From positions 44,113 through 108,112 of the IMG/VR virus record IMGVR_UViG_3300050194_000011: a stretch of DNA of 64,000 bases; one strand, 5' to 3'. Numbering within the stretch: position 1 is the stretch's first letter; the number at the start of each line of letters is the position of its first letter. The stretch is from a virus. The notes beneath the pieces are model-generated. The model saw only the letters and a list, made by a program, of their open reading frames with translations, was not told the DNA's origin and did not search any database. Shown here in pieces: positions 1 to 64,000 of the stretch. A program made the translations under genes and the position numbers.

Positions 1-1540
1 TTGGTACTTTAAAGAAATCTGTTGTAGGTGCTCCTGATGCCGTGCCAGCATTAATTGCTGGACTTCCTGGTCTTAGTCTTAGATCTGCGTTTTTCATAGA
101 AAAATTTACAAACATTGGATCTACACAATCGCCTTGTATACCGCATCCAGCATTGTGAATGTTCCACAATATGTTGTGGTCCGTTATGACTACACCTGGA
201 TTATCGTATGTAAGAAGTCCAGCCATTGGTTGTCCTGGCTTCAAATAAGAAGGTCCAGATCCTGCCATGATGGTATTTTTCACAATAACAGTTGCATTTG
301 TTGATGAAGTATTAATAGCAGAATCGCCGTTGCCTATTACAGTATTGTTAATCATTTTAATGGTTGATGATTCTCCACCCTTTGTAACAGCTGTTATAGC
401 AACTCCGTCAGCGCGACAATTATGTTCAACGTGCATTGTATAAGGTTGAGCATCAAAGAAATTACAATTTGCAATCACAATACTATTTTCAATGGTGACA
501 TTTTTTCCTTGTACTTTAAGCTGATTACCAGCATTGCCTTCGGATCTGGCTCGACGAACTACAACATCGCCTACTTCTCCATCGTGATACAGCATATCTA
601 AACCGTCTGATGTATTATATCGGAATGTACAATCTTCCCATAAAAAATCACCATAAGTGTGATCAAATCCTACACCGTCTCCCCATCCAGGTTCAGCCCA
701 ACATCCGAATGGTTTATTGCCTGGGATAGATTCTCGACAGCCACTCCACTCTATAAGAACTCTACGGAATACAATAGATCCTGTATTGATACTTTCTTCT
801 AACGTATTACCATCCAAGTCTCCACTGATACCAACCCATCCATTAGCGGAAATTCTGATATCCTCTGCTAGGAAATCTTGATTACGTCCAAACGTAATCC
901 CACCGGCACCCATACCATGAATGTTTAAATTTCGAATGACCAGATTCACTGTATCAGAAATTCGAATTCCATCTTTAGCAAACGTATCTACTTGAGTATT
1001 TCCACATCGTCCAGTCTTAGCCTCATATCCTGGAATGCAATCACTTGGATCAGTTATTTCAAAGCAAGCAAAGACAACATCATGTGTATTTATTAAATTC
1101 ACGACATGATCCATACCTCCTGGACCTCCGCCGAGTAAAGTAGGAGGTCGCATACATCTCTTATCCCATCCTTCTCCAAGTATTCTTGTTGGATTTGATG
1201 GAGTGCCTGCAGGAGGCACTCCTAAGTTACAATCCCATATATTATTTCCACATGGTTCCGATCCAGGAGATCCTCTGCGGATAGGATATTTGCCTCTAGC
1301 AACTATGAGAGTATCGCCTCCAGCAATTCTTGGTGTTCCAAATGTAGGAGAAGGAAGAGCAATCATAGGATTTGACCAAGCACATGCGACGTTTGTTCCA
1401 GTTCCAGGATATACCGTATTCGCAAGTCCGTTACATTGTGATGCAGACCCACCACCAGGCTTGACGTAGAAAGTAGCAGCCATGGATGTTGAGCTTATGA
1501 AGAAAATTAAAGAAATAAACAATTTAGAAATTATATTCAT
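1..1540 (-). CDS. Secreted parallel beta-helix (pectin-lyase-like) protein with C-terminal choice-of-anchor-Q-like region; 3'-partial, absent from the ORF track
   Basis: Hand translation from ATG 1540 (RBS AAAAGG): MNIISKLFISLIFFISSTSMA|ATFYVKPGGGSASQCNGLANTVYPGTGTNVACAW...IAGGDTLIV...FRYNTSDGLDMLYH...RSEGNAGNQLKV...PGSPAINAG. Frame open to the window edge. Clear paralogue of 26300-28378. N-terminus looks like a Sec signal peptide. Confidence 0.85.
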   Translation of the reverse strand, partial: MNIISKLFISLIFFISSTSMAATFYVKPGGGSASQCNGLANTVYPGTGTNVACAWSNPMIALPSPTFGTPRIAGGDTLIVARGKYPIRRGSPGSEPCGNNIWDCNLGVPPAGTPSNPTRILGEGWDKRCMRPPTLLGGGPGGMDHVVNLINTHDVVFACFEITDPSDCIPGYEAKTGRCGNTQVDTFAKDGIRISDTVNLVIRNLNIHGMGAGGITFGRNQDFLAEDIRISANGWVGISGDLDGNTLEESINTGSIVFRRVLIEWSGCRESIPGNKPFGCWAEPGWGDGVGFDHTYGDFLWEDCTFRYNTSDGLDMLYHDGEVGDVVVRRARSEGNAGNQLKVQGKNVTIENSIVIANCNFFDAQPYTMHVEHNCRADGVAITAVTKGGESSTIKMINNTVIGNGDSAINTSSTNATVIVKNTIMAGSGPSYLKPGQPMAGLLTYDNPGVVITDHNILWNIHNAGCGIQGDCVDPMFVNFSMKNADLRLRPGSPAINAGTASGAPTTDFFKVP

Positions 1541-1551
1541 ATATACCTTTT

Positions 1552-4452
1552 TTAATTAGGTTTTGTTACAAAGGAGACGGATTGAACTTCGCCTCGTGTA
1601 TAATCATTGCCAGATGGCTTCGTTCCGACTACATTTGATTTTGCTGTTGCTGTAATCATATCAGCAGCAACTAGAGGACGATCTATGTTAGCAAAGTAAG
1701 TGAATCCAGTGGGGGCTGGAAATGGAAATGGATCTTTAGAATAATAATCATCCGAAAAAGCTGTATATATCACTCCCTGATCGGATGTATTAAATGCAGG
1801 CGTTACGATATCACCATATGCATACCCAGATCCGATTGATGCATACGTATCAAACTCGAAATGATGACCAGCACCAGGACTATATGTACTTATTCTCATG
1901 TTAATCTCAGCGTTCGTGGTGATTGTTGATGAATTTATATCAAATTCAAAGAATCCAGCAGCGGCTCTAAGACAATACCAAATTTTCACGATGTTATTTC
2001 TATCAGGGCATTTAATAGCAGGTAAGCCGACAATTGTATTTATTCCTGTCGGGTCTGACATCGTAGGCTCTGCAGTCATTGTTACGAACGAATATGCAGC
2101 AGATATTATAACCAGATCATCAGCCCATACTTGCATCATATCAGGAGGCATATAAACGTGTGCATTTGTTGAAGCAACCAAGTTTGTTCTGATTCTTGGT
2201 ACAGTCAGAGCTTGTGCAGGAGCTACTATTGATATCGACTGAGATGTTCTATTTGCTTGTCCTTGTGAATTTTGGATTGTTACATAACAGCTAAGTACCC
2301 CAGCTGTGCTTGGAGTAAAAGATGCAGAGTCGGTCCCTACATCAACTCCATCTATTTTCCATTGATAGTGGATAGACGGGAATGGTTCTCCATCAACAGC
2401 ACCAGAATTACACACGAACATCTGTCCTGTTTGGAAGATACCAGATGGACATGAAATTGATGGATCGCTCATAAAAATAGGAACTGATGGATCTCCCTTG
2501 ACTAGCTTATCTGGAATACTGACGATATAAACATCTGGATCTGCCTGTCCACCGAAATTAGATGTAAAAATTGCCTTTCTTCCATCACGACTCGGTACTG
2601 CATCTGGTCTACCAACCGATCCGCCATAATCTGGAGATGTTTGCATATAAGCAATGCTATAGCTTATTCCGCTTGGAACTAATTTAGTAACAAAAACTTT
2701 ACGCCAAGGCGCTCTGATAGTATTCAATTTTCCTTGATACGTCGTATCTTCGTACTGCTCTCCATATCCAGATAAGAATACCCATCCAGGACGATCGAAT
2801 GATTTTCCACTGATCGTGACTTTCATAATCTCTTTAGAGAGCCCAATGCCCCAAGTCAGACTCATAATTACAAACGGAGATCCAGCAGCACAATTTACGC
2901 CCATGAGAGCATTGTTAACTTCGTCTAGATAACAAAAAATATCCTCATTCGAAGTACCAACGCATAGATCTCCATAAGGAGCATTTGTTACAATTTGTCT
3001 GAATGATGTAAAGTTCGATACCGTATATGCAACAGTGCCGTTACTTCCAGACCAGCATATAACGGAATACGTTCCAGATGGTGATGTTGATACCCACTCT
3101 GGACTTCCTCCGTTATGTGTAGATGCAGATACCGAAGAAATGATAGATTGTGTTGTAAAATTCCATGAAATCAGTCCAAGATGTATCATATTTGCATTTT
3201 CGATAGAAAATGTCCATGTGTTCCCATCTGCAGATGGACATCCTCCTCGGAGCCAAACTCTCGCAGCTTCTGGGAATATAGTCGTCACACTTACAGTAAA
3301 ATCATGAAGAATGACAACATCCATTGTTGATACATCTACCGTATACCATATCAAACCTCCGTATGCATTTGTGTAATGGATAAGGTTTGGTGATGTTGTA
3401 TCCCATATTGGTTCTGCTTCGGCATCAATAAAATCTAATACATTTAGTGGATTTGCTGTTGCATCATACAAAATCCATAACCCATTGGATGCCTTGACGA
3501 GGTACATACTAGCATCAGAATTAAATACAGGCTGTCTACTTGATGCTTGTCTTATAAACGTAGCACCTGCTGTATCATTCGTATAGTCCGATCCTCTCAA
3601 TATAGACATTCCGTATAGAGGATCAACGAATGTAGAGCCGACAGCAGGATGTTCGAGTGTCATAAATGGATCGGCTGCTAATGGGATAAGATTTGTCCCG
3701 TCGTATAAAGGACCAACTCCTGTCACAGGAGCTGTACGAAAAACAGAACTGCCAGAAACATTCTCTACTGTCAAAGCAACTGTTATGACAGATCCTGTAT
3801 CTGCATCAGACATGAGATATGTCATGCTAGTGTTGCTTGTTGGAACTCCATCCTTCTCCCATACAACTCCAGTAGTAAGACCTAAGTGACCATATATACC
3901 ATCGATTAATTCTATCAACTGTCCTTTGAAAGGAGTTCCTTTGATATAAGGAGCTGTAAGAACAGTTGGAAGAGGTAAATCTGCGACCATCACAGATATT
4001 GTATTTGATGTTGATATAACTCCATTGTTCGCGATTTCTTTGTAAGAAACATAAGATCCTACATCGGCCGCGACAAGTGTATAAGATTTTGTTGTTGCTC
4101 CTGGGATGTCTACCCCATTTCTTTGCCATATACCACTTAACGAAGGAGTAGGCAATCCAACCCATTGCGCGCTGGTTGCATTCAATGTATATCCTTTTTG
4201 GGCATTGCCAGATATACCAGGAATAGCAAGCGGAATTGGCGGTACACCATCGGCTATAACGGTTAAATTTCCAGGACCTAGAACATTCTGTCCATTTACT
4301 GTCTTTATGTTTTCTCCAGAAACAAGTAGAGGCTGAAAGCTACCAATCCCAGATGATCCAGGTGAAATTAATTCCAGTTGCGCAGCAATTTGATTACACT
4401 TTAATCTCCATTGCTCGAAATCGTCTTTTGGTGATATAACTATTGCTGTCAT
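1552..4452 (-). CDS. Virion fibre/whisker-like protein: N-terminal DDFEQWRLKCN anchor motif, Ig-like repeats, TolB-like beta-propeller
   Basis: 966 aa. N-terminal (T/D)FEQWRxKxN-type motif recalled from T4-like cyanophage fibres. Ig-like WQRNGVDIPGAT..YTL..ADVG repeats. Propeller end PDAVPSRDGRKAIFTSNFG. Confidence 0.65.
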   Translation of the reverse strand: MTAIVISPKDDFEQWRLKCNQIAAQLELISPGSSGIGSFQPLLVSGENIKTVNGQNVLGPGNLTVIADGVPPIPLAIPGISGNAQKGYTLNATSAQWVGLPTPSLSGIWQRNGVDIPGATTKSYTLVAADVGSYVSYKEIANNGVISTSNTISVMVADLPLPTVLTAPYIKGTPFKGQLIELIDGIYGHLGLTTGVVWEKDGVPTSNTSMTYLMSDADTGSVITVALTVENVSGSSVFRTAPVTGVGPLYDGTNLIPLAADPFMTLEHPAVGSTFVDPLYGMSILRGSDYTNDTAGATFIRQASSRQPVFNSDASMYLVKASNGLWILYDATANPLNVLDFIDAEAEPIWDTTSPNLIHYTNAYGGLIWYTVDVSTMDVVILHDFTVSVTTIFPEAARVWLRGGCPSADGNTWTFSIENANMIHLGLISWNFTTQSIISSVSASTHNGGSPEWVSTSPSGTYSVICWSGSNGTVAYTVSNFTSFRQIVTNAPYGDLCVGTSNEDIFCYLDEVNNALMGVNCAAGSPFVIMSLTWGIGLSKEIMKVTISGKSFDRPGWVFLSGYGEQYEDTTYQGKLNTIRAPWRKVFVTKLVPSGISYSIAYMQTSPDYGGSVGRPDAVPSRDGRKAIFTSNFGGQADPDVYIVSIPDKLVKGDPSVPIFMSDPSISCPSGIFQTGQMFVCNSGAVDGEPFPSIHYQWKIDGVDVGTDSASFTPSTAGVLSCYVTIQNSQGQANRTSQSISIVAPAQALTVPRIRTNLVASTNAHVYMPPDMMQVWADDLVIISAAYSFVTMTAEPTMSDPTGINTIVGLPAIKCPDRNNIVKIWYCLRAAAGFFEFDINSSTITTNAEINMRISTYSPGAGHHFEFDTYASIGSGYAYGDIVTPAFNTSDQGVIYTAFSDDYYSKDPFPFPAPTGFTYFANIDRPLVAADMITATAKSNVVGTKPSGNDYTRGEVQSVSFVTKPN

Positions 4453-4453
4453 T

Positions 4454-4657
4454 TTATTTTCCTAGTCTATCTAGAATAACCGAAAACATTGTTTTGATAT
4501 CCTTCATGTCTGATTCGAGAGAATCTAATCGATCTTTGACGAGATCTCTCGCTTTCTTTTTATTGATGTGGCTGATGTATGCATCAGTATTTACATTGAC
4601 AATTGCCTTGGATTTTTCATCTCTAGCAATGGAAGAATCATCAAAAACAGGAATCAT
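4454..4657 (-). CDS. Small conserved T4-like phage protein (coiled coil), usual neighbour of DUF4815 protein
   Basis: 67 aa; RDEKSKAIVNVNTDAY and RLDSLESDMKDIK resemble small conserved cyanophage-type ORFs; ATGA overlap with upstream gene. Confidence 0.6.
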   Translation of the reverse strand: MIPVFDDSSIARDEKSKAIVNVNTDAYISHINKKKARDLVKDRLDSLESDMKDIKTMFSVILDRLGK

Positions 4658-7600
4658 GATGTCGCAATCATTCTAATTTGTTGTATAGACGGAACATTGC
4701 TTGTATCAGAAGAAGTCATTACAATCTTAATTTGTGCAGATGTGAACTGCACATTGGACAATATATCATACTCAACCCCGTAGTAAACGTCACCAGAGCT
4801 GCTATATTTTGGTGACGTTACAGGAGAAGCCAAAATCCAAGTCTGTCCAGACAAATAGTTTGTATTTGATGCGAGTCTATAGTAAAGAGCAAATCCTGAA
4901 GGAGCAGCAAAATTTACATCAAAAAACACTTTCAGCGATGAAGCAGGATTTGTCAGTGTCAGTGGATTCATGATATATTTTGCTTCGGATGTTCCGTTTT
5001 CTGAGATTTCATCAAAATATCTGCTATATGCAATAAAAGATACAGTTGATGTTTCGTTTACCAGTACGCTATCAGTTGTCGTGATCGTTGTTCCTGTGGA
5101 ATCTATTGAAGTTACTGTAGATATACCGTTGTTAGTGGAATTCGTTGCACCGCTTATAGAAATGATCTGACCGATCTTCAGTTGACTGAATGATCCAGTG
5201 ACGGACGCTGTGATTGTTCCAGCAGAATTGAACGTAACAGCTATTGAAGATGTTACATCATCTAATCCAGTTATATTTTTTGTCGTTTGATTGGTGTCAA
5301 TTCTATTCCCAATGCATACAATAGAATATCTATCAAGATCTAGGACAGGCGATAGATAATTCGTGCTGCTCTCCAATTGAGCTGTGACTTCGATAGATTT
5401 CTTGTTTGCGTTAAACGTTGATTCATTAGAAGTTGATGCTATCTGGTAGCTTGCTGTCAAATATGTGTTTTCCTGAGGAATCAATTCTACCGCATTATTT
5501 GTCATTGAATACGTTGCATCCGTACATCTAGCAAAATGCTTGATTGATGTGTTGTCATATTTCAATTGAGTAGCTAGAAGATTTAACAATTCAAATTTAA
5601 CATGTTTTGTTACATACACAACATTAGTAAGTTTGCTATAGCCTGTGATATTAGCATTTGATCCAACAGAAATAACAACATAATCTTGCTCTGCATATGT
5701 TACTGCATGTGATCCATTAATTGAAGCAAATGGGATGCCATTTACATTTGATGTTAATCCAGATACAATGATGTTAGATCCAACAGGAATGCCATGATTT
5801 GGAACAAACAGTCGAATCAAGTTAGATCCAGATTTTGTATAAATGGCATCAGGATTGATTGCATATGTATCCAGATTCTGATTAGCAAATTTGATGTTAG
5901 CAGAAGCTGTATTGAAAACACATCTGTTCAATGTGAACTTGATATCCTCGAATTGATCTGGAGACCATGTTGAAGCATTTTGAGATTTGAATAATGTTCC
6001 GAGATATGGTTGTTTAGAAATACGTTGTCCAGTTGTTACGTCGTTCTCACCAACATAGCAAACCCATACCGCATAATATGGAGAATCTGAAGAAAGAACA
6101 AAGCAGTATTCTGTATCACCATCCAAGAAAACTGGATATGCTGTTTTGATTCTAGTTACATTTGTAGCATTTGTTGAAACATTGATTTGATTTGGTCTGT
6201 ACGTTACTCTAGATCCAGGAAGAACTGTCTGAGTAGGAATGCCATTCGACATTTCTCTGATTTCGAATGTTACAGGAAGAATTCTATCCTTGCTGTAGAA
6301 ATAAAGATCAAAAGAATCAACAAATATCCCATCTGGATTTGCAATCTTGAAAGACTGAGCTAAAGGATCGGCATACACTGGTTGAACTTCAACAAATACA
6401 GATTCTGAAACTGCTTCTTTAGCCAGAACGCCATTTCGTGTAGATACAATTGTTCGAACTCTATTCTGCATGTATCCTGTTGCAGTGTATGTTGTAAGAG
6501 CTTTCGTTGTATAATTTGTTCCATTGGAAGACGAATCTGTCAGAATAAAATTCTTCGTACCTGTTCTGAATTGAATCTTCGAATTTGATGGGATGTCAAA
6601 AGTTCCAGAAATCTCTCCGTATGCATTCGTAATAAGCCCAGGCTGAGAGATGGAAGATACGATACCATTCGCACCAGATATAGAACCATAAACAATTTGA
6701 CCAACAGAAAACGATCCTCTTTGGTTGATAACATGAATCATGCTATCTTCATCAATAGTCACAATCGCAGTTGCCGTTGCGAGAGCAATATTTCCAGATG
6801 CTCCGTTGTGGAGGATATCTCCCTTTTTCAATCCAGTGGAAACAGCATCATTAGCGGATGCAATAGATCTAGCAACACTGTTAGAGTCGGATCCTGCATC
6901 TGTGAACATATCAAATGTTCCATTCTTGGAGCTGAGTGTAATGATAGAACTTGGATTGATATACGAATCGATAGATGTCGAATCGAAGAAACCAAACAAT
7001 TTTGTATTTGGTTTGAATCCTGTTCCAAAGAAACTGATCGTACGAGGTCTGATAAATGGAATTATATCGATAGATACAATTCTATCATCGATAACCTTCG
7101 TATCATAGACAGCTTTGATATACGTTGTCGTTCCGGTTCTTGTTTGAGTGTATGACTCATCTCCGCCAATTTGAACTATACGTCCTCTGACAGTTGTAAA
7201 CCTAGCACCTGCCCATGCAATTTGCCAAGCATTCCAAACAGTTCCTAGTTCAGAACGATACGCATTAGCCAAAGCAGAGAAATTGCCTTCTTGATTGATA
7301 ACGATATCTGGACGATACTGAGTTTCATACCATTCATCAGAACTTGGTGTTAGCGAAATATCACCAATAAAATTGATTTTAATGTATGGCGTTACGCTTT
7401 CGTATCTTGTTGCATATGGTTGCTCGATATAAGAAACAGTAGTGTAATCTAGGGTAGCGATTCCGTTGTTCACTACATATCCCATAGATTTTCTATCAGA
7501 ATATGCAACGCTCTCAAACAATTTTACGTTATCATTAGAAAAGGATGGGCGCAGAATACCATTAGCTACATCAATAGAGCATTTGAATTCTTTAGAATCC

Positions 7601-10600
7601 GTCTGAGCAATTGATTGATCAATGAGCGAGTCTACAATGAATCCATTCTTGAAAGATACGTCTCCGTTAGCTTCGAATAGCTGAAGATTCTTTGTCTGAG
7701 ATTCTAAAAGAGAAAGAGATGTATAGTATTCAACATTAGATAACCGACTTTCAAGATTTCCGATATCTTTCATTGTGTATCGTTTGTTATTTTCTCTCTT
7801 GATAGAAATAACAGGAGTTCCAACAATTGAAGGATATACCGAGATAGTAGACATCAACATCGAATTTTCAGGAATCGAAGGAGCTACAGGAGAATCGGCT
7901 GGAACCCCTTTGGTGATAACAAAATTCCCATTTGCATTCAAAGATAGGATATCAACTCTTGGTTGGAAGTATGTGTAATCTGAGATGATGTCGAATCCCA
8001 TTGCAGGAATCGAATTGATCACAAAAGATGATCCATTTCTAGATGGTCTGAAGTCTACGCAATCAAAAAGATCCAATACTTCGCCGTTAGCTTTTGTATA
8101 TGTTTCAGATATAGTCTTTTGATATGAATCTATCGTGAAGTAGTCTCCAGATGAAGAATGTTCGTGATAGTCATATGTGATTCTGATTGGAGATCTTGGG
8201 TTGATTGATGTGTTGTTGACTATCTTGATAAAATCGTAGTAAGAATCTTTGATTCCTGTATCGAATTTATATCTTGAGGTGATATCGACAGCAACCGCAT
8301 TTCCGGGAATAGAAGATCCAAAAGCAATTGGAGTCCCGCCTGAATCTACGAATTCAGAAACCTTCAGAAGTCTGATGCCATCCACTTTAGAAAGAGTAAT
8401 CGAAGGAGAAATCGCATTTGCTTGTACCGTGATATCTTCTGAGAACGCTCGAGTTATGCTCTTCAGTCTTTCTTTTGCTGTCTTCTTAACAGTAGCAATT
8501 ACGTTGACGATTCCACCATTAAAAGATGTTCCAACGTTAAGCGTTGCAATGTTCGCAGTTCCATTCAATGTAATCGTAGCAGGAATAACTGCTCCTGTAA
8601 CAGGAGATACAACGTGGAACGCATCTGGTTGTTGGGGAGACGCGAATGTCTCCCCAAGAGAAGATGCGATTGTTGCTATTCCACCCGTAACTGTTCCAGA
8701 TACATATGATTGACGTACATAGTATGCAATGTTTGATGATGTTTCATCATCAACATCTTTCATTTTTCTGGTGTAACGAGTTGGAAGTTTGAAGATTAAA
8801 GAATCATTCGAACTTTCATAATGCGTGCTCGATACAGAATATAGAGAAGAATTCGTAAGGGCATGTTGAGCATTTGCTGTCAATGTGAGCAATGTATCCG
8901 ATGAGATAGATTGAACAATCATCATTGAATACAATGTACCAGATACATAATATCCAATTGCATCACCAACATTCAATTCTTTTGTGAATTTCGTTCCAGT
9001 CCCTGTTACTGTAGTCGATGAAGTTAGGGTCGTGATTGATCCTGATAGAATTGCGATATCACGATGTGTGTCGCATGTGAAATTGACACCTGACACATTC
9101 GTAAATGCTATCTGTCTGACATTTGATGTGAATTTCTTACCAGTATTCATCTTTATATCAAACAACGAAAGAACATATTCGCAAGAAGATGATCCAATCG
9201 TTCCTGTTTGATACTCCATGTATCTTGCTCTGGCAGTTCCTATGATAGATCCATTGGAAGTTCCTGGAGTAGTTGTATATCTATCTCTAAGTTCTACGAT
9301 AGGAAATTGCGTTACATCCAAAAATCCATAGACATTCTCTATGTTGATGTAAGAACCGATATCGGTTTGAATTGTAGCATTTCTTACTGGAAGATATGTA
9401 GAAGCTTTATCGATCGTAACAGTTGATTGTCCAGCTTTTGAAACCTCATATCCAAAGACATATGCTTTGCCTGGATCTATGAGAAGTCCCATTTTAGATG
9501 GATCTCCGCCATTTTCTTGAGAGAGAATACCTTGATTGTATACTGGGGAATTTTCTTGACGGAAAGAAATACTTCCATTTGTCGAAGATCCGATGATATG
9601 AGTAGGAGCAATCAATCCAGATGTGCCATTGTTCTCGGCTACATATGATATCGATCCAACGTTCACAATGTCACCATTCAGATACGATGTGTTAGCTGAC
9701 CAGTCTCCTCTATTGTTGTTTCTGTGCTCTTTGACTTGAGAATTGAATGTATCAATCGCATAATTACCAGACTCGTCGTATGTTCTACGAGCCATTGCAT
9801 CGGCAATCAATGAATAGTTTGTAGTCGTTACGATAGAATTCAGATTACCATTCGTGACTCTTAAAAGTTCGATGAATGTCTTATCCGAAACATCTGATAG
9901 CGAATATTTCTTAAGATTCAGGTCGATGTAGTATCTATGAGCACCAGGAGCAGAAAAATTCGTAGATCCTTGTGCGTTGTCATACAGAGAATCGTCTTCT
10001 TCTGGAGTGATGAAATCTTCTTGGATTTCCAGACCAACTCTATATGAAGGAGAATTTGTATAGTCATCAAGCAAGATTGTTTGTGCATTTACCAGAACAA
10101 ATCTAGAATTTACAAAATATACACCTTTCTGGATGTTTGCAGATGATCCATATCCAATTGCATCGGATGCATTTTTTACTGTTGCATAAAGAGGAACTGA
10201 ATCAGAAGTATAAATCACTTCTCCTGGCTGGAAAGTCTTTACTGTTCCTTTGTTAACGGAATCGCCAGAAGAAATATACTTGACCCAGATAGTTGGATTT
10301 GTTGTATCGGAAGATTTTCTAAAGATTTGTACTTTAGCTCTGATACCAGATGTTGCTCCGATTACTTCTACAGATTCGTCAGAAAAAGAAGAAAGATACG
10401 AATCGATCGACGTTCCGTTGTACGTCGAGTCAAGTTTAACGAAATCCAAAGATGTATCAATCGATAGTTGACCAGGAATGACCATCGATCCTTCTTTGAA
10501 AATATTTCTTCCATGTCTTGCAATCTGCTCTTGCAAGATTGTTTGCATTTGATTCAATTCACGTGCTTGAATTGCATATGAAGGACGGAACAGAATTTGG

Positions 10601-10659
10601 TAGAATTGTTTGTCTTCGTTGTAATCGTCGAAATATGGACGAATGTTTAGATTCTTCAT
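4654..10659 (-). CDS. Large virion structural protein, DUF4815/VrlC-like
   Basis: 2001 aa; N-terminus NLNIRPYFDDY...FYQILFRPSYAIQARELNQMQTILQEQI and later FKNGFIVD are characteristic of this family. Confidence 0.85.
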   Translation of the reverse strand: MKNLNIRPYFDDYNEDKQFYQILFRPSYAIQARELNQMQTILQEQIARHGRNIFKEGSMVIPGQLSIDTSLDFVKLDSTYNGTSIDSYLSSFSDESVEVIGATSGIRAKVQIFRKSSDTTNPTIWVKYISSGDSVNKGTVKTFQPGEVIYTSDSVPLYATVKNASDAIGYGSSANIQKGVYFVNSRFVLVNAQTILLDDYTNSPSYRVGLEIQEDFITPEEDDSLYDNAQGSTNFSAPGAHRYYIDLNLKKYSLSDVSDKTFIELLRVTNGNLNSIVTTTNYSLIADAMARRTYDESGNYAIDTFNSQVKEHRNNNRGDWSANTSYLNGDIVNVGSISYVAENNGTSGLIAPTHIIGSSTNGSISFRQENSPVYNQGILSQENGGDPSKMGLLIDPGKAYVFGYEVSKAGQSTVTIDKASTYLPVRNATIQTDIGSYINIENVYGFLDVTQFPIVELRDRYTTTPGTSNGSIIGTARARYMEYQTGTIGSSSCEYVLSLFDIKMNTGKKFTSNVRQIAFTNVSGVNFTCDTHRDIAILSGSITTLTSSTTVTGTGTKFTKELNVGDAIGYYVSGTLYSMMIVQSISSDTLLTLTANAQHALTNSSLYSVSSTHYESSNDSLIFKLPTRYTRKMKDVDDETSSNIAYYVRQSYVSGTVTGGIATIASSLGETFASPQQPDAFHVVSPVTGAVIPATITLNGTANIATLNVGTSFNGGIVNVIATVKKTAKERLKSITRAFSEDITVQANAISPSITLSKVDGIRLLKVSEFVDSGGTPIAFGSSIPGNAVAVDITSRYKFDTGIKDSYYDFIKIVNNTSINPRSPIRITYDYHEHSSSGDYFTIDSYQKTISETYTKANGEVLDLFDCVDFRPSRNGSSFVINSIPAMGFDIISDYTYFQPRVDILSLNANGNFVITKGVPADSPVAPSIPENSMLMSTISVYPSIVGTPVISIKRENNKRYTMKDIGNLESRLSNVEYYTSLSLLESQTKNLQLFEANGDVSFKNGFIVDSLIDQSIAQTDSKEFKCSIDVANGILRPSFSNDNVKLFESVAYSDRKSMGYVVNNGIATLDYTTVSYIEQPYATRYESVTPYIKINFIGDISLTPSSDEWYETQYRPDIVINQEGNFSALANAYRSELGTVWNAWQIAWAGARFTTVRGRIVQIGGDESYTQTRTGTTTYIKAVYDTKVIDDRIVSIDIIPFIRPRTISFFGTGFKPNTKLFGFFDSTSIDSYINPSSIITLSSKNGTFDMFTDAGSDSNSVARSIASANDAVSTGLKKGDILHNGASGNIALATATAIVTIDEDSMIHVINQRGSFSVGQIVYGSISGANGIVSSISQPGLITNAYGEISGTFDIPSNSKIQFRTGTKNFILTDSSSNGTNYTTKALTTYTATGYMQNRVRTIVSTRNGVLAKEAVSESVFVEVQPVYADPLAQSFKIANPDGIFVDSFDLYFYSKDRILPVTFEIREMSNGIPTQTVLPGSRVTYRPNQINVSTNATNVTRIKTAYPVFLDGDTEYCFVLSSDSPYYAVWVCYVGENDVTTGQRISKQPYLGTLFKSQNASTWSPDQFEDIKFTLNRCVFNTASANIKFANQNLDTYAINPDAIYTKSGSNLIRLFVPNHGIPVGSNIIVSGLTSNVNGIPFASINGSHAVTYAEQDYVVISVGSNANITGYSKLTNVVYVTKHVKFELLNLLATQLKYDNTSIKHFARCTDATYSMTNNAVELIPQENTYLTASYQIASTSNESTFNANKKSIEVTAQLESSTNYLSPVLDLDRYSIVCIGNRIDTNQTTKNITGLDDVTSSIAVTFNSAGTITASVTGSFSQLKIGQIISISGATNSTNNGISTVTSIDSTGTTITTTDSVLVNETSTVSFIAYSRYFDEISENGTSEAKYIMNPLTLTNPASSLKVFFDVNFAAPSGFALYYRLASNTNYLSGQTWILASPVTSPKYSSSGDVYYGVEYDILSNVQFTSAQIKIVMTSSDTSNVPSIQQIRMIATS

Positions 10660-10688
10660 GTGATCTTTTCTGTTAGTTCAATGTGATG

Positions 10689-10696
10689 TATTTAAT
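10689..10696 (-). promoter_or_regulatory. Putative T4-type late promoter (ATTAAATA)
   Basis: TAAATA core about 30 nt upstream of the DUF4815 gene start. Confidence 0.45.
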
Positions 10697-10698
10697 TG

Positions 10699-11202
10699 TC
10701 AATTCTTTTCGATGATGAAGTAATCATAATCAAATGTTACAGATGCTCTCATGTATTCGACATCTGACACAGTAGAAGACACACCAGAACTAGAAAGAGA
10801 GACAGGAATAGCATTAAAAAATGTAAACGTTGAAACTGGATTATTCTTTGAATCCAGAATCATGACCTTGATATCTTGTTCGCCTAGAGGTTGAAAATTT
10901 GACTTCAAAGCATAATTCTTGAATGCATCGAACGATTCCATATACGAGATAGAAGATAACCAGGAATAGATTTCCGTGTAGTTCTTCATATCTTCATCTA
11001 TGATGAATTCGAAGCTCACAGGCGTAAACTGGATCTTGTCACCAGCAAATTTCATGGTAGAGAAGGGTGTATCGGCTGCAGCAGGCGGTAGAGCAATGCT
11101 GGGAAGGGCAAAGGACGTAGCAAGAAATCTAGTTGCCTCAAACGACGGAATCACTAACATGAAATTGTTAGTCTGCAGAAAATTGGAAAATTGTTTGCTC
11201 AT
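10699..11202 (-). CDS. gp3: Tail completion / tail-tube terminator protein
   Basis: 167 aa; NFLQTNNFMLVIP...LPSIALP...GDKIQFTPVSFEFIIDEDMKNYTEIYSWL...F.NA.P..LS matches T4 gp3-like proteins. Confidence 0.8.
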   Translation of the reverse strand: MSKQFSNFLQTNNFMLVIPSFEATRFLATSFALPSIALPPAAADTPFSTMKFAGDKIQFTPVSFEFIIDEDMKNYTEIYSWLSSISYMESFDAFKNYALKSNFQPLGEQDIKVMILDSKNNPVSTFTFFNAIPVSLSSSGVSSTVSDVEYMRASVTFDYDYFIIEKN

Positions 11203-13160
11203 TGCATTCCTTGATCATGATTCTTAACTTTACGAAATCCTGCTTTTGCTTGATCTTCCATATCAGTTCCTTTCAAAACATCCATTGCAGCAAATTGATA
11301 TGATCTAGGAGTCTCTGTATCCATGATAGCTTTGAGGTGTGGATACTTCTGTTCTGCTGTCAGATTATCTGATTTCAAAGCATGTATATGCAATCTGTTA
11401 GCATTAGCAGAATCTAGATAACTGATTGCATTTTTATGAACATGAGGAGAATGTGTTATGAAATCTGCTATCTTTTTATCACCAACAAAATCACCAGCAG
11501 CTTTAATTGCTTTTATAGGAACTGCTGTGGATGTGCCATGCTCGTTGATGTGATCGACTGCTTTATGCAAGATATCACGATTTTTTACATTATGTAAAGC
11601 ATACTCAGCCAATCCAGGATAATTCTTCATTGCATCATCAGGAATAGACTTCAAAGCATGATATTGATATTTTCTACTCTTTGAATCAAAAAGACTGGAA
11701 ATTCTATCAGCATGCGATTGATCATAATTTGAATTAGTTGACATTTCGTTATGAAGAAATCCATCTGAAATCTTTCCACCGTGTTTATCAATCAAATGAT
11801 GTATTGTATCTGCATCTAACAAATGGGCAATGTCAATTAGATGATTTGGTTTTAGTTCAGGATCTCTAGCAAGCTTATTGATAAATTCATTAGACTCTTT
11901 GCCGGATCTTAGAGATAGATAGTCTTTAGCTCCAACTTTATTGAGGATTTTTGTAGCTTGTTCATCATTACCGGCTTTAATATCCAAAGAACTTCCTTCA
12001 TTTTTCAAAGCATGATCGATAGCATCTCCTGTATGTTCTGGATCAACCTTGAATTTAGATGCATGAGATAACATCTGAGATGCGAATTTTGAATCTTGGT
12101 ATTGATATTTTCCTGTTAACATATGATGTTTGTCAGCAGGAGATAATCCATGCATTGATGAGTTCATTACATCGTGATGCTTAGTAAGATTAGCTAGAGC
12201 CATTCTTTGATGATTCTTCGTTTCATCAGAATCATTTGAAGAATTAATAGAATTCAGAATGTGATATGAAACATGTTTAGGAGCATGTTCTATCAAATCA
12301 TTAGCAGATACATTCAATTCGCCATCAGTGAAGATAGATCTACCATCGTGATTTTTTGGATTTGTTAGATGTCTGAATTGATCTGGTATATGAGATGCAT
12401 TTTTATTGTACCAGACTCCGGTTTCTTCATAAACATCGCCATGCGGTTGATAATTTCCATCGTGTTTCATAGGAAAATGCTGTTCCGCCCATTCTTTCAC
12501 AGTAGAATGGAATTGATCGTTTCCTGTTCCGTATGTTGTTCCTTCTGGACGAAGAATTGTGTGATCGTGTTCATAGTTGACATGAGGTTTCAGATTTATA
12601 CGAGCGATCGGATTCTCAATATTTTTATCATCTTTATGAATCAGATATGCTGTATGAGTTCCATGTCGAAGATCCTGCTCTATATGTTGGGCATTACATC
12701 CATCATACATATGCATACATGATGTCCACCCTCTATCGGTAGACATACCGGCTACATGATATGGATCACGAGTTATAGCGACATGAAGATCTGATTGCTT
12801 TGTTTGTCTAGCAGGATCGTTATCAAACTTGTTCTTCAACTCTGGAGGAGCTTTTGATTTTGTTAAAGCTTTTCCGATCGAAACCATTCGACCATGTTTA
12901 TCTGTTGCATATCCTGCCCTGTATTCATGAAAAGAAGGAATATCAAATCCATTCGATCTAAGATGTTCGTGTACATCTGAAGGAATCTCTCCAACATGAT
13001 CCTCTTTTGATTTCAGGGGAAGATGAATCGTATCTTCCCCTTTCATCACATGGTCAGATAATGCTTTAGAAGCATCTGTACCGTGCATGTCCTTCCAGTA
13101 ATCAACAGCACTTGTTTGATGCTTATCTAACGCCTCTAATAGATATTTGTAATGTTTCAT
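11199..13160 (-). CDS. Putative capsid-internal (ejected) protein, His-rich, GWTSCM-motif domain plus helical C-terminus
   Basis: 653 aa; leader MKHYKYLLE| resembles T4 capsid-targeting sequence with an L-x-E gp21 site; late promoter directly upstream. Confidence 0.5.
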   Translation of the reverse strand: MKHYKYLLEALDKHQTSAVDYWKDMHGTDASKALSDHVMKGEDTIHLPLKSKEDHVGEIPSDVHEHLRSNGFDIPSFHEYRAGYATDKHGRMVSIGKALTKSKAPPELKNKFDNDPARQTKQSDLHVAITRDPYHVAGMSTDRGWTSCMHMYDGCNAQHIEQDLRHGTHTAYLIHKDDKNIENPIARINLKPHVNYEHDHTILRPEGTTYGTGNDQFHSTVKEWAEQHFPMKHDGNYQPHGDVYEETGVWYNKNASHIPDQFRHLTNPKNHDGRSIFTDGELNVSANDLIEHAPKHVSYHILNSINSSNDSDETKNHQRMALANLTKHHDVMNSSMHGLSPADKHHMLTGKYQYQDSKFASQMLSHASKFKVDPEHTGDAIDHALKNEGSSLDIKAGNDEQATKILNKVGAKDYLSLRSGKESNEFINKLARDPELKPNHLIDIAHLLDADTIHHLIDKHGGKISDGFLHNEMSTNSNYDQSHADRISSLFDSKSRKYQYHALKSIPDDAMKNYPGLAEYALHNVKNRDILHKAVDHINEHGTSTAVPIKAIKAAGDFVGDKKIADFITHSPHVHKNAISYLDSANANRLHIHALKSDNLTAEQKYPHLKAIMDTETPRSYQFAAMDVLKGTDMEDQAKAGFRKVKNHDQGMQ

Positions 13161-13181
13161 TTGCTTAATAAAAGTTTAATC

Positions 13182-13189
13182 TATTTATC
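13182..13189 (-). promoter_or_regulatory. Putative late promoter (GATAAATA)
   Basis: TAAATA core about 22 nt upstream of ATG 13160. Confidence 0.45.
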
Positions 13190-16100
13190 AAACAAGCCAT
13201 GCTGGTGGAAGTTCAACAACGAACGTATTAACATCAGCATTTGATCCCCAATCAGAAGCAAATGCAATACGAGTACCGGATGGACTGATATTTGCATGTG
13301 CCTCTGCAAAGATGAAATGTGAATTATTGTTGCCTAATGTATGCATATGAGCAACTCTTTGATATGTTCTTGTGTTCAGGTTGCACATGACAATTTCATT
13401 CTGCAATAGTCCTGCTTGGTTAATGTTTCCGACAATAGAAGCAGCAACCCATCCTTTACGATTGAATGCCAATCCACTGATATGAGTTGATGCTGATGGA
13501 TATCCATATCCATTAGATTCACCAAGAAGCGTATATATTTCTCCTGTATCAATGTATTCAACAATAACATTACCATTTCCTGTCACTGTGTTATCGTATT
13601 GTGCCGATACCCAAACATCTCTTCCGTCGGATAATTGCGTGAAACATCCATGCTCAGACCAATTTGATGCCAATGTTCTGACAACAGTGTTATCAGATGT
13701 TCTATAAGCAGTCGCGACTCCCGCTACAGATATGACATAATATGCTCCGCTAGGAGAGATGTCGGCAGCAACATCAGCTGTATATCTTGGGCTTTCGACT
13801 CCAGTTGTTACATTTCGAGTGAATGCTTTATTTGTTCCTTCATCAAAGAATCCAAAAATATTATTGTTCCATGAAGAATATTTTGGATCTCCACCAAAGC
13901 CAACATTTCCAGTAGAAGCTGGATGTGTAAACACTACATCTACTTGACTTGTCGAGATGTGCATTTTTCTCAATTGCTTTGTCGATCCAGATGCGTAATC
14001 GTAGAAAATAATATCAGGATCTGTAGCGGACCACATGAAATGCTCGATGTCAAGAATACCAGGAAGACTTAGCATTTTGATGTATGCGTATGTTTGCCCG
14101 TTCAACAAAGCAAATCCGCTTTGTGAACCACTTGTAACCCATACGATCATTTTAGATTCATCTGAGTTCCAAGTAGGAATCGTAGAATATACAGGTTTTG
14201 CCACTTGATCGCTATATTGTGATGATGCATCAGTTATTCTTCTGATAAAAGTACCAAACGCCGGATCGCTAAATCCAGCAAGCAGAGCTGGTTGTGGTAC
14301 AGATAGCATAGATTTAATGCTGTTATCTGTGATAGGAGCAGTCGGAGGAATAAGAGCCGTAACAGAAGAACTGATATCAATTGTGGAACCAGATGTATTA
14401 GCTGCTTCTACGCTGCATGTCACTTGTTGATTTACATCATTGCTTGTTAAAACATATGTGTTAGAAGTAGCACCGGAGATAGCAACGCCGGCTCTGTACC
14501 ATTGATATTTATACGACGAAGGAAAATTATACCATGTTCCATTTGATGCAGTTAATGTTTGTCCAGCTAACGCCAGTCCAGATATAACAGGCGAAGAATC
14601 TACAATGGGTTTTGGTAGATTCACGTTTGATCCAGATAGTGTGATTAGCAATTTTGGACGGAATCCATTCGTTCCCTCTTTAGATGTAAATTTTCTGCTA
14701 TCTCCAGTATATGATGTTGGCAATCCAGTTATATCAGATCTCTCGATCAACCATCCATAATTTACTTTCGATCCATTTATGAAATTTTGAACATCTGCGA
14801 TGAGATCGGATCCAGAAAATTCAATCCAAGATCCAGAAGTAGCAGGAGCAACTACGGATGCACTTGCTGTAGAGTCATGATCAGTCGATCCAATGCCACC
14901 AGGAGCCTGCCATGATTGCCCAAGAGCATATTCTAACCAAGATACTTCTCCTTCCTTCCATGGTTTCATCATAGAATATAAAGATAGTGTATTGTTGTTA
15001 GCTGATTCTTGATGTGCATACGAACAATACAATTGAAGTTTAGCACTCGTAACAGTCACTGGTCCAGATATGTTAGATATACCAGAAAATTTTATCAAAC
15101 CATTTGAAATGTTCGTTGTATCCCATTTTGAGACTGTTATATCTGTGGCAGATCCATAATTTGAAATCGCATCAGAATTCGAACGAGTTGATTGGGAATC
15201 AATCGAGCCGGTGTAAGATGATCCTGTATTTTCTCCGATTAAGAAATGATATTCAACAAGTCCTAGCGGCTGGACTATTGTTCCGACAGAACTAATAGAT
15301 GCGGTTCCGGCAGAATTGGTAACATTTACTTTAATAGCTAAAGACGTCCCCACATCTGCTGCTTGAGCGACATATGTTGGAGATGTTGCTCCTGAAATAT
15401 CAGCTCCATTTCTAGTCCATTGAATTCCAGATACGGCACCAAGATTGCTATATGTTCCTTGAACAAGAGTTAGTGTCTGTCCTTGTTGAACAGTTCCTGT
15501 GTATGATGGGAATGTGATAGCTGCCGGAATTTGTAGAGCAGTAACTGATAAAGTAGATGAATAGAAATCTACACCGCTTATAGCGGCCGCATTTGTAACA
15601 TTATCTCTCCATCTGACATTTGTTCCAACATCTGCTAGAGCGAGTGTGTACGTAGATCCAGTAGCCCCGGCGATATCTACACCATTTCTTTGCCAATTTC
15701 CAGATACGGTTAAAGGAAGAGTTCCTGTATATTTTCCAGATGTTCTGCTCAACGTATAACCTTGTTGCGCAGTGCCTGATATAGCAGATGATGTTAAAAG
15801 AAGTGGAGGAATTCCAGAAGAATCTAATTTAGAATTCAAAGCAGTTTGAAGTCCAGAAATAGTTGATATCGACTGTGTTCCAGTGTGATTCGCACGATCT
15901 AAAAGATATGCATCGGATGAATTATTAGTTCCGCCTACACTAGCGCTAAAATCAGCAGATGATAAAAGTATCAAAGAATACGTGATTGTATTTGTTCCAT
16001 CCGTCACTCTATATTTGATAGTTGGGAACGATCCAATATAAGATGCATCTGCAACAAATGTCCAAGTTCCATTCGCATTTAATGATAGACTACCGACGCC

Positions 16101-19079
16101 ATTAATCGTTACAGTAGATCCGGCCAAAAATGTAGCTGTTGATTTTGTTACATCTACTGGAATGATAGGAGACTTATCGATTAAGAACATGCCACCTGTT
16201 GATATATCACCATTTATAATTTGCGTTGAATTTGCAGAATTATAGATCACCCCATATAGTGTGAAATCTACTACAGATAAGGCAAGAGTAGATGATATTT
16301 GTTTTTCTTCTAGAATATTTCCAGATTTTGTGACTCCTCCAGGAACAAGAATAACATCTGGCGTAGGAGATCCATTCGATCCGCCTTGTTTAAGAGTCTG
16401 TACATCAGATGATATAGTTGTAATCGAATTTGTCAAGGAAGAAGGAAGCGTTGTATCTAGAATCTTTCCGTTAGCGTCAAGCCCAGCATATCCATTAGCA
16501 GCATTCTTATTTGATGAAGATTCTTTTGCATCCAAGCTTCCTTGCAGACCTGCAACCGTCGAAATAGCTTGTGTTCCGGTATGATTTGTTCTATTAAGAA
16601 GATAGAAATCTGTCGAGTTAGCTGTTGCTCCAGATGCAACAGAGTCCAGTTTTACTTTATCGATGTTTGACAACAATCCATTTGAAGTAGTTGTTGCTGT
16701 AGACGTTCCGGCTTTAGTATTCAATGCAGACTGAGTTGCAGTTGAAATAGGCTTGTTCGAGTCTGAAGTGTTATCAACGTTTCCTAATGCGACATCTGAT
16801 TTAGAAAGAGTGACAGCTCCTGTTTTTCCAGCTACTGATGTGACAGAGTCGCTTGTTTGAATTTTTTCCCAGGTCGTTCCGTTTGATACGATCCAATCTC
16901 CAATATTCCAACTAGAAATTCCATTTATTGTTGTGACTCCAGCAACAGATACTTTATAGTAAAATCCTTTATTACCGAGTGCTGCCGTTGGGATAGTAGG
17001 AGAATTTAGACTTGCATCCCATAAGCCTTGATAATTCAAAGAACCAACGATCGAAGCTGGAAGAGTTGATGTTAGGATCTTTCCGTTGGCGTCAAGCCCA
17101 GCATATCCATTAGCAGCATTCTTATTTGATGAAGATTCTTTTGCATCCAGAGCAGACTGTAATCCTGAAACAGTTGAAATAGCTTGTGTTCCGGTATGAT
17201 TTGCACGATTCAGTAAAGTAACATCGCTTGAGTTAGCTGTTGCTCCAGAAGCAACTGAATCTAATTTTGTTTTATCAACATTCGAAAGTAATCCATTCGA
17301 AGTAGTTGTTGCTACTTGATTATTTGCCTTGAGATCCAGAGCAACTTGATTTGCAGTTGAAATAGGCTTGTTCAAGTCTGAAGTGTTATCAACGTTAGCA
17401 AGGCCAACGTCTGCTTTAACGAGAGTGACTGCGCCTGTCTTTGAAGCAACTGATGTAACCGATCCTGCTGTAGTCAGAGCAGCCTGTAATCCTGTGATAT
17501 CGGAGATAGCAAGAGTAACAACTCCCGTTTTTCCAGCTACTGATGATACAACTCCACCAGTGGTCAGAGCAGCCTGTAGTCCTGTAATATCAGAGATAGC
17601 AAGAGTGATATCTCCTGTTTTTCCAGCTACCGATGTGACAGAGTCGCTTGTTTGAATTTTTATCCACTTGATTCCATCGGATACAATCCAATCTCCAGCA
17701 TTCCATTTAGAAATACCACTCACAGATGTTGTACCAGTCACTGATACGATATAGAAATTCCATTTATTCGATGCACTTGCTGTTGGAATAGATGGTATAT
17801 TTGTTGACGCATTCCAATTATTGACGAACACCAAAGCATTGGAAAGAAGAGTTGGGAGATTGGAGTAAGAAACTTTACTTGAAGAATCAAGTCCAGCATA
17901 TCCATTAGCAGCATTCTTATTTGATGAAGATTCTTTCGCATCCAGAGCAACTTGAGTTGCAGTTGAAATAGGCTTATTCAAGTCTGAAGTGTTATCGACA
18001 TTAGCAAGGCCAACGTCTGCTTTAACGAGAGTGACTGCTCCTGTTTTTCCAGCTACTGATGTGACGTCTGAAACCGGATGAATTTTTTTCCATGTTGTTC
18101 CATTTGATACAACAAGATCTCCAACTTTCCAGTCAGTTACTCCTGATAATGTAGTCGATCCAGCAACCGATACTTCGTAGTAAAATCCTTTGTTTGATGA
18201 AGTTGATAAAGAAAGAACTGGAATGTTTGAATTGGCATCCCAAGTACCTTGATAATTCAAAGAGCCAATTATTGATGCTGGTAGTTCGGATGCTGGAATT
18301 TTAGATGTGTTATCTAGAGTAGCTAATCCGTTTGGAGCACCGATCAAACTAGCATCAATCTTAGTATTCAATGCAACCTGAGTTGCAGTCGAAATAGGCT
18401 TGTTCGAGTCTGACGTGTTATCAACATTCTGAAGTCCAACTTCACTTTTTATATGAGCATGTGCTGATGGATTAAATGTCGTCGGTTTATTCTGGATAGA
18501 ATTCCATGAAATGATGGATGCACCGGCTCCGCCTATAGATGAAATAACACCATTCACAATAGAAATTCCGTCGCCTACAACGAGCAGATCTTGTTTTGCA
18601 TTCAATGCAACTTGAGTTGCAGTTGAAATAGGCTTATTCAAGTCTGAAGTGTTATCAACGTTTCCTAATCCAACTTGATTTTTTGTATGTGTGTGATTAC
18701 CAGCAGCGACTGTTCCAACTGTCGTTCCAACATTCAGAACAGCAGATGTACCAAGCGCTAGATATGTTGATAGATATTGAAAATCGATGGAAATCGTGCT
18801 ACCATTGATAGATACGCCGTTTGATGCATTCAGTAGATCTTGTTTGCTGTTGAGTCTGCTAACAAGATCTGATTGAGAATCGATGTTGCCTACCAAAGAT
18901 CCCCATGATGCAGCACCTGGCTGATTTACCTGACGGACTGATCCGTCAGGATACTTGATAAATAATCCGTCAGAAACAAAGGAAAAAGCTAGTTCTTTTT
19001 CTAAAAGATCAGATGGAAGAGGAGCATTTTTCGTTGTAGTAGATCTGATAGTGAAACGATATGGAATAGATGATGGCAT
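13188..19079 (-). CDS. Long multi-domain tail fibre / receptor-binding protein (fibre repeats, cadherin/Big-like, Ig-like, DNRLRE-like, TolB-like propeller)
   Basis: 1963 aa; five VGLxNVDNTSDxNKPISTATQ repeats, VTSVAGKTG repeats, Ig-like WxRNG.DI.GAT repeats, DNRLRE/CBM96-like segment (SAKLQLY...W.EGEVSW), propeller end AEAHANISPSGTRIAFASDW. Confidence 0.75.
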   Translation of the reverse strand: MPSSIPYRFTIRSTTTKNAPLPSDLLEKELAFSFVSDGLFIKYPDGSVRQVNQPGAASWGSLVGNIDSQSDLVSRLNSKQDLLNASNGVSINGSTISIDFQYLSTYLALGTSAVLNVGTTVGTVAAGNHTHTKNQVGLGNVDNTSDLNKPISTATQVALNAKQDLLVVGDGISIVNGVISSIGGAGASIISWNSIQNKPTTFNPSAHAHIKSEVGLQNVDNTSDSNKPISTATQVALNTKIDASLIGAPNGLATLDNTSKIPASELPASIIGSLNYQGTWDANSNIPVLSLSTSSNKGFYYEVSVAGSTTLSGVTDWKVGDLVVSNGTTWKKIHPVSDVTSVAGKTGAVTLVKADVGLANVDNTSDLNKPISTATQVALDAKESSSNKNAANGYAGLDSSSKVSYSNLPTLLSNALVFVNNWNASTNIPSIPTASASNKWNFYIVSVTGTTSVSGISKWNAGDWIVSDGIKWIKIQTSDSVTSVAGKTGDITLAISDITGLQAALTTGGVVSSVAGKTGVVTLAISDITGLQAALTTAGSVTSVASKTGAVTLVKADVGLANVDNTSDLNKPISTANQVALDLKANNQVATTTSNGLLSNVDKTKLDSVASGATANSSDVTLLNRANHTGTQAISTVSGLQSALDAKESSSNKNAANGYAGLDANGKILTSTLPASIVGSLNYQGLWDASLNSPTIPTAALGNKGFYYKVSVAGVTTINGISSWNIGDWIVSNGTTWEKIQTSDSVTSVAGKTGAVTLSKSDVALGNVDNTSDSNKPISTATQSALNTKAGTSTATTTSNGLLSNIDKVKLDSVASGATANSTDFYLLNRTNHTGTQAISTVAGLQGSLDAKESSSNKNAANGYAGLDANGKILDTTLPSSLTNSITTISSDVQTLKQGGSNGSPTPDVILVPGGVTKSGNILEEKQISSTLALSVVDFTLYGVIYNSANSTQIINGDISTGGMFLIDKSPIIPVDVTKSTATFLAGSTVTINGVGSLSLNANGTWTFVADASYIGSFPTIKYRVTDGTNTITYSLILLSSADFSASVGGTNNSSDAYLLDRANHTGTQSISTISGLQTALNSKLDSSGIPPLLLTSSAISGTAQQGYTLSRTSGKYTGTLPLTVSGNWQRNGVDIAGATGSTYTLALADVGTNVRWRDNVTNAAAISGVDFYSSTLSVTALQIPAAITFPSYTGTVQQGQTLTLVQGTYSNLGAVSGIQWTRNGADISGATSPTYVAQAADVGTSLAIKVNVTNSAGTASISSVGTIVQPLGLVEYHFLIGENTGSSYTGSIDSQSTRSNSDAISNYGSATDITVSKWDTTNISNGLIKFSGISNISGPVTVTSAKLQLYCSYAHQESANNNTLSLYSMMKPWKEGEVSWLEYALGQSWQAPGGIGSTDHDSTASASVVAPATSGSWIEFSGSDLIADVQNFINGSKVNYGWLIERSDITGLPTSYTGDSRKFTSKEGTNGFRPKLLITLSGSNVNLPKPIVDSSPVISGLALAGQTLTASNGTWYNFPSSYKYQWYRAGVAISGATSNTYVLTSNDVNQQVTCSVEAANTSGSTIDISSSVTALIPPTAPITDNSIKSMLSVPQPALLAGFSDPAFGTFIRRITDASSQYSDQVAKPVYSTIPTWNSDESKMIVWVTSGSQSGFALLNGQTYAYIKMLSLPGILDIEHFMWSATDPDIIFYDYASGSTKQLRKMHISTSQVDVVFTHPASTGNVGFGGDPKYSSWNNNIFGFFDEGTNKAFTRNVTTGVESPRYTADVAADISPSGAYYVISVAGVATAYRTSDNTVVRTLASNWSEHGCFTQLSDGRDVWVSAQYDNTVTGNGNVIVEYIDTGEIYTLLGESNGYGYPSASTHISGLAFNRKGWVAASIVGNINQAGLLQNEIVMCNLNTRTYQRVAHMHTLGNNNSHFIFAEAHANISPSGTRIAFASDWGSNADVNTFVVELPPAWLV
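16486..17935. repeat. Intragenic direct repeats in the long fibre gene
   Basis: Identical 40-nt gcatatccattagcagcattcttatttgatgaagattctt at 16486, 17101 and 17896, inside longer duplicated modules (spacings 615 and 795 nt). Confidence 0.9.
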
Positions 19080-19099
19080 CTTATGTTATTCTTTCTTTT

Positions 19100-21328
19100 T
19101 TATAGTTCTGCAGATGCAAACCAATAAACTGAATATGCGGCTGCTTGAGTTGCATTTGCTATTTTTCCTAGGTCAAATCCCTCACTCGGGATAGAAGTTC
19201 CAGTAATTACAACAGAACCAGATGGGAATCCTGTATTGGAAGCGTCACTTGTAGTGATATTTACAGATACAGATCTTTTAGGTACGCAGAATTTTACAGA
19301 ACCTCCGAAAAGAACGCCTGATGTGGCATATCCTCTCCAGACATACTGTCCATACTCGTAGTATCTTTCATTTCGTAATATATTTGCCGAGATTCCGATA
19401 TATTCAAACGGCGACACATTGTATCCAGGTTCTAACTGAACGCCAGTTATTTGAAATACATTATTTGCTGTTAACATAAATGCATTGGATGAATCAGTTG
19501 ATGAAAGATAGTTGTTTGTTCTCCATGTATTTGATGGAATCTGAAGAAGAGAACCTGCTCCTAGAGAGAACGTTAATCTAAGACCGATTGTTGTTGAGCT
19601 ATAAATCCAAGAACCGATTTGAGATCCAGGAATTGATAACTTTACTTGCTGCCAAGTATTCGCTGATGTTATGTCATATGTCGTAACATATGACATATTA
19701 TTTGCTCCTCGTAGAATGACAGAATATCGACCAGCAACTGAGGATTGTACCCAGAATGATAAAGCAACATTCACAGCAGAAGAAGAGCCGAATAAGAAGT
19801 CTTGTAGATCAAGTCCTTCGATCCTCTGCTCTAACACATAATAATCAGTCGATCCTATGCTAGATGATGCAGTTGATACGATTGCTTTGAGGCTACTCGT
19901 AAAACCAGGAGCACTCGATAAATTGGATTGTCTCGAGACAGTAAGAGCGCCAGATCCAACAGTGTCGACAACCCATCCATCCAGAGAATACTTTGCTATC
20001 CCAGTTGCAGATACTGTATTAGGCGCAAAAACTCTTGACATGATATTCATATCACCGTTTCTTATTCTATTTCTGAAAGGAAATCTATTATCTGTCATAG
20101 AAACCCAAGAATCGGCTGTATATGCTTCTAAATGTAGATTTTCTGTATTGTGTCTGATAGTACCGACAGAAGGAGTTACTGGTCTCTGCGCAATCGAACC
20201 AGATGGGACGCGTATACCATCATTTCCAGAAATGTCAAGCGATAAATTTGGAGATGTATTGATTCCAATGCGACCATAACCGTCTACAACAGAAAATCCT
20301 GCTTGGGTAGACAGTAGTATGTTTGAGCCAAAATTATTGGCCCTGAGTACCAAATCGCCAATCCTAGACCCATTGCCTATTTGATTAGCCAATCCAGGAA
20401 CACCAACTGATGCATAAGCTATGTTATTGATCTCAAACGATGTGTAAGAATTTGTTGTCGGGCTTGTCGTTCTCAATGTTAAGACAGAGTCAAAGTTGAG
20501 AGGAGATTTGACATCAAGAGTTGTAGACGGAACAACACCAAGACCAAGTCTTCCTGTTGTCGGATCCAGGCGCATCTTCTCGATACCGGCTGTATTTCTC
20601 CAAACGTGAACAGGCATATCATAATAAGCTGATTGAATAGCAGCACTGGCTATCAATTGATAATAAGGCGATCCGTTGTTATCGCTTACAATGCTACTAA
20701 CAGTTGAATTTGATGTTCCTGTATTGATATCTATTTTCGATCGAGTAGAAGCTCCGATGTTAAGATTTGATATCTTAAGCGTGGTGTCAGAATTTTGATT
20801 TTTTCTGATCTCGAGGTTAGCTGTTGGATTTAATGCATCTGACCCAATTCCGAAATTTCCGTTCCCAGCCAATGTAACGTAATCTACTGGATTTATTGAT
20901 CCAGATGGCGTAGTTGATAGAGTCAACTTAGTAGCAGCAGATGTGCCATTCGTCCAATTTGTTTCTGCCGATGCTGATATCTTGGCTTTAGCGGATGAGC
21001 TAACCTCGCTGCTTGATCCAAATTTCAGTGATCCTATCACATCATTGATGATAGGCAAGCTATTCTTTGTTAATAGGATAGCAGGGGTAGTTTGATTTAT
21101 TTGAAGTGTATCTATTGGATTCGATATCCCAATTCCAATAAATCCACTGCTTGGATTGACTTTTACAGAATAATTGTATAGATAGTTCGTTCTTTTAGTT
21201 AATGCAGTAGCCTGTGTATTCATAACACCGGATCCAGCTGTACCGCCTTTGGCGATTGCTGTTGTTGATAAAGATGGGATATCTACCCATTCTGGTGAAG
21301 GCTGTATGATACCGTCAAAATCTGACAT
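19100..21328 (-). CDS. Tail fibre protein with C-terminal carbohydrate-binding (jelly-roll-like) module
   Basis: 742 aa; RIGIGxxxP-type fibre repeats, GxTAQRP...G.IRHN motif, then FRNRIRNGDMNI..R...ITGVQLE.G..SPFE..RYYE tip typical of phage fibres. Confidence 0.7.
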   Translation of the reverse strand: MSDFDGIIQPSPEWVDIPSLSTTAIAKGGTAGSGVMNTQATALTKRTNYLYNYSVKVNPSSGFIGIGISNPIDTLQINQTTPAILLTKNSLPIINDVIGSLKFGSSSEVSSSAKAKISASAETNWTNGTSAATKLTLSTTPSGSINPVDYVTLAGNGNFGIGSDALNPTANLEIRKNQNSDTTLKISNLNIGASTRSKIDINTGTSNSTVSSIVSDNNGSPYYQLIASAAIQSAYYDMPVHVWRNTAGIEKMRLDPTTGRLGLGVVPSTTLDVKSPLNFDSVLTLRTTSPTTNSYTSFEINNIAYASVGVPGLANQIGNGSRIGDLVLRANNFGSNILLSTQAGFSVVDGYGRIGINTSPNLSLDISGNDGIRVPSGSIAQRPVTPSVGTIRHNTENLHLEAYTADSWVSMTDNRFPFRNRIRNGDMNIMSRVFAPNTVSATGIAKYSLDGWVVDTVGSGALTVSRQSNLSSAPGFTSSLKAIVSTASSSIGSTDYYVLEQRIEGLDLQDFLFGSSSAVNVALSFWVQSSVAGRYSVILRGANNMSYVTTYDITSANTWQQVKLSIPGSQIGSWIYSSTTIGLRLTFSLGAGSLLQIPSNTWRTNNYLSSTDSSNAFMLTANNVFQITGVQLEPGYNVSPFEYIGISANILRNERYYEYGQYVWRGYATSGVLFGGSVKFCVPKRSVSVNITTSDASNTGFPSGSVVITGTSIPSEGFDLGKIANATQAAAYSVYWFASAEL

Positions 21329-21344
21329 TGATTAAACTCCGGAT

Positions 21345-21382
21345 AAAAAGAAAGGACCAAGTATTTAAACTGGTCCTTCTTT
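21345..21382 (-). terminator. Rho-independent terminator after the 68-aa gene
   Basis: Minus strand AAGGACCA-gtttaaatact-TGGTCCTT followed by TCTTTTT; the loop contains a TAAATA late-promoter core (21362-21367). Confidence 0.65.
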
Positions 21383-21398
21383 ATGAAGAAATTAAAAA

Positions 21399-21605
21399 TT
21401 AAGCAACGCGTATCATCAAGACAGAACCATTACGATAAACACCACCAACAACAACACCACCAGTGGCAGCAGCTGCATCGTTAGCATAGTTACCAATAGT
21501 TACACCATTGAAGAAAACAGTACCAGCTGAGTCAACCGATGTAGCAGCAGGCTGAGAAGCTGGGTTTTGAGTACCATGGAAGACGTTAGTATTTGTATTA
21601 GGCAT
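21399..21605 (-). CDS. Small putative virion (decoration-like) protein
   Basis: 68 aa, Gly/Ala/Val/Thr-rich, strong RBS (AAAGGAAAAAC), gp23-like codon choice (GCT/GGT/TTC/AAC), terminator downstream. Confidence 0.5.
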   Translation of the reverse strand: MPNTNTNVFHGTQNPASQPAATSVDSAGTVFFNGVTIGNYANDAAAATGGVVVGGVYRNGSVLMIRVA

Positions 21606-21614
21606 GTTTTTCCT

Positions 21615-21860
21615 TTATTTTGTTAATTGTTTTAGAATTTTATTCTTTTCTTCATTCCACTTACGACATTCTTGATACAACTTGAAAGTTTCTGCAGATT
21701 GATTAAGCAGATCCGTATCAAGAGAACTTTTTGCTATAGGTAGATTCGGACAAGAGTAAAAAACTTCTGATGGTATATTTAGGTTAGCCGAACTTCTTTC
21801 TGTATGAGTAGCACATGCAGATAGAAGAAAGATAAAGATTGATATGATTAGATTTTTCAT
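21615..21860 (-). CDS. o-spanin (Rz1-like outer-membrane lipoprotein)
   Basis: 81 aa; MKNLIISIFIFLLSA|C lipobox, Pro/Cys periplasmic part (CPNLP...YQECR), downstream of an i-spanin-like gene. Confidence 0.75.
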   Translation of the reverse strand: MKNLIISIFIFLLSACATHTERSSANLNIPSEVFYSCPNLPIAKSSLDTDLLNQSAETFKLYQECRKWNEEKNKILKQLTK

Positions 21861-22141
21861 GGCTTGTAATTTGGATTTCTAGCTAGATTCGAACGAACCC
21901 ATGAATCTTCATCATTCGCAAGTTTATCCATGTGCTCTTTATGAATAGAAGGATTTCCAGCTAGAAAATAACGAACATCTAAATTTTTATCATTCACTAA
22001 CTTATCAATGTGTTCTTTATGAAGAGATGGATGTCTAGCTATTCTACAACGAACATTTAAATCGTTATCGTTCACAAGTTCATCGTGATGTTCTTTCGAA
22101 CCATACTTTATCAGAAAGTTTATATGTTCGTCTTTGATCAT
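21857..22141 (-). CDS. LRV/HEAT-like 26-aa repeat protein (3 units), inserted between the spanins
   Basis: N-cap MIKDEHINFLIKYGSKEH, units xLVNDxxxxVRxxLAxNPSLHKEHxD, C-cap NPNYKP; ATGA overlaps at both ends. Confidence 0.8.
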   Translation of the reverse strand: MIKDEHINFLIKYGSKEHHDELVNDNDLNVRCRIARHPSLHKEHIDKLVNDKNLDVRYFLAGNPSIHKEHMDKLANDEDSWVRSNLARNPNYKP

Positions 22142-22605
22142 TTGTTTGCTTCTTTAATCATGCTATTCAGCGTATCAAGATATGTATCGGAAAATCTATT
22201 GCAAACTTGGTTTCCATCTTTGTTGAATTCAATCGTAACATTCTTTGATGAATCACGAGGATCTTTGACGATAAAAATCTTTCTAGGAGCTTTGTTCTTC
22301 TCTGACTCATACATAGCAGATAAAGAATCAATCTGAAGATCTTTATCTGCTATATCTTTCTTGATTCCTTCTAAGTTTGCTTTGACATTATTTGATATGT
22401 CATCTAGCTTCTTGTTGTATGCTGCTTGATCGGCTTCGTACTTCTGGATTGTCTTCAGAAGAGGAGCTTGCCAATGATTCTTTGATTGATAGAATCCAAA
22501 GAAGAAAGACGCAACTAGAAGCAAAGCAGCTAGAATTGGCTTCCAGTATTGGAGACACCAAGAGAACATTAATTTACCGATGTTTAAAAGAGTTAGAAAT
22601 GTCAT
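22138..22605 (-). CDS. i-spanin (Rz-like inner-membrane protein)
   Basis: 155 aa; single N-terminal TM (YWKPILAALLLVASFFFGFY) followed by a coiled coil; paired with a downstream lipoprotein. Confidence 0.75.
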   Translation of the reverse strand: MTFLTLLNIGKLMFSWCLQYWKPILAALLLVASFFFGFYQSKNHWQAPLLKTIQKYEADQAAYNKKLDDISNNVKANLEGIKKDIADKDLQIDSLSAMYESEKNKAPRKIFIVKDPRDSSKNVTIEFNKDGNQVCNRFSDTYLDTLNSMIKEANK

Positions 22606-22961
22606 GGCTTGTAATTTGGATGATTTTTGATTCTGTAACGAATATCAGAATATTCATGATTGACTAGCTTATCCATATGTTCTTTATGAAGAGAAGGATT
22701 TCCAGATAGAACATAATGAACATTCGGATTTTCATCATGCACTAACGTATCCATGTGTTCTTTATGAAGATTAGGATTTCCAGATAGATACATACGAACA
22801 TTCCAATTTTTATCATTCGCTAGCTTATCCATGTGTTCTTTATGAAGAGATGGATTTTGAGCTATATTCTCACGAACATATGTATCTTTATCATCGATTA
22901 ACTCATCCATATGTTCTTTCGAACCATATCTTGCTAAGAAATTCTTGTGTTGTTCTTTCAT
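22602..22961 (-). CDS. LRV/HEAT-like repeat protein (4 units)
   Basis: 119 aa; MKEQHKNFLARYGSKEH N-cap, HPNYKP C-cap; ATGA overlaps at both ends. Confidence 0.8.
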   Translation of the reverse strand: MKEQHKNFLARYGSKEHMDELIDDKDTYVRENIAQNPSLHKEHMDKLANDKNWNVRMYLSGNPNLHKEHMDTLVHDENPNVHYVLSGNPSLHKEHMDKLVNHEYSDIRYRIKNHPNYKP

Positions 22962-23161
22962 ACATCTTTTCCTAGATATTTTTGGTTCATTCTATCAAGA
23001 ATATTTTGTTTAGCTTCTTCCAGAACAACGTCTTCCAAATCATGTTTGTCCATAGCAACTTCATGACAAAGTTCTTCATCTTCATTCATTAAAGTCTTTT
23101 GATGTTCCTTGCTTCCATAGTTAGCAAGGAACTTCTTCTTAGCAAATTCCTTGGATATTAT
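22958..23161 (-). pseudogene. Degenerate LRV-family ORF with ATA in place of the start codon (or non-canonical start); not in the ORF track
   Basis: Hand translation (I)ISKEFAKKKFLANYGSKEHQKTLMNEDEELCHEVAMDKHDLEDVVLEEAKQNILDRMNQKYLGKDV*. Upstream stop forms TAATA where a TAATG coupling would be expected; its TGA overlaps ATG 22961. Confidence 0.6.
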
Positions 23162-23970
23162 TAATCCAGAAGATGTGGCTTCTCATCCCATGCTTTATGA
23201 AGACTAGGAGCGAGTCTCGTGAAGTCGTCATTGGAAATTTCTTGATCCTTGGCATCCATGAATTGATGTCCTAGATTCTTTCCGCCAGAAAAATACTGGA
23301 AGACTTTACCTTTCTTCTTATCATGAATAACGTGAAGACCACCTTCTTTGTTATAACGATCGAACATGTTCTTCGAATCATTTGTATAAGCTGTGCACCA
23401 ATCAGTCTTGCCTTTTTCTGAGCCACCGCCGTAGAGTTCTTGCGAAGCCTTCATATCTTTCAATTTGTATATCTTGATATTTTCGTCTTCGTGCTCAAGT
23501 TCTCGACCAGGATGTGGTTCTTCACTCACTGTATGCTTATCTGGATTTTCTTGGTATGGCTCGACAGCATCAGAAAGTTCTTTTACAGAATCATATTGAT
23601 TGATGTCTTTCTTTGGAAGCTTATGCTTGAATTGATCAAACGTTGAAAGTATACCATGAATCTTAGGAGCATCTTCTTGGAAAACAGGCGCATTGCGCGT
23701 CAGTTTACGATGCGATAGCTCATCATCAGACATACCAGAACGATTGTACTGATTTACAATCCAGTTCGTATAAAGTTTCTTCTTTGTTGGATCGCCATTC
23801 TCAGCAAAGTGATCAACGATTGCATCTGAATCTTTGTGATCGGCAAGTTTATCATGTGATGTGTTAATCTTGCCCTTGAATTGAGTCTTCAAGAAATCAA
23901 TACGTCCTTCGATCAAGAGTTGTTCTTGGAGTTCGATGTATTTCAGTGCGATGCTATCTAGTTTTGCCAT
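23161..23970 (-). CDS. Putative capsid-internal protein, WCT-motif (PcfJ-like) domain
   Basis: 269 aa; LLIE|GRIDFLK leader; DPTKKKLYTNWI and TDWCTAY motifs shared with 28415-29824. Confidence 0.55.
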   Translation of the reverse strand: MAKLDSIALKYIELQEQLLIEGRIDFLKTQFKGKINTSHDKLADHKDSDAIVDHFAENGDPTKKKLYTNWIVNQYNRSGMSDDELSHRKLTRNAPVFQEDAPKIHGILSTFDQFKHKLPKKDINQYDSVKELSDAVEPYQENPDKHTVSEEPHPGRELEHEDENIKIYKLKDMKASQELYGGGSEKGKTDWCTAYTNDSKNMFDRYNKEGGLHVIHDKKKGKVFQYFSGGKNLGHQFMDAKDQEISNDDFTRLAPSLHKAWDEKPHLLD

Positions 23971-23983
23971 GGTCTTTCCTATA

Positions 23984-24364
23984 TTAGTGGGATTTGTTAT
24001 TTAATCTTTGATTTTTAATTTTTTGAGCCATATGTTTTACATCAAAAGAAGGACTTTGCGTAGCTTTTTCTATCACATCATCCGGACAATTTGGGTGAAC
24101 AATTACCTGATATTTATCATATGTATAATCTTTATAAGCTTTTCTCAAATGATCTGCCGTGATGTATTTATTTCTTGGTTCTAGCATTCTTCTAGTAATA
24201 TATGTCGAGTCGTCATTCATTAATTTATCTATATGATCGCTAGAAAGATTTGGTCTATTGATCAATTCTGCTCTGACATAGTCGTCTGGATCTTCGATGA
24301 GTTCATTTGCATGATCCTCTGAGCCATATCTAGCCAAGAATTTCTTATGCTCTTCTTTGATCAT
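23984..24364 (-). CDS. Divergent LRV/HEAT-like repeat protein
   Basis: 126 aa; MIKEEHKKFLARYGSEDH N-cap; DPDDYVRAELINRPNLSSDHIDKL unit; ATGA overlap with upstream gene. Confidence 0.7.
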   Translation of the reverse strand: MIKEEHKKFLARYGSEDHANELIEDPDDYVRAELINRPNLSSDHIDKLMNDDSTYITRRMLEPRNKYITADHLRKAYKDYTYDKYQVIVHPNCPDDVIEKATQSPSFDVKHMAQKIKNQRLNNKSH

Positions 24365-24852
24365 TTTGATATCTCTATCTGATGCAACTTCACAGGAAAT
24401 GGAGAGTAAAAAGATGTATCTTTCATCTCAGAGCTTGTCATGTTATATCCAAGCCTCTTTGAAACTTTCTTCGCCAATGGCTCAAAAGCAGCATGAACAT
24501 CTGGAGTTCCAACGATTCTAACTTTGCCTCCTTTATCTACATGATCTTTACCCAGCGCGATTGCAGTAGATACGAATCTAGGATTTGGTTTATGTGCTTC
24601 TGGATTCATTGTTCCTTGCATACCAGAAGCAGGAAGGTGATGTAACTCTAGAGCACCATCATAATGGAAAGCTGCTATCTTATCACCTTCTTCTCCAATA
24701 TCATAAACTTTGACATTCTTTGCGCCTTTTAATTCGGCAGAATGTTTCATCATAAAGCCCATCATATCGTCTTCTCCATCTTTGATAGAATATGGCTTAT
24801 CAAAGACTTCTGCGATGTATTCTTCTAGGAGATGTTCTTTAAAAGTTATCAT
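24361..24852 (-). CDS. Putative capsid-internal protein with capsid-targeting leader
   Basis: 163 aa; MITFKEHLLEEYIAE|VFDKPY resembles T4 IP leaders MKTFKEF/MKTYQEFIAE. Confidence 0.55.
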   Translation of the reverse strand: MITFKEHLLEEYIAEVFDKPYSIKDGEDDMMGFMMKHSAELKGAKNVKVYDIGEEGDKIAAFHYDGALELHHLPASGMQGTMNPEAHKPNPRFVSTAIALGKDHVDKGGKVRIVGTPDVHAAFEPLAKKVSKRLGYNMTSSEMKDTSFYSPFPVKLHQIEISK

Positions 24853-25301
24853 GGCGTGTAGTTTGGGTGCTGTTTAATTTTTATACGAACATCTCGATCT
24901 TGATCATCGGCTAATTTATCCATATGTTCTTTATGAAGATTAGGATTTTCAGCTAGATCCCAACGAACGTATGTATCTTTATCGTTCACTAGCTTATCCA
25001 TGTGTTCTTTATGAAGATTAGGATTACGAGCAATGCAAGACCTAACAATATTATCGTTAGAATCAACTAGCTTATCCATATAAGATTTAGAAAATTTTTG
25101 ATATTCTATCGCTGTATGTCTTACCTCATCATCAACTGTGTTCTTTGGATCATCAAGTAACGTATCTCTGTGATTTTCTTTTAACATGGGATTTTTAGCT
25201 AGATTATTTCTGATATTAATTCTATCATCATTCATCAATTCATCCTGATGATTCCCAGATCCATATCTATCCAAGAATCTTTTATGCTCTTCTTTGATCA
25301 T
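24849..25301 (-). CDS. LRV/HEAT-like repeat protein (5 units)
   Basis: 150 aa; MIKEEHKRFLDRYGS N-cap, HPNYTP C-cap; ATGA overlaps at both ends. Confidence 0.8.
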   Translation of the reverse strand: MIKEEHKRFLDRYGSGNHQDELMNDDRINIRNNLAKNPMLKENHRDTLLDDPKNTVDDEVRHTAIEYQKFSKSYMDKLVDSNDNIVRSCIARNPNLHKEHMDKLVNDKDTYVRWDLAENPNLHKEHMDKLADDQDRDVRIKIKQHPNYTP

Positions 25302-26293
25302 CTCAGAACTTCCGAGTTTGCATTTGACGTGTTCCCACCTGTTACATGGAGTAATCCATCATGTACAATCGAGTGCTGTGTATCTTTATCTTTCGTAGCT
25401 GTGAAAACAGTAGGAGAATGTCTATGAGTAGCATATCCTTCTGACGCCATGTGAATTTCATGCTTAGTTGAAACTTTTTCTGGCTCATCTGCGATTTTGT
25501 ACTTCTTGTATCCATTCCCGCTTTCTGTTCCGATCGCATATGGCTTAGAAGCTTTAGTTGCATCAATAAAATTCTGAACTGTCTTGAAAGGAACTTCATA
25601 TCCTATGTCAGTTTTATTCAGAATTTCCTTATGTTTGCTCGCTTCGTCTGAAGAAAGTTCCTTTTCGAGATTTTGATTAAAGTCAGTAGAGTTGGCTACA
25701 GTCCCATATCCTTTTCTTCCATCTTTTGTGATCGTTACAATGTGATTTCCTGTATCTTGATCATGGAAATGCATCTTGGTTACGGTTGATTTCTGTTCTG
25801 GATTGTATTCGGTAGGATGCGGAACTTCTTCTGATTCTCTTGTTACTTTGAATGGATCTCGATACCCATCAGCATGAGCGTCTTCTAGATATTGACGCAT
25901 ACGACCAGATATATCAGATTTAGATTTGAGTCTTTTCGTTGTTCTGACTCCATTTCTGTTTAATGAACCGTTTTCTCTGAATTTTCCATAATCGCCAAGA
26001 TTATGTAAGATAGATTCGCCAAGCTTTGGATGCATTGCAAGCATAGTAGGATGCCAAGTAACATTAACATCACCATAAGAATTAGTATGAGCAATGGCAA
26101 TTGGCATTCCTGTTTCTTTCTCATGGATTTCATGAAAAGATTCAGTTGCTTTTGTTGGAACTGGATCACTGAGTCGATATCCATACTTTTCTTTATCTGC
26201 AGCATGTCGAGCTTTCAGCGCTGCTAGATTATTCTTAATAAGCTTCCAATCTAGTTCTTCGTTCAGAATTTCTGTAGTTTGATTTGTCATCAT
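25298..26293 (-). CDS. Hypothetical His-rich protein, putative capsid-internal protein
   Basis: 331 aa; TTEILNE|ELDW leader with an L-x-E site; composition like neighbouring internal-protein candidates. Confidence 0.45.
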   Translation of the reverse strand: MMTNQTTEILNEELDWKLIKNNLAALKARHAADKEKYGYRLSDPVPTKATESFHEIHEKETGMPIAIAHTNSYGDVNVTWHPTMLAMHPKLGESILHNLGDYGKFRENGSLNRNGVRTTKRLKSKSDISGRMRQYLEDAHADGYRDPFKVTRESEEVPHPTEYNPEQKSTVTKMHFHDQDTGNHIVTITKDGRKGYGTVANSTDFNQNLEKELSSDEASKHKEILNKTDIGYEVPFKTVQNFIDATKASKPYAIGTESGNGYKKYKIADEPEKVSTKHEIHMASEGYATHRHSPTVFTATKDKDTQHSIVHDGLLHVTGGNTSNANSEVLR

Positions 26294-26299
26294 TATTCC

Positions 26300-28378
26300 T
26301 TATTGCATTTCGACAGCACCGCGATCGATCTGAGTAGCTGTACGAGTTCTATTGAAGAAGTCTGTCGTCGGAATATTAAGTCCAGTTGATATACCACTGT
26401 TTCTAGCTGGACTGGACGTAATCAAGTTAGCATCGATTGATCCAGGCGTTTGATTTACTAACCCAGCTGAACCACAAAGATTTCCATTAACTCCGCAAGA
26501 TGTTCCGCCGCCACGAACGCTTTCTTTGATATTGTATGTTTCGATGAACGTCCAATAGTTACCATCTGGTTCTGGATAGATATCTGCAGATTGTTGATCT
26601 GCACCAGATACAGGACCTACAACAAAAGGATGTCCAATAAGAATATTATTGGTTGCATATAATGTTCCGGCTACTTGTGATCCAGCGCCTGCATATACAA
26701 CAGTGTTTCCTTCGCTTATAATCGTATTGTTAATCAAATAAACAGATTCTCCAGCATGTGCAACACTGACAGCCATCGCATCACCAAGTGCTCTACAGTT
26801 AGTAACATCTTCTGTGAATGATTTGCCATAAAAGAAATTACAATTACCAACAACAATTGAATTCGTTATAACAACATTGCCATTCACTTTCACCTGATTA
26901 CCAGCATTACCCTCGGCTTTCACTCTATTAAGCTTGATGTTGCCTCCAAGATTATGATACAGCAAATCCAATCCATCTGATACGTTGTAACGGAATGTTG
27001 CATCTTCTATTATCCAATCTCCAGCTGTAGCTGCTGCGCCCAATCCATCGCCATACCACGAGTGACAATTCGTGATTGTCTTATCTGGATATGTTTCAAT
27101 ACAACCATTCCATTCAACCATCAATCCAGTGAATTTCATTGTTCCTGTGTTTGATCCATTAGCACTATATCCATCAAATGCATTGGCAGCAAGACGAACA
27201 TTAGTCATTGTGAAATTGTTAATCACATTAGAGCTAATCCCTCCACCAGCTAATCCATGAATATCAAGATCGCGGAACACGATGTTTGATGCGTTTGTTA
27301 TTGATATCCCATCATTAGCCCAGTTTCCTCCGGATACACATGATGCTGCTCCAGGGTGATTGTAGCAATTTCCGTGATCTGTGATTTCAATACAAGCTAA
27401 AGTTATATTGTTTGCGTTTTGCATATTAATCATCATATAAGCAGCGCTAGCTCCCCAAAGAGTTGGCTTCAAATTAGAAGGACATCCAGATGTGTATCCT
27501 TCTCCAACGATACGCGTCGGATGACTGACGTCTGCACCAGATGGAATCGGCTTCATGTAGCAATCGTAACTATACGAAGAATTACATCCATCTGAATACG
27601 CTTGTGATGTTGAATCGATTCCAAGCGCATAATTACCATAATGTATGATAAGCGTGTCTCCTCCGCTTATACGAATAGCGTTATAGCTTCCGATTGGAGG
27701 AATTGCAACGAATGGATGTCCCCAAGCGCAAGCAAGTCCTGTTCCTGTTCCTGGATACGCTGCATTAGCTAAGCCATTACATTGAGTAGAATTTCCTCCA
27801 TCAGGACGAACATGATACGTTGTTCCATATGCAGCATACAAAGGATCGGTCGATACATGTACAGACCAAACTGCGTATGACATGTTACTATCTGGAAAGG
27901 TATTGCTTCTGAGCAAAGCACCAGAAGATATGCCATCAGATGATTCTAATACAGAATTTTTGAATACAGACCCATTGACAAGAGTCGAAGAAAAAGTGCC
28001 ATTAGCTGATGTAGAATATGGTGTTATAATTTTACATAAAGCCGGACTTAAACATCCTGTGACAGAATTCGGAACCGTATCGAATTTCTGAGCAGGAGAA
28101 AAATCAAGAAGTACCGATGTACTCAATGCCTGTGATGCAGATGTGGCATCTGCCAATGATGTAAACGTAAAACTTGTGCAGCGATCAAATAATGTGTTGC
28201 ATCGATCTCTGGCAAAATGTACATCGTACAGAGAGCCAGCGACGTTGACATTACTTGCTCCGACCAATTTTCCGTTGTTCGATACAACCAATTCTAAAGC
28301 AGACGCATTAGAACACGCTCCGATTAGCATAACAGTTGATAAAACAAATTTGTACAATATATTTTTTGTAATTGACAT
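26300..28378 (-). CDS. Secreted parallel beta-helix protein with extra N-terminal domain and choice-of-anchor-Q-like C-terminus
   Basis: Likely start MSITK at 28378 (RBS TAAGGA); signal peptide ...VMLIGACSNASA|LEL; YHVRPDGGNSTQCNGLANAAYPGTG, FRYNVSDGLDLLYH, EGNAGNQVKV, SPARNSG...TDFFNRTR...IDRGAVE. Confidence 0.75.
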   Translation of the reverse strand: MSITKNILYKFVLSTVMLIGACSNASALELVVSNNGKLVGASNVNVAGSLYDVHFARDRCNTLFDRCTSFTFTSLADATSASQALSTSVLLDFSPAQKFDTVPNSVTGCLSPALCKIITPYSTSANGTFSSTLVNGSVFKNSVLESSDGISSGALLRSNTFPDSNMSYAVWSVHVSTDPLYAAYGTTYHVRPDGGNSTQCNGLANAAYPGTGTGLACAWGHPFVAIPPIGSYNAIRISGGDTLIIHYGNYALGIDSTSQAYSDGCNSSYSYDCYMKPIPSGADVSHPTRIVGEGYTSGCPSNLKPTLWGASAAYMMINMQNANNITLACIEITDHGNCYNHPGAASCVSGGNWANDGISITNASNIVFRDLDIHGLAGGGISSNVINNFTMTNVRLAANAFDGYSANGSNTGTMKFTGLMVEWNGCIETYPDKTITNCHSWYGDGLGAAATAGDWIIEDATFRYNVSDGLDLLYHNLGGNIKLNRVKAEGNAGNQVKVNGNVVITNSIVVGNCNFFYGKSFTEDVTNCRALGDAMAVSVAHAGESVYLINNTIISEGNTVVYAGAGSQVAGTLYATNNILIGHPFVVGPVSGADQQSADIYPEPDGNYWTFIETYNIKESVRGGGTSCGVNGNLCGSAGLVNQTPGSIDANLITSSPARNSGISTGLNIPTTDFFNRTRTATQIDRGAVEMQ

Positions 28379-28414
28379 TACATTTTCCTTATGTTTGAGA
28401 TAATTCATATCTAT

Positions 28415-29824
28415 TTATTTGGCTTTCTTATTCTTGATTGCTGCTTCTTGCACAGAAGGATCGATATCGTCTTTGAGTGCTTCTACGTGTTCTTTAGGAG
28501 TATTTGGATTTCCTGCAACATTAGCTCGAACAAAATCATATTTTGATTTAGCAAGTGTAGCAAGATGTTCTTTGGGAGTTGATGGAGATTTAGCCAGAGC
28601 AGCATGCCATGTAGGATGTTCCATCAACTTATCATGAATTTCACGCGGAGCATTAGGATGTAGAATCGCAGCGTTTGTCATTTCTCTGGATTTTGTCTTG
28701 TCAAAAACACTCTTGACAATTTCTGGTTCTGTTTTCTTCTGATTCAGAATTATGCTATCCGCAACTTTTCCTCGAGCATACAATTTAGCTCTGAGATCTT
28801 TGTTTGCATTTGGATGATCATACATCGAATAATCGGTTTCATGTCCTTCATCTGTTATCTTATGAAGAACATCAATCGGACTATGTTTATTCTGAAGTAA
28901 TCCATGTTTATATATCATAATTGACTTGCCATTTGAGAAATCGCCTGGAGCTTTAACATCAGCAAGTTTTCTCAGGTGATCTTTGTTGCTAGATTCTTTA
29001 GCAACTTGATTTAATACTTTATTATGAGCAGCGGCATCCGGATCATGTTGATGAGCATTGTTAACCATATGATCGATTTGATCTGGTGACGTTGTTGCAA
29101 AATGCTTGCCCTGGAATTCTGGTATGCCTTTGATAGCAGGATGATCTCCAACAAATTTATTCATATCAATCGGCTTATCCAGATCATTCATGAATTGACT
29201 AGATTCAAAGTGCATTTGATATTTCTTGTTATCTGCTTTGGTGTTTACAACATAAAGAGGGCCTTGTTTGTTATAATTATCGAAAAGTGCCGAAGAATCA
29301 CCAGCAGTGCACCATTTCGTATTTGCACCATAGAACTTAGCAGCTTCATGAGTCTTGATTTTACGAACAGAAACATCATCGTCATCATGAAGAACTTCGG
29401 ATCCATCATCTTTGATCTGTCTAATTTCTTCTTTCTTCGAAGCAGCAGTTCCAACATGAGGCTGAACAGCATCTTCGACTGAGTTCAGATCAGGATACTT
29501 TCCGATATCTTTCTCATGGAGCTTTGCTTTGTATTTGTCAAAGTTTGACAGAGCGTCGTGGATACGAGCATGATCTTCTTGTCTGAAATCGCCGGCATGA
29601 TATTTGTCGGCAATCCATCCTGTATAAAGTTTCTTCTTGGTTGGATCACCATGCTCGGCGAAATGATCTACAATTGCTCCTGTATCCTTATGTTCGCCGT
29701 ATTCATCATGAGAATGATTTATACCTTTTTCTGTAAATCGTTGCTTCGTGAATTCAATGCGATTTTCTGTCAGGAGTTCTTCATTTAACTCATGGTCTTT
29801 TATAAATTCTTTGAATGATATCAT
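28415..29824 (-). CDS. Putative capsid-internal protein: WCT-motif domain fused to C-terminal LRV/HEAT-like repeats
   Basis: 469 aa; MISFKEFIKDHELNE|ELLTE| leader; paralogue of 23161-23970; C-terminal LAKSPSTPKEHLATLAKSKYDFVRANVAGNPNTPKEHVEAL repeats. Confidence 0.6.
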   Translation of the reverse strand: MISFKEFIKDHELNEELLTENRIEFTKQRFTEKGINHSHDEYGEHKDTGAIVDHFAEHGDPTKKKLYTGWIADKYHAGDFRQEDHARIHDALSNFDKYKAKLHEKDIGKYPDLNSVEDAVQPHVGTAASKKEEIRQIKDDGSEVLHDDDDVSVRKIKTHEAAKFYGANTKWCTAGDSSALFDNYNKQGPLYVVNTKADNKKYQMHFESSQFMNDLDKPIDMNKFVGDHPAIKGIPEFQGKHFATTSPDQIDHMVNNAHQHDPDAAAHNKVLNQVAKESSNKDHLRKLADVKAPGDFSNGKSIMIYKHGLLQNKHSPIDVLHKITDEGHETDYSMYDHPNANKDLRAKLYARGKVADSIILNQKKTEPEIVKSVFDKTKSREMTNAAILHPNAPREIHDKLMEHPTWHAALAKSPSTPKEHLATLAKSKYDFVRANVAGNPNTPKEHVEALKDDIDPSVQEAAIKNKKAK

Positions 29825-29871
29825 TTGCTTTCCGTTCCGTATGTTTTGCCTAGTTTTATATGTTCTTTTGT

Positions 29872-29879
29872 TATTTATG
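29872..29879 (-). promoter_or_regulatory. Putative late promoter (CATAAATA)
   Basis: TAAATA core about 48 nt upstream of ATG 29824. Confidence 0.45.
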
Positions 29880-30711
29880 ATGGTGATTGAATAACAACAT
29901 CGCCATTTTCTTTTTTGACTTTAATTTTTCCACTTGGAAGAAAAGAATGAATTTCATGAAACTGGACATTTCCGTTAATATTCTCACCTATTTTCTGTCC
30001 TATTGTTAATTCTTTCTTTTGAATCAACTTGTTTCGCTTGATTGAATTTTCTTCTCTTTTAGCTTTCAGATCGGATAAGTCAGGGAGAACACCAGCTTGT
30101 CTAAATGTATCTACTGCATTGTCTAGATGTTTCTTTGTTTTTCCTGCTATTGTAATTTCATCAGATCCCATGCCTCCGTCTGCGTAATATAAAATCGCAT
30201 GTCCTGATTCTGGATTTTCATGTGTATGCCATCCAAAATGAATAGTTCTAGATACAACAGAGCTACCTGATACGTTACTATTTCTTTTCAATCCCATTTT
30301 TGCGATAGCTGCGTCTGTTGAATTTAAACCAGCCGCGGATTTTCTGATTGTTGCTTCTGTGTCGCCGTATCCGTTTCCTCCGACTCTATGCAGAGAATAA
30401 GTCTTTGTATGTGGATAATTAGTTTTTACATAGTGTTTTGCATCTTCTAAAGAATGCGATGTTGCATCTGCAAGAGAATTTGCCTCATGATCAGAAAGCC
30501 AATTAATTCCTCCTGGATTGAACACTGCTTCGTTCAGTTTATTTTTGTTGTTTCTGAAGAATTGGATTGTATCTTCTATTACATTTTCCAATAAATTTTC
30601 ATCTGTTATTCCAGAAACCTCATCAAGAAGATCGATCAAGAAAGACTCGCTCATAATTATGAGTTTTCTTTTATCTTTTATCTTTGTATATGCTTCGGCA
30701 ATTTTATCCAT
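29875..30711 (-). CDS. Hypothetical protein, putative head-internal protein with acidic prodomain
   Basis: 278 aa; acidic N-terminus with several L/I-x-E sites ending KNKLNE|AVFN. Confidence 0.45.
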   Translation of the reverse strand: MDKIAEAYTKIKDKRKLIIMSESFLIDLLDEVSGITDENLLENVIEDTIQFFRNNKNKLNEAVFNPGGINWLSDHEANSLADATSHSLEDAKHYVKTNYPHTKTYSLHRVGGNGYGDTEATIRKSAAGLNSTDAAIAKMGLKRNSNVSGSSVVSRTIHFGWHTHENPESGHAILYYADGGMGSDEITIAGKTKKHLDNAVDTFRQAGVLPDLSDLKAKREENSIKRNKLIQKKELTIGQKIGENINGNVQFHEIHSFLPSGKIKVKKENGDVVIQSPS

Positions 30712-30764
30712 GCGTCTTCTTTCTGATAGTGGTTAGATCCTTACGAGATCGCGTTCTAATGACT

Positions 30765-30772
30765 TATTTAAG
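30765..30772 (-). promoter_or_regulatory. Putative late promoter (CTTAAATA)
   Basis: TAAATA core in the intergenic region, about 54 nt upstream of ATG 30711. Confidence 0.45.
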
Positions 30773-30834
30773 GATGGATGATGTAGGACATACGAAATGA
30801 TTGGATTTGATTGTAGATCGTTAGGATTAAGATC

Positions 30835-30862
30835 TTGACTTTGATTCGAAATCGTATATAAT
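30835..30862 (+). promoter_or_regulatory. Sigma70-type promoter for the plus-strand endonuclease
   Basis: TTGACT (30835-40), 16-nt spacer, TATAAT (30857-62), 14 nt before ATG 30877. Confidence 0.7.
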
Positions 30863-30876
30863 CAAAGAACAACTAT

Positions 30877-32526
30877 ATGATTGATATGACAATACAAGAA
30901 AAAATTAAAGACTTTGATAAGAATGATTGGCGTCAGGTCTCAATGCAATACAAGAAAGAACCAAAGCATGGATACACGCCAAAATATCTAGAAGTCATCA
31001 ATTACATCAAAGAAGCATACATAGACATTCCTTTTGCGGAAGCTGTTTTCATGTTGAAAACTGGACAAGAAAGGCAATCGTGTGTTGCATGCGGATTGTT
31101 TAACGTATTCAGGCAAGATCCTCAGCCGATGTACAATGTCTATTGTTCTCACAAATGTAGATCTGCAGATAAGAATACAACAGCAGAACCGATCATCATT
31201 GATGGTGTTGAATACGATAATTTTGTCAAAGCATCAGAAGCAATAAATGTATCAAGATTCTTGATCAGACATAGACTCTTTGATCCAACTTTTCCGAATT
31301 ATAAATGGAAAGCAGAAGATCATGATAAGAAATGTTTGGAAAAATTAAAAGAGTCACATCCAAAGATGATTGACGAAAAATATTTACAACAATGGAAAGA
31401 AAGCGGAAAAACAAGAAAATGGCTTGCTGATGATATGAATCTGACAGCAGAAACTATAGATTATGCATTGACATTCTTTGAGATAGAAAGACAGTTTTCG
31501 CAGATCTCAAAAGAAGCAGAAGAACTAAAGAACGATCCAGAATTACTTCGATCTTTGTATTCTGAGTTTACATCCGATGAACTTGCTGTGAAGTATAACA
31601 TATCACCATCGGCTATCTTACAATGGATGAAAATTCATGGCATAGAAGCTGATAAGAGTACAAGCCAATCTGCGATCGAAAGACACTTGATAGAATTCAT
31701 TAAATCTATGGATGATTCGATAGAAATTTTAGATCGAGACAGAACAGCGATTGGGAAAGAATTGGATATATACATCCCAAGTGCAAATCTTGCAATCGAG
31801 TGTGATGGTTTATTCTATCATTCGGAAGAACCAACTACTGCTGATAAAAATAAACATTCGATCAAGCAAAGATTATGCGAAGAAAAAGGAATTACGCTTC
31901 TAAGATTTGTTGATGTTGGAGAAACAGGAGATTCGAATAAACTGAAGATCATCAAATCAATTTTGATGGCAAAATTAGGTATGACCATCAAGATTCATGG
32001 AAGAAAATGTAATCTAGTAGATGTAGATTCTTCTGCAGGATCGAACTTCTTCAGAGAAAATCACATATCAGGAAATCGTGGCGCCTCAATGTACATCGGT
32101 CTGGAATACGAGAACGAACTAGTCATGTGTATGTCATTTGGACGACCAATATCAAGTAGATCACATGAATGGGAAATTGTTCGGATGGCGGCTAAAAGAA
32201 TGACTACAGTTTTCGGAGGATCAAGTAAAATATTCAAAGAATTTCTAAGAAGAACATCTGGAGATGTGATGACGTATGCTAATCTCAGATTTGGGAATGG
32301 TTCTGTCTATGAAAAATTAGGATTTACAAAAATAGGAAGAACCGATCCTGGATATATGTACACTGATATGAAAACAACATATTCCAGACACAAATTTCAG
32401 AAACAATCGATTCAATCTGTTTGTAAAATTTATGATCCAAATAAAACAGAACAACAGAATGCTGAAATTAATGGATATAGAGTTTATTGGGATTGCGGGC
32501 ATGCAATCTACGAATTGAAAAGATAA
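30877..32526 (+). CDS. Free-standing Hef-like homing endonuclease (Vsr/DUF559-like nuclease, Zn ribbon, HTH)
   Basis: 549 aa; CVAC...YCSHKC; ELDIYIPSANLAIECDGLFYHS...KNKHSIKQRLCEEKGITLL; C-terminal YANLRFGNGSVYEKLGF...YRVYWDCG; only large plus-strand gene. Confidence 0.75.
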   Translation: MIDMTIQEKIKDFDKNDWRQVSMQYKKEPKHGYTPKYLEVINYIKEAYIDIPFAEAVFMLKTGQERQSCVACGLFNVFRQDPQPMYNVYCSHKCRSADKNTTAEPIIIDGVEYDNFVKASEAINVSRFLIRHRLFDPTFPNYKWKAEDHDKKCLEKLKESHPKMIDEKYLQQWKESGKTRKWLADDMNLTAETIDYALTFFEIERQFSQISKEAEELKNDPELLRSLYSEFTSDELAVKYNISPSAILQWMKIHGIEADKSTSQSAIERHLIEFIKSMDDSIEILDRDRTAIGKELDIYIPSANLAIECDGLFYHSEEPTTADKNKHSIKQRLCEEKGITLLRFVDVGETGDSNKLKIIKSILMAKLGMTIKIHGRKCNLVDVDSSAGSNFFRENHISGNRGASMYIGLEYENELVMCMSFGRPISSRSHEWEIVRMAAKRMTTVFGGSSKIFKEFLRRTSGDVMTYANLRFGNGSVYEKLGFTKIGRTDPGYMYTDMKTTYSRHKFQKQSIQSVCKIYDPNKTEQQNAEINGYRVYWDCGHAIYELKR

Positions 32527-32532
32527 GATGTG

Positions 32533-32552
32533 AAAAAGGCCCCGAAGGGCCT
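32533..32552 (-). terminator. UUCG terminator after gp23 (possibly bidirectional)
   Basis: Minus strand AGGCCC-TTCG-GGGCCT-TTTT; lies between convergent gp23 and the endonuclease. Confidence 0.85.
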
Positions 32553-32581
32553 CTTGATATATTTCTATATCTGCTGTAAAA

Positions 32582-33886
32582 TTACAGCAAGTTCGTGATT
32601 TTTAGACGCCTAAAAAATCTGTTAGAATTCGCTGTCAAACCACCATTCACGTCCGTAGGATTAGCAAATGGGTGAGCAACGATGCCATATCTAGTTTTAA
32701 ATGCGATCTTCGGTTGGAAGCTCAATGGATCAATAGCGCGATGCAATTGAAGAGCTTGGTAAGGACAGTAATACAGACCAGCCGTATATGGATCAGCGCC
32801 TTTACCGATAACTGCAAGCCAGTTTTCGTTGTTCGAACCAAGGTATGGATCGATGAACACGCGATAACGACCATTAAGGATACCAGCAAAAGTAATCGAT
32901 GTTTCGTCGATAATTTCTGGACCTTGAACAGCAGGAGCAAAGTCAAGCACACCAGCAAGAGCCAAGGCAGATGCCACGTCGCTTGAGCAAACGATAACAT
33001 TACCACGGACCAAACGGGTTTCCTTGGAGATTTGGTTAGCATCGCGTTCGATACCAAACATAAGTCCCTTGAACTTTTCAACAGACCAACGACCACCAGC
33101 ATCTGTATCCAAGTCGAAAACGCCAGGGATAGTAGCATATTGAGCACCAGGAACAGCCGATACCAAAATGGTACGGATGATTTCACGGTTTTGTTCGGCG
33201 ATAATTTCCGTAGAAAGAATGTCGATCAATTCTTGCTCAGCGTCAAGTCCATGAATAGCGCGAAGGTCTTGTACCAATTCTTGCGAGTATTCAGCTTTCA
33301 AAGCACGAGTAACAGCGGTAACTGTTTTGCTTTCAAAGGTCATTGCCATTTCAGGAATAGCAGGCTGACCAGAAGTACCCAGAGCTTCACCTTGTGCAGT
33401 AGTGATACCAACACCATAAGTGAACGTAGCAGCAGGAGTGCTATTCAATGAACCTGGATTAACACCAGCTTGAACAGAACCACCTTGAGTAGCAGAACCA
33501 GAGAATGCCGAATCAGCTTCTTGGAAGAGAGCTTCAGTACCAGCTTGGTTCGTGTACTTAGCACGTCTAGCAAAGATCTTACCAGTAGGCATGACCATTG
33601 GTTGAACGCCGCAGAATTCGAAGCCAATATTCTGAGGAGCAGTTCTGCGTACCAGAGAAATAAGGACTGGATCATACTTGGCAATACCACCTGTATCAGC
33701 ATATCCGCCGACAGCGTTGGTTGGAGCCGACTCAAAAAGAGCTTGCTTACCTTCGTTGTTAGCTTTTTCTTGGTTTTCCAAGAGAATAGCTGTTACTTTA
33801 CGACGATATGCGTCTTTGATAGGAGCGCTACCTTCGATATCGAGGATTTCACCCCACTTAGTGACTAAACTTACATCGTGTTCCAT
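32582..33886 (-). CDS. gp23: Major capsid protein
   Basis: 434 aa; VTAILLENQEK, YDPVLISLVRR, GVQPM.MPTG.IFA, VTAVTRALKAEYSQELVQDLRAIHGLDAEQEL, FQPKIAFKTRYGIVAHPF. Confidence 0.97.
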   Translation of the reverse strand: MEHDVSLVTKWGEILDIEGSAPIKDAYRRKVTAILLENQEKANNEGKQALFESAPTNAVGGYADTGGIAKYDPVLISLVRRTAPQNIGFEFCGVQPMVMPTGKIFARRAKYTNQAGTEALFQEADSAFSGSATQGGSVQAGVNPGSLNSTPAATFTYGVGITTAQGEALGTSGQPAIPEMAMTFESKTVTAVTRALKAEYSQELVQDLRAIHGLDAEQELIDILSTEIIAEQNREIIRTILVSAVPGAQYATIPGVFDLDTDAGGRWSVEKFKGLMFGIERDANQISKETRLVRGNVIVCSSDVASALALAGVLDFAPAVQGPEIIDETSITFAGILNGRYRVFIDPYLGSNNENWLAVIGKGADPYTAGLYYCPYQALQLHRAIDPLSFQPKIAFKTRYGIVAHPFANPTDVNGGLTANSNRFFRRLKITNLL

Positions 33887-33916
33887 TTTATAACCTTTCG
33901 TGTGATATGGATATGT

Positions 33917-33924
33917 TATTTATA
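33917..33924 (-). promoter_or_regulatory. T4 late promoter for gp23 (exact TATAAATA)
   Basis: Exact T4 gp55 consensus, 31 nt upstream of the gp23 ATG. Confidence 0.85.
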
Positions 33925-33948
33925 CTTAACAATATCCAATTCAATTTA

Positions 33949-35214
33949 TTATTTTTTTACCGAAGTTTTTCTGATAAAATCAGCATATTGTTTGACATTA
34001 GTATCTACAGATACTATCTTAGCATCCAGTTGAGTCTCTTCTGTCAAATTCTTTGATGAAATATCTAACTTCTTACCTGATAGATTGCTTACTTCTTTCT
34101 TATTCTGTCCAAAGAAAGATTCTTTGATGATCTCAGCTCTCTTCGTAAAGAGGTCCGATGTTTCATACTCAAAGTCTTCCATAATGGAGCGGAATTTTCC
34201 AGAGTCAATATCTGTCATTCCTTTGGTCGAGTTTTCCAAGATAATCTCACGGTTGGCTTTATTCAAATCCGAGCGTTGTTCCTCTAGCAGTTGTTGCGCA
34301 GTGGACAATTCGTCCTTGCTTGCTTTTAATTGCTCTTCTAGGGAATTAACGATATCAAACTTCTCGACTGGGATGTCGATATAGTGTGACTCGAATAATT
34401 GCTTCATTCCATTCATAAACGATTCAGTCAATTCTGACCTAATACTAGCTTCTAGAGCTAACTCATTATCATGCATCCATTGCTCTGACAGTTTGCCAAA
34501 GTATCCATCAATCTTATCAGTTAATTCATTTTCGTAGACTTGAACAGCTTCGTCAAGTCTAGTTTTGTATTCTTCTTCTAGTTGAGTTGTCTTTTCTTCA
34601 ACTAGCATACTTACCTTTTCAGAAACCTTCGCTTCGAACAGAGTAGATACCTTCAATTGGAATTCTTCTGAAAGTTCTTCTTCCTTGACAAAGTCTTGGA
34701 TTTCTGTTGATTCTTCCATCTTACCTGTTGCCATATCAACCATCTTCTTCAGATGCGAAGGATGTTGCATCAGGTTATCTGCGCCTTCGCGATTTCCTGT
34801 ATAGATGTTGATCGATTTTGTCTTTCCATCAGAATGACGAGCAACGATAGAAGCACCAGTATGTCCAGGCTTAGTTAGGTGATGGATAGTCCAGTCACCA
34901 TGACCGATAGTGTCTTTAGCTTCTTCTGTTCCGTCAATCGTGAATGTTGATTCTTCGATTGCTGATTCTTGTACTCTGTCTTGATCTTGTTCATCTGGAT
35001 CGCCATCTGGATCTTCCTTAGCGGACTCAGAACTCTTCAAATCAGGATCGATTGGATTCTCGATAGATACAGCTGGCTCTTGATCAACACGATCAGCTGT
35101 TTGATCTCCTGCATCAGGATCTTTTGCTTTATCGGCGTTAGCATCAGTAGGATCTTCCTTATCAGAATCTTTCTTAGCTTCCATGAGTTTCAGCAACTTT
35201 TCTTCAATTGACAT
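33949..35214 (-). CDS. gp22: Prohead core scaffold protein with a His-rich insert
   Basis: 421 aa; EELSEEFQLKVSTLFEAKV, KIDGYF....EQWM.DNELALE...RSELTESFM.GMKQLFE.HYIDIP; position between gp21 and gp23. Confidence 0.9.
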   Translation of the reverse strand: MSIEEKLLKLMEAKKDSDKEDPTDANADKAKDPDAGDQTADRVDQEPAVSIENPIDPDLKSSESAKEDPDGDPDEQDQDRVQESAIEESTFTIDGTEEAKDTIGHGDWTIHHLTKPGHTGASIVARHSDGKTKSINIYTGNREGADNLMQHPSHLKKMVDMATGKMEESTEIQDFVKEEELSEEFQLKVSTLFEAKVSEKVSMLVEEKTTQLEEEYKTRLDEAVQVYENELTDKIDGYFGKLSEQWMHDNELALEASIRSELTESFMNGMKQLFESHYIDIPVEKFDIVNSLEEQLKASKDELSTAQQLLEEQRSDLNKANREIILENSTKGMTDIDSGKFRSIMEDFEYETSDLFTKRAEIIKESFFGQNKKEVSNLSGKKLDISSKNLTEETQLDAKIVSVDTNVKQYADFIRKTSVKK

Positions 35215-35238
35215 ATGTTTCTCCGTATTTCGATTTAT

Positions 35239-35246
35239 TATTTAAC
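35239..35246 (-). promoter_or_regulatory. Putative late promoter (GTTAAATA)
   Basis: TAAATA core 25 nt upstream of the gp22 ATG. Confidence 0.55.
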
Positions 35247-35251
35247 GATAG

Positions 35252-35923
35252 TTATCGAGTAGAAATTTTATTCAAAAAGTTCTGAAACTCTTTTAATTTC
35301 TGTTCTTCTAATTTATTCATTGATACTCTACGAATTCGTTCTTTACTTTCATAAAGATCTTTCTCGACAAGCAGATCGCCATACTTCAGGTAATGCGTTT
35401 CTTCCATGAGACAATCTACAAATGCATCTGCTACAGATGGATCAAATACAACGTCAGCAGCAGTTCTAATTTCATAGTCTTCTTTGACATGAACTTTTCC
35501 ATCTTTCTTGAAGGTAGATCCCATGCCTCTTGATGAAACGCCAATCTTGACTCCATCATTCAATAGATTAGCTAATAGCTGACCTAAAGGAGTAGATAGA
35601 ACCTTAGCTTTACCGATGAAATATTTTCCATCCTTTTCAAGAGATTCTGTCATGATACATGCACGCTCAGGATCAACAGAAATTCTTCCAGTTGGATGAT
35701 TCAATTCGCCAAGAGCTCTCTTTGGTTTGATGTATTCTTCTATGTATCTTTCAACAGCAGGAGCCATTACTTTTTCTGGATAGACTCGACCATTTTTGTT
35801 CTGCTTATCAAACATCAGAAATGGCCCTTGAATCTTCAAAGACCTTTTACCATTGACTTCTTCGACAAGAGTCTCTGTAGCAGATGCTAAATTTTGCTCT
35901 ATGAGTAGAATCTTATTAGTCAT
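35252..35923 (-). CDS. gp21: Prohead protease
   Basis: 223 aa; NKNGRVYP, RALGELNHP, GVSSRGMG, DVVFDPSVADAFV. Confidence 0.95.
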   Translation of the reverse strand: MTNKILLIEQNLASATETLVEEVNGKRSLKIQGPFLMFDKQNKNGRVYPEKVMAPAVERYIEEYIKPKRALGELNHPTGRISVDPERACIMTESLEKDGKYFIGKAKVLSTPLGQLLANLLNDGVKIGVSSRGMGSTFKKDGKVHVKEDYEIRTAADVVFDPSVADAFVDCLMEETHYLKYGDLLVEKDLYESKERIRRVSMNKLEEQKLKEFQNFLNKISTR

Positions 35924-35926
35924 ATC

Positions 35927-36289
35927 TTATACTGGATTGTATTCTGAACCCTTCAAGATTCGCATAATGAGAGTACCAGCTCCCATCACAACCACGATAT
36001 CCGAAGTGTTATTTTGTTTGTCGTTTCCAAATGCACCAGAATGATTTCCTGTTCCGGTCAAGTAGTATTGAAGATTTGAATTACGTGAAATCTTGATGTT
36101 CGCTCCTGCTTCAGCGTTGAACGATAGATCTGATATGTTTGCCGTCGCTGTTCCGATAATTGCTTGATCGGATCTAGCAAGAGAAGCAAGTGTCACCGTA
36201 AATGTTGCAGGTGATGCAGTCGTATCATTTACAAATTTGTAAACAACTTCTGTAATTCCATTCTTTATCAAATATGAGCTATTAGCCAT
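35927..36289 (-). CDS. Hypothetical conserved head-cluster protein
   Basis: 120 aa, beta-rich, between gp67 and gp21 in the head cluster. Confidence 0.5.
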   Translation of the reverse strand: MANSSYLIKNGITEVVYKFVNDTTASPATFTVTLASLARSDQAIIGTATANISDLSFNAEAGANIKISRNSNLQYYLTGTGNHSGAFGNDKQNNTSDIVVVMGAGTLIMRILKGSEYNPV

Positions 36290-36599
36290 TGATTATTTCC
36301 CGTAAGACGTTTTGAACATTTTCCATAGACTCTGACATATAACCAATCAATGCATTTTTATCTAAATCTAATGAAGTAATAGTATTTAACGTTTCTTCTT
36401 TAAGAAGAATTCTTGTTCCGTCATTCAAAGAAAAGAAGATGTTTCCGTTGATCATATCTTTTCTCTTATAATCTATGACATAAGAATTCATTGTGAGTTT
36501 ATCGGATTCGATTTCTTCACAAATCATAGAATATTCCGTATGTTGTATCTTCTTACCATGATCAAAGATAACATTTGCCAGGCGTGCTGAATCAATCAT
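36282..36599 (-). CDS. Hypothetical prohead-associated protein (gp68 position)
   Basis: Probable start MIDS at 36599, just after the gp67-like stop; the longer track ORF overlaps gp67 out of frame. Confidence 0.5.
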   Translation of the reverse strand: MIDSARLANVIFDHGKKIQHTEYSMICEEIESDKLTMNSYVIDYKRKDMINGNIFFSLNDGTRILLKEETLNTITSLDLDKNALIGYMSESMENVQNVLREIING

Positions 36600-36600
36600 C

Positions 36601-36759
36601 TTATTCTTTCTCAGTCTTCTTTCCAAAGAGAGACTTTGCAATCTCTCTTTTCTTTTCATTTAATTTCTCAGCAAGTTTCTGATAGACCGCTTTATTGAAA
36701 GTGTCATCGACATCTTTTTCTGATTTGATTGCTTCTATTAAATTTTTAATCTTATCCAT
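36601..36759 (-). CDS. gp67: Prohead core protein, gp67-like (52 aa; not in the ORF track)
   Basis: Hand translation MDKIKNLIEAIKSEKDVDDTFNKAVYQKLAEKLNEKKREIAKSLFGKKTEKE; LIEAIKS and EK..IA match the T4 gp67 N-terminus; directly follows gp20. Confidence 0.7.
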   Translation of the reverse strand: MDKIKNLIEAIKSEKDVDDTFNKAVYQKLAEKLNEKKREIAKSLFGKKTEKE

Positions 36760-38272
36760 TGTTTACTCCATCAGGTCCATATAGCTTCGGATATTTCTTC
36801 ATCAAAGCCATTTGCTCTTCTCTTTCGATTTCAATCTTCTTCTTTTCTTCTTCAATTTCTTCTTCGCTCATTCTGAGCACTTTCTTTTGAACATAATCGT
36901 TTGAGAAGTGTGTTCCAATAAGAGGAGATATATCTTGATACATCTGAAGTCTCTGAGCAAGAATTTCATTGTCACGAAGTTCTGAGAAATTATTGTCTTC
37001 GATGAATTCGTATTGAAGTTTGGAATGAATGAACTTCCAATCTTCTGGTGATATGATTCCTTTGAGAATTAATTGAACACGTAATAGCTGAGAGAATGTT
37101 TCGCAGAACTTCATACGAAGTCTGGAGATGAACTTTGCAAACTTCACTTCGTCTCTAGTAATTTCCATTGAACGACCAATATTAAATGGTGTGTCATTTT
37201 GTAATCTAGATGGAGGTAGATTCAACGACTTGGCGAGTTTGTCTTTGAACATTGCCATTGCTTCTGCTTGTCCCTGAACTTGAGATCCTTGAAGCGTTGT
37301 AATTTCAGTCGCTCTACCATTACTTTGACGCGGCATCCAGTAATCTTCAAGCATAGACATATGATGTCTATCGTCTCTGAGTTCGCCCGTAGCACTGTTA
37401 TAAACAACCTTGTTCTTATAACGAGTCATCACATCTTTGAGATATTGTTCTGCCTTTGTTTTGGGCATACCAGATACATCAACGTAGAATACTCTTCTAT
37501 CAGGAGCGCGTGTCATCTGATATATCAACATCGCATCTTCCATCATACGAAGCATGTTCGCAGGTTTGATAGCTTTATGAAGATACGAAATAACTTGATT
37601 GTTTTCGTCTTGTAGACCAGAAGGTGTGTATGCTACAGTGTCAACAGAAAGTTTAACTCCATTGTTTTCTGTAATACCAGAATCGTTGAACACGAAATAT
37701 TCTTCGATATCTGTGATGACATCTAATCCTTGTCCAGTTTTATGTTTCTGGATCTCGCGAACCTTCTTCATCTTACGTGGATCGACTGAACGTACTTCTT
37801 GAATACCAGCCTGTAGATTTTCTTCATCTACAACGATATGATAGTATAATCTTCCATCAACATACCATTGACGGAAAATGTCATGTCCCTTTGATGTGAA
37901 TTGCATGATCGAAATAATATTTTCGAATTCATTGCATATGATTTCTCTGACGTTTTCTGGGATTTCATCATCATCAACATTCAAATTTAACTTGATGATA
38001 TCTTCATCAAGACCTTCTGCGACAATTGCTTCTGAAACGATTTCTTCAATTGCAGAATCAATTTCTGGAAGCATTTGAAGAGCACGGTATTTGTTGATGA
38101 GCTCAACTTCGTTCTTTGGTACAAATTCGAATCCAAAATTGTAGCCATAGAAGCCAGCACCTGATGATATGCGCTCAATCGCACCATCATCATTCTTCGG
38201 TGTTACGAAAGAAACACTTTCTTCTTGATCTTTACGAATTTTGAAGCCAAACGGATTATTCCACCAAGCCAT
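36752..38272 (-). CDS. gp20: Portal vertex protein
   Basis: 506 aa; PEIDSAIEEIVSEAI, FRQWYVDGRLYYH, SYLHKAIKPANMLRMMEDA, RAPDRRVFYVDV, MLEDYWMPR, EITRDEVKFAKFI. Confidence 0.97.
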   Translation of the reverse strand: MAWWNNPFGFKIRKDQEESVSFVTPKNDDGAIERISSGAGFYGYNFGFEFVPKNEVELINKYRALQMLPEIDSAIEEIVSEAIVAEGLDEDIIKLNLNVDDDEIPENVREIICNEFENIISIMQFTSKGHDIFRQWYVDGRLYYHIVVDEENLQAGIQEVRSVDPRKMKKVREIQKHKTGQGLDVITDIEEYFVFNDSGITENNGVKLSVDTVAYTPSGLQDENNQVISYLHKAIKPANMLRMMEDAMLIYQMTRAPDRRVFYVDVSGMPKTKAEQYLKDVMTRYKNKVVYNSATGELRDDRHHMSMLEDYWMPRQSNGRATEITTLQGSQVQGQAEAMAMFKDKLAKSLNLPPSRLQNDTPFNIGRSMEITRDEVKFAKFISRLRMKFCETFSQLLRVQLILKGIISPEDWKFIHSKLQYEFIEDNNFSELRDNEILAQRLQMYQDISPLIGTHFSNDYVQKKVLRMSEEEIEEEKKKIEIEREEQMALMKKYPKLYGPDGVNNG

Positions 38273-38442
38273 TAATTATGCTCCTTCATAAAAAGACCTT
38301 CGATTTCATAAGGATAATCTTTGTATTCATCTTCATTGAATACATCTGTATAGAAGAATCCCATCGATTCAAACATTTCCATGTAAGAATTAATCTTGTC
38401 TTTATCTCGTTTGTAAAGAGGAACTATATCAAATGATTTCAT
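38272..38442 (-). CDS. Small acidic hypothetical protein (56 aa; not in the ORF track)
   Basis: MKSFDIVPLYKRDKDKINSYMEMFESMGFFYTDVFNEDEYKDYPYEIEGLFMKEHN; ATGA overlap upstream, TAATG overlap with gp20, and it carries the gp20 RBS (AAGGAG). Confidence 0.6.
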   Translation of the reverse strand: MKSFDIVPLYKRDKDKINSYMEMFESMGFFYTDVFNEDEYKDYPYEIEGLFMKEHN

Positions 38443-38849
38443 TCTTTTCCAGCTATGTGTGCGGTTCTAACACGAACCATGATCCAAGAGTTGTAGTATT
38501 GGTCTGGTTTCAAAAGAGCATCCTCTTGAAACTGCCACTTGGCTTCGTAGTAAGAAACTAATGACTTACTCTTGTGAATACTTAACACCTCTCTTTTGAA
38601 GTTCTCCTTACCAAATTCTTTCACATCGGTCTGGAGAGCTTCGTTCGATCCGTAATAGCTTTTCCAAGAAGACTCGACTTTAGTCTTCTTTTTCTTCCCA
38701 TTCACAACAATCGTCTTTGAAGACCAAAAGCTCTTTTTGCCGATATACATCTTCCCATTAGCAAGATTTGTAATACGATAGACAAAACCTTCCGGTTTCC
38801 CAGAAGGTAATTCATTCATAATAGATCCATCTGATAAAATCCAGGTCAT
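38439..38849 (-). CDS. Minimal GIY-YIG nuclease-domain protein
   Basis: 136 aa; GFVYRITNLANGKMYIGKK, YYGS, SYYE, YYN; no appended DNA-binding domain. Confidence 0.75.
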   Translation of the reverse strand: MTWILSDGSIMNELPSGKPEGFVYRITNLANGKMYIGKKSFWSSKTIVVNGKKKKTKVESSWKSYYGSNEALQTDVKEFGKENFKREVLSIHKSKSLVSYYEAKWQFQEDALLKPDQYYNSWIMVRVRTAHIAGKE

Positions 38850-39392
38850 TTAGAAGCTAAGTGTGCTATTGATGCCGGATGATTCATAATAGTCGTATGC
38901 AAATGTTACTTCAAATATTTCTACTTGATTGTTAGCTTCAAAGTCCAATTGAATCGGACTAACTTGAACAGGAAATGCATCAATCAAACGATACGTCTTC
39001 AAAACATCTCCAGCACGATCAAGCTGATTCACAAATAGATCGGTTTGATATTGAGCAGGAGCAACGATACCAGTATTGTTGCCCAGATCATTGATACCAT
39101 GCATCCAACGTTCAAACGAATCACGAACGGTGAAGTCTTCGTTATAGACAGCAATCGTCCATGGTTGGAATTCACGTTCACCAGCAACATTTATTGATCT
39201 GCCCTGGAAAAAGACAGGTACAGGTTGAATTGTGCTTTCTGGAAGCGATGCAGACTTGCAATGGAATTGACCAAGCTGAGAAGCCTGGATTCCGGTAGGA
39301 ACAAACCCAGGAAATGTCAGGTCAACACGGAAAGTATTAGGTCTGACAAGACCTGTTTTAAGCGAGGCGCGAAAGCCACTAATATTTGCCAT
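38850..39392 (-). CDS. gp19: Tail tube protein
   Basis: 180 aa; RPNTFRV, CKSASLP, FQGRSINVAGEREFQPWTIAVYN, AFPVQVSPIQLDFE.NNQVEIFEVTFAY. Confidence 0.95.
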   Translation of the reverse strand: MANISGFRASLKTGLVRPNTFRVDLTFPGFVPTGIQASQLGQFHCKSASLPESTIQPVPVFFQGRSINVAGEREFQPWTIAVYNEDFTVRDSFERWMHGINDLGNNTGIVAPAQYQTDLFVNQLDRAGDVLKTYRLIDAFPVQVSPIQLDFEANNQVEIFEVTFAYDYYESSGINSTLSF

Positions 39393-39405
39393 TTAGATTT
39401 ACCTC

Positions 39406-41343
39406 TTATTGACCAGTGATTTCAGAGAATGCAACACCTTCTGGCGTAGCAATGAAGTTGAGTTTGATGAATCTGATAGACTTCGTAGACTTGATATAAA
39501 TGTTCGCAGCAAAAGTCTTTGATTGAATAACAGTTGAAGTATTTACATTCGAGCCAACATCCACATAGAAGTCGGAAATACCACCACGTCCTTGAATGTC
39601 TCTGAGGAATGGTGTAATCATCGAAACGAAAAGTTTACGAGTCAATTCTGTATTTTGTTCGAACAAGAAGAATCTAGCGCTTGACGAAATAGATTTTTCA
39701 AGTAGAATGAACAACAAACGAATACCAATAGCATCAAAGTCTGATGGGCGATCAAGCAACGTTTTATCAGAGAATAGAATTGGTCCAGAGTTAGGGAACG
39801 ATACAACAAAGTTGATCGAGTTTTGGAACAATGTATCTCTTTGTGATTTGTTAGGATTGATAGCCAAACGAGTTACGTTCTTAACAGATCCGCGATTGAA
39901 ACCAGCAGGCGAAGCCCATTCATTTCTTGTGTAGATAGAACGAGCAGTAACACCGGCGCAATCACCATTCAATGCAATGTAACGATATACGTCGTTATAT
40001 TTGTCGTATTGATATTTGAAACCAGAATCGAGGAATGCGTAAGAAGAACCAGAAAGAGCATTTCGGAATGCAACGATCTTGTTGATGTTATCCGACGTAT
40101 CACCAATAATCACAGAATTATCTGAAACATTCACAGGCGATACAAAAGCTACGCAATCTCTACGAACTTCAGCAACGTTTTGTATTGCAAAGTTTGCAAC
40201 AGTAGGAGAAACCTTACCTGTCATCAAAAGAGTAATATCGTATTTCTGTGCATCTGCAAAGATTGAAATTGCAGATTCTTGTTCGCCATCAGTAGCACCA
40301 TATCCATCTGCTCCGCCTGAAAGAGTTACTGTCAGAGGTTTCACAAGATTCTTATAAGAACCAGGAGCAGTAGAATCGCCAAAATCCAATCCAACAGAAG
40401 TAACATTGGATGGAATTGGATGATCCATCCACCAAACCCATGTTGATTCACGAAGAGCATTTTTGTAGTAAGAAACGGTCCCATCATATTTCTTAGCATT
40501 TGATGCTTTTGAAATATTTTCGAGTTTTTCTAGAATCTGACCTTTTACTCCGGTAATCTTACCAGTAGCATCTAACACGATGATATGCATACCATCTCCA
40601 GTCGATTCCGATGCAACTGCTTGATCGGAGTCAATAGGAGCAGCAGCGAACTGCGATGCGTATTCCCATGTAGCTACAGCAGTTACATTAGGAGCAGCAA
40701 TTCCAGGAATATCAGATACTGTAATTTCTGTATCGCTTACGATTCCTGTAACAGATAAAGTCAATGCAGATCCACTTACGCTTACAGGCGATCCAGCAAC
40801 ATTGAATGTTAAAATGTCACCAAGTTGAACTTGAGATAAGAATGATGTTCCAGTTCCTGTAATTGTATTACTTGAATCAGACAATGATACTGTACCTGAT
40901 AGCGTTCTTTTGAACGTAGCAGCGTCAGCAACAGATATCTTGATGTTGTTTCCTAGAATGCCTGGATACTTAGCAGCGAACATGCCTACTACGGCAGATC
41001 CATTCGCGTAATTGGCTTCCCAGTCTTGGATGTTCTTTACAGAAATAGCAGTACCAGATGTTACAGCGTTCTTCTGTCCAGCAGTTGCTGTTCTGACAAG
41101 TCTTAGATCAGAAGAATACTGCAAGAAATTGTAAGCTGTAAACCAGTGATTGTAAGTGCTATTATTTGGCTTACCAAAATAATAGACCAGATCTGCCTCG
41201 TTTGTTACCTGAGTGACGTCGTTAACAGCACCCCATTCAAATTCACCGGCTAAAGCCCCAATTGATGATGCAACAGGAGTGATCCCTGTCGTCAGATCGG
41301 TTTCGGTAAATTCGACGGCTGGTGAGATTGAAAAATATGCCAT
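39406..41343 (-). CDS. gp18: Tail sheath protein
   Basis: 645 aa; SPAVEFTETDLT, GEFEWG, FLQYSSDLRLVR, YKYQYDKYNDVYRYIALNGD.AG, SPAGFNRG, FEQN..LTR..F. Confidence 0.97.
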   Translation of the reverse strand: MAYFSISPAVEFTETDLTTGITPVASSIGALAGEFEWGAVNDVTQVTNEADLVYYFGKPNNSTYNHWFTAYNFLQYSSDLRLVRTATAGQKNAVTSGTAISVKNIQDWEANYANGSAVVGMFAAKYPGILGNNIKISVADAATFKRTLSGTVSLSDSSNTITGTGTSFLSQVQLGDILTFNVAGSPVSVSGSALTLSVTGIVSDTEITVSDIPGIAAPNVTAVATWEYASQFAAAPIDSDQAVASESTGDGMHIIVLDATGKITGVKGQILEKLENISKASNAKKYDGTVSYYKNALRESTWVWWMDHPIPSNVTSVGLDFGDSTAPGSYKNLVKPLTVTLSGGADGYGATDGEQESAISIFADAQKYDITLLMTGKVSPTVANFAIQNVAEVRRDCVAFVSPVNVSDNSVIIGDTSDNINKIVAFRNALSGSSYAFLDSGFKYQYDKYNDVYRYIALNGDCAGVTARSIYTRNEWASPAGFNRGSVKNVTRLAINPNKSQRDTLFQNSINFVVSFPNSGPILFSDKTLLDRPSDFDAIGIRLLFILLEKSISSSARFFLFEQNTELTRKLFVSMITPFLRDIQGRGGISDFYVDVGSNVNTSTVIQSKTFAANIYIKSTKSIRFIKLNFIATPEGVAFSEITGQ

Positions 41344-41375
41344 GTCGTTCCTTTTGTTGAAGATAGTTCAAAAAT

Positions 41376-41390
41376 TATTTACTATTTAGG
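41376..41390 (-). promoter_or_regulatory. Tandem putative late promoters for gp18 (CCTAAATA, AGTAAATA)
   Basis: Two TAAATA cores 33-45 nt upstream of the gp18 ATG. Confidence 0.55.
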
Positions 41391-41982
41391 GAGATTTATA
41401 ATTTGGATGATTTTTGATTTTGTTAAGAACCAATTCATCTTTATCATTCGCTAGCTTATCTATATGTTCTTTGTGCAGGGATGTATTCATAGCTAGATTC
41501 CAACGAACCCATTTATCTTCATCGTCCACTAGCGTATCCATGTGTTCTTTATGAAGAGAAGGATTTCCAGCTAGATTCTTACGAACATTTCTATCTTCAT
41601 CGTCCACTAGCGTATCCATGTGTTCTTTATGAAGAGAAGGATTTCCAGCTAGATTATAACGAACATCTAAATTTTTATCTTTCACTAATTCATCCATGTG
41701 TTCTTTATGAAGAGAAGGATTTCCAGCTAGATTATAACGAACATCTAAATTTTTATCTTTCACTAACTTATCAATGTGTTCTTTATGAAGAGATGGATTG
41801 CTAGTTAGCTTGAACCGAACATCCGGATCTTTATCATGCACCAACTCATCAATGTGTTCTTTATGAAGAGATGGATTGCTAGTTAGCTTGAACCGAACAT
41901 CCGGATCTTTATCATGCACCAACTCATCAATGTGTTCTTTAGAACCATATCTTGCTAAGAATTGCTTATGTTGTTCTTTCAT
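41386..41982 (-). CDS. LRV/HEAT-like repeat protein (7 units) between gp17 and gp18
   Basis: 198 aa; same N-cap and C-cap as the other members; 78-nt tandem coding repeats. Confidence 0.85.
   Translation of the reverse strand: MKEQHKQFLARYGSKEHIDELVHDKDPDVRFKLTSNPSLHKEHIDELVHDKDPDVRFKLTSNPSLHKEHIDKLVKDKNLDVRYNLAGNPSLHKEHMDELVKDKNLDVRYNLAGNPSLHKEHMDTLVDDEDRNVRKNLAGNPSLHKEHMDTLVDDEDKWVRWNLAMNTSLHKEHIDKLANDKDELVLNKIKNHPNYKSP
41515..41940. repeat. 78-nt tandem coding repeats, including exact duplicates
   Basis: 41771-41848 is identical to 41849-41926; 41614-41688 is identical to 41692-41766; 63-nt identity between 41515 and 41593. Confidence 0.9.
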
Positions 41983-41983
41983 A

Positions 41984-43573
41984 TCACCACCTAATCAAGA
42001 TATTTCGTTCTTCGGTATCATCTCTGCCATCATCAAAAAATCCCATCGGAAGTTCTGATGATTCAACATCTGATAATTGTTGCTTGATGAATTTCTGACG
42101 CAAAGAAAAATCAAACAAATTCTTGAAAGCAGTGGTTGTCGTCAAGAATCCGAACATTACTAATGTCATCATCATATCATCTGTTTTGCCATCGTCTGCT
42201 TTGAATGTCGATCCTTTACGAGTGAAAGTTGACATTTCATCAATGATCATAGAATCATTCACTTCTAGCTGATCACTTTCAATGATGAGCTTAATCGTAT
42301 TACATCCAATTGATTTTGTCTTTTTCGTTGTCTTGACTCCTGGCATAATTCTAGCACCAAAGCCTTCAACAACATCATCTTTGATAGACATGTACATGTT
42401 CTCATATTCTAAGTCATAATAGAGAGCATCTGCGACTTGTTGTCCTAAAGAATTAGTCTCAACAAGAACAAAGGCTTCGTTGTACATATCTGCATAGTGT
42501 TTTATCACTTCTGGATATGTCAACGTGTGAACTCTATTGTTTCTGTACGTTGCTACAATCTTATATGGAAGAGTTGAGATATCGAAGATTGTGAATGTAG
42601 AGTAGTCATCACCACCACCTTCTGCAACGTCTACAGTCATGCAATAAGGCGTTTTCTTGACAGGAGGGTAGTAAGCCTTAAAGCCGTCCAAAGAACTTGC
42701 TGTAGGGGGTTTTAACGGTAACGAGGCTATCTTCTCACCGACGATCAGGGTGTTCGAAGAACCGATGAAGCTCGTCAAGATTTCTTGAGAGTATTTCACT
42801 TGTCCTAGAATAGCCAACTGCTCGTCCGCCCATGCTTGGTTACGCTTTGGATGCTCTTGCCATTTGCCTTCGATAGGAACAAATCCGTTCAAACCAAGTT
42901 CTGCTTCTTTCCACATCTTGTAATAGTGGTTCATTCCTTTCGGGGTAGAAACAATAATCAACTGCGATTGCTCTGATGAAGAAATTGTTGGGAAAACAGA
43001 TGCAACGAATTCTTCTGCTAAATTTCCCTTGAGAAGCGCAAACTCATCACAAAGCAAAAGTGATACAGATTGTCCAGAAATAGCAGATGGAGAAGTTGCA
43101 GCACAGAAACACCGAGTTCCGTTTTCTAGAACAAACGATGTTTTATTCCATTCTTTGACTCCTTGCTGAAGCCACTTGGGACATTGTTCGATAATGAATT
43201 GCACTCTGGAAAAGATTTCTTTGGCTGTGAACATCTTATTTGCCAGGATACATGCATTCTTGTTATCCTTGAATAAACAATACCAAGCAAAGTATCCAGC
43301 TATGATTGAAGATTTCCCACCTTGACGAAAAAGCTTTACCAGGATCTTTCTATTGACAGCTAAAGCTTTCAGAATCCTTTTCTGATATGGAAAAGGTTTG
43401 AACGGCACAACACCATCATCAAGAGAAACAATCTTGGCATACTTTTCCAAGAAATATTCTACATCAGATTCACACTTGACATATTCTGCTACTTGCTCTG
43501 GCGTGAATTCAATAACCTCTCCGACTTGCTTGAGGTTCGCATTACCATTGTATCCTGATTTGAAGTCTGTCAT
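41984..43573 (-). CDS. gp17: Terminase large subunit
   Basis: 529 aa; YNGNANLK, Walker A LFRQGGKS, Walker B LLLCDEFA, IIVSTPKGMNHYY, DVAEG.G.DYS, KTTKKTKSIGC, DDMMMTL. Confidence 0.97.
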   Translation of the reverse strand: MTDFKSGYNGNANLKQVGEVIEFTPEQVAEYVKCESDVEYFLEKYAKIVSLDDGVVPFKPFPYQKRILKALAVNRKILVKLFRQGGKSSIIAGYFAWYCLFKDNKNACILANKMFTAKEIFSRVQFIIEQCPKWLQQGVKEWNKTSFVLENGTRCFCAATSPSAISGQSVSLLLCDEFALLKGNLAEEFVASVFPTISSSEQSQLIIVSTPKGMNHYYKMWKEAELGLNGFVPIEGKWQEHPKRNQAWADEQLAILGQVKYSQEILTSFIGSSNTLIVGEKIASLPLKPPTASSLDGFKAYYPPVKKTPYCMTVDVAEGGGDDYSTFTIFDISTLPYKIVATYRNNRVHTLTYPEVIKHYADMYNEAFVLVETNSLGQQVADALYYDLEYENMYMSIKDDVVEGFGARIMPGVKTTKKTKSIGCNTIKLIIESDQLEVNDSMIIDEMSTFTRKGSTFKADDGKTDDMMMTLVMFGFLTTTTAFKNLFDFSLRQKFIKQQLSDVESSELPMGFFDDGRDDTEERNILIRW

Positions 43574-43574
43574 T

Positions 43575-44960
43575 TTAAGTCTCGATTGTGATTCTCATTT
43601 CTTCTTTCTGAGAAATTGATCTATAAACGGGTCGTCTTGTTTCGACGTATATTAGATCTCCAGAGTTAACATCAACTTCTGGATTTATGATAGATGTTAT
43701 AATTCCAGTTGCAGAAGATGTTGCTCCTGTAACAGACTGTGAAACAGCGAAATCTGGTCCAATGTTTGATTTGTTCCTGATATACTTCAGAGTCTTAGAA
43801 GCAGACGCCCATGTAACGAACTTACCTCTAGCAGCTGGTGTTCCGATAGAAAGAAGATCTTCATCATCTGAGAATGTTCCGGAAATCGATCCGGAAATTC
43901 CGATTGATTTCAAAGCATTGGCTGTCTGCGATGTCAAAATAGATTGAGTCCCATATACATGAGGATTCAAGATTAAACCAATCACTCTATATTGATTATC
44001 TTTAATTGTGTCATCAGATAGATCTTCTCCGATGGATCCTGAAATCGTTACATATACAGCATTCAATTCTTTGACTGGATTTGATCCATGTCCACCAAGA
44101 GTAGGAATAATGCAATTTAGAGCAGCTGCATTTGCGCTTGTTCCTGTTACAGTTGCAATAGCATATGTGTATCCAGAGCCGCCGTTTGTAATCGTGACCG
44201 ATGAAATTTGTCCATTGTTATCAGTAACTGCTGTTGCTGTTGCTCCTGTTCCGTCCCCGATGATAGCAACGGGCAGAGACGTATTTGGATTGTATCCATT
44301 CCCAGCAGATTTGATTTCGATTACATCAAGTCTTCCTGATATCGCAGAAGATTGAACAAGATACTGATTGTAGTATGATGATGATGCTCCTGGGTTCGTT
44401 GAAACAGATTGCACTGGAATAAAATTTGTAGAAACGAACCTCAGAGCATCAGCCGAGTTGATGGAATACATGAACTTCCATACATATCCATCGGATGTGG
44501 AAAATATCGACGTAGAAGTTCCGGTTGGTTTGAATGTAGAAGCTGCTCTATTATTGTTCGAAATACACTTATAGACGTTGTATTCGTCTGTCATTACATA
44601 ATAGTTAGCATTTATTAATCCGTTCTTTGTAACTGCAACTCCTGTATCCAAATCAACACCATTCAGCTTAACTCCGTCGTAGTCATCTCGATACATATCA
44701 TAGAACTTACCCGACGTCCAATCGATTCTGAAAATTGATTGAGTCACTTCAGTTGGAGATATCTTCCTGAGTGTTATCATTTCATCTCTGACTTTCTGCT
44801 CAAACAGAACGGAGTCAGTGGGAGTGTCTGGATAATTATCATCAGCCCAATGGGTTGGCTTTGAAATGAAGAGATATAAAGAATTCGCTGGATCTGATAG
44901 GATACCTTTGATGTATGATGAATTCTTTAATCTTAGATTTGTAGTTACGATTGCTGTCAT
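43575..44960 (-). CDS. gp8: Baseplate wedge subunit
   Basis: 461 aa; cyanophage-type gp8 features W.SG.FYDMYRDDY, YYVMTDEYNVYKCISN, DGYVWKFMY, GGHGSNPVKEL. Confidence 0.85.
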   Translation of the reverse strand: MTAIVTTNLRLKNSSYIKGILSDPANSLYLFISKPTHWADDNYPDTPTDSVLFEQKVRDEMITLRKISPTEVTQSIFRIDWTSGKFYDMYRDDYDGVKLNGVDLDTGVAVTKNGLINANYYVMTDEYNVYKCISNNNRAASTFKPTGTSTSIFSTSDGYVWKFMYSINSADALRFVSTNFIPVQSVSTNPGASSSYYNQYLVQSSAISGRLDVIEIKSAGNGYNPNTSLPVAIIGDGTGATATAVTDNNGQISSVTITNGGSGYTYAIATVTGTSANAAALNCIIPTLGGHGSNPVKELNAVYVTISGSIGEDLSDDTIKDNQYRVIGLILNPHVYGTQSILTSQTANALKSIGISGSISGTFSDDEDLLSIGTPAARGKFVTWASASKTLKYIRNKSNIGPDFAVSQSVTGATSSATGIITSIINPEVDVNSGDLIYVETRRPVYRSISQKEEMRITIET

Positions 44961-44972
44961 GGCTTCTTTCTT

Positions 44973-45275
44973 TTATTCGTTTGCATCCAGAGATTTCTTA
45001 CAGTGATCTTTCTCTATATAATCAAGAAGTTTACATAGAACACATCCCCATTTATCTCCTCTGATTTGTGCCCTTGCTGATCTATGCGATAGAGTTTCTG
45101 TGTGTTTCCCGCCAATTGCAGCATTGAATGTTTGATCTTTCCCTAGAGCTATGTTCCAGTATCTTGGAGAATTAATAATCAAAGCGCATATCATCCATAA
45201 GAAAGATATGATATCTCCGATCAAACAAGCTGCCGCGATGACCAATCCAAATAAAATACGTCTGATGTTTACCAT
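44973..45275 (-). CDS. Small membrane protein with Cys/His C-terminus (conserved phage hypothetical)
   Basis: 100 aa; N-terminal TM; DQTFNAAIGG...ETLSHR...WGCVLCKLLD...DHC. Confidence 0.55.
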   Translation of the reverse strand: MVNIRRILFGLVIAAACLIGDIISFLWMICALIINSPRYWNIALGKDQTFNAAIGGKHTETLSHRSARAQIRGDKWGCVLCKLLDYIEKDHCKKSLDANE

Positions 45276-45955
45276 ACGATGTTATCCAATTCTTGTTTTG
45301 TTTTAGATGATTCGATCAATGTTTTAAGCGCACTTGCATGAGTAAAAGCTTCTTCTGTATGTGCTCCCATAGCAAGACCGACTTGAATAATATCACTAGC
45401 AGATAACGTGATCTGAGTATTATCTTTTAATGTCCAATCGACGCTCCAAGTCGCTCCATTTTGGATCGCTATCTGAGCACCAAGAACTGCTAAGATGATA
45501 CGTTGCTTAGCTAGTTGATTTGAATCAAATTCATGCGAATTCCATATGAAAGATCCAAATTCGAAGTTATCTCGTTCTAGCTTTATCTCAGACCATTTAA
45601 GTTTCTTCAGATCATCGAGACTTTGATTTGGTTCTGTGAGAGAATATCCTTTAGGAAACTCTTCTTCTATGTTTTGGATGATATGGCCTGTTCTGTCAGG
45701 AAGCCAATAAGACTGTCCTCTGAGATCTGTTACAATCTTCCATTTTCCATCTTTTGAATTAAGAGGAACATTGTTCGATGTATCTCTGAATACAGCTCTT
45801 TGATTTGTTGTGGCAACAGGTGGCATCTTAGTCGTAGAAAAAGACATCAACATCGGAGCATTATCTAAAGGAGATAATTCAGCAATCGTTTCGTTAACTT
45901 TTTCGCCGGTGATTGGATCGTAGTGATATAAAATAGTTGTCATGATTTCTTTCAA
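45269..45955 (-). CDS. Tail fibre assembly chaperone (DUF4376-like)
   Basis: 228 aa; YHYDPITGE N-terminus and W.LKDN..I.L...DI.QVG C-terminus; follows a fibre gene. Confidence 0.7.
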   Translation of the reverse strand: MKEIMTTILYHYDPITGEKVNETIAELSPLDNAPMLMSFSTTKMPPVATTNQRAVFRDTSNNVPLNSKDGKWKIVTDLRGQSYWLPDRTGHIIQNIEEEFPKGYSLTEPNQSLDDLKKLKWSEIKLERDNFEFGSFIWNSHEFDSNQLAKQRIILAVLGAQIAIQNGATWSVDWTLKDNTQITLSASDIIQVGLAMGAHTEEAFTHASALKTLIESSKTKQELDNIVW

Positions 45956-47158
45956 TTAGAATTGTATGTATCCAGCCAATGATGTATTTCTTGGACGTGT
46001 GTCGTCTGGTGTGATCCAAATGTTAGCTGCTCCGGATAATCCATTACCAAATTGAACATTTTGTAATTGGAAATTCGTTATAGATTTGAAAGATCCTAAT
46101 GAATTGTCTCCATCATCGAGATTGTAATTCACAAAGAAATAACCGGCTGATGGTCCTTGATCCGTACCAAAAACTCTTCCGGAGTCTAATCCTCTACCAT
46201 TATCCCAGATACGAATAAATCCACCTCTGAGGTCGGGTATTCTGAAAGTTCCATCTCCATTATCTGCAAATTTATAGATTCCTTGAGTCCATGATGCCAG
46301 AGCAACCACATGTCCATTATGCAATGCCCAATTCCAAAGAGCAGCATATGTTGTCTTTGACAGAGACGTAACACCAGTTGCAATAAGACCAGTTCTAGCT
46401 GATGTAACAACATCCGTTATGAACTGACCAATATTCGTTGAAGCATATCCTGTATAATTTGCTCCATTAGCATTGAAAGTCTGCCATGTCATCCATTGAT
46501 TATACGAATCATGCCAGACTGGTCCGATATCAATAGAAGGCAGTACGCTTCCAATAGCCAATCTGGTTGTCACAGAACGATTCCCAATTACAAGAAGTCC
46601 TGTTCCAGAAGAAGAGTTAGTAAACTCCATCGATTGAGAAGACACAGCGCTTGATGTACACTTCACACTGAATTTATTGATCGTTGTGTTATCACCTTCA
46701 ACTACGATATCTAGTTCTCTCGTAGCAGCAGATATAGAAGATGTTACAACATTTCCAGTATTAGCAAATCGTAAACTTCCAGAATTTGTACCAGTCAATG
46801 CAACAGTTCCAGCAGCATCTGTTATAACGGCAACTGGTCCTGTGAAATTGCTTCCAGATAATTCTGCTTTATCAGATACGAGTTGATTCAGAGTACCAGC
46901 TGTAATGCGCTGTTCTACTTTACTACCGGCAACAAAAGGAACCTGAGTAGTTCCTTCCTGTGCTCTGACTACATTCCACACACCAGCAGATGCTAGGCTA
47001 GTTACTTTGACGATCTCTTTTACTAAAGAAGCACTCTCTAATGTTACAAAGAAAGGATACGAAGAAGGAAATAAAGATGTGTTGGATACAGTGATGGTTG
47101 ATCCCGAATCACTTACAAGAGTCGTAGAAGCGTTATTCGAAAAATATCTTTTTTCCAT
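45956..47158 (-). CDS. Short tail fibre with tail-collar domain
   Basis: 400 aa; YAALW...GDGTFRIPDLRGGFIRIWDNGRGLDSGRVFGT.Q...TRPRN collar motif. Confidence 0.8.
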   Translation of the reverse strand: MEKRYFSNNASTTLVSDSGSTITVSNTSLFPSSYPFFVTLESASLVKEIVKVTSLASAGVWNVVRAQEGTTQVPFVAGSKVEQRITAGTLNQLVSDKAELSGSNFTGPVAVITDAAGTVALTGTNSGSLRFANTGNVVTSSISAATRELDIVVEGDNTTINKFSVKCTSSAVSSQSMEFTNSSSGTGLLVIGNRSVTTRLAIGSVLPSIDIGPVWHDSYNQWMTWQTFNANGANYTGYASTNIGQFITDVVTSARTGLIATGVTSLSKTTYAALWNWALHNGHVVALASWTQGIYKFADNGDGTFRIPDLRGGFIRIWDNGRGLDSGRVFGTDQGPSAGYFFVNYNLDDGDNSLGSFKSITNFQLQNVQFGNGLSGAANIWITPDDTRPRNTSLAGYIQF

Positions 47159-47170
47159 AACTTCTTTCTA

Positions 47171-47614
47171 TTAGTTAAGAGTGATAGTCCAAGTCAAAGC
47201 AAGAGTATCAGCTGCGCCTTTTGTCAGCACCACATTAGTCGATCTTGCAAAAAGAGTACCACCAGTTGAAGCATTGAACATACCACATTCGTTGATGGCT
47301 CCTGTTCCTACGCCTGGACCAAATGTTGCCACATATGTAATCACGGCACCTGTTGCTGTTCCAGATGAAATTGCAACGCGTGCTGTTTCTGTAACTAACG
47401 CAGTCTGAGTAACATCTGGGGCAGTTGTTCCGGCTCCGACAGCAATATGAGAAATGCCGGCAACTGATCCACCAACAAGCTTGCTAGCAAAGAATTGTTT
47501 GCCTGTCGTAACAACTAGATTGCTAACATCAACATCATTTTTGACATTTCCATCTGCATCGTATAGGACAGCATGAATCTGACCAGATAATTTGATATTT
47601 TCTTGTGTTGACAT
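47171..47614 (-). CDS. Conserved virion structural protein (baseplate/tail)
   Basis: 147 aa; NLVVTTGK..., IAVGAG, L.TE.AR, INECGMFNA..GGTLFAR. Confidence 0.6.
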   Translation of the reverse strand: MSTQENIKLSGQIHAVLYDADGNVKNDVDVSNLVVTTGKQFFASKLVGGSVAGISHIAVGAGTTAPDVTQTALVTETARVAISSGTATGAVITYVATFGPGVGTGAINECGMFNASTGGTLFARSTNVVLTKGAADTLALTWTITLN

Positions 47615-50124
47615 TATATCGTTCCTGTGTTTAATTGATTTGTGTTAATACTTACTGCTGATGATATGATCCAAGTAACTGTGTCTATAATTGATGTAGA
47701 GTCTTTCGGCGCATCCAATCCAACTCTAGAGATCGCATCAACAACAGTCAGTGTTCCTGTTTCATATCTACTAAATGTCATATTTAAAGATTCAGAAACA
47801 GTCAAAGAATCTGTAGGATTTCTCAAGAAGCTATATAATGGAGAAATGTTATCAACCGATGCAACAGAATCGGATAGATTGAACATATAACTTGCTGTTT
47901 TTGATGTCGCATCTACAAGAAATACATTTTCTTGTGGTCTGGCTGAAAGAACGAATGAAACATCATCCAACAAGAACAAATCTTCTATGATTGGATATGA
48001 TGGAGCTATCCTAAGTTCCACACCATGCGTATATTGGACTCTTCTTCTGGTTGGTCTATATTTTCCTGCCGAATCCGATATATCAAGAATTCTATTTCCA
48101 CTCAGTATTTGAGATCCATCTAGATTGAATGATCCATCTAGAACCAACGGATACTCATATGAATAATCAGAATCGTATACATAGATGTCCGTGAACTTCA
48201 CATTCGCAAAGTCTTCGATTTTCCAGCTCCCATCTCCATCAGCTGTTGTTTCTCTGTTGAATAATTGTGATGCAGCAGTTCCGAATGTATCTGCAGCATA
48301 CGAAGATCCTAACATAAATTTGAACTTATCTAAGAACTCGTACGTCGATCCTAGCGAAGATATCGATTGTGTTTGAATTCGCGTAGTGCTATCTTGAACA
48401 GATGTGGTGATACTCAATACTTTTTCTGTGAACTGTACAAAATCATCAAATCCTTTCTTGATTCTGTCTTCTACAGTTGATACGAAAGTGTTGATATTGA
48501 CTTCACCGAACATAGCTAATCCAGCTGGGTGGATTAACTTATACATGATGTTCTTGTATGTGTCGAATGATTGAGCAGATTGAATCACATACGAAAAATC
48601 TTGATAAAATAGAGAGTCTTGAACTCTCTTGTTCAATTGTGATACAAATCCATCTTCTCCTACGAAAGTAGAAGATATCGTGAATATTGAATCCATCTTT
48701 GTGCTGATCTTACATGGATCAACAAAAAGAATAGATGCGATCGTTCCAGATACATCTCCTGTGACTGTATACTTTCCTAATTCTACAGTATTGGATTCGG
48801 TTGAAATATATTTCAAATCTTCTGAAAAAATCTTTTGCCCATCTTCAGATAAGAAGTTACCTGATCCAAAATTATAGTTTACCAATAGAACATTTTTTGA
48901 TTCTATCGAATTCACTTTGCCTATAGATGAAACAGGCGATTGATTTTCTAGTATGATTCTAATCCCGTTTTCCGATAGAATAGCTATACCGTTTTCATTC
49001 GTTATTTTATCAGATAGTTTGAATAGATTTTCTCCTGGGATAAATCCCAAAGAAGAATTTACAATACATCTAGAATTTACATTGATTGGGAGGTTATTTG
49101 ATGTTGGTTCTTTGACATTCAACTTCAACACTCTACCGACAGAAGATGAATATAGTTGAAAGTTTCCGGTTCCGTTTCCTTCAACTATTGGAAGGAATTC
49201 ATATCCTCTTCCATTGTTAAGGATTATCAACTCTCTGACGTTCCCGGATGATCCAACTTCTTTGATGAAAATTGAAAGATCAGATCCACCAGTTCCATTT
49301 TCATTAACATACAAAAGATCGCCAGCAGAATAACCAGATCCTCCATCAATGATGAAACATCCATCAATCGAACCAGATCCAACGGATTCCACATAGCACG
49401 GAATGTCTCCTGCAAAGAACACATCACCAGACTTGTATAGAGCCCCTCTGTGCTGATATTTGTCGACGTTGAATGTCGGTACTATGGTGAGAGAAATATT
49501 GCGCGAGGAATTGAATAAAGGGAGATCTTGATAGATGATCCCAATAAGAGAAGATGGAGTTATCTCAACATGAACAAATGATCCTTGTATGTTTACCAAA
49601 GTAATCGAAGCAACAATGAACTGAGATAACTCATTAGAGAAGTTATCGAATTGATGAAGCTTTTTTCCAATCAGAGAATTGAGATCGGTACCGACAGGAA
49701 CCTTTGTTCTGATTATTTTTCTGTCTTTCCATTTACCATCAGACGCCCTGAGCATATCATCTTTTGGCTCGTAAATCTTTATATCTTCGTTGTATAAGAT
49801 TCTGAACAAAAGCTGAATAGACTTTCTGCTACCTTTTGATGCATATAGATCTCTGATATGTTTTGAAAGCAGTCTCTTATCAACAGCAATGTTACCTGGG
49901 ATTTCTTTGATCTCATCCCAAAAATATGTCAAGAATTCATATGGAACGTTATCCAGATCCAAATAGTCAATCAGACGTTCTGATGTGACAAATTGCTTCT
50001 CCGATAAGAATTCGTAGTATGCTTCTAGGAATGCAACAAAGGTTGCATGTTCCTCTACAACAAAAGCAGGAACTTGCTCTTTGACTAGATGTTTTCTTTT
50101 AATTTTTGCACTAGATTCTATCAT
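47614..50124 (-). CDS. gp7: Baseplate wedge initiator, gp7-like
   Basis: 836 aa; EQVPAFV.E...FVAFLEAYYEFL, IRDLYASKGS.KSI.LLFRILYNE, QDSLFYQDFSYVI, HPAG..FGE; follows gp6. Confidence 0.75.
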   Translation of the reverse strand: MIESSAKIKRKHLVKEQVPAFVVEEHATFVAFLEAYYEFLSEKQFVTSERLIDYLDLDNVPYEFLTYFWDEIKEIPGNIAVDKRLLSKHIRDLYASKGSRKSIQLLFRILYNEDIKIYEPKDDMLRASDGKWKDRKIIRTKVPVGTDLNSLIGKKLHQFDNFSNELSQFIVASITLVNIQGSFVHVEITPSSLIGIIYQDLPLFNSSRNISLTIVPTFNVDKYQHRGALYKSGDVFFAGDIPCYVESVGSGSIDGCFIIDGGSGYSAGDLLYVNENGTGGSDLSIFIKEVGSSGNVRELIILNNGRGYEFLPIVEGNGTGNFQLYSSSVGRVLKLNVKEPTSNNLPINVNSRCIVNSSLGFIPGENLFKLSDKITNENGIAILSENGIRIILENQSPVSSIGKVNSIESKNVLLVNYNFGSGNFLSEDGQKIFSEDLKYISTESNTVELGKYTVTGDVSGTIASILFVDPCKISTKMDSIFTISSTFVGEDGFVSQLNKRVQDSLFYQDFSYVIQSAQSFDTYKNIMYKLIHPAGLAMFGEVNINTFVSTVEDRIKKGFDDFVQFTEKVLSITTSVQDSTTRIQTQSISSLGSTYEFLDKFKFMLGSSYAADTFGTAASQLFNRETTADGDGSWKIEDFANVKFTDIYVYDSDYSYEYPLVLDGSFNLDGSQILSGNRILDISDSAGKYRPTRRRVQYTHGVELRIAPSYPIIEDLFLLDDVSFVLSARPQENVFLVDATSKTASYMFNLSDSVASVDNISPLYSFLRNPTDSLTVSESLNMTFSRYETGTLTVVDAISRVGLDAPKDSTSIIDTVTWIISSAVSINTNQLNTGTI

Positions 50125-50129
50125 ATGGT

Positions 50130-51926
50130 TTATCTAGTTATAGCAAATTGATGATTTGAGAAATTCTGACTTTCGATAACAGGAGATACAACAATCTTAT
50201 CTGGATCGATAAGAACAATGCTGTTTCTCAGAGATATGATGTCAGGCGAAGCTGGGATGCAAGTTAGCTCTATGTAATTTCCTGTATATGATTGAAAAAG
50301 AGCAGAATCGATCTTGACAATACCAGTCAAATAATCTACACTTCCGATATTGGATATCAAAACTTTTCTGATGTTATTTTCCAGGTAAGTTACCTGAAGA
50401 ACACCATTGTTATCATTGAAGAATAAATCAAAGTCACTTGATTGGAATTTGAAAGCAGTAGACGAGAAAGATCCTTTTGAGATAGGATTATTGAATCTGA
50501 TTATCCAAGAATCTTGAACACCTGTAGTTGGATTGAATCTCTTGGTGATTTTTATCGATGTGATATTTGATAGGATCGAGTCGTCTACTCCATCAATCAC
50601 GTTACTGAATTTTGAGTAGCGGAAAACTTTCTCAAACTTCTCTAGAGTATTAGTTGAGAAGTTTTGTACAGCTAAAATTACAGAAGTTCTGATGAAATCA
50701 ACAGTAGTGTTCATTTTCGTATCATCAACGTAGACATATGACGTTGGTTCGATATAGAGATACTCGACATCAACAAATTCAGGGCTTACTGTTACGATTG
50801 ATTTTGATTCTTTCAGCGCTTGCTTGATTTCTTGCTTGTTTGTCTCTGTCAAGATCGATTCCGAATCCAGAGGTTTTATTGATATGAAAACCTTTCCATA
50901 TACAGGAGGATCATTTCTTTCTCCTCCCCACACAGCAATCGAATCCAATGGAAAGATGTTCGAGACAAGGTCAGCATAATCCGTCTCGGTCACAGCTCTA
51001 TCTTGCGTCATCGTATTTTTGTATGCATTAAATCGAATCGAATCAATCGATTCGGATTCCGATCCACCGTATGTCTTCGACGCAACAGTCAGGACAACAT
51101 TTGAATTTCCTTCGATGTAATCATTGAAAGAGAAGATGCTCAGATCATTGCCCGATGATCCATCTGTGATAACGTATTCTAATCTGATTACATTGCCATC
51201 TATAGGAGATTTGCCCAGAACATCATCACCGAACGCAACTTCATATTTTCCACTTTGATTAACTTGTAGATAGTAAGCAGTCGATGTCGATTTAACATTC
51301 GTTATTCTATCTACTTTGAAGTATTCGATCTGAGATGCATTCGTTGTGCTCTTTTGAACATATACGCGCAATGTAGATGTATCTACTGTCGCATCTGGAA
51401 TTTCAAATTTTGTCTGATTATCAGTCGACGAATAGACATAATTGAAAGTCTTCATTGTACCCTGAAGAATTTCTACATTTCTGAAAATATATCTATTGTT
51501 TGAATCTTTGCTTATCGTTTGAGGAACAATATTGGTAAATGATACACTTGATCCATCTGTCGAAGAAATGAACGATGCACCTTTGCCTAATGTCAATGTA
51601 GCAGGAGAGTTTACTGGATTGATGACTTCTATGTCAACTAGTGTTCTTGCAGCTCTGTATGATCTGGGAGTGTATCCGAGTCTTTTTGCGTGCAGACCTA
51701 CGATTGTTGAATTTCTTGCTGTATCCAGTGTAAGCTCTTGGGCAATCTGATTCGCGACGATTGCTTCATAATGTGTATTGTAAGCAAGAACATCAATCAG
51801 AACAGCTAAACCAGATCCTTCAAAATCATAATCTGTGAATTGACCTTTTGATTTGAGAAATGCTTTCAGATTAGCTTTGATTGTATCAAAGTCTAATTCA
51901 GAAACTCTTAATAGTGAATTACTCAA
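50130..51926 (-). CDS. gp6: Baseplate wedge subunit
   Basis: 598 aa; ELDFDTIKANL, FTDYDFEGSGL.VL.DVLAYNT, QDRAVT..DY, AVWGGE...PP.YGKVFISIKP. Confidence 0.95.
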   Translation of the reverse strand: MSNSLLRVSELDFDTIKANLKAFLKSKGQFTDYDFEGSGLAVLIDVLAYNTHYEAIVANQIAQELTLDTARNSTIVGLHAKRLGYTPRSYRAARTLVDIEVINPVNSPATLTLGKGASFISSTDGSSVSFTNIVPQTISKDSNNRYIFRNVEILQGTMKTFNYVYSSTDNQTKFEIPDATVDTSTLRVYVQKSTTNASQIEYFKVDRITNVKSTSTAYYLQVNQSGKYEVAFGDDVLGKSPIDGNVIRLEYVITDGSSGNDLSIFSFNDYIEGNSNVVLTVASKTYGGSESESIDSIRFNAYKNTMTQDRAVTETDYADLVSNIFPLDSIAVWGGERNDPPVYGKVFISIKPLDSESILTETNKQEIKQALKESKSIVTVSPEFVDVEYLYIEPTSYVYVDDTKMNTTVDFIRTSVILAVQNFSTNTLEKFEKVFRYSKFSNVIDGVDDSILSNITSIKITKRFNPTTGVQDSWIIRFNNPISKGSFSSTAFKFQSSDFDLFFNDNNGVLQVTYLENNIRKVLISNIGSVDYLTGIVKIDSALFQSYTGNYIELTCIPASPDIISLRNSIVLIDPDKIVVSPVIESQNFSNHQFAITR

Positions 51927-52297
51927 AGCGTTCTCTCCAATTCAAATTTGGCTGTCTGTACAACATTCAGAGCCAAAATTCGAAATGTCAGATCGATTAA
52001 TATTCTGTGATCAGAAGGAGTTACCACGACTGATATGAGTTCTACTCTTGGCTCAAAATTTTCTATTGAATATTTAATTGTGCGTTGTATTGATGCAATG
52101 ACAGACGATGTCATCTGTTCGAAGAGCAAAGAATGTACCTGACATCCTATCTCGGGATGAAAAGGTCTTTCGAAGTTAGCTGTCTTGACTAAATTCTTCA
52201 AAGAAGTAAAAATGGCGGAAACATCCGCCTTCTTTGATACATCATTCGTCATTGGGTGACGAGTAAAATTTAGATCTAAATCTAGGTATGTTGTCAT
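51923..52297 (-). CDS. gp25: Baseplate wedge subunit, gp25-like
   Basis: 124 aa; YLDLDLNFTRHP, ERPFHPEIGC, IENFEPRV. Confidence 0.92.
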   Translation of the reverse strand: MTTYLDLDLNFTRHPMTNDVSKKADVSAIFTSLKNLVKTANFERPFHPEIGCQVHSLLFEQMTSSVIASIQRTIKYSIENFEPRVELISVVVTPSDHRILIDLTFRILALNVVQTAKFELERTL

Positions 52298-52309
52298 TTC
52301 ATTCTTCTA

Positions 52310-52735
52310 TCATTCTAGATCTACTGGCTGTTTTCTTTTGATAGGCTTTTGATCAATCGGTAACTCGACCTTAGCAACTCCAGATGTTGTATTTGTAGGA
52401 GCAGGTTCTGCAACAGTTCCTTCATCTTCAGTCAGAGATTTCACAAATTCTTCGACAACCATTTCTTCAAGAGGAAATCTGAGATTATTCTCCAAGATGA
52501 ACTCGTTGAGCTTCTTGTATGAGCTGATATGTTTATCTAGAGTCTTGAATGAAACATCTTCTGATATCGAAGAAAGAAAATTCAGAGCATTTGCTGTATT
52601 CCTGATGATAGGAACATCTTTTGATTCGATGATATGATGCTTGATAGCAGAAATCATCTGTCCATATGGCATATCATCGCATGATTCTACGATAAGCTTA
52701 TTACAGAGATTACGTTGTTTGTCTTTGTTTATCAT
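52310..52735 (-). CDS. Hypothetical, possibly head-associated protein
   Basis: 141 aa with many L/I-x-E sites and a C-terminal E..PTNTTSGVA motif. Confidence 0.45.
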   Translation of the reverse strand: MINKDKQRNLCNKLIVESCDDMPYGQMISAIKHHIIESKDVPIIRNTANALNFLSSISEDVSFKTLDKHISSYKKLNEFILENNLRFPLEEMVVEEFVKSLTEDEGTVAEPAPTNTTSGVAKVELPIDQKPIKRKQPVDLE

Positions 52736-53043
52736 GATTCGATTCGATCGTTCTTATGGTCTCTAAAGATAAATTTATTCACTGTATGTTCGTTCAGCTC
52801 TAGATATAACTTAGCACAAGAAACAATGAAAATAAATCCTATTGATAGAAAATGACTGATATAAGGTTTATATGATGGTTGGATAATCTGAGATAGAAAT
52901 ACTATGCAAGCTAAGCATATGATACTTCGTACGATCGAATGACTAACGGAATTAGGCGTCGTATGTGATAATTCAGCGATTATGGCAATCACAGGAATCA
53001 TCAAAGTCATTACAAATGTTAGTACGAGTATAAATTCAGACAT
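52732..53043 (-). CDS. Small multi-TM membrane protein (holin partner candidate)
   Basis: Probable start MSEF at 53043; three hydrophobic segments; directly after the holin candidate. Confidence 0.5.
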   Translation of the reverse strand: MSEFILVLTFVMTLMIPVIAIIAELSHTTPNSVSHSIVRSIICLACIVFLSQIIQPSYKPYISHFLSIGFIFIVSCAKLYLELNEHTVNKFIFRDHKNDRIES

Positions 53044-53383
53044 TTTCTGCTCCAAATATTTTCTTTCTGAGCGATAGGAACCAAGGCCCAACTTCAGACA
53101 ATACATTGTTGATAAGAGTTAATCCAAAAATACCAAGAGCAAATTTTATACCATCCTGCGTGACAGGAAGCAACCCAGGATAGTATCCTATGATTGCTTC
53201 GCCTACAAAATGTGACATTGCTATGCCTGTCACAAAAGCAACAAGAGCAGCAAACATTTTTTTCTTGGTAGTTGTATCAGAATATTTCATTGTGAGTACA
53301 GCTATGAATGATCCAGTTATCGAAGGAAAGAGCTTAACTAAGACTTTCCAAACAATAGCGAAGGATGAAGTTGGTTCTGACAT
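53036..53383 (-). CDS. Putative holin
   Basis: Probable start MSEP at 53383 (RBS AAGGGA); about three TM helices and a basic C-terminus (LRKKIF). Confidence 0.55.
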   Translation of the reverse strand: MSEPTSSFAIVWKVLVKLFPSITGSFIAVLTMKYSDTTTKKKMFAALVAFVTGIAMSHFVGEAIIGYYPGLLPVTQDGIKFALGIFGLTLINNVLSEVGPWFLSLRKKIFGAENV

Positions 53384-53396
53384 ATCGTGTGTTCCC

Positions 53397-53759
53397 TTAA
53401 ATTTTAAACAACTCTTCAAGGAGTTTCTCATCAATATTTACTTGCATAGAATCAATGAGAAAGTTACGACGTCCAAGTTTTACGATGAAGTGACATGCCA
53501 AAGAAATATCTTCATTGTTCATTTGATAGAACAACAGGGAAGAAGCGGCATCCCCGAATTGATTGAATGTGATAAGGAACATGTTCAGAAGAGATCTGAG
53601 GTTCACATCTCTTCCTTCTCTCCAAGATTCCAATTCCCGATGAATTTTCTTAATCAATCTTAAATCTTTCTTGAATTCTTTCATGGATATACAAGTTGAG
53701 TCATAATGTCTTATGGCTTGTATGTAGAATTCTTCTTTATTCATCGGGATAGAAATCAT
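53397..53759 (-). CDS. Conserved T4-like/cyanophage hypothetical protein
   Basis: 120 aa; F...AIRHYD..C....EF.KDL, R..LN.....FN.FG pattern recalled from environmental T4-like phages. Confidence 0.6.
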   Translation of the reverse strand: MISIPMNKEEFYIQAIRHYDSTCISMKEFKKDLRLIKKIHRELESWREGRDVNLRSLLNMFLITFNQFGDAASSLLFYQMNNEDISLACHFIVKLGRRNFLIDSMQVNIDEKLLEELFKI

Positions 53760-54343
53760 GCTAATGTAACGTTAAATCCTGAATTGATATACCACGCGGA
53801 GTTGATATACTGCAAATTAACAGCAGCTCCTGCAGAAGTAAACGTTATCGTTGAACCTCCAATGATTGTCGTTCCAACAGCATTCAATGTAAGTGATCCA
53901 GAACTCTTACGATAGATAGACTTATATTGTCCAACTAATCCTGCTCCTATCTGGAGAACAATTGGACTTGATGCGTCTACGATGGTAGTTCTTGTTGTCA
54001 GATCAACTGCACCGGATGATGTCTGTGTCGAGAATGACTTGTTATACTCAGGTCCGTTGACAGAAAGGTCTCCATCAACGTCTAAAAGACTTCCTGGTGC
54101 ATTCGTAGAGATTCCGACCCTATTGGTACTAGCCTTCACAAAAACAAGCGCTGGATCGGTTTGTCCCTTGATGATGGTGTCATTGTTCTCTGATGCAGAA
54201 TTCATAACAACAGGATCTTGGATGTTTGCAAACAGAGTTGCAGCAGATACCTTTTTATTTGACCCAGCATCTACGATCGGAACAATTGCCGATCCAGCAA
54301 AAGCTGTCGCGGCTGTCATTCCTGAAATTGTAATATCTGCCAT
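53756..54343 (-). CDS. Virion structural / fibre-like protein
   Basis: 195 aa; MADITISGM, NRVGISTNAP...LDVDGD fibre motif, C-terminal beta-sandwich. Confidence 0.55.
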   Translation of the reverse strand: MADITISGMTAATAFAGSAIVPIVDAGSNKKVSAATLFANIQDPVVMNSASENNDTIIKGQTDPALVFVKASTNRVGISTNAPGSLLDVDGDLSVNGPEYNKSFSTQTSSGAVDLTTRTTIVDASSPIVLQIGAGLVGQYKSIYRKSSGSLTLNAVGTTIIGGSTITFTSAGAAVNLQYINSAWYINSGFNVTLA

Positions 54344-54347
54344 TTAA

Positions 54348-55778
54348 TTATTCCTTTATCCCTAGATCATTCTTAGCAAGATTAGTAGCTGTTCCGTACA
54401 TTACAGATTCAGCCTCGTCACCATACTTATCCTTAAATTCTCTAATTTTTGGTTTGAGTTTCATAACATAATGTTCGATCTTGTTCTTTAATTCTTGATT
54501 GACTGATTCATCAAGATTTTCGTCGACAGACTCATGAAATGGAATATCATGATGTTCACCAGCGTATAGATGTACCAATGCCGTTCTGTAATTGTCATGA
54601 GTATCTACCATCCGATGTGTACGCCCTTGATCAATTGAATACCATGTAGAATGTGGACCATCCATACGAGATTCGTCGTCTTGAGTTATAGCTTTCCAAT
54701 GTGCGTTATCATTTGGATTAAGATGTACAATTTTCTTATCACCAATATAACCGTATCCAGTTTTTCTATCAGCTATCGAATCTGGATCGATCGATTCTTT
54801 CAAGCAACCATTCGCATGATCCGTACCATATTCGGCATGACATGTATATTTGCCATTTGTCATTCCACATACAGCTTGATCCAGATCACAATGAGTAGCA
54901 TGTCTACCTGGATCAAGCCCCAAATCGCCAAGTTCTTTGATTATTTCATCGTGGTAATGAGTACCAGATTCTTTAGCTCTGTTAGCAGCAGTCTGAACAG
55001 CAAGTCTCATCATTTCATCATTGGTGAAATCACCAGATTCAGTATGAGTTGTTTGGTCTTGTTGATCAAGCGCCTTGTATTCTTCTGAGATCGTTTCTTC
55101 ATGGTGTTCGCCAAGATATAGATCTCCATGAACAACATTCTTTGCTTCTGGCATAACGGATTCGCCATTATGCTTGATGTCGATCAGTTTACATCCATTT
55201 TCTGCATATGGTCCATTGTGCAGAGGATCTTTAAGGAAAGAACGATAGATACCAGCAGGTGAATGTGCTTCTTTCCAGACCTTTTGAAGATTGCCATTAG
55301 CATCTTTGTAGTGGACTTGAAACTTTCTCTTTGCTGGAAGCGAATCTCTTCCAGTTTTATCTTCGTAGATATCTTCTGAAATAGGAGAACAACATTCTTT
55401 TCTGATGTATCCTACGCCAGTATGATCGTTCCACCAACCTTTCATATCACCAGCTTTGTCTTTGATCTCCAGATGATCTTTACCATCCTTTTCTGCTTCG
55501 AGACCAAGTTCCTTGACTCTGTTATCAAAATCTTCACGTTTCATGAAAGTATGATAATCTTGGGTTTCTTGAACGATTGATGTTTCTTCAAGTTTCTTAT
55601 CGATATTCGTACAGCCAACTTCATCAAGTTGTTCTTCGCCATCTTTAGGTTTTTGATCAACATCTGATACAGATACAGGAGTCGAAGATTCAACTAATTT
55701 TGTTTTCATCTTTGTGTAGATGTCGGCGATATCTCCGTTGACTCCGCCGAAGAGTCTATCGGAAGAATTACTCAGCAT
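54348..55778 (-). CDS. Putative head-internal polyprotein with many gp21-type sites
   Basis: Probable start MLSN at 55778 (RBS AAGGA); repeated L/I-x-E|S/T/D junctions; C-terminal FKDKYGDEAESVMYGTATNLAK motif recalled from T4-like head proteins. Confidence 0.5.
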   Translation of the reverse strand: MLSNSSDRLFGGVNGDIADIYTKMKTKLVESSTPVSVSDVDQKPKDGEEQLDEVGCTNIDKKLEETSIVQETQDYHTFMKREDFDNRVKELGLEAEKDGKDHLEIKDKAGDMKGWWNDHTGVGYIRKECCSPISEDIYEDKTGRDSLPAKRKFQVHYKDANGNLQKVWKEAHSPAGIYRSFLKDPLHNGPYAENGCKLIDIKHNGESVMPEAKNVVHGDLYLGEHHEETISEEYKALDQQDQTTHTESGDFTNDEMMRLAVQTAANRAKESGTHYHDEIIKELGDLGLDPGRHATHCDLDQAVCGMTNGKYTCHAEYGTDHANGCLKESIDPDSIADRKTGYGYIGDKKIVHLNPNDNAHWKAITQDDESRMDGPHSTWYSIDQGRTHRMVDTHDNYRTALVHLYAGEHHDIPFHESVDENLDESVNQELKNKIEHYVMKLKPKIREFKDKYGDEAESVMYGTATNLAKNDLGIKE

Positions 55779-56259
55779 TGTCGTTTCCTTCAAGATCTGT
55801 ATCGAATGATGAAGAATCGTCCAATTGAGTCACTTCTGACTTGACAATTTCTTCCTTCGTTTCTTCCTTCTGTTCTTCCTTCTTTACTTTAGCTGCCTTC
55901 TTTGCTGGAACAATCTTTTCTACAGCTACTTTATCAAGAACAGGAAGCGTTTCTTCTACTTTTGCAATTTCTTCATTCAGATTAGCAAGACGAACATGCA
56001 CATGTTCAAGTTCTTCTTCAAGAATCGTTTTGTTGAGTTTCTTGACAGAACGATTGAACTCTTCAGGGATATCATTCACTGGCGTATCAACACCATTTTC
56101 TTTTTCCCATGCTTTGATTTTGTCATCGAGTCCCATAATAGACTCGATAACGTCGTATTTGCCATGTGGCTTAAGAATTACCCAGCCGCGATTAGTTGCA
56201 TAGCAATTCTTGGCATCGTGTTCATTCAAATAAGCAGGCTTAGTGTAAGGGCAATCCAT
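55768..56259 (-). CDS. Hypothetical conserved phage protein with acidic/basic tail
   Basis: 163 aa; KPAYL...CYATNRGWV N-domain, then a coiled, low-complexity tail. Confidence 0.5.
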   Translation of the reverse strand: MDCPYTKPAYLNEHDAKNCYATNRGWVILKPHGKYDVIESIMGLDDKIKAWEKENGVDTPVNDIPEEFNRSVKKLNKTILEEELEHVHVRLANLNEEIAKVEETLPVLDKVAVEKIVPAKKAAKVKKEEQKEETKEEIVKSEVTQLDDSSSFDTDLEGNDNAE

Positions 56260-56277
56260 GTATTTCTCCTAGATAAT

Positions 56278-56300
56278 AAAAATGGGGCCGAAGCCCCATT
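56278..56300 (-). terminator. UUCG terminator after the 110-aa gene
   Basis: Minus strand AATGGGGC-TTCG-GCCCCATT-TTT. Confidence 0.85.
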
Positions 56301-56342
56301 GAATTTAAAGACTTCGTGTGAAGTATTTACAGACTTAAATTC

Positions 56343-56675
56343 TTAAGCCTTGAACGCTTCAGCAGAAGTAGTGGTAACGTAGACGTTACCCGTACCGACA
56401 GAAGCTGTAATGGTAGCAACCACATATTTCCAGTTAACTGGAGCATTGAGTACCAGACCATCACTATTAGCAGCAGATGTAAGGGCAAAAGAACCAAGAG
56501 CAACTTTACCGATGCCATCATTCGAACCAGCGATAACGACCGTAGCCGATGTAAGAGCTGGATCGATTGTTACTTGAACAGTGCGGGTTTCATAGTTTGT
56601 AGGGATGAAACCAGATGTCGAAGCAGCAGGCGTATTAGCTGTAACGAGAGTTGTAAAAATTTGTTCTGAACGCAT
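56343..56675 (-). CDS. Small abundant virion protein candidate (decoration-like)
   Basis: 110 aa, Ala/Thr/Val-rich beta protein; own late promoter, strong RBS (AGAAAGGA), gp23-like codons, terminator. Confidence 0.55.
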   Translation of the reverse strand: MRSEQIFTTLVTANTPAASTSGFIPTNYETRTVQVTIDPALTSATVVIAGSNDGIGKVALGSFALTSAANSDGLVLNAPVNWKYVVATITASVGTGNVYVTTTSAEAFKA

Positions 56676-56719
56676 TATATTTCCTTTCTAGAAATGATTG
56701 TAGAGGATTAATCCAATAG

Positions 56720-56727
56720 TATTTAGT
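56720..56727 (-). promoter_or_regulatory. Putative late promoter (ACTAAATA)
   Basis: TAAATA core 45 nt upstream of ATG 56675. Confidence 0.55.
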
Positions 56728-56735
56728 GATTAATA

Positions 56736-57164
56736 TCAGATAGAAGATTTGACCATCCATCTGGTCTTCTTGAGGCTTTCTATGATCGTTTCTATCGTAG
56801 TAAAAGTTCCTATTGAGTTCATTTTCACTGCGATTTCATGTGAAGAATAGAGAGAAGCAACGCACAGATCAATGCACATCAAGATATCGTTAAAAATCTT
56901 TGTTCTATCTGAAGAAGAGAAATCATCAGGGATTACAGAAAGATTCTCGAAATCGTATTTGAAAATTGAATCTTCTATCCTGATAAGTTCAGCAATCGTA
57001 TCAAATATTTCATTGAACTGCTCATATAATTCACCTAAGAAATCATGATCTTGCTTAAATGTTGGTCCTTCGACATTGACATGATGTATGTGTGTTCTTT
57101 TATATGTCTCAAAGACATTTCCTGCAGATTTATGCAATGCATCGATTAGTTGAGTAGTTGACAT
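56736..57164 (-). CDS. dps: Dps / ferritin-like protein
   Basis: 142 aa; THIHHVNVEGPTFKQDH...LYE....FDTIAE matches the Dps signature H(W)NV.GP.F...H....Y.....D..AE. Confidence 0.8.
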   Translation of the reverse strand: MSTTQLIDALHKSAGNVFETYKRTHIHHVNVEGPTFKQDHDFLGELYEQFNEIFDTIAELIRIEDSIFKYDFENLSVIPDDFSSSDRTKIFNDILMCIDLCVASLYSSHEIAVKMNSIGTFTTIETIIESLKKTRWMVKSSI

Positions 57165-57167
57165 GAC

Positions 57168-57443
57168 TTATCCTATGATAATTTTAATCTTAGCTTCTTT
57201 AGTGCGTCCGCCAGCAGTGTTAATGACACATGAAACCTCGTATGATTTTGTATCAACTCCTCCGCTTACGAATGCTTTGATTACATTTGAAATTTTCGTT
57301 GATTGAGTGATATACAAGCCATCAGAGCAAGTTACTGTGAAAGATGATATCATATCATTCCCTCTCTTCAGTAACCAAGCACTGAAGTCGAAGTCATAGT
57401 CTATCACTTCAACTGGACTTTTCTTAAATGTTTCTAGAATCAT
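57168..57443 (-). CDS. Fibre-tail adaptor-like small virion protein
   Basis: 91 aa; KKSPVEVIDYDFDFSAWL...SGG....Y.V.C...TAGGRT.E. Confidence 0.6.
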   Translation of the reverse strand: MILETFKKSPVEVIDYDFDFSAWLLKRGNDMISSFTVTCSDGLYITQSTKISNVIKAFVSGGVDTKSYEVSCVINTAGGRTKEAKIKIIIG

Positions 57444-57451
57444 GGTATCCT

Positions 57452-60400
57452 TTAATCTATATTTGGTGGAACTTTTATGGTAGATGTCTGAGCCAAAGAT
57501 TTGATCAATGATACATCAGCACTGATATTTATTTTGGTTTCTTCTGGAAGAACTCTTGTTTCAGATAGATTGTTTTCTATCGAAATCAAATTCTTATCGG
57601 ATAGAATGAATGTAAATGTATCGTAAACAGGAACAATAACTTTTGTTCCTGTCTTATAAACCAGAAGTTTGCTAGTGTCTAGTATTGATGTTGAATCAGA
57701 ATAAACATTGGATTTCAGAGAGATCGATGTTAAGATATCCGATTCAACAGATGTACCAGAAGTTACAGATCCTGCTAGATGAATTTCTGTTGAAAGATAT
57801 CCAGTCGATTCGCTATCTGAAATAACACGAACATGGAAGGCATCACTCAATGTTCCTATCGATACAGAAGATGTTGATTGATTGGATTCGAGTCTAATCG
57901 ATGTAGTGAGATTGGATATTGCAACAGAGCTAACAATCTCATCCGATCTAATTACAATCGAAGTAGACAGATCAGATGTTGTATTACTAGAAGATATCGA
58001 GTTCGAAGCAAATCTAGTAGCAGTTGATATCGTTGCAGATCCACTTGATACACCATAAACAGAAGAATTTAAACTGATTACAGTTGAAAGATTCGAAGTC
58101 GTAGATGCATTAGCAGTGCTAGATCCAACAAATCTGATCGAATTCAATAAAGACGCTGTAGATAGAGCAGACGATAAAGAGTCTGATGATATCTTTATTC
58201 CTGTAGCTAACGATCCATTTGATGCAGCAGATGCAGAGGCATTGCTATTCATCAAAGCTATAAACGATAAAGTTGATCCTGAAACAGATATCGAAGATAC
58301 GTTGGCTGTCAACTTTATCAGAGTTGACATGCTTGCATTTGCTGTATCAACGGATACTAGATTCGAACCAAGTTGAATTCCAGTATTCAGAGCGGCGTTT
58401 GATGTATTCGATACAGCAATAAGAGCAGAGAACAGTCGAGTGATTGTTGTTAGGTTTGCACTTGATGTTGCAGAACTTGATGTAATCGCATTCAATCTAA
58501 TTGCAGATAATAATGCACCAGAAGATACCGATGTAGAATTAGCAAATCCAGATGTTGTTATCTGAGTGAGCAATGCACCAGAATAAGTCGCAGTCGATAA
58601 AACATTACCAACTAGATTGAAATTGGTAGAAAGACTTGCGGTAGAATTTGATACGACAAATAAATCTGATCGGATTAGGGTTGATACATTAATCGATGCA
58701 GTTGAAGAAGAGCTTGCATTAGCATCGCCAGCAAATCTAATATTTGTAGAAAGATTAGATGAAGAAACAGCGGATGATACCGTATCAATCTTGAGTCTGA
58801 TTGCAGTTGTTAATCCAGATGAAGTAGATGCAACGGAACTTACATTGCTGGATATAACAGATATAATTGCTAAATCTGCATTCGTCGAGGCAACAGCTGA
58901 CAGAGTAACATTTAATGGAATTCCAGTTGATATCCCAGAAGAACTCGATGCAACAGTTGATATATTCCCGGATAATCTAATATTCGTAGAAATACCAGAT
59001 GTAGTCGTCGAAGTTGCTAACGCATTACCAGCAATTGGAATTCCAGTTGAAAGACCAGAAGAGCTTAACGAGGAAGCATTTGAATTACCAGAAAGAGGAA
59101 TTCCAGTTGATACCGATGATGTAGCTAATGAAGTAGAATTAACAGATACAACAAGAGGAATTCCGGTTGAAAGATTTGCTGTAGAAACTGTAGAAACAGA
59201 AGATGCACCAGATGCAAATCCAGATGCTATTAAAAGATTAGCAGATGATGCTGAGCTAGAAACAACATCCGATGCTAATTTGATAGATGTTAGAATATTT
59301 GATGATGTGGAAGAGACATCTATCAAATTAGCATTTAGACTGATTGCAGTTGTTATCGAGGAAGAGCTGGATACAGATGCATTGGAATTTCCAACAAGAG
59401 GAATTCCAGTTGAAAGATTCGCAGAACTACTTGCTATTGATGTTAATACAGACGTAATCCTAACATCAGTAGCCATAGATGCTACAGATCCACCTACATT
59501 CAATAAACTAGCACTCAGGTATATCTGTGTACTAAGACTCGAAGAAATCGATGATACAGCGTTTGATGCACCAGCAAGATTAATCTTAGTTGTTATATCT
59601 GCAGATGTTGATTCCGAAGCCGTAGCATTTGCAGATAGATTAACAGGAGTTGAGATACTTCCACTTGATGCAGAAATAGCTGATGTATTACCAACAAGAG
59701 CAATTCCTGTAGATAAAGAAGATGTACTAAATGCTACAGATGATAAAGTAACAGATGGATAGATCTGAGTAGAAATAGATCCATTAGCAGATCCGTTTGA
59801 AGATATCGATCCAGCTAAATTTATCGAAGTAGAAAGAATTCCAGAATTCGTTGAACTAGAAATCGAATTACTAGCTAGGGAGATTCCAGTTAAAAGATTC
59901 GAAGAACTAGAAGATAAGTTGGAAACAACTGCGGTTAGATTGACTGCAGTTGTTATCGAAGAAGAGCTGGATACAATTGTTGATGATGTACCAGAAAGTA
60001 AAATTCCAGTTGATAAAATCGATGATATCGAAGCAACAGAATATAAAGATGTTGGGCTTATTGGAGATGTAGATACTCCAACTCTGCTAGACAATAAAGA
60101 TCCAAATGGACCAGATCCGTATGGATAAGAATAAGATGGAAAATATCTAGGCCCAGTTCCAACTAAGTTCCATAGAACAGAAATCCCAACAGATGAAGAT
60201 GTCGTTGTTCCATTTGAATTTATTACATTACATCTATAAAGAACTCCGATTACAGAATTTGTAACAGGGGATATTATATATGAACTCGATGTCGCTCCTG
60301 CAATATCAACAAAACTTCCAGATGCGTTATTTTGCCATTGATATGATGTAGCTCCTGTTGCTGTTACCGAAAATGTAACATCGCTTCCTGTATTCGTTGT

Positions 60401-61057
60401 TGCATTCGTTGGCTGGGCTGTTATTACAGGAGGGATTGCGCCATTAGGTAATGCTAAAAGAACAGTTTGCCATCCAGCATTTGCTCCTCCAGTCCATGTG
60501 ACAGCTCCGGTAATTGTACCAGCAGAAGCAGAATCAATTCTTTGAATCGATGAAGCTAAGAAATATGCTTCATGATATGTTTGGGAAGTGAATCCGGATG
60601 ATAATGATGGCGATCCACCAAATGCACTAGCTGTAGTATCTAGCGATGATATAAGAATAACATCATCGCCTGCTCCGACAGTAAGACTATTAGTCGTTGT
60701 CGTAAAAGGAGATGAGTTCGCATTTGTCGATAATGTAACAGCGTTTACATTAACTACTCCCGTTCTTCCAGACCATGCGCCTATTGATATTTGATAATCA
60801 GATGTTCCAAGCGTTGGAGTAGGCGTTGGTTCTGACGATCCTGCTGTTTTATACCATATTTCTAAAGTTTGTGTATCTGGACCAGCGAGAGAAGATGAAA
60901 CAATTCTAGTCCATGTTCCATCAAATACAACATTACCATATACAGATGTATCGCATTCAACAAAAGCAACTAATACGTCGCCAGAAACTGTACCAGCAGG
61001 AAGAGCTAGTGTTTCCCCGCCAGATTTAGAAGCATAACTGTAACTACGAAATGCCAT
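57452..61057 (-). CDS. Ser/Thr/Ala-rich repetitive fibre protein with Ig-like domain
   Basis: 1201 aa; N-terminal beta domain, Ig-like ITAQPTNAT...FSVTATGATSYQWQ, then many ~20-aa xxSxxSxSSxxLSTxIxLxx repeats. Confidence 0.6.
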   Translation of the reverse strand: MAFRSYSYASKSGGETLALPAGTVSGDVLVAFVECDTSVYGNVVFDGTWTRIVSSSLAGPDTQTLEIWYKTAGSSEPTPTPTLGTSDYQISIGAWSGRTGVVNVNAVTLSTNANSSPFTTTTNSLTVGAGDDVILISSLDTTASAFGGSPSLSSGFTSQTYHEAYFLASSIQRIDSASAGTITGAVTWTGGANAGWQTVLLALPNGAIPPVITAQPTNATTNTGSDVTFSVTATGATSYQWQNNASGSFVDIAGATSSSYIISPVTNSVIGVLYRCNVINSNGTTTSSSVGISVLWNLVGTGPRYFPSYSYPYGSGPFGSLLSSRVGVSTSPISPTSLYSVASISSILSTGILLSGTSSTIVSSSSSITTAVNLTAVVSNLSSSSSNLLTGISLASNSISSSTNSGILSTSINLAGSISSNGSANGSISTQIYPSVTLSSVAFSTSSLSTGIALVGNTSAISASSGSISTPVNLSANATASESTSADITTKINLAGASNAVSSISSSLSTQIYLSASLLNVGGSVASMATDVRITSVLTSIASSSANLSTGIPLVGNSNASVSSSSSITTAISLNANLIDVSSTSSNILTSIKLASDVVSSSASSANLLIASGFASGASSVSTVSTANLSTGIPLVVSVNSTSLATSSVSTGIPLSGNSNASSLSSSGLSTGIPIAGNALATSTTTSGISTNIRLSGNISTVASSSSGISTGIPLNVTLSAVASTNADLAIISVISSNVSSVASTSSGLTTAIRLKIDTVSSAVSSSNLSTNIRFAGDANASSSSTASINVSTLIRSDLFVVSNSTASLSTNFNLVGNVLSTATYSGALLTQITTSGFANSTSVSSGALLSAIRLNAITSSSATSSANLTTITRLFSALIAVSNTSNAALNTGIQLGSNLVSVDTANASMSTLIKLTANVSSISVSGSTLSFIALMNSNASASAASNGSLATGIKISSDSLSSALSTASLLNSIRFVGSSTANASTTSNLSTVISLNSSVYGVSSGSATISTATRFASNSISSSNTTSDLSTSIVIRSDEIVSSVAISNLTTSIRLESNQSTSSVSIGTLSDAFHVRVISDSESTGYLSTEIHLAGSVTSGTSVESDILTSISLKSNVYSDSTSILDTSKLLVYKTGTKVIVPVYDTFTFILSDKNLISIENNLSETRVLPEETKINISADVSLIKSLAQTSTIKVPPNID

Positions 61058-61066
61058 TTGATTCTA

Positions 61067-61513
61067 TCAAATAGAAAGAGCAGGAAGTTCTGATATGATC
61101 TGATCAACAGATGGAATCGATCGTAGTCCATTATTGACATCATGAAGAATGAGATTACATTTATCCCATACAGCGTCTCTCCAATCAGAGAACGCTCTTC
61201 CTTCTACGCCAAATCTTGGATGATTTGATACAGCGTAGCTAGCTGCAGATAGAATGCTATCATATCCTCTGGACATAGCAGTAGAGTCTAATAGAAATTG
61301 AATTCTATCGATGATATCTTTTTCATATGCTATTGGATCGAAAGGAGCAATAGCAACAATATTTGGAGAATTTCCAGCTTCGATCCAGTTATGATATTCT
61401 ATAAACAATGGATCTTCTATAGATTCACAAGGAGCACAAATTGATCCATCAGAATCTCTAGTTACAATCCCAGTTAATTCATTCAATGTATACATTTTAA
61501 CACTCCGATCCAA
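61067..61513 (-). CDS. Tail fibre assembly-like protein
   Basis: 148 aa; Y..WI.AGN.P, LLD..A..RGYDSI.SAASYA, WRD.VW. Confidence 0.6.
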   Translation of the reverse strand: MDRSVKMYTLNELTGIVTRDSDGSICAPCESIEDPLFIEYHNWIEAGNSPNIVAIAPFDPIAYEKDIIDRIQFLLDSTAMSRGYDSILSAASYAVSNHPRFGVEGRAFSDWRDAVWDKCNLILHDVNNGLRSIPSVDQIISELPALSI

Positions 61514-62702
61514 GATATGTGCTTACCATGTCATATCCAACAGCAAGCAGAGTTGCGTTATTTGTTTTCCAGATTCTAGGAGCAAGTAAAGTTGTTGATT
61601 GTGGAACTATTGTCGCAGCTCCTGTCAATGTATTTGTGTAGATAGCTTCTGTGTTTAAATTCGTGATCTGGACGTAATATGTATTAGCTACACTAGATGG
61701 GGCAAAAATTGCAATTTCAAAAGCTGTCGTGCTTAATGTTGCTCCTGGAAAGTTTGTTGCTCCTAATGCAATCGCTGTTTGTGCTGCTGATCCACCATAT
61801 ACAAGATATAACTGAGTTGCATCTGTTGATAACTGAGCAACGCCTATTGTATTTGTTAACGTGTTAGGCTCTACGTTGGTAGGAGCAGCGACGTTTGAAG
61901 ATATTCCAGCAAAAAATCGTTCACCAGATACAGCCGCAGCGTTAGAAGGAACGAATTGCATTACAAAAAGAAACCCACCACCATTAAGAACAGTACCTGT
62001 TCCACATGTGAATTGAGCAGACGCGGAATATTGATATGCAAGAGCTCCAGCAGTAGCAGCAGAAACATAACCTAATCTTTTCAGGCGAGTTGCTTTATTT
62101 GTTGTAGCAACAGTTCTTGCGGTTGCTGTACCAGTTGTTGTCCATGCAGTTAATCCGGTAACACCTGGAACAGTCGTGGCATTTCCAGGAGGGAGCCACA
62201 ATCCTGGTTTTGCAGATGCTAGGTGATTCTGCATGAGTTGCTCGACTCCATCAGCACCAATGAATGCGAACATTGATCTACCAGCCCATGCTCTTGTATA
62301 GAAAGCAGACGCAGAAGGTGTGGTAATCGTAGCAGTGGCAGCATTGACAGGAAGAACAGATTTTGCTTCGTTATCTATTCCTAATATTTTAGATGAAAGA
62401 GCGGCAATTGCTACATATTTTGTTCCTGCAGCAAGTGTGACTACAGCATTAGCATTTGAAGATTTTAATACTGTCGTTCTAGTTAAAGTACTCGCAGAGC
62501 TATATGTCCCGAGTCCTTCTTCATAGTCTCCAGTTGCATTTCCACTAGCGTCAACAGCCCATAGAGCATACCAACAAGTATCGCCCACGGACATACTGGA
62601 AGCAAATGTCTTGAATCCAGTCAGTCCGCCAGCAAGTGTTAATGCTCCTGTTCCTGTTGACGTTGTACTTTCTAGTACTCTGTCATCAGATATATGAGCC
62701 AT
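61497..62702 (-). CDS. Virion fibre / receptor-binding protein
   Basis: 401 aa; DRVLESTTSTGTGALTL N-terminal anchor and lectin-like C-terminus. Confidence 0.55.
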   Translation of the reverse strand: MAHISDDRVLESTTSTGTGALTLAGGLTGFKTFASSMSVGDTCWYALWAVDASGNATGDYEEGLGTYSSASTLTRTTVLKSSNANAVVTLAAGTKYVAIAALSSKILGIDNEAKSVLPVNAATATITTPSASAFYTRAWAGRSMFAFIGADGVEQLMQNHLASAKPGLWLPPGNATTVPGVTGLTAWTTTGTATARTVATTNKATRLKRLGYVSAATAGALAYQYSASAQFTCGTGTVLNGGGFLFVMQFVPSNAAAVSGERFFAGISSNVAAPTNVEPNTLTNTIGVAQLSTDATQLYLVYGGSAAQTAIALGATNFPGATLSTTAFEIAIFAPSSVANTYYVQITNLNTEAIYTNTLTGAATIVPQSTTLLAPRIWKTNNATLLAVGYDMVSTYLGSEC

Positions 62703-62704
62703 GA

Positions 62705-63175
62705 TTAATTATCGATTTGGAATGTAAGAGCAGCGGCAGTGAATGATGGAGCAGCATCGCCGTTGTTCACAGTCTTGCTTGTCGTCAAGGCACCATAAAC
62801 CAGAAGATTACCAGCAGTGGATGCATCAAAAATACCAAATCCAGTAATCACGCCCCAGCTTGCTGTAGGTGATGGGAATGTGATCGAATTGTTATTTGAA
62901 GTTGTTCCTGAAGTTCCGCTTGATGCAGTAGTCGAAGCAGCAGCTTGAGTACCAGCCCAATTAGCAAGAGTCGATGAAACAGCAACACGAGCATATGAGC
63001 CACCTGATACCTCTGTTCCACCGCCTGTATCAGTAGGATTAGCGGTAAAGAGAGCCATATAGAGCGATGTTGGTCCAGTACCAGCAGCAGCTGATGCGCC
63101 AGTAATACCTAATGCTTGTCCACGGAAGATGAAATCAATAAGTTTGTTTTCGAGAAAGTCGGTCATTGCAGCCAT
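62705..63175 (-). CDS. Conserved phage tail-fibre-associated structural protein
   Basis: 156 aa; MAAMTDFLENKLID, LYMALFTANPTD.GGGTEVSGGSYARV, ITFP.PT..WG.IT.FGIFDA.T.GNLL. Confidence 0.65.
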   Translation of the reverse strand: MAAMTDFLENKLIDFIFRGQALGITGASAAAGTGPTSLYMALFTANPTDTGGGTEVSGGSYARVAVSSTLANWAGTQAAASTTASSGTSGTTSNNNSITFPSPTASWGVITGFGIFDASTAGNLLVYGALTTSKTVNNGDAAPSFTAAALTFQIDN

Positions 63176-63214
63176 GTTATTTTCCTTTTAGAAAGAGGTG
63201 AAATTAATATCAAA

Positions 63215-63222
63215 TATTTAAG
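63215..63222 (-). promoter_or_regulatory. Putative late promoter (CTTAAATA)
   Basis: TAAATA core 40 nt upstream of ATG 63175. Confidence 0.5.
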
Positions 63223-64000
63223 AGAGGTCAACTAGACCATCTTTGTATTTCTTGTGATTGTAGAATGTCATGATTTGTCTTCTGTTTGATTTTCTGGTAC
63301 ATGAAATATGAATCCATGGATTATTTGTAGTCACAGCATACTCAAGCAAGAATTGATCAAAGTTAGGAATACTCTGAGCCAAGTCCAAAGCTATCTTATA
63401 GTATTCTGCTTTCGACACATTTTTGAATTGAAGATCAACAGCTTCTCCGTTAGGATGTTGAGATCTAGCATTTGATGAAGGATATCTAAATCCAGATGTA
63501 ACAAAAACATTTGGATATTTCTTGATCACAAACTCAAGCACATTTAAACAAACATTTTGAAGATTGCATACGATTTCAGCTGATGTTAATCCGTTTTGAT
63601 CTCTAACAGATGCAGAGGATACAGCAGCATGACTAGAAACCTGTCCGAGTGTAAAATTAGGAGATAATCTGAGGTTATCTGGATATCGATCCATCGATGC
63701 AATCTGAGCACATGATGATGGAATCAGATCTTTATTTTTACCAGAAACATTCGATGAGTCTCCTTCGACTGGCTTTTTAGTAGCAGCATCGGCTGATATT
63801 TCACCATTTGCAACAGATTCTTTGATAAAGTTATCGCCTGAGAATGAGTCACCATCTGCTTCGAATAGAACAGCTTTTGAGTCAGATGCTTTAGTCGGAA
63901 CCGGATTAGATTTTATTGATGGACTTGAAGATGTTGTCGGAGCAGATAGCCCAGATGGTACAGAAGCACCACTGTTCATATTGATCATTGCAGCATCCAT
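63218..64000 (-). CDS. C-terminal part of a gp5-like baseplate hub/spike carrying a peptidase M15A domain; 5'-partial
   Basis: Frame open at the window edge; DAAMINMN resembles a gp5 beta-helix end; LSPNFTL, VTSGFR, SQH.NGEAVD, DQFLLEY, WIHIS are M15A Zn-peptidase motifs. Confidence 0.65.
   Translation of the reverse strand: MDAAMINMNSGASVPSGLSAPTTSSSPSIKSNPVPTKASDSKAVLFEADGDSFSGDNFIKESVANGEISADAATKKPVEGDSSNVSGKNKDLIPSSCAQIASMDRYPDNLRLSPNFTLGQVSSHAAVSSASVRDQNGLTSAEIVCNLQNVCLNVLEFVIKKYPNVFVTSGFRYPSSNARSQHPNGEAVDLQFKNVSKAEYYKIALDLAQSIPNFDQFLLEYAVTTNNPWIHISCTRKSNRRQIMTFYNHKKYKDGLVDLS

What the first reader, a model, noticed from the sequence alone, without database searches (positions are those of the whole stretch)
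21857..41982. Phage-encoded repertoire of variable LRV/HEAT-like repeat proteins with shuffled modules
Seen: six genes (21857, 22602, 22958, 23984, 24849, 41386) share an N-cap (MxKExHKxFLARYGSKEH). Four have a 26-aa unit xLVxDxD-X-X-VR-X-X-LA-X-NPSLHKEHxD and the C-cap (H/N)PNY(K/T)P, with 3, 4, 5 and 7 units; 23984 is divergent and 22958 degenerate. The scaffold is nearly constant while unit positions 8, 9, 12, 13 and 16 vary (PD/FK/S, LD/YN/G, RN/KN/G, KW/WN/M, LN/CR/R, SW/SN/R, TY/EN/Q, WN/MY/G, NI/SC/R, TY/WD/E). Modules recur between genes: 21948-22032 and 41714-41798 differ at only 3 of 85 nt although 20 kb apart. The first 41 nt of 24364 vs 25301, and of 22961 vs 41982, differ at 3 positions each. 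Knowledge: as I recall, engineered alphaRep HEAT binders randomise the same i, i+1, i+4, i+5, i+8 spacing, which forms one binding face. Inference: a recombination-diversified library of protein binders (anti-defence inhibitors, immunity proteins or chaperones).
Basis: partly seen in the sequence, partly recalled or inferred. Interest (0 to 1): 0.82.

Follow-up and report, generated by a model that had tools for sequence, protein, structure and literature searches.

The report
Plug-in repeat-protein arms of a phage
An uncultured T4-like phage from leaf litter carries at least nine small helical-repeat (LRV/HEAT-like) genes with a constant scaffold and a variable face; their shared front end is predicted to dock onto a phage protein that carries a T4-type head-packaging leader, so they may be exchangeable binding arms of proteins packed into the virus head.

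Summary
The genes are LRV-type alpha-solenoids: Pfam LRV E=5.5e-16, AF2 pLDDT 96.8, best PDB matches 1LRV and alphaRep. The variable columns are the ones randomised in alphaRep binders. The family extends beyond the finding: at least nine N-cap genes in the 115-kb record, plus a 469-aa fusion at 28415-29824.

New here:
- The N-cap matches the first hairpin after an undescribed domain, "X", in phage proteins built as leader + X + repeats. About half of these proteins start like the T4 capsid-targeting sequence.
- X is fused to LRV/HEAT, DUF4116, ankyrin, LRR or WG repeats. A homologue in phage PA5oct is annotated as a virion protein found by MS.
- A complex prediction docks the LRV119 N-cap onto the C-terminal end of X269 (ipSAE 0.79, best control 0.00). 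The variable face stays free.
- Relatives lack these LRV genes at the same junctions, so they are gained and lost as cassettes.
- Eight near-identical population contigs show no SNP in the four array LRV genes or any length change, and no reverse transcriptase was found. There is no fast mutator.

Binder function and packaging are inferred, not shown. The scan noted a similar repeat-gene array in another genome (e1-5381154); I did not test whether it is related.

The parts
41386..41982 (-). LRV198a: N-cap, 6 full units and a C-cap unit, wedged between the terminase large subunit and the tail sheath
   Evidence: Pfam LRV E=5.5e-16, 58.2 bits. TRF period 78. AF2 pLDDT 96.8, pTM 0.89. Foldseek 1LRV TM 0.66, alphaRep 6bzx TM 0.69. 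The relatives L034 and L016 go straight from terminase to sheath.
24849..25301 (-). LRV150: N-cap and about 5 units, one of them degenerate. Its start overlaps the stop of p331 and its stop overlaps the start of p163 (ATGA).
   Evidence: Pfam LRV 22.2 bits. Absent from the syntenic relative L103.
23984..24364 (-). LRV126: N-cap and unit 1 conserved, the rest divergent helical repeats. It lies 13 nt upstream of X269.
   Evidence: Pfam LRV 25.0 bits. Absent from L103.
23161..23970 (-). X269: domain X alone, without repeats. It is the predicted docking partner of the LRV N-cap.
   Evidence: 46% identical to residues 9-225 of the 469-aa fusion. 74% identical to X268 in L103. Complex prediction with LRV119: ipSAE 0.79, best control 0.00.
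22958..23160 (-). Decayed LRV gene: a start-less N-cap relic followed by the 43-aa ORF
   Evidence: Translation of 22958-23179. No start codon upstream. In L012 an intact LRV gene overlaps the end of the X gene at this position.
22602..22961 (-). LRV119: N-cap, 3 units and a C-cap unit, between the relic ORF and the i-spanin
   Evidence: PHROG 20647 E=7.9e-12. Its N-cap residues 2-17 form the predicted interface with X269. Absent from L103.
21857..22141 (-). LRV94: N-cap, 2 units and a C-cap unit, inserted between the i-spanin (22138-22605) and the o-spanin (21615-21860) with ATGA overlaps on both sides
   Evidence: In L103 the two spanin genes are directly coupled by an ATGA overlap.
28415..29824 (-). 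X-LRV469: T4-CTS-like leader (MISFKEFI...LNE), domain X (about residues 1-235), then helical repeats ending in LRV units. This is the fused form of the X + LRV pair.
   Evidence: Translation. Pfam LRV_2 30.8 bits and LRV 27.5 bits. AF2 pLDDT 91.7. 113 homologues. The fused ortholog is 486 aa in G001.
24361..24852 (-). p163: candidate internal protein with a CTS-like leader (MITFKEHLLEE), lying between LRV150 and LRV126
   Evidence: Its homologue p283 in L103 begins MISFKEYLLEQ.
35252..35923 (-). T4 gp21-type prohead protease (Peptidase_S77). This enzyme would process CTS leaders.
   Evidence: Pfam assignment of the identical gene in L092.

Best explanation
The LRV genes encode small alpha-solenoid proteins of 94-198 aa, built from 26-aa LRV/HEAT-like units.

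Shown:
- The scaffold is constant.
- The solvent-facing side of the second helix varies (unit columns 9, 10, 13, 14, 17).
- The N-cap is the best-conserved segment of the family.

Strongly inferred from sequence: these genes are the detached repeat arms of a phage protein class built as T4-type capsid-targeting leader + domain X + repeat domain. The window carries one fused copy (X-LRV469) and one X-only copy (X269).

Supported only in silico: the N-cap, which is homologous to the first hairpin after X in the fusions, docks non-covalently onto the C-terminal end of X269. This rebuilds the fused architecture and leaves the variable face free.

Inferred by analogy with T4 internal proteins:
- The LRV genes sit in the structural-gene blocks, co-oriented with their neighbours and mostly overlapping them by ATGA, so I infer late co-expression with the virion genes.
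- X-bound LRV arms would enter the prohead, be ejected with the DNA, and bind different host proteins, for example defence enzymes.

Over evolutionary time the family changes by cassette gain and loss at ATGA gene junctions, by unit duplication and by exchange between paralogues. It does not change by a fast mutator.
For: Fold and class:
- (1LRV phmmer E=8.9e-5).
- Variable columns. They match the alphaRep randomised positions, which line its concave binding face (PMC3754942).

N-cap:
- Mean pairwise identity among 8 paralogues is 0.68, against 0.41 for unit 1.
- F8, G13, S14 and H17 are invariant across phages, and Y12 nearly so.
- It aligns with the post-X hairpin of the fusions. In L012 an X-only gene is overlapped by an N-cap LRV gene whose C-end matches that of X-LRV469. 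In the window an N-cap relic follows X269.

X family:
- 113 homologues, fused to LRV/HEAT, DUF4116, Ank, LRR or WG repeats.
- 45 of 99 start M-x-x-F-(K/R)-Q-F-I-x-E, like the T4 CTS MKTYQEFIAE (PMC8442874).
- 91 of 99 have (L/I)xE within the first 30 residues.
- T-even internal proteins are diverse anti-defence proteins that share only the CTS (PMC3012670).
- The PA5oct homologue EST35_0205 is annotated 'structural protein, ESI-MS/MS'.

Complex of X269 + LRV119:
- ipSAE 0.65, 0.81 and 0.79; best of 3 controls 0.00. In calibration the mark was reached by 58 of 80 solved complexes and 2 of 110 mismatched pairs.
- The three runs share 100% of contacts; partner pLDDT 89.
- The interface is X269 226-237 and 247-268 with LRV119 2-17, 37-38 and 63-64. 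None of the variable positions is in it.

Co-occurrence: a 173-kb relative (L107) has an X-only gene surrounded by five N-cap repeat genes.

Cassette turnover: L103 (gp23 89% identical, X 74%) has none of LRV150, LRV126, LRV119 or LRV94. L034 and L016 have no gene between terminase and sheath.
Against: - No experiment shows packaging, binding or any target.
- The free LRVs have no CTS-type leader or nearby (L/I)xE site of their own, so packaging depends wholly on the predicted docking.
- The record has two X genes for at least nine LRV genes.
- Halves of a split gene tend to pass complex prediction. I used my own alignments, so the calibration counts hold only roughly. No solved X-repeat complex is known to me.
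- The five HEAT-repeat paralogues of Vibrio phage vB_VmeM-32 carry a different N-domain, sit in early or accessory regions, and that phage gave no X match in the phage-collection search.
- The fold of X was not identified, and its invariant Cys with a nearly invariant His could mean an enzyme whose relation to the LRVs is different.
- pN/pS of about 1.2 at variable sites is compatible with neutrality.
Confidence: 0.42

Rival explanations
1. The LRVs are cytoplasmic binders that are never packaged. They would act late in the infected cell, as inhibitors of late-acting host defence or abortive-infection proteins, or as assembly or holding chaperones for virion and internal proteins. Any X contact would be incidental or regulatory.
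For: They lack a CTS-like leader. They are translationally coupled to many different neighbours: terminase, spanins, baseplate genes, p331 and p163. The Vibrio phage paralogues sit among early accessory genes and no X match was found in that phage. Small HEAT-like immunity proteins exist: the CDI complex chain 5t87_A scored Z 5.8, which is weak.
Against: This does not explain why the N-cap is the most conserved part and matches the post-X hairpin. It does not explain the recurrent X + LRV fusion and adjacency in three or more phages, or the complex prediction.
Confidence: 0.27
2. The LRVs are immunity or regulator proteins for X. Domain X would be a Cys/His enzyme effector, and the LRV N-cap would cover or control it until packaging.
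For: X has an invariant Cys in a G-x-x-T-(K)-W-C-T motif and a nearly invariant His and Gln. The predicted interface includes X269 residues 226-237, which hold the conserved His227 and Phe237.
Against: In the fused proteins the same contact is made within one chain, so it looks structural. Nine inhibitors for two X genes is hard to explain. No catalytic fold was identified for X.
Confidence: 0.1
3. The family is a largely neutral or selfish expansion. ATGA-bounded repeat cassettes would spread and decay through recombination, with no specific targets.
For: A decayed copy exists. Cassettes are present or absent between relatives. Recent unit duplications are 78/78 and 76/78 identical. pN/pS is near 1 at the variable sites.
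Against: All eight complete copies in the record keep open frames, intact caps and a scaffold under constraint (pN/pS 0.40). Column 13 holds mostly Tyr, Phe, Trp or Met (14 of 20 units), and column 9 is Pro in 4 of 20, as in natural alphaRep-type repeats. The family persists across distant T4-like phages.
Confidence: 0.12
4. The family is a hypermutation library, driven by a DGR or by repeat-number phase variation within the population.
For: None beyond the position-restricted variability.
Against: No reverse transcriptase was found in the 115-kb record. There are no SNPs and no length changes in the four array LRV genes across eight contigs from different samples, although 14 SNP positions occur elsewhere in the same 21 kb.
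Confidence: 0.02

Closest known systems
Leucine-rich repeat variant (LRV) protein of Azotobacter vinelandii (PDB 1LRV; Pfam PF01816)
   Same: The repeat signature is the same: L..L..D.D..VR..(L/V)A..(N)P. Two short helices alternate in each unit to form a solenoid. It is the best structural match (TM 0.66, rmsd 3.8 A over 185 columns) and the only PDB sequence match (E=8.9e-5).
   Different: The unit here is 26 aa, with a family-specific NPSLHKEH segment. By my recollection, 1LRV has 24-residue units and an N-terminal 4Fe-4S domain, which these proteins lack. These are tiny stand-alone phage proteins with a dedicated N-cap and C-cap, present as a multigene family.
alphaRep artificial binders and their natural HEAT-like repeat parents
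   Same: The variable positions have the same layout around the V-R pair: 18, 19, 22, 23, 26 there and 9, 10, 13, 14, 17 here. Pro is common at the first variable position in both. Both combine caps with a variable number of units. Structural match TM 0.67-0.69.
   Different: The repeat is shorter (the alphaRep modules run to at least position 30). The family is natural, not engineered. No target is known.
T4 internal proteins (IPI, IPII, IPIII) with the capsid-targeting sequence
   Same: Both are sets of diverse proteins that share a short N-terminal leader, which directs them into the prohead. The X-family leaders (for example MKSFKQFILE) closely resemble MKTYQEFIAE and are followed by (L/I)xE sites. 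A gp21-type protease gene is present.
   Different: The free LRV proteins do not carry the leader; only the X proteins do. Packaging of the LRVs would need non-covalent docking, which has no T4 precedent known to me. No proteomic data exist for this phage.
HEAT-repeat paralogues of Vibrio phage vB_VmeM-32 (KU160494; PHROG 20647)
   Same: A cultured Straboviridae phage with five paralogous genes. Each has a constant N-terminal part followed by 3-10 units of VAQYGNDxHRDILVNDxxxxVRxx, which vary at the same helix positions. The window's N-cap keeps this YGS..H unit type.
   Different: They have a different N-terminal domain of about 85 aa. The phage-collection search found no X match in that phage. 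The genes lie in early or accessory regions rather than between structural genes.

Membership tests
Pfam LRV (PF01816) / 1LRV-type repeat | HMM match above the curated gathering score | tested here: met
   LRV198a 58.2 bits, LRV94 26.7, LRV126 25.0 and LRV150 22.2, against a cut-off of 21.6. LRV119 scores 21.0, just below it.
Pfam LRV (PF01816) / 1LRV-type repeat | Solenoid of short alternating helices, one pair per unit of about 24-26 residues | tested here: met
   The AF2 model (pLDDT 96.8) has 15 alternating helices of 7-10 residues. 1LRV is the top Foldseek hit, TM 0.66. This is a prediction, not a solved structure.
alphaRep-type HEAT-like repeats | Variable positions at i, i+1, i+4, i+5, i+8 on the second helix, flanking a conserved V-R | tested here: met
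   Entropy is 2.5-3.2 bits at columns 9, 10, 13, 14 and 17, against 0.3 bits or less at V11 and R12. alphaRep positions 18, 19, 22, 23, 26.
alphaRep-type HEAT-like repeats | Variable residues form one exposed, concave face | tested here: inconclusive
   Model coordinates could not be read. The helix periodicity, the structural match to alphaRep, and the absence of these residues from the predicted X interface all fit. Solvent exposure was not measured.
T4-type internal proteins | N-terminal capsid-targeting sequence resembling MKTYQEFIAE, followed by an (L/I)xE protease site | tested here: not met
   This applies to the free LRV proteins. Their N-cap aligns with the post-X hairpin, not with the CTS. 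For X-LRV469 (MISFKEFI...LNE) and 45 of 99 X-family proteins the motif is present.
T4-type internal proteins | Presence in the mature virion and ejection into the host | not testable with these tools
   The only evidence is indirect: the X-domain homologue EST35_0205 of phage PA5oct is annotated as a structural protein found by ESI-MS/MS.
Diversity-generating retroelement targets | Reverse transcriptase in the genome, and variation within a population | tested here: not met
   No RVT_1 match in the 115-kb record, which is 64% complete. No SNPs in the four array LRV genes among eight population contigs.

The most novel reading that the evidence does not exclude
This would be a split, combinatorial effector system of T4-like phages. 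One leader-bearing handle protein (domain X) would be loaded into the head. A changeable set of mobile, ATGA-bounded repeat-protein cassettes would plug into it through a conserved N-cap. A single phage could then deliver a repertoire of different binders against host proteins with its DNA. The same handle is fused in other phages to LRR, ankyrin, WG and DUF4116 repeats.
Probability: 0.3. Interest if true: 0.85.

Novelty: new variant of a known kind. Interest (0 to 1): 0.68.

Why it matters
If the docking and packaging hold, this phage clade has a modular way to build and exchange virion-delivered binders. A constant handle that enters the head would be combined with interchangeable repeat arms.

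- This would extend the T4 internal-protein idea, in which diverse anti-defence proteins share only a packaging leader, to a non-covalent plug-in form.
- It would name a large undescribed family of viral proteins: domain X fused to five kinds of repeat domain.
- It would offer natural alphaRep-like scaffolds whose targets could reveal host defence proteins.
- The comparison with relatives gives a clean example of small genes inserted exactly at stop/start overlaps. One of them splits a spanin gene pair without breaking translational coupling.

Tried and rejected
- Close homologues of LRV198a were sought in the phage collection, in IMG/VR and in the 5.8-billion-protein set. There were none closer than 39% identity, and those were generic LRV proteins.
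- A profile search of 1.8 billion representatives with the LRV alignment returned 16,155 hits, dominated by long generic LRV/HEAT proteins. It could not isolate the N-cap subfamily.
- The fold of domain X was not identified. Foldseek against PDB, VIA-align wide and AFDB searches of the 469-aa model were filled by solenoid matches. A profile search against PDB sequences gave only repeat-protein noise. No Pfam or NCBIfam family matched. A PcfJ hint from the Atlas (26% of one cluster, score 0.90) was not backed by hmmscan. X should be folded alone.
- The idea that the LRV N-cap is itself a capsid-targeting sequence was rejected, because it aligns with the post-X hairpin of the fusions.
- A DGR or other mutator was rejected.
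- Sigma-70 promoter-like sites were no more frequent than in shuffled sequence, and terminator-like sites only slightly more (9 against 6.4). The T4 late motif TATAAATA occurs upstream of gp23 (33917-33924) but not inside the LRV array.
- Sequencing runs: 24 leaf-litter DNA runs hold the stretch, and no RNA holder is listed.
- Laying contigs of four runs gave only assembly breaks and cross-mapping at the repeats. The joints had about 30-nt sides, and there were no credible indels.
- The 212-kb contig that holds the complete genome could not be searched.
- BLASTP of LRV126 against the repeat tail of X-LRV469 gave only repeat-level similarity.

Full report
**Setting.** The window is positions 44113-108112 of a 114,748-bp IMG/VR virus record, estimated 64% complete. 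It holds the structural region of a T4-like myovirus, almost all on the - strand:
- terminase large subunit, 41984-43573
- tail sheath, 39406-41343
- portal, gp21-type prohead protease, scaffold and gp23

The same phage occurs at 99.8-100% identity in many contigs, the longest 212 kb. It is also found in 24 leaf-litter metagenome runs.

**Observation.** It is correct in detail.
- Five genes (LRV94, LRV119, LRV126, LRV150, LRV198a) start with M(I)KE(E/Q)HKxFLxRYGSxxH.
- Four of them continue with 26-aa units of D-x-L-V-x-D-x-D-x-x-V-R-x-x-L-A-x-N-P-S-L-H-K-E-H-(M/I) and end in (H/N)PNY(K/T)P.
- Tandem Repeats Finder reports the 78-nt period.
- The three nucleotide comparisons are exact.
- The called 43-aa ORF at 22958 has no N-cap. 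An N-cap relic with no start codon lies just upstream in the same frame.
- The whole record holds four more N-cap genes outside the window, and the 469-aa gene at 28415-29824 ends in LRV repeats.

**What the proteins are.**
- Pfam LRV matches LRV198a at E=5.5e-16, and PHROG 20647 (unknown function) also matches.
- AlphaFold2 gives a very confident solenoid of alternating short helices (pLDDT 96.8, pTM 0.89).
- The nearest solved structures are 1LRV (TM 0.66), alphaRep binders (0.67-0.69) and the PP2A A subunit. 1LRV is also the only PDB hit by sequence.
- Across 20 full units, entropy peaks at columns 9, 14, 13, 17 and 10 (3.2 to 2.5 bits), and column 7 also varies (2.4 bits). Ten scaffold columns have 0.3 bits or less.
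- Columns 9-15 form the second helix, so the variable set is one stripe of that helix.
- This is the layout randomised in alphaRep (positions 18, 19, 22, 23, 26). Those positions were chosen because natural repeats vary there, and they line the binding face (PMC3754942).
- pN/pS is 1.23 at the variable codons and 0.40 at the scaffold codons. The scaffold is constrained. The face is either unconstrained or under diversifying selection, and these data cannot tell which.
- Column 13 is mostly aromatic or Met (14 of 20 units).

**How the family changes.**
- Units are duplicated and exchanged. LRV198a units 1 and 2 are identical, and units 3 and 4 differ at 2 of 78 nt. The first ~120 nt after the start codon of LRV198a and LRV198b are 84-100% identical, against 61-84% for the rest.
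- Whole genes come and go.
  - In relatives with 80% and 69% identical terminases, the sheath gene follows the terminase directly.
  - In L103 (gp23 89% identical, X 74%) the order is p283, X268, i-spanin, o-spanin, p67, fibre, with no LRV gene. There the two spanin genes overlap by ATGA. In the window LRV94 sits exactly between them, with ATGA at both ends.
- There is no fast diversification. Eight population contigs carry 14 SNP positions in about 21 kb, none of them in the four array LRV genes, and no length change. No reverse transcriptase was found.

**Link to domain X.**
- The 469-aa protein consists of a leader (MISFKEFI..LNE), an undescribed domain of about 235 residues that I call X, and helical repeats ending in LRV units. 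Its model has pLDDT 91.7.
- X269 (23161-23970) is X alone.
- X has 113 homologues in metagenomic contigs, and the Atlas assigns its clusters almost entirely to viruses. The homologues are fused to LRV/HEAT, DUF4116, ankyrin, LRR or WG repeats, or stand alone.
- 45 of 99 begin M-x-x-F-(K/R)-Q-F-I-x-E, and 91 of 99 have (L/I)xE within 30 residues. The T4 capsid-targeting sequence is MKTYQEFIAE, cut once by the prohead protease (PMC8442874). T-even internal proteins are diverse anti-defence proteins that share only that leader (PMC3012670).
- An X homologue in the jumbo phage PA5oct lies next to the terminase and is annotated as a structural protein found by MS.

**The N-cap is the X/repeat junction.**
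- In the fusions, the hairpin after X reads, for example, KHFATTSPDQIDHMV or HGYYFAKDSKERDHLL. This aligns with HKxFLARYGSKEHxDELV.
- In L012 an X-only gene is overlapped by an N-cap repeat gene whose C-end matches that of X-LRV469. In the window the equivalent gene survives only as the relic.
- L107 has an X-only gene surrounded by five N-cap repeat genes.
- The N-cap is the most conserved part of the family (0.68 against 0.41 identity).

**Complex prediction.**
- X269 with LRV119 scored ipSAE 0.65, 0.81 and 0.79, against 0.00 for the best of three controls. In calibration the mark was reached by 58 of 80 solved complexes and 2 of 110 mismatched pairs. Contacts agreed 100% between runs, and the partner pLDDT was 89.
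- The interface joins X269 residues 226-237 and 247-268 to LRV119 residues 2-17 (the N-cap) and to the N-P-S loops at 37-38 and 63-64. It includes the residues invariant across the family (F8, G13, S14, H17) and the nearly invariant Y12. No variable position is in the interface.
- Caveats: halves of a split gene pass such tests easily, I used my own alignments, and the score is model confidence rather than a measurement.

**Interpretation.**
- Best reading (0.42): the LRVs are detachable binding arms that plug into the leader-bearing X protein and travel with it into the head, like T4 internal proteins.
- Rivals: unpackaged cytoplasmic binders or chaperones (0.27), neutral or selfish cassettes (0.12), regulators of an X enzyme (0.10), a mutator library (0.02).
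- What is established: the fold class, the variable stripe, the family size, the homology of the N-cap to the post-X hairpin, the breadth of the X family, and cassette turnover.
- What is inferred: docking, packaging, ejection and host targets.
- A similar repeat-gene array was noted by this scan in another genome (e1-5381154). I did not test whether it is related.

Noticed in passing
window 22958-23160: A start-less N-cap relic lies in frame with the 43-aa ORF, directly after the X269 stop. It looks like a decayed LRV gene or a broken X-LRV fusion.
   Followed up: yes
window 21615-22605: Rz-like i-spanin (155 aa, PHROG 1152) and o-spanin lipoprotein (81 aa, PHROG 2425/456) are separated by LRV94. 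In the relative L103 the two genes overlap directly.
   Followed up: yes
window 30877-32526 (+ strand): This is the only sizeable + strand gene in the region (549 aa). It has a weak match to the I-TevI DNA-binding domain, is 62% identical to a gene at the same place in L103, and is preceded by an 11/12 sigma-70-like promoter at 30835-30862. It may be a free-standing homing-endonuclease-like gene.
   Followed up: no
window 38439-38849: A SegE-type GIY-YIG endonuclease gene (136 aa) follows the tail tube gene. Similar GIY-YIG genes occupy that slot in L034 and L016.
   Followed up: no
L034:3698-4789: The terminase of the closest relative seems to carry an intein-like insertion. The ORF starts with a Cys-led segment that ends ...VHHNC, and then resumes terminase sequence at residue 268.
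   Followed up: no
window 26300-28408: A 702-aa protein with a signal peptide and beta-helix-like sequence sits inside the candidate internal-protein array. L103 has no detectable homologue of it.
   Followed up: no
window 24361-24852 and 25298-26293; L103:2727-5566: p163 and p331, and the L103 proteins p663 and p283, begin with T4-CTS-like leaders (MITFKEHLLEE, ..ILNE, MISFKQYLLTE, MISFKEYLLEQ). The stretch between gp23 and the fibre genes therefore looks like a plastic internal-protein locus.
   Followed up: partly
KU160494.1 (L014:11704-12666; L015:2929-3528, 8736-9458, 16629-17351, 20958-21422): Vibrio phage vB_VmeM-32 has five paralogous HEAT-repeat genes. Four of them share an N-domain of about 85 aa (the fifth, VmeM32_00182, starts differently), and all have 3-10 near-identical 24-aa units that vary at the same helix positions. 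Only one is annotated as a HEAT repeat protein.
   Followed up: partly
genome 114192-114641 (outside the window) and L012:110-562, L107:2989-3447: A TnsA-like endonuclease N-domain gene sits next to the baseplate/LRV cluster in three related phages.
   Followed up: no

Follow-up and report, generated by a model that had tools for sequence, protein, structure and literature searches.

Directly behind the major capsid gene of this phage, genes for proteins that resemble T4 internal proteins alternate with small genes encoding LRV solenoids, which raises the question of what ties the two kinds of gene together. The first-pass annotation read positions 22958-29824 as an array of virion-delivered effectors, the upstream proteins, each with the LRV protein encoded next to it as cognate inhibitor, chaperone or retargeting factor, and compared the whole with toxin and immunity genes. 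The alternation is a real gene order. The explanation that we favor, with a little more confidence than doubt, is that the locus provides a capsid-targeted hub, the WCT domain, with solenoid modules in cis or in trans, within a cargo locus of T4 type. The features on which the argument draws lie in the window (the whole stretch of 64,000 nucleotides that was analyzed), where all array genes are on the minus strand; they are given here by descending coordinates.

41386-41982, minus strand: LRV198a, free LRV gene with seven repeats, between the TerL and tail sheath genes
35252-35923: head maturation protease (phrog_207; gp21-type, S77)
33949-35214: scaffold (phrog_237; gp22-type)
29875-30711, minus strand: 278-aa protein, first gene of the operon, leader MDKIAEAY
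28415-29824, minus strand: 469-aa protein with leader, WCT domain, linker and C-terminal LRV/HEAT-like solenoid
26300-28408, minus strand: 702-aa protein with an N-terminal signal or lipobox-like sequence, outside the alternation though within the array
25298-26293, minus strand: 331-aa protein, backbone gene, family unassigned, orthologues in the related phages L030 and L028
24849-25301, minus strand: LRV150, free LRV solenoid gene, ATGA overlap at both ends, constant N-terminal motif present
24361-24852, minus strand: 163-aa protein, leader MITFKEHLLEEYIAE, then VFDKPY
23984-24364, minus strand: LRV126, free LRV gene of divergent sequence, in which the constant N-terminal motif is present and two repeats can be recognized
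23161-23970, minus strand: 269-aa short-form WCT protein, variant leader ending LLIE, followed by G
22958-23161, minus strand: LRV67, probably a decayed LRV cassette, ATA in place of ATG, N-terminal motif recognizable, repeats gone
22602-22961, minus strand: LRV119, free LRV gene with four repeats, the chain used in the co-fold with the 269-aa protein
22138-22605, minus strand: 155-aa i-spanin-like protein with an N-terminal transmembrane segment
21857-22141, minus strand: LRV94, free LRV gene with the i-spanin-like gene on one side and the o-spanin gene on the other
21615-21860, minus strand: 81-aa lipoprotein, Rz-like o-spanin (phrog_456, phrog_2425)

In transcription order the array reads 469-aa protein, 702-aa protein, 331-aa protein, LRV150, 163-aa protein, LRV126, 269-aa protein, LRV67 and LRV119. 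The first-pass annotation had this order right, apart from the 702-aa gene, which it left out, and LRV67, which it listed as a gene: the frame has no ATG, GTG or TTG start, its first codon being ATA in place of the ATG of the paralogues, and the repeat motif fades after about 20 residues, so that LRV67 is probably a decayed copy. The pattern runs on past LRV119, beyond the interval then proposed, through the 155-aa i-spanin-like gene, LRV94 and the gene of the 81-aa o-spanin. Neither the 702-aa nor the 278-aa protein gave a family match; the leader of the latter is similar to the variant leader of short WCT proteins.

The DNA comes from an uncultured T4-like myovirus in which genes for the major capsid protein, portal, S77-type protease, scaffold, TerL and sheath were found, and like T4 the phage possesses genes for both a gp21-type (S77) protease and a gp22-type scaffold core. 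The internal proteins of T4 are the classic case of proteins co-injected with DNA against host defenses, and few of them are understood. They are described as a diverse set of defense proteins in which the CTS is the only common feature (PMC3012670). The leaders of the 469-aa (MISFKEFI) and 163-aa (MITFKEHL) proteins resemble those of T4 ipI (MKTFKEF) and ipII/III (MKTYQEFIAE), as read from NC_000866, and those of the 331-, 269- and 278-aa proteins are variant forms only. A CTS-like leader is carried by 50 of 71 close WCT homologues, compared with 3 of the 131 ORFs of the phage's own genome. Cleavage sites of the L/I-x-E type, a motif that is short and common, are predicted at LTE20 (469-aa protein), IAE15 (163-aa protein) and LIE21 (269-aa protein), and such a motif also falls within the first 12 residues of the 331-aa protein; WCT proteins have a nearly invariant Glu at position 20/21. 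The family of the 163-aa protein is widespread, with about 95 clusters of proteins of some 150-200 aa that bear T4-CTS-like leaders, most of their N-termini following M.[ST]F[KR]E[YF]L.E and then FDKPW. In other T4-like phages, too, WCT genes stand behind gp23, and a WCT homologue, gp205 of phage PA5oct, is annotated as a structural protein by ESI-MS/MS (PMC7318152). On account of the leaders, the conserved Glu at the cleavage position, the place after gp23 and the PA5oct homologue in virions, the upstream proteins look like T4 internal proteins, as had been noticed at first, and the non-LRV proteins of the array are good candidates for capsid-targeted proteins of this type.

The likeness to T4 IPI, IPII and IPIII thus extends from the phage type, protease and scaffold to the leaders, the Glu at the L/I-x-E site and the hypervariable locus. 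In contrast to T4, the proteins here measure 163-469 aa (the T4 precursors 95-193 aa) and have no sequence relationship to IPI-III, gp23 is the immediate neighbor of the locus, the WCT family is modular with variable repeat domains, and packaging and cleavage are predictions. We regard it as somewhat probable that the stretch separating the major capsid gene from the genes for spanins and tail fibers is a hypervariable internal-protein (head-cargo) locus. The 469-, 331-, 163- and 269-aa backbone proteins would be loaded on the core of the scaffold, be trimmed by the protease of gp21 type encoded at 35252-35923 and then be injected with the DNA, a course of packaging, cleavage and injection that we infer from sequence.

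The 469- and 269-aa proteins are paralogues, as first proposed (39% identity over 249 aa, E 2e-47). In the longer one, the leader (MISFKEF...LLTE) is followed by the WCT domain at about residues 20-235, a linker and a solenoid at about residues 300-469, and the repeats seen at first on its C-terminus are borne out by Pfam LRV_2 (30.8 bits, cut-off 27) and LRV (27.5 bits, cut-off 21.6), by similarity to LRV119 (E 3e-10) and by an AF2 model (pLDDT 91.8) that matches 1lrv with probability 1.0. Additional repeats are frequent on WCT homologues: 32 of 99 carry HEAT/LRV repeats, 16 DUF4116, four LRR, two WG and one ANK, and the Atlas gives the same spread of repeat families on WCT proteins. It seems reasonable to argue, on balance, that WCT is a constant module which phages join to variable repeats (HEAT/LRV, ANK, LRR, WG, DUF4116). 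The fused and split forms that had been described as a Rosetta-stone pair occur both within and across genomes. The fused form is seen in the 469-aa protein and its orthologues L030_454 (39% identity) and L028_525 (40%), in a 572-aa WCT protein of phage L015 with about 12 LRV repeats, and in the 32 homologues above; split, adjacent WCT and LRV genes occur in this window and in the phages L017 (six genes) and L025, where short WCT genes are flanked by free LRV genes with an F..KYG motif. One LRV protein of L025 bears its own leader of the D.IAEAYI type. In the window itself the adjacency is lineage-specific, since the related phages L021 and L030 are without it.

Free LRV genes form a family of at least ten copies on the contig; their products are small alpha-solenoids that have in common a constant motif of some 20 residues at the N-terminus (MIKEQHKxFLARYGSKEH). 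The Pfam LRV cut-off of 21.6 bits is exceeded by LRV150 (22.2), LRV126 (25) and LRV94 (26.7), and LRV119 falls just below it (21.0) and just below the HEAT cut-off as well. Like the LRV protein of Azotobacter vinelandii (PDB 1lrv; PF01816, PF25591) and HEAT or armadillo proteins, they are alpha-solenoids of 24-28-residue repeats; unlike the Azotobacter protein, they are small, with 3-7 repeats, an N-terminal motif of their own and no Fe-S domain. Within this motif, F8 and Y12 are the sole residues invariant in the free LRVs of three phage lineages, and G13 is nearly so. As FLxxYG is found in none of the 99 WCT-family proteins, it is not the remnant of a fused linker. Copies also lie outside the array, between TerL and sheath (41386-41982) and, beyond the window, among baseplate genes, their neighbors being throughout genes of late structural operons (TerL, sheath, baseplate hub, neck). 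Five of the six LRV genes in the window nevertheless fall within ten consecutive genes, which makes the local enrichment real.

Coupling does not set apart the pairs of an LRV gene and the gene before it. The first-pass annotation was correct that LRV genes are coupled to the preceding gene, with ATGA overlaps of 4 nt at 331/LRV150, 163/LRV126 and LRV67/LRV119, but the genes that follow LRV150, LRV119 and LRV94 overlap them by ATGA likewise, the exception being the 13-nt gap between LRV126 and the 269-aa gene. Moreover, LRV genes stand after TerL, baseplate genes and the i-spanin gene, and the homologues of the 163-aa protein mostly stand alone. The 5' ends of the LRV copies are conserved and the DNA upstream of them is not, the edges of the cassettes coinciding with the edges of the ORFs.

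The relatives point in the same direction. L030, whose major capsid protein is 85% identical, and L021 are syntenic with this phage and keep two to four backbone genes and the spanins, and searches of the array-bearing stretch with BLAST and with LRV repeat-unit and N-motif HMMs built in this analysis found no free LRV gene in either. Orthologues of the 331-aa protein (L030_317 and L028_308, about 30% identity) occupy the same place after the 469-like gene; those of the 163-aa protein have 283 aa in L021 (44%) and 148 aa in L030 (32%), and those of the 269-aa protein are P0068 in L021 (74%) and L030_253 (49%). The i-spanin-like genes of L021 (47%) and L030 (34%) overlap the o-spanin gene directly, with no LRV gene at the junction that holds LRV94 here; similarly, the genes of the 317- and 148-aa proteins of L030 are joined by a direct ATGA overlap with no counterpart of LRV150. 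The 702-aa gene is absent from L021, L030 and L028. Gene turnover at the locus is thus rapid, and the presence of LRV genes varies at identical junctions, so the pairings are not kept in L030 and L021, the relatives in which they were checked. The alternation is accordingly put down to the insertion of LRV cassettes at gene junctions and not to cognate pairing, and we think it fairly likely that in this lineage free LRV genes are ORF-precise cassettes set at ATGA junctions across the late region.

The cassettes need not be foreign to their neighbors in function. The co-fold of the 269-aa protein with LRV119 reached ipSAE values of 0.69, 0.75 and 0.78, with 0.00 for the best of three controls, for one pair in one program; the pLDDT of the partners was at least 88 and the runs agreed in at least 76% of contacts. 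Such a mark is attained by 58 of 80 solved complexes and by 2 of 110 mismatched pairs, a calibration that is roughly valid here, own alignments having been supplied. In the predicted pose the constant N-terminal motif of the LRV lies on the C-terminal helix of the 269-aa protein (residues 247-263, ...APSLHKAW...), with F8, L9, Y12 and G13 against the hydrophobic face formed by F250, A254, L257, H258 and W261, and the contacts of lowest error involve LRV residues 8, 12 and 13. The model supports, rather than demonstrates, binding of a free LRV to the 269-aa protein, and may have been informed by fused homologues known to the program. A functional connection of WCT with the LRV solenoids is supported on three sides: the two are repeatedly fused, their genes are repeatedly neighbors in other phages, and the co-fold stands up to its controls. 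The predicted interface adjoins residues that hardly vary among WCT proteins (Q225, the His column and Q236), and a regulatory effect of binding is therefore conceivable, which would suit a cognate partner; the predicted docking surface on the LRV is, however, common to all copies, which argues against a cognate code. The short WCT proteins of L021 and L030 retain the C-terminal helix with no free LRV gene seen nearby, so the helix may be conserved for another reason or the LRV partners may be encoded elsewhere in those genomes.

According to the explanation that we favor, the 469-aa protein would have its solenoid supplied in cis, whereas the 269-aa protein may receive one in trans through the N-terminal motif docked on its C-terminal helix. 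Because this motif is common to the LRVs, any free LRV could act as an exchangeable binding module, and a docked LRV could ride into the head along with the hub; docking in the cell and what the solenoids bind are inferred. It is tempting, as a tentative extension that we hold possible but not probable, to see the free LRVs as interchangeable adaptors which, having no targeting sequence of their own, piggy-back on the short WCT hub and are injected with the DNA. Loading would then be combinatorial and would yield a repertoire of binders of host factors, with the 469-aa fusion as a hard-wired form of this device of hub and LRV.

Among the alternatives, the one that survives best, although we consider it rather unlikely, is that free LRVs are physically unlinked to the internal proteins and proliferate as cassettes, either selfish or serving as stand-alone binders or decoys against host factors. 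The N-terminal motif would then have another use, for example as their own loading signal or for a common host or phage partner, and the cluster in the array would reflect the tolerance of a hypervariable region to insertions. The scattered copies, their variable presence among relatives, the ORF-exact boundaries, the restriction of FLxxYG to free LRVs as against the WCT family and the LRV protein of L025 with its own leader all agree with this. It leaves unexplained, however, why WCT-HEAT/LRV fusions recur, why LRV genes cluster near short WCT genes in two other lineages (L017 and L025) and why the co-fold uses exactly the invariant residues.

That the LRVs are accessory virion or assembly factors (decoration, spacer or chaperone) and the array proteins structural accessories instead of injected cargo seems improbable. 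Every LRV copy does lie in a late structural operon, yet the variation at identical junctions in close relatives means that no LRV is essential for assembly; the 469- and 163-aa proteins bear CTS-type leaders, and the variable repeats of WCT proteins (ANK, LRR, WG, HEAT) are typical of target binding and not of a conserved architecture. Cognate pairs of effector and LRV we regard as very improbable: alternation, ATGA coupling and the co-fold of the 269-aa protein with LRV119 are real, but backbone genes persist in L030 and L021 with no LRV behind them, the LRVs flank core genes too, and nothing points to toxicity in any upstream protein, the 331-, 163- and 269-aa proteins matching no toxin family in Pfam or PHROGs.

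The resemblance to toxin-antitoxin or effector-immunity pairs, in which small genes likewise alternate with larger, translationally coupled ones, and which here includes one pair predicted to bind, ends where LRV and upstream genes are not co-inherited in relatives, where the LRVs have one common docking motif and also adjoin core structural genes, and where related phages fuse the domain types of "effector" and "partner" as a single functional protein. Alternating, translationally coupled small phage genes need not mean toxin-immunity pairs. In its working, the locus would resemble the multi-receptor tail spikes of CBA120- and K64-1-type phages, a hub-and-adaptor system with a conserved N-terminal anchor and a variable body. 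As there, the proposed arrangement has paralogues with a constant N-terminal docking module, varied bodies and one hub; unlike there, an internal protein targeted to the capsid would serve as hub and solenoids, in place of tail spikes, as adaptors, with no relationship in sequence or structure.

In environmental T4-like phages, the loading tag known from T4 is carried by two large families not described before, WCT and the family of the 163-aa protein, and the repeat module may come as part of the WCT protein or as a plug-in protein of its own. Should the docking be true, it would represent a new way to load and diversify injected cargo, and would explain why one phage maintains a dozen small genes for solenoids whose front ends are identical.

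Two minor observations concern the WCT domain itself. The 269-aa protein has Phe in place of the family's nearly invariant His, and, judging from this substitution, the copy may be inactive if that His is catalytic. A fold search gave weak GNAT-like and PcfJ-like resemblance only: Foldseek of the WCT model against BFVD returned weak matches to phage PcfJ-like proteins (E 5e-3 to 0.1), and in one Atlas neighbor cluster PcfJ is annotated on 26% of members. Unlike true PcfJ proteins (PF14284), neither the 269-aa protein nor related WCT proteins match the Pfam family at E up to 1, and the likeness is a lead only. Another point of contact with PcfJ-like and "polyvalent" proteins is an ART-PolyVal domain to which a single homologue of the 163-aa protein is joined.

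The small free-standing LRV solenoid genes of the window (LRV94, LRV119 and so on, the number being the length in amino acids, while the other genes are likewise named by product length) were read in the first-pass annotation as cognate partners of virion-delivered effectors, forming a toxin-immunity-like array at 22958-29824. The window is a portion of a 114.7-kb IMG/VR virus record with an estimated completeness of 64%, its source phage is a T4-like myovirus, and the following features frame the array:

32582-33886: gp23-type protein of 434 aa, sharing 54% identity with the gp23 of cyanophages and Methylophilales phage Melnitz
35252-35923: S77-type head maturation protease (PHROGs)
39406-41343: tail sheath (PHROGs)
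41984-43573: terminase large subunit (PHROGs)
Within the window: portal, scaffold and baseplate wedge protein (PHROGs)
From 30711 down to the tail-fibre genes, all on the minus strand and densely packed: the array, in transcription order 278 aa, 469 aa, 702 aa, 331 aa, LRV150, 163 aa, LRV126, 269 aa, "LRV67", LRV119, 155 aa (i-spanin-like, membrane helix at the N-terminus), LRV94, 81 aa (Rz-like o-spanin, phrog_456), 68 aa, tail fibres

Scans of this operon for sigma-70 promoters and terminators gave no site above shuffled controls; the T4 late-promoter motif TATAAATA occurs just twice in the window, once 5' of gp23, and ATAAATA is not enriched there, with copies directly upstream of the 469-aa and 702-aa genes. 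The 702-aa protein (26300-28408, minus), encoded midway along the cargo array, starts with a sequence resembling a signal peptide or lipobox (...LIGAC), finds no Pfam or PHROG match and has no counterpart at this place in the related stretches L021, L030 and L028. Between gp23 and the array lies the sole plus-strand gene of this stretch, a 549-aa homing-endonuclease/HNH-like gene (30877-32526; phrog_3339, E 6e-88), and L021 and L030 have a counterpart there too (62% and 31% identity, respectively). No DNA match to the window was found in the phage collection, and no relative in IMG/VR with the 163-aa protein or with LRV198a as query; the fetched stretch L013 is the same phage, at 100% identity.

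Whether effectors and LRVs are paired can be judged from three syntenic relatives, L030, L021 and L028. In L030, whose MCP is 85% identical, gp23 is followed by the homing-endonuclease-like gene and by a 454-aa protein in which LRV repeats are fused to WCT, the domain shared by the 469-aa and 269-aa proteins of the window; this fusion is 39% identical to the 469-aa protein. Behind it lie orthologues of the 331-aa protein (317 aa, 30%) and of the 163-aa protein (148 aa, 32%), an additional gene of 224 aa, a short WCT gene of 253 aa whose product matches the 269-aa protein at 49%, then the i-spanin, o-spanin and fibre genes. In L021, gp23 precedes the endonuclease-like gene (62%) and a gene for a leader-bearing protein of 663 aa; next come genes of 283 aa and 268 aa, whose products are 44% and 74% identical to the 163-aa and 269-aa proteins respectively, the two spanin genes (i before o), a small gene of 67 aa and a fibre gene. 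L028 shows gp23, a 525-aa WCT+LRV fusion and a 308-aa gene resembling that of 331 aa. Custom HMMs of the repeat unit and of the LRV N-terminal motif detected no free LRV gene in the fetched stretches of these three phages. The 317/148 and spanin junctions of L030 are direct ATGA overlaps, the spanin genes of L021 overlap directly by 4 nt, and LRV150 and LRV94 occupy, in the window phage, exactly the 331/163 and spanin junctions that overlap directly in L030. Since the relatives keep the backbone without free LRVs, the backbone is ancestral and the LRVs are lineage-specific additions. The proposed pairings are thus conserved in none of the three, an outcome named beforehand as speaking against them, and we consider it very probable that there are no cognate pairs. 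The comparison offers a new natural experiment, which shows the interleaved LRVs to be dispensable insertions.

The distribution of the LRV family, with at least ten copies on the contig, extends well outside the array: one copy is located between terminase and sheath and three among baseplate genes, where their neighbours encode a protein of 410 aa and one of 830 aa that is gp5-like, and a 91%-identical relative that reaches past the contig end carries two more, one adjoining a T4 neck protein. All copies have the constant N-terminus MIKEQHKxFLARYGSKEH; K2, H5, F8, L9, Y12, G13, H17 and D24 are invariant in an alignment of ten copies, and across three lineages F8 and Y12 are the only invariant residues of free LRVs, G13 being nearly so. 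This motif is kept through synonymous differences, the DNA 5' of the ATG is unrelated between copies, and many of the genes close with HPNYKP and then CCATGA, the source of the next gene's ATG; LRVs therefore behave as ORF-precise, ATGA-bounded cassettes. The alternation of LRVs with other genes is present as first described, but it runs beyond 22958-29824, and LRV94 splits the spanin pair, sitting exactly at the junction of the i-spanin-like and o-spanin genes (21615-22605, minus). The translational coupling noted between each LRV and its upstream gene is not specific to such pairs: ATGA overlaps join nearly all operon neighbours, including the genes after LRVs, and are uninformative about specific pairs. 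Nor does LRV67 hold as an intact gene, for it lacks an ATG, GTG or TTG start, ATA standing in place of the ATG of every paralogue, and its repeats are lost after the N-terminal motif; it would most simply be a decaying cassette copy. A -1 frameshift from the 269-aa gene was considered, as LRV67 lies in the -1 frame, but the junction (CTG GAT TAA) has no slippery heptamer and the 269-aa stop falls at the same C-terminal end as in the L021 and L030 orthologues, making the decayed cassette the simpler reading. Elsewhere, LRV198a (41386-41982, minus) contains near-identical internal repeat pairs, NPSLHKEHIDELVHDKDPDVRFKLTS for instance being repeated exactly once, which suggests a recent internal duplication.

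One part of the first reading that does stand is the link between WCT and LRV. The proteins of 469 and 269 aa are paralogous (39% identity, E 2e-47), and the last ~120-170 residues of the former carry LRV repeats, with Pfam LRV_2 and LRV both above cut-offs, a sequence match to LRV119 (E 3e-10) and, for the AF2 model of the protein (pLDDT 91.8), structural matches to 1lrv and armadillo proteins. Among 99 homologues found with residues 1-260 of the 469-aa protein as query, HEAT/LRV Pfam families lie C-terminal to WCT in 32, and other fusions involve DUF4116 (16), LRR (4), WG repeats (2) and ankyrin repeats (1); short forms of 260-330 aa also occur, the C-terminal helix with ...APSLHKAW... being a hallmark of this subfamily. 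Fusions of the same range also appear in the ESM Atlas, where the clusters are all viral, and no HEAT/LRV was found in the distant jumbo-phage homologues (PA5oct, L005, L010). A 572-aa protein of the metagenomic T4-like contig L015 joins the leader MLRFKHFL, the WCT domain and about 12 LRV repeats. A short WCT gene lies within a cluster of six free LRV-like genes in L017, and another in L025 has one overlapping free LRV-like gene and two nearby, the F(L/I)xKYG motif being kept in both. These fusions and clusters uphold a functional link, and WCT as a family that combines modularly with repeat domains is, in our view, new. A collinear split, with the LRV N-motif as homologue of the linker after WCT, can be rejected, F[LI]x[KRN]Y[GA] occurring in 0 of the 99 WCT-family proteins and being restricted to the N-termini of free LRVs. 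A G-W-x-S-C motif resembling the WCT core (T-x-W-C-T) is seen in leader-bearing proteins of L021 (2727-4718, 663 aa), L015 (326-1738, 470 aa, with LRV-like repeats at its end) and L025 (5944-7824, 626 aa), which may form a sister family of WCT.

How a short WCT protein might use a free LRV was addressed by co-folding one pair, the 269-aa protein (42-row alignment) and LRV119 (10-row alignment), both alignments being our own. The ipSAE values were 0.69, 0.75 and 0.78, against at most 0.00 in three controls, with partner pLDDT of at least 88 and at least 76% agreement of contacts between runs; when the tool was calibrated, 58 of 80 solved complexes attained this mark, as did 2 of 110 mismatched pairs, counts that are a rough guide here because the alignments were user-supplied. 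The predicted interface comprises residues 226-237 and the C-terminal helix (F250, A254, L257, H258, W261) of the 269-aa protein and residues 2-16 of LRV119, whose lowest-error contacts, at 8, 12 and 13, fall in the constant motif, on the residues invariant across lineages. The model may draw on fused relatives, yet the FLxxYG motif is absent from every fused protein. The prediction supports, but does not prove, binding of LRV119 by the 269-aa protein, and the docking of a constant LRV peptide on a cargo protein would be new, although LRV docking in trans is put forward only tentatively. The 269-aa protein (23161-23970, minus) has, within residues 227-235, Phe at the nearly invariant His position of the WCT family, and a 4-residue insertion (GGKNLGH region), not in the orthologues P0068 and L030_253, lies inside the predicted LRV-docking surface.

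The proposal that these proteins travel in the phage head fares well for two of them. The T4 record gives the leaders MKTFKEF for ipI and MKTYQEFIAE for ipII and ipIII; the 469-aa protein begins MISFKEFI...LLTE and the 163-aa protein MITFKEHLLEEYIAE, then VFDKPY. The strict leader form is present in 50 of 71 closer WCT homologues and in 3 of 131 ORFs of the phage's own genome, the leader-terminal Glu is nearly invariant in the WCT family, and the WCT genes of other T4-like contigs are located immediately downstream of those for protease, scaffold and gp23. In PA5oct the homologue, gp205 (32% identity, E 1e-26), bears the annotation of a structural protein found by ESI-MS/MS (PMC7318152), although the paper does not discuss it. 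An exhaustive HMMER search with the 163-aa protein returned 95 clusters, mainly stand-alone proteins of ~150-200 aa, most with N-termini like M.[ST]F[KR]E[YF]L.E, then FDKPW. On account of leaders, Glu conservation, gp23-side location and the PA5oct homologue, the assignment of the 469-aa and 163-aa proteins as internal proteins is well supported and their cargo status is probable, whereas for the 269-, 278- and 331-aa proteins, with variant leaders only, it is plausible. As side observations, P0108 (402 aa) is a homologue of the 163-aa protein fused behind a 'polyvalent protein'-type ADP-ribosyltransferase domain (PF18760, E 2.8e-14), the 283-aa orthologue at L021:4715-5566 has an extra C-terminal domain without a Pfam match, whose DGFHR motif is reminiscent of ParB/sulfiredoxin-type domains, and a NUDIX hydrolase with a D.I..AYI-type leader (L025:4525-5178), beside WCT and LRV genes, is possibly another cargo enzyme.

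We lean slightly towards a composite reading, a WCT hub with its solenoid in cis or in trans and cassette insertion into a cargo locus. The WCT domain would be the constant, capsid-targeted module, enzyme or mere carrier, and the solenoid the variable module for target binding, supplied in cis in the 469-aa protein; any free LRV could be taken up in trans by the 269-aa protein via the common N-motif, and the alternation in the window would be the product of cassette insertion into a tolerant, hypervariable cargo locus. The loading principle is like that of the T4 proteins with a capsid-targeting sequence (CTS), which is the sole common feature of the diverse defence-protein set formed by the T4 internal proteins (PMC3012670).

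In homologue alignments of WCT a Cys (C192 of the 269-aa protein, C172 of the 469-aa protein) is invariant and Trp, Thr, Gln, His and Asp residues are nearly so, and the domain could for this reason be an enzyme or a carrier only. Pfam has no matching entry for either the WCT family or that of the 163-aa protein, and the literature searched gave no description of PcfJ-like proteins as phage virion cargo. As for a known fold, a Foldseek search of the PDB using the whole 469-aa model found matches for the C-terminal solenoid alone, and VIA-align with the 269-aa model peaked at Z 6.7 (SidF), below the level for claiming a shared fold, and several GNAT-type acyltransferases over residues ~150-266 at Z 4-5, likewise too low for such a claim. 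A BFVD search with WCT returned uncharacterised viral homologues and weak PcfJ-like matches only. The WCT fold also matches there proteins from metagenomic giant viruses of Marseillevirus-like type, one of which has an ankyrin-repeat annotation, and the domain may thus extend beyond tailed phages.
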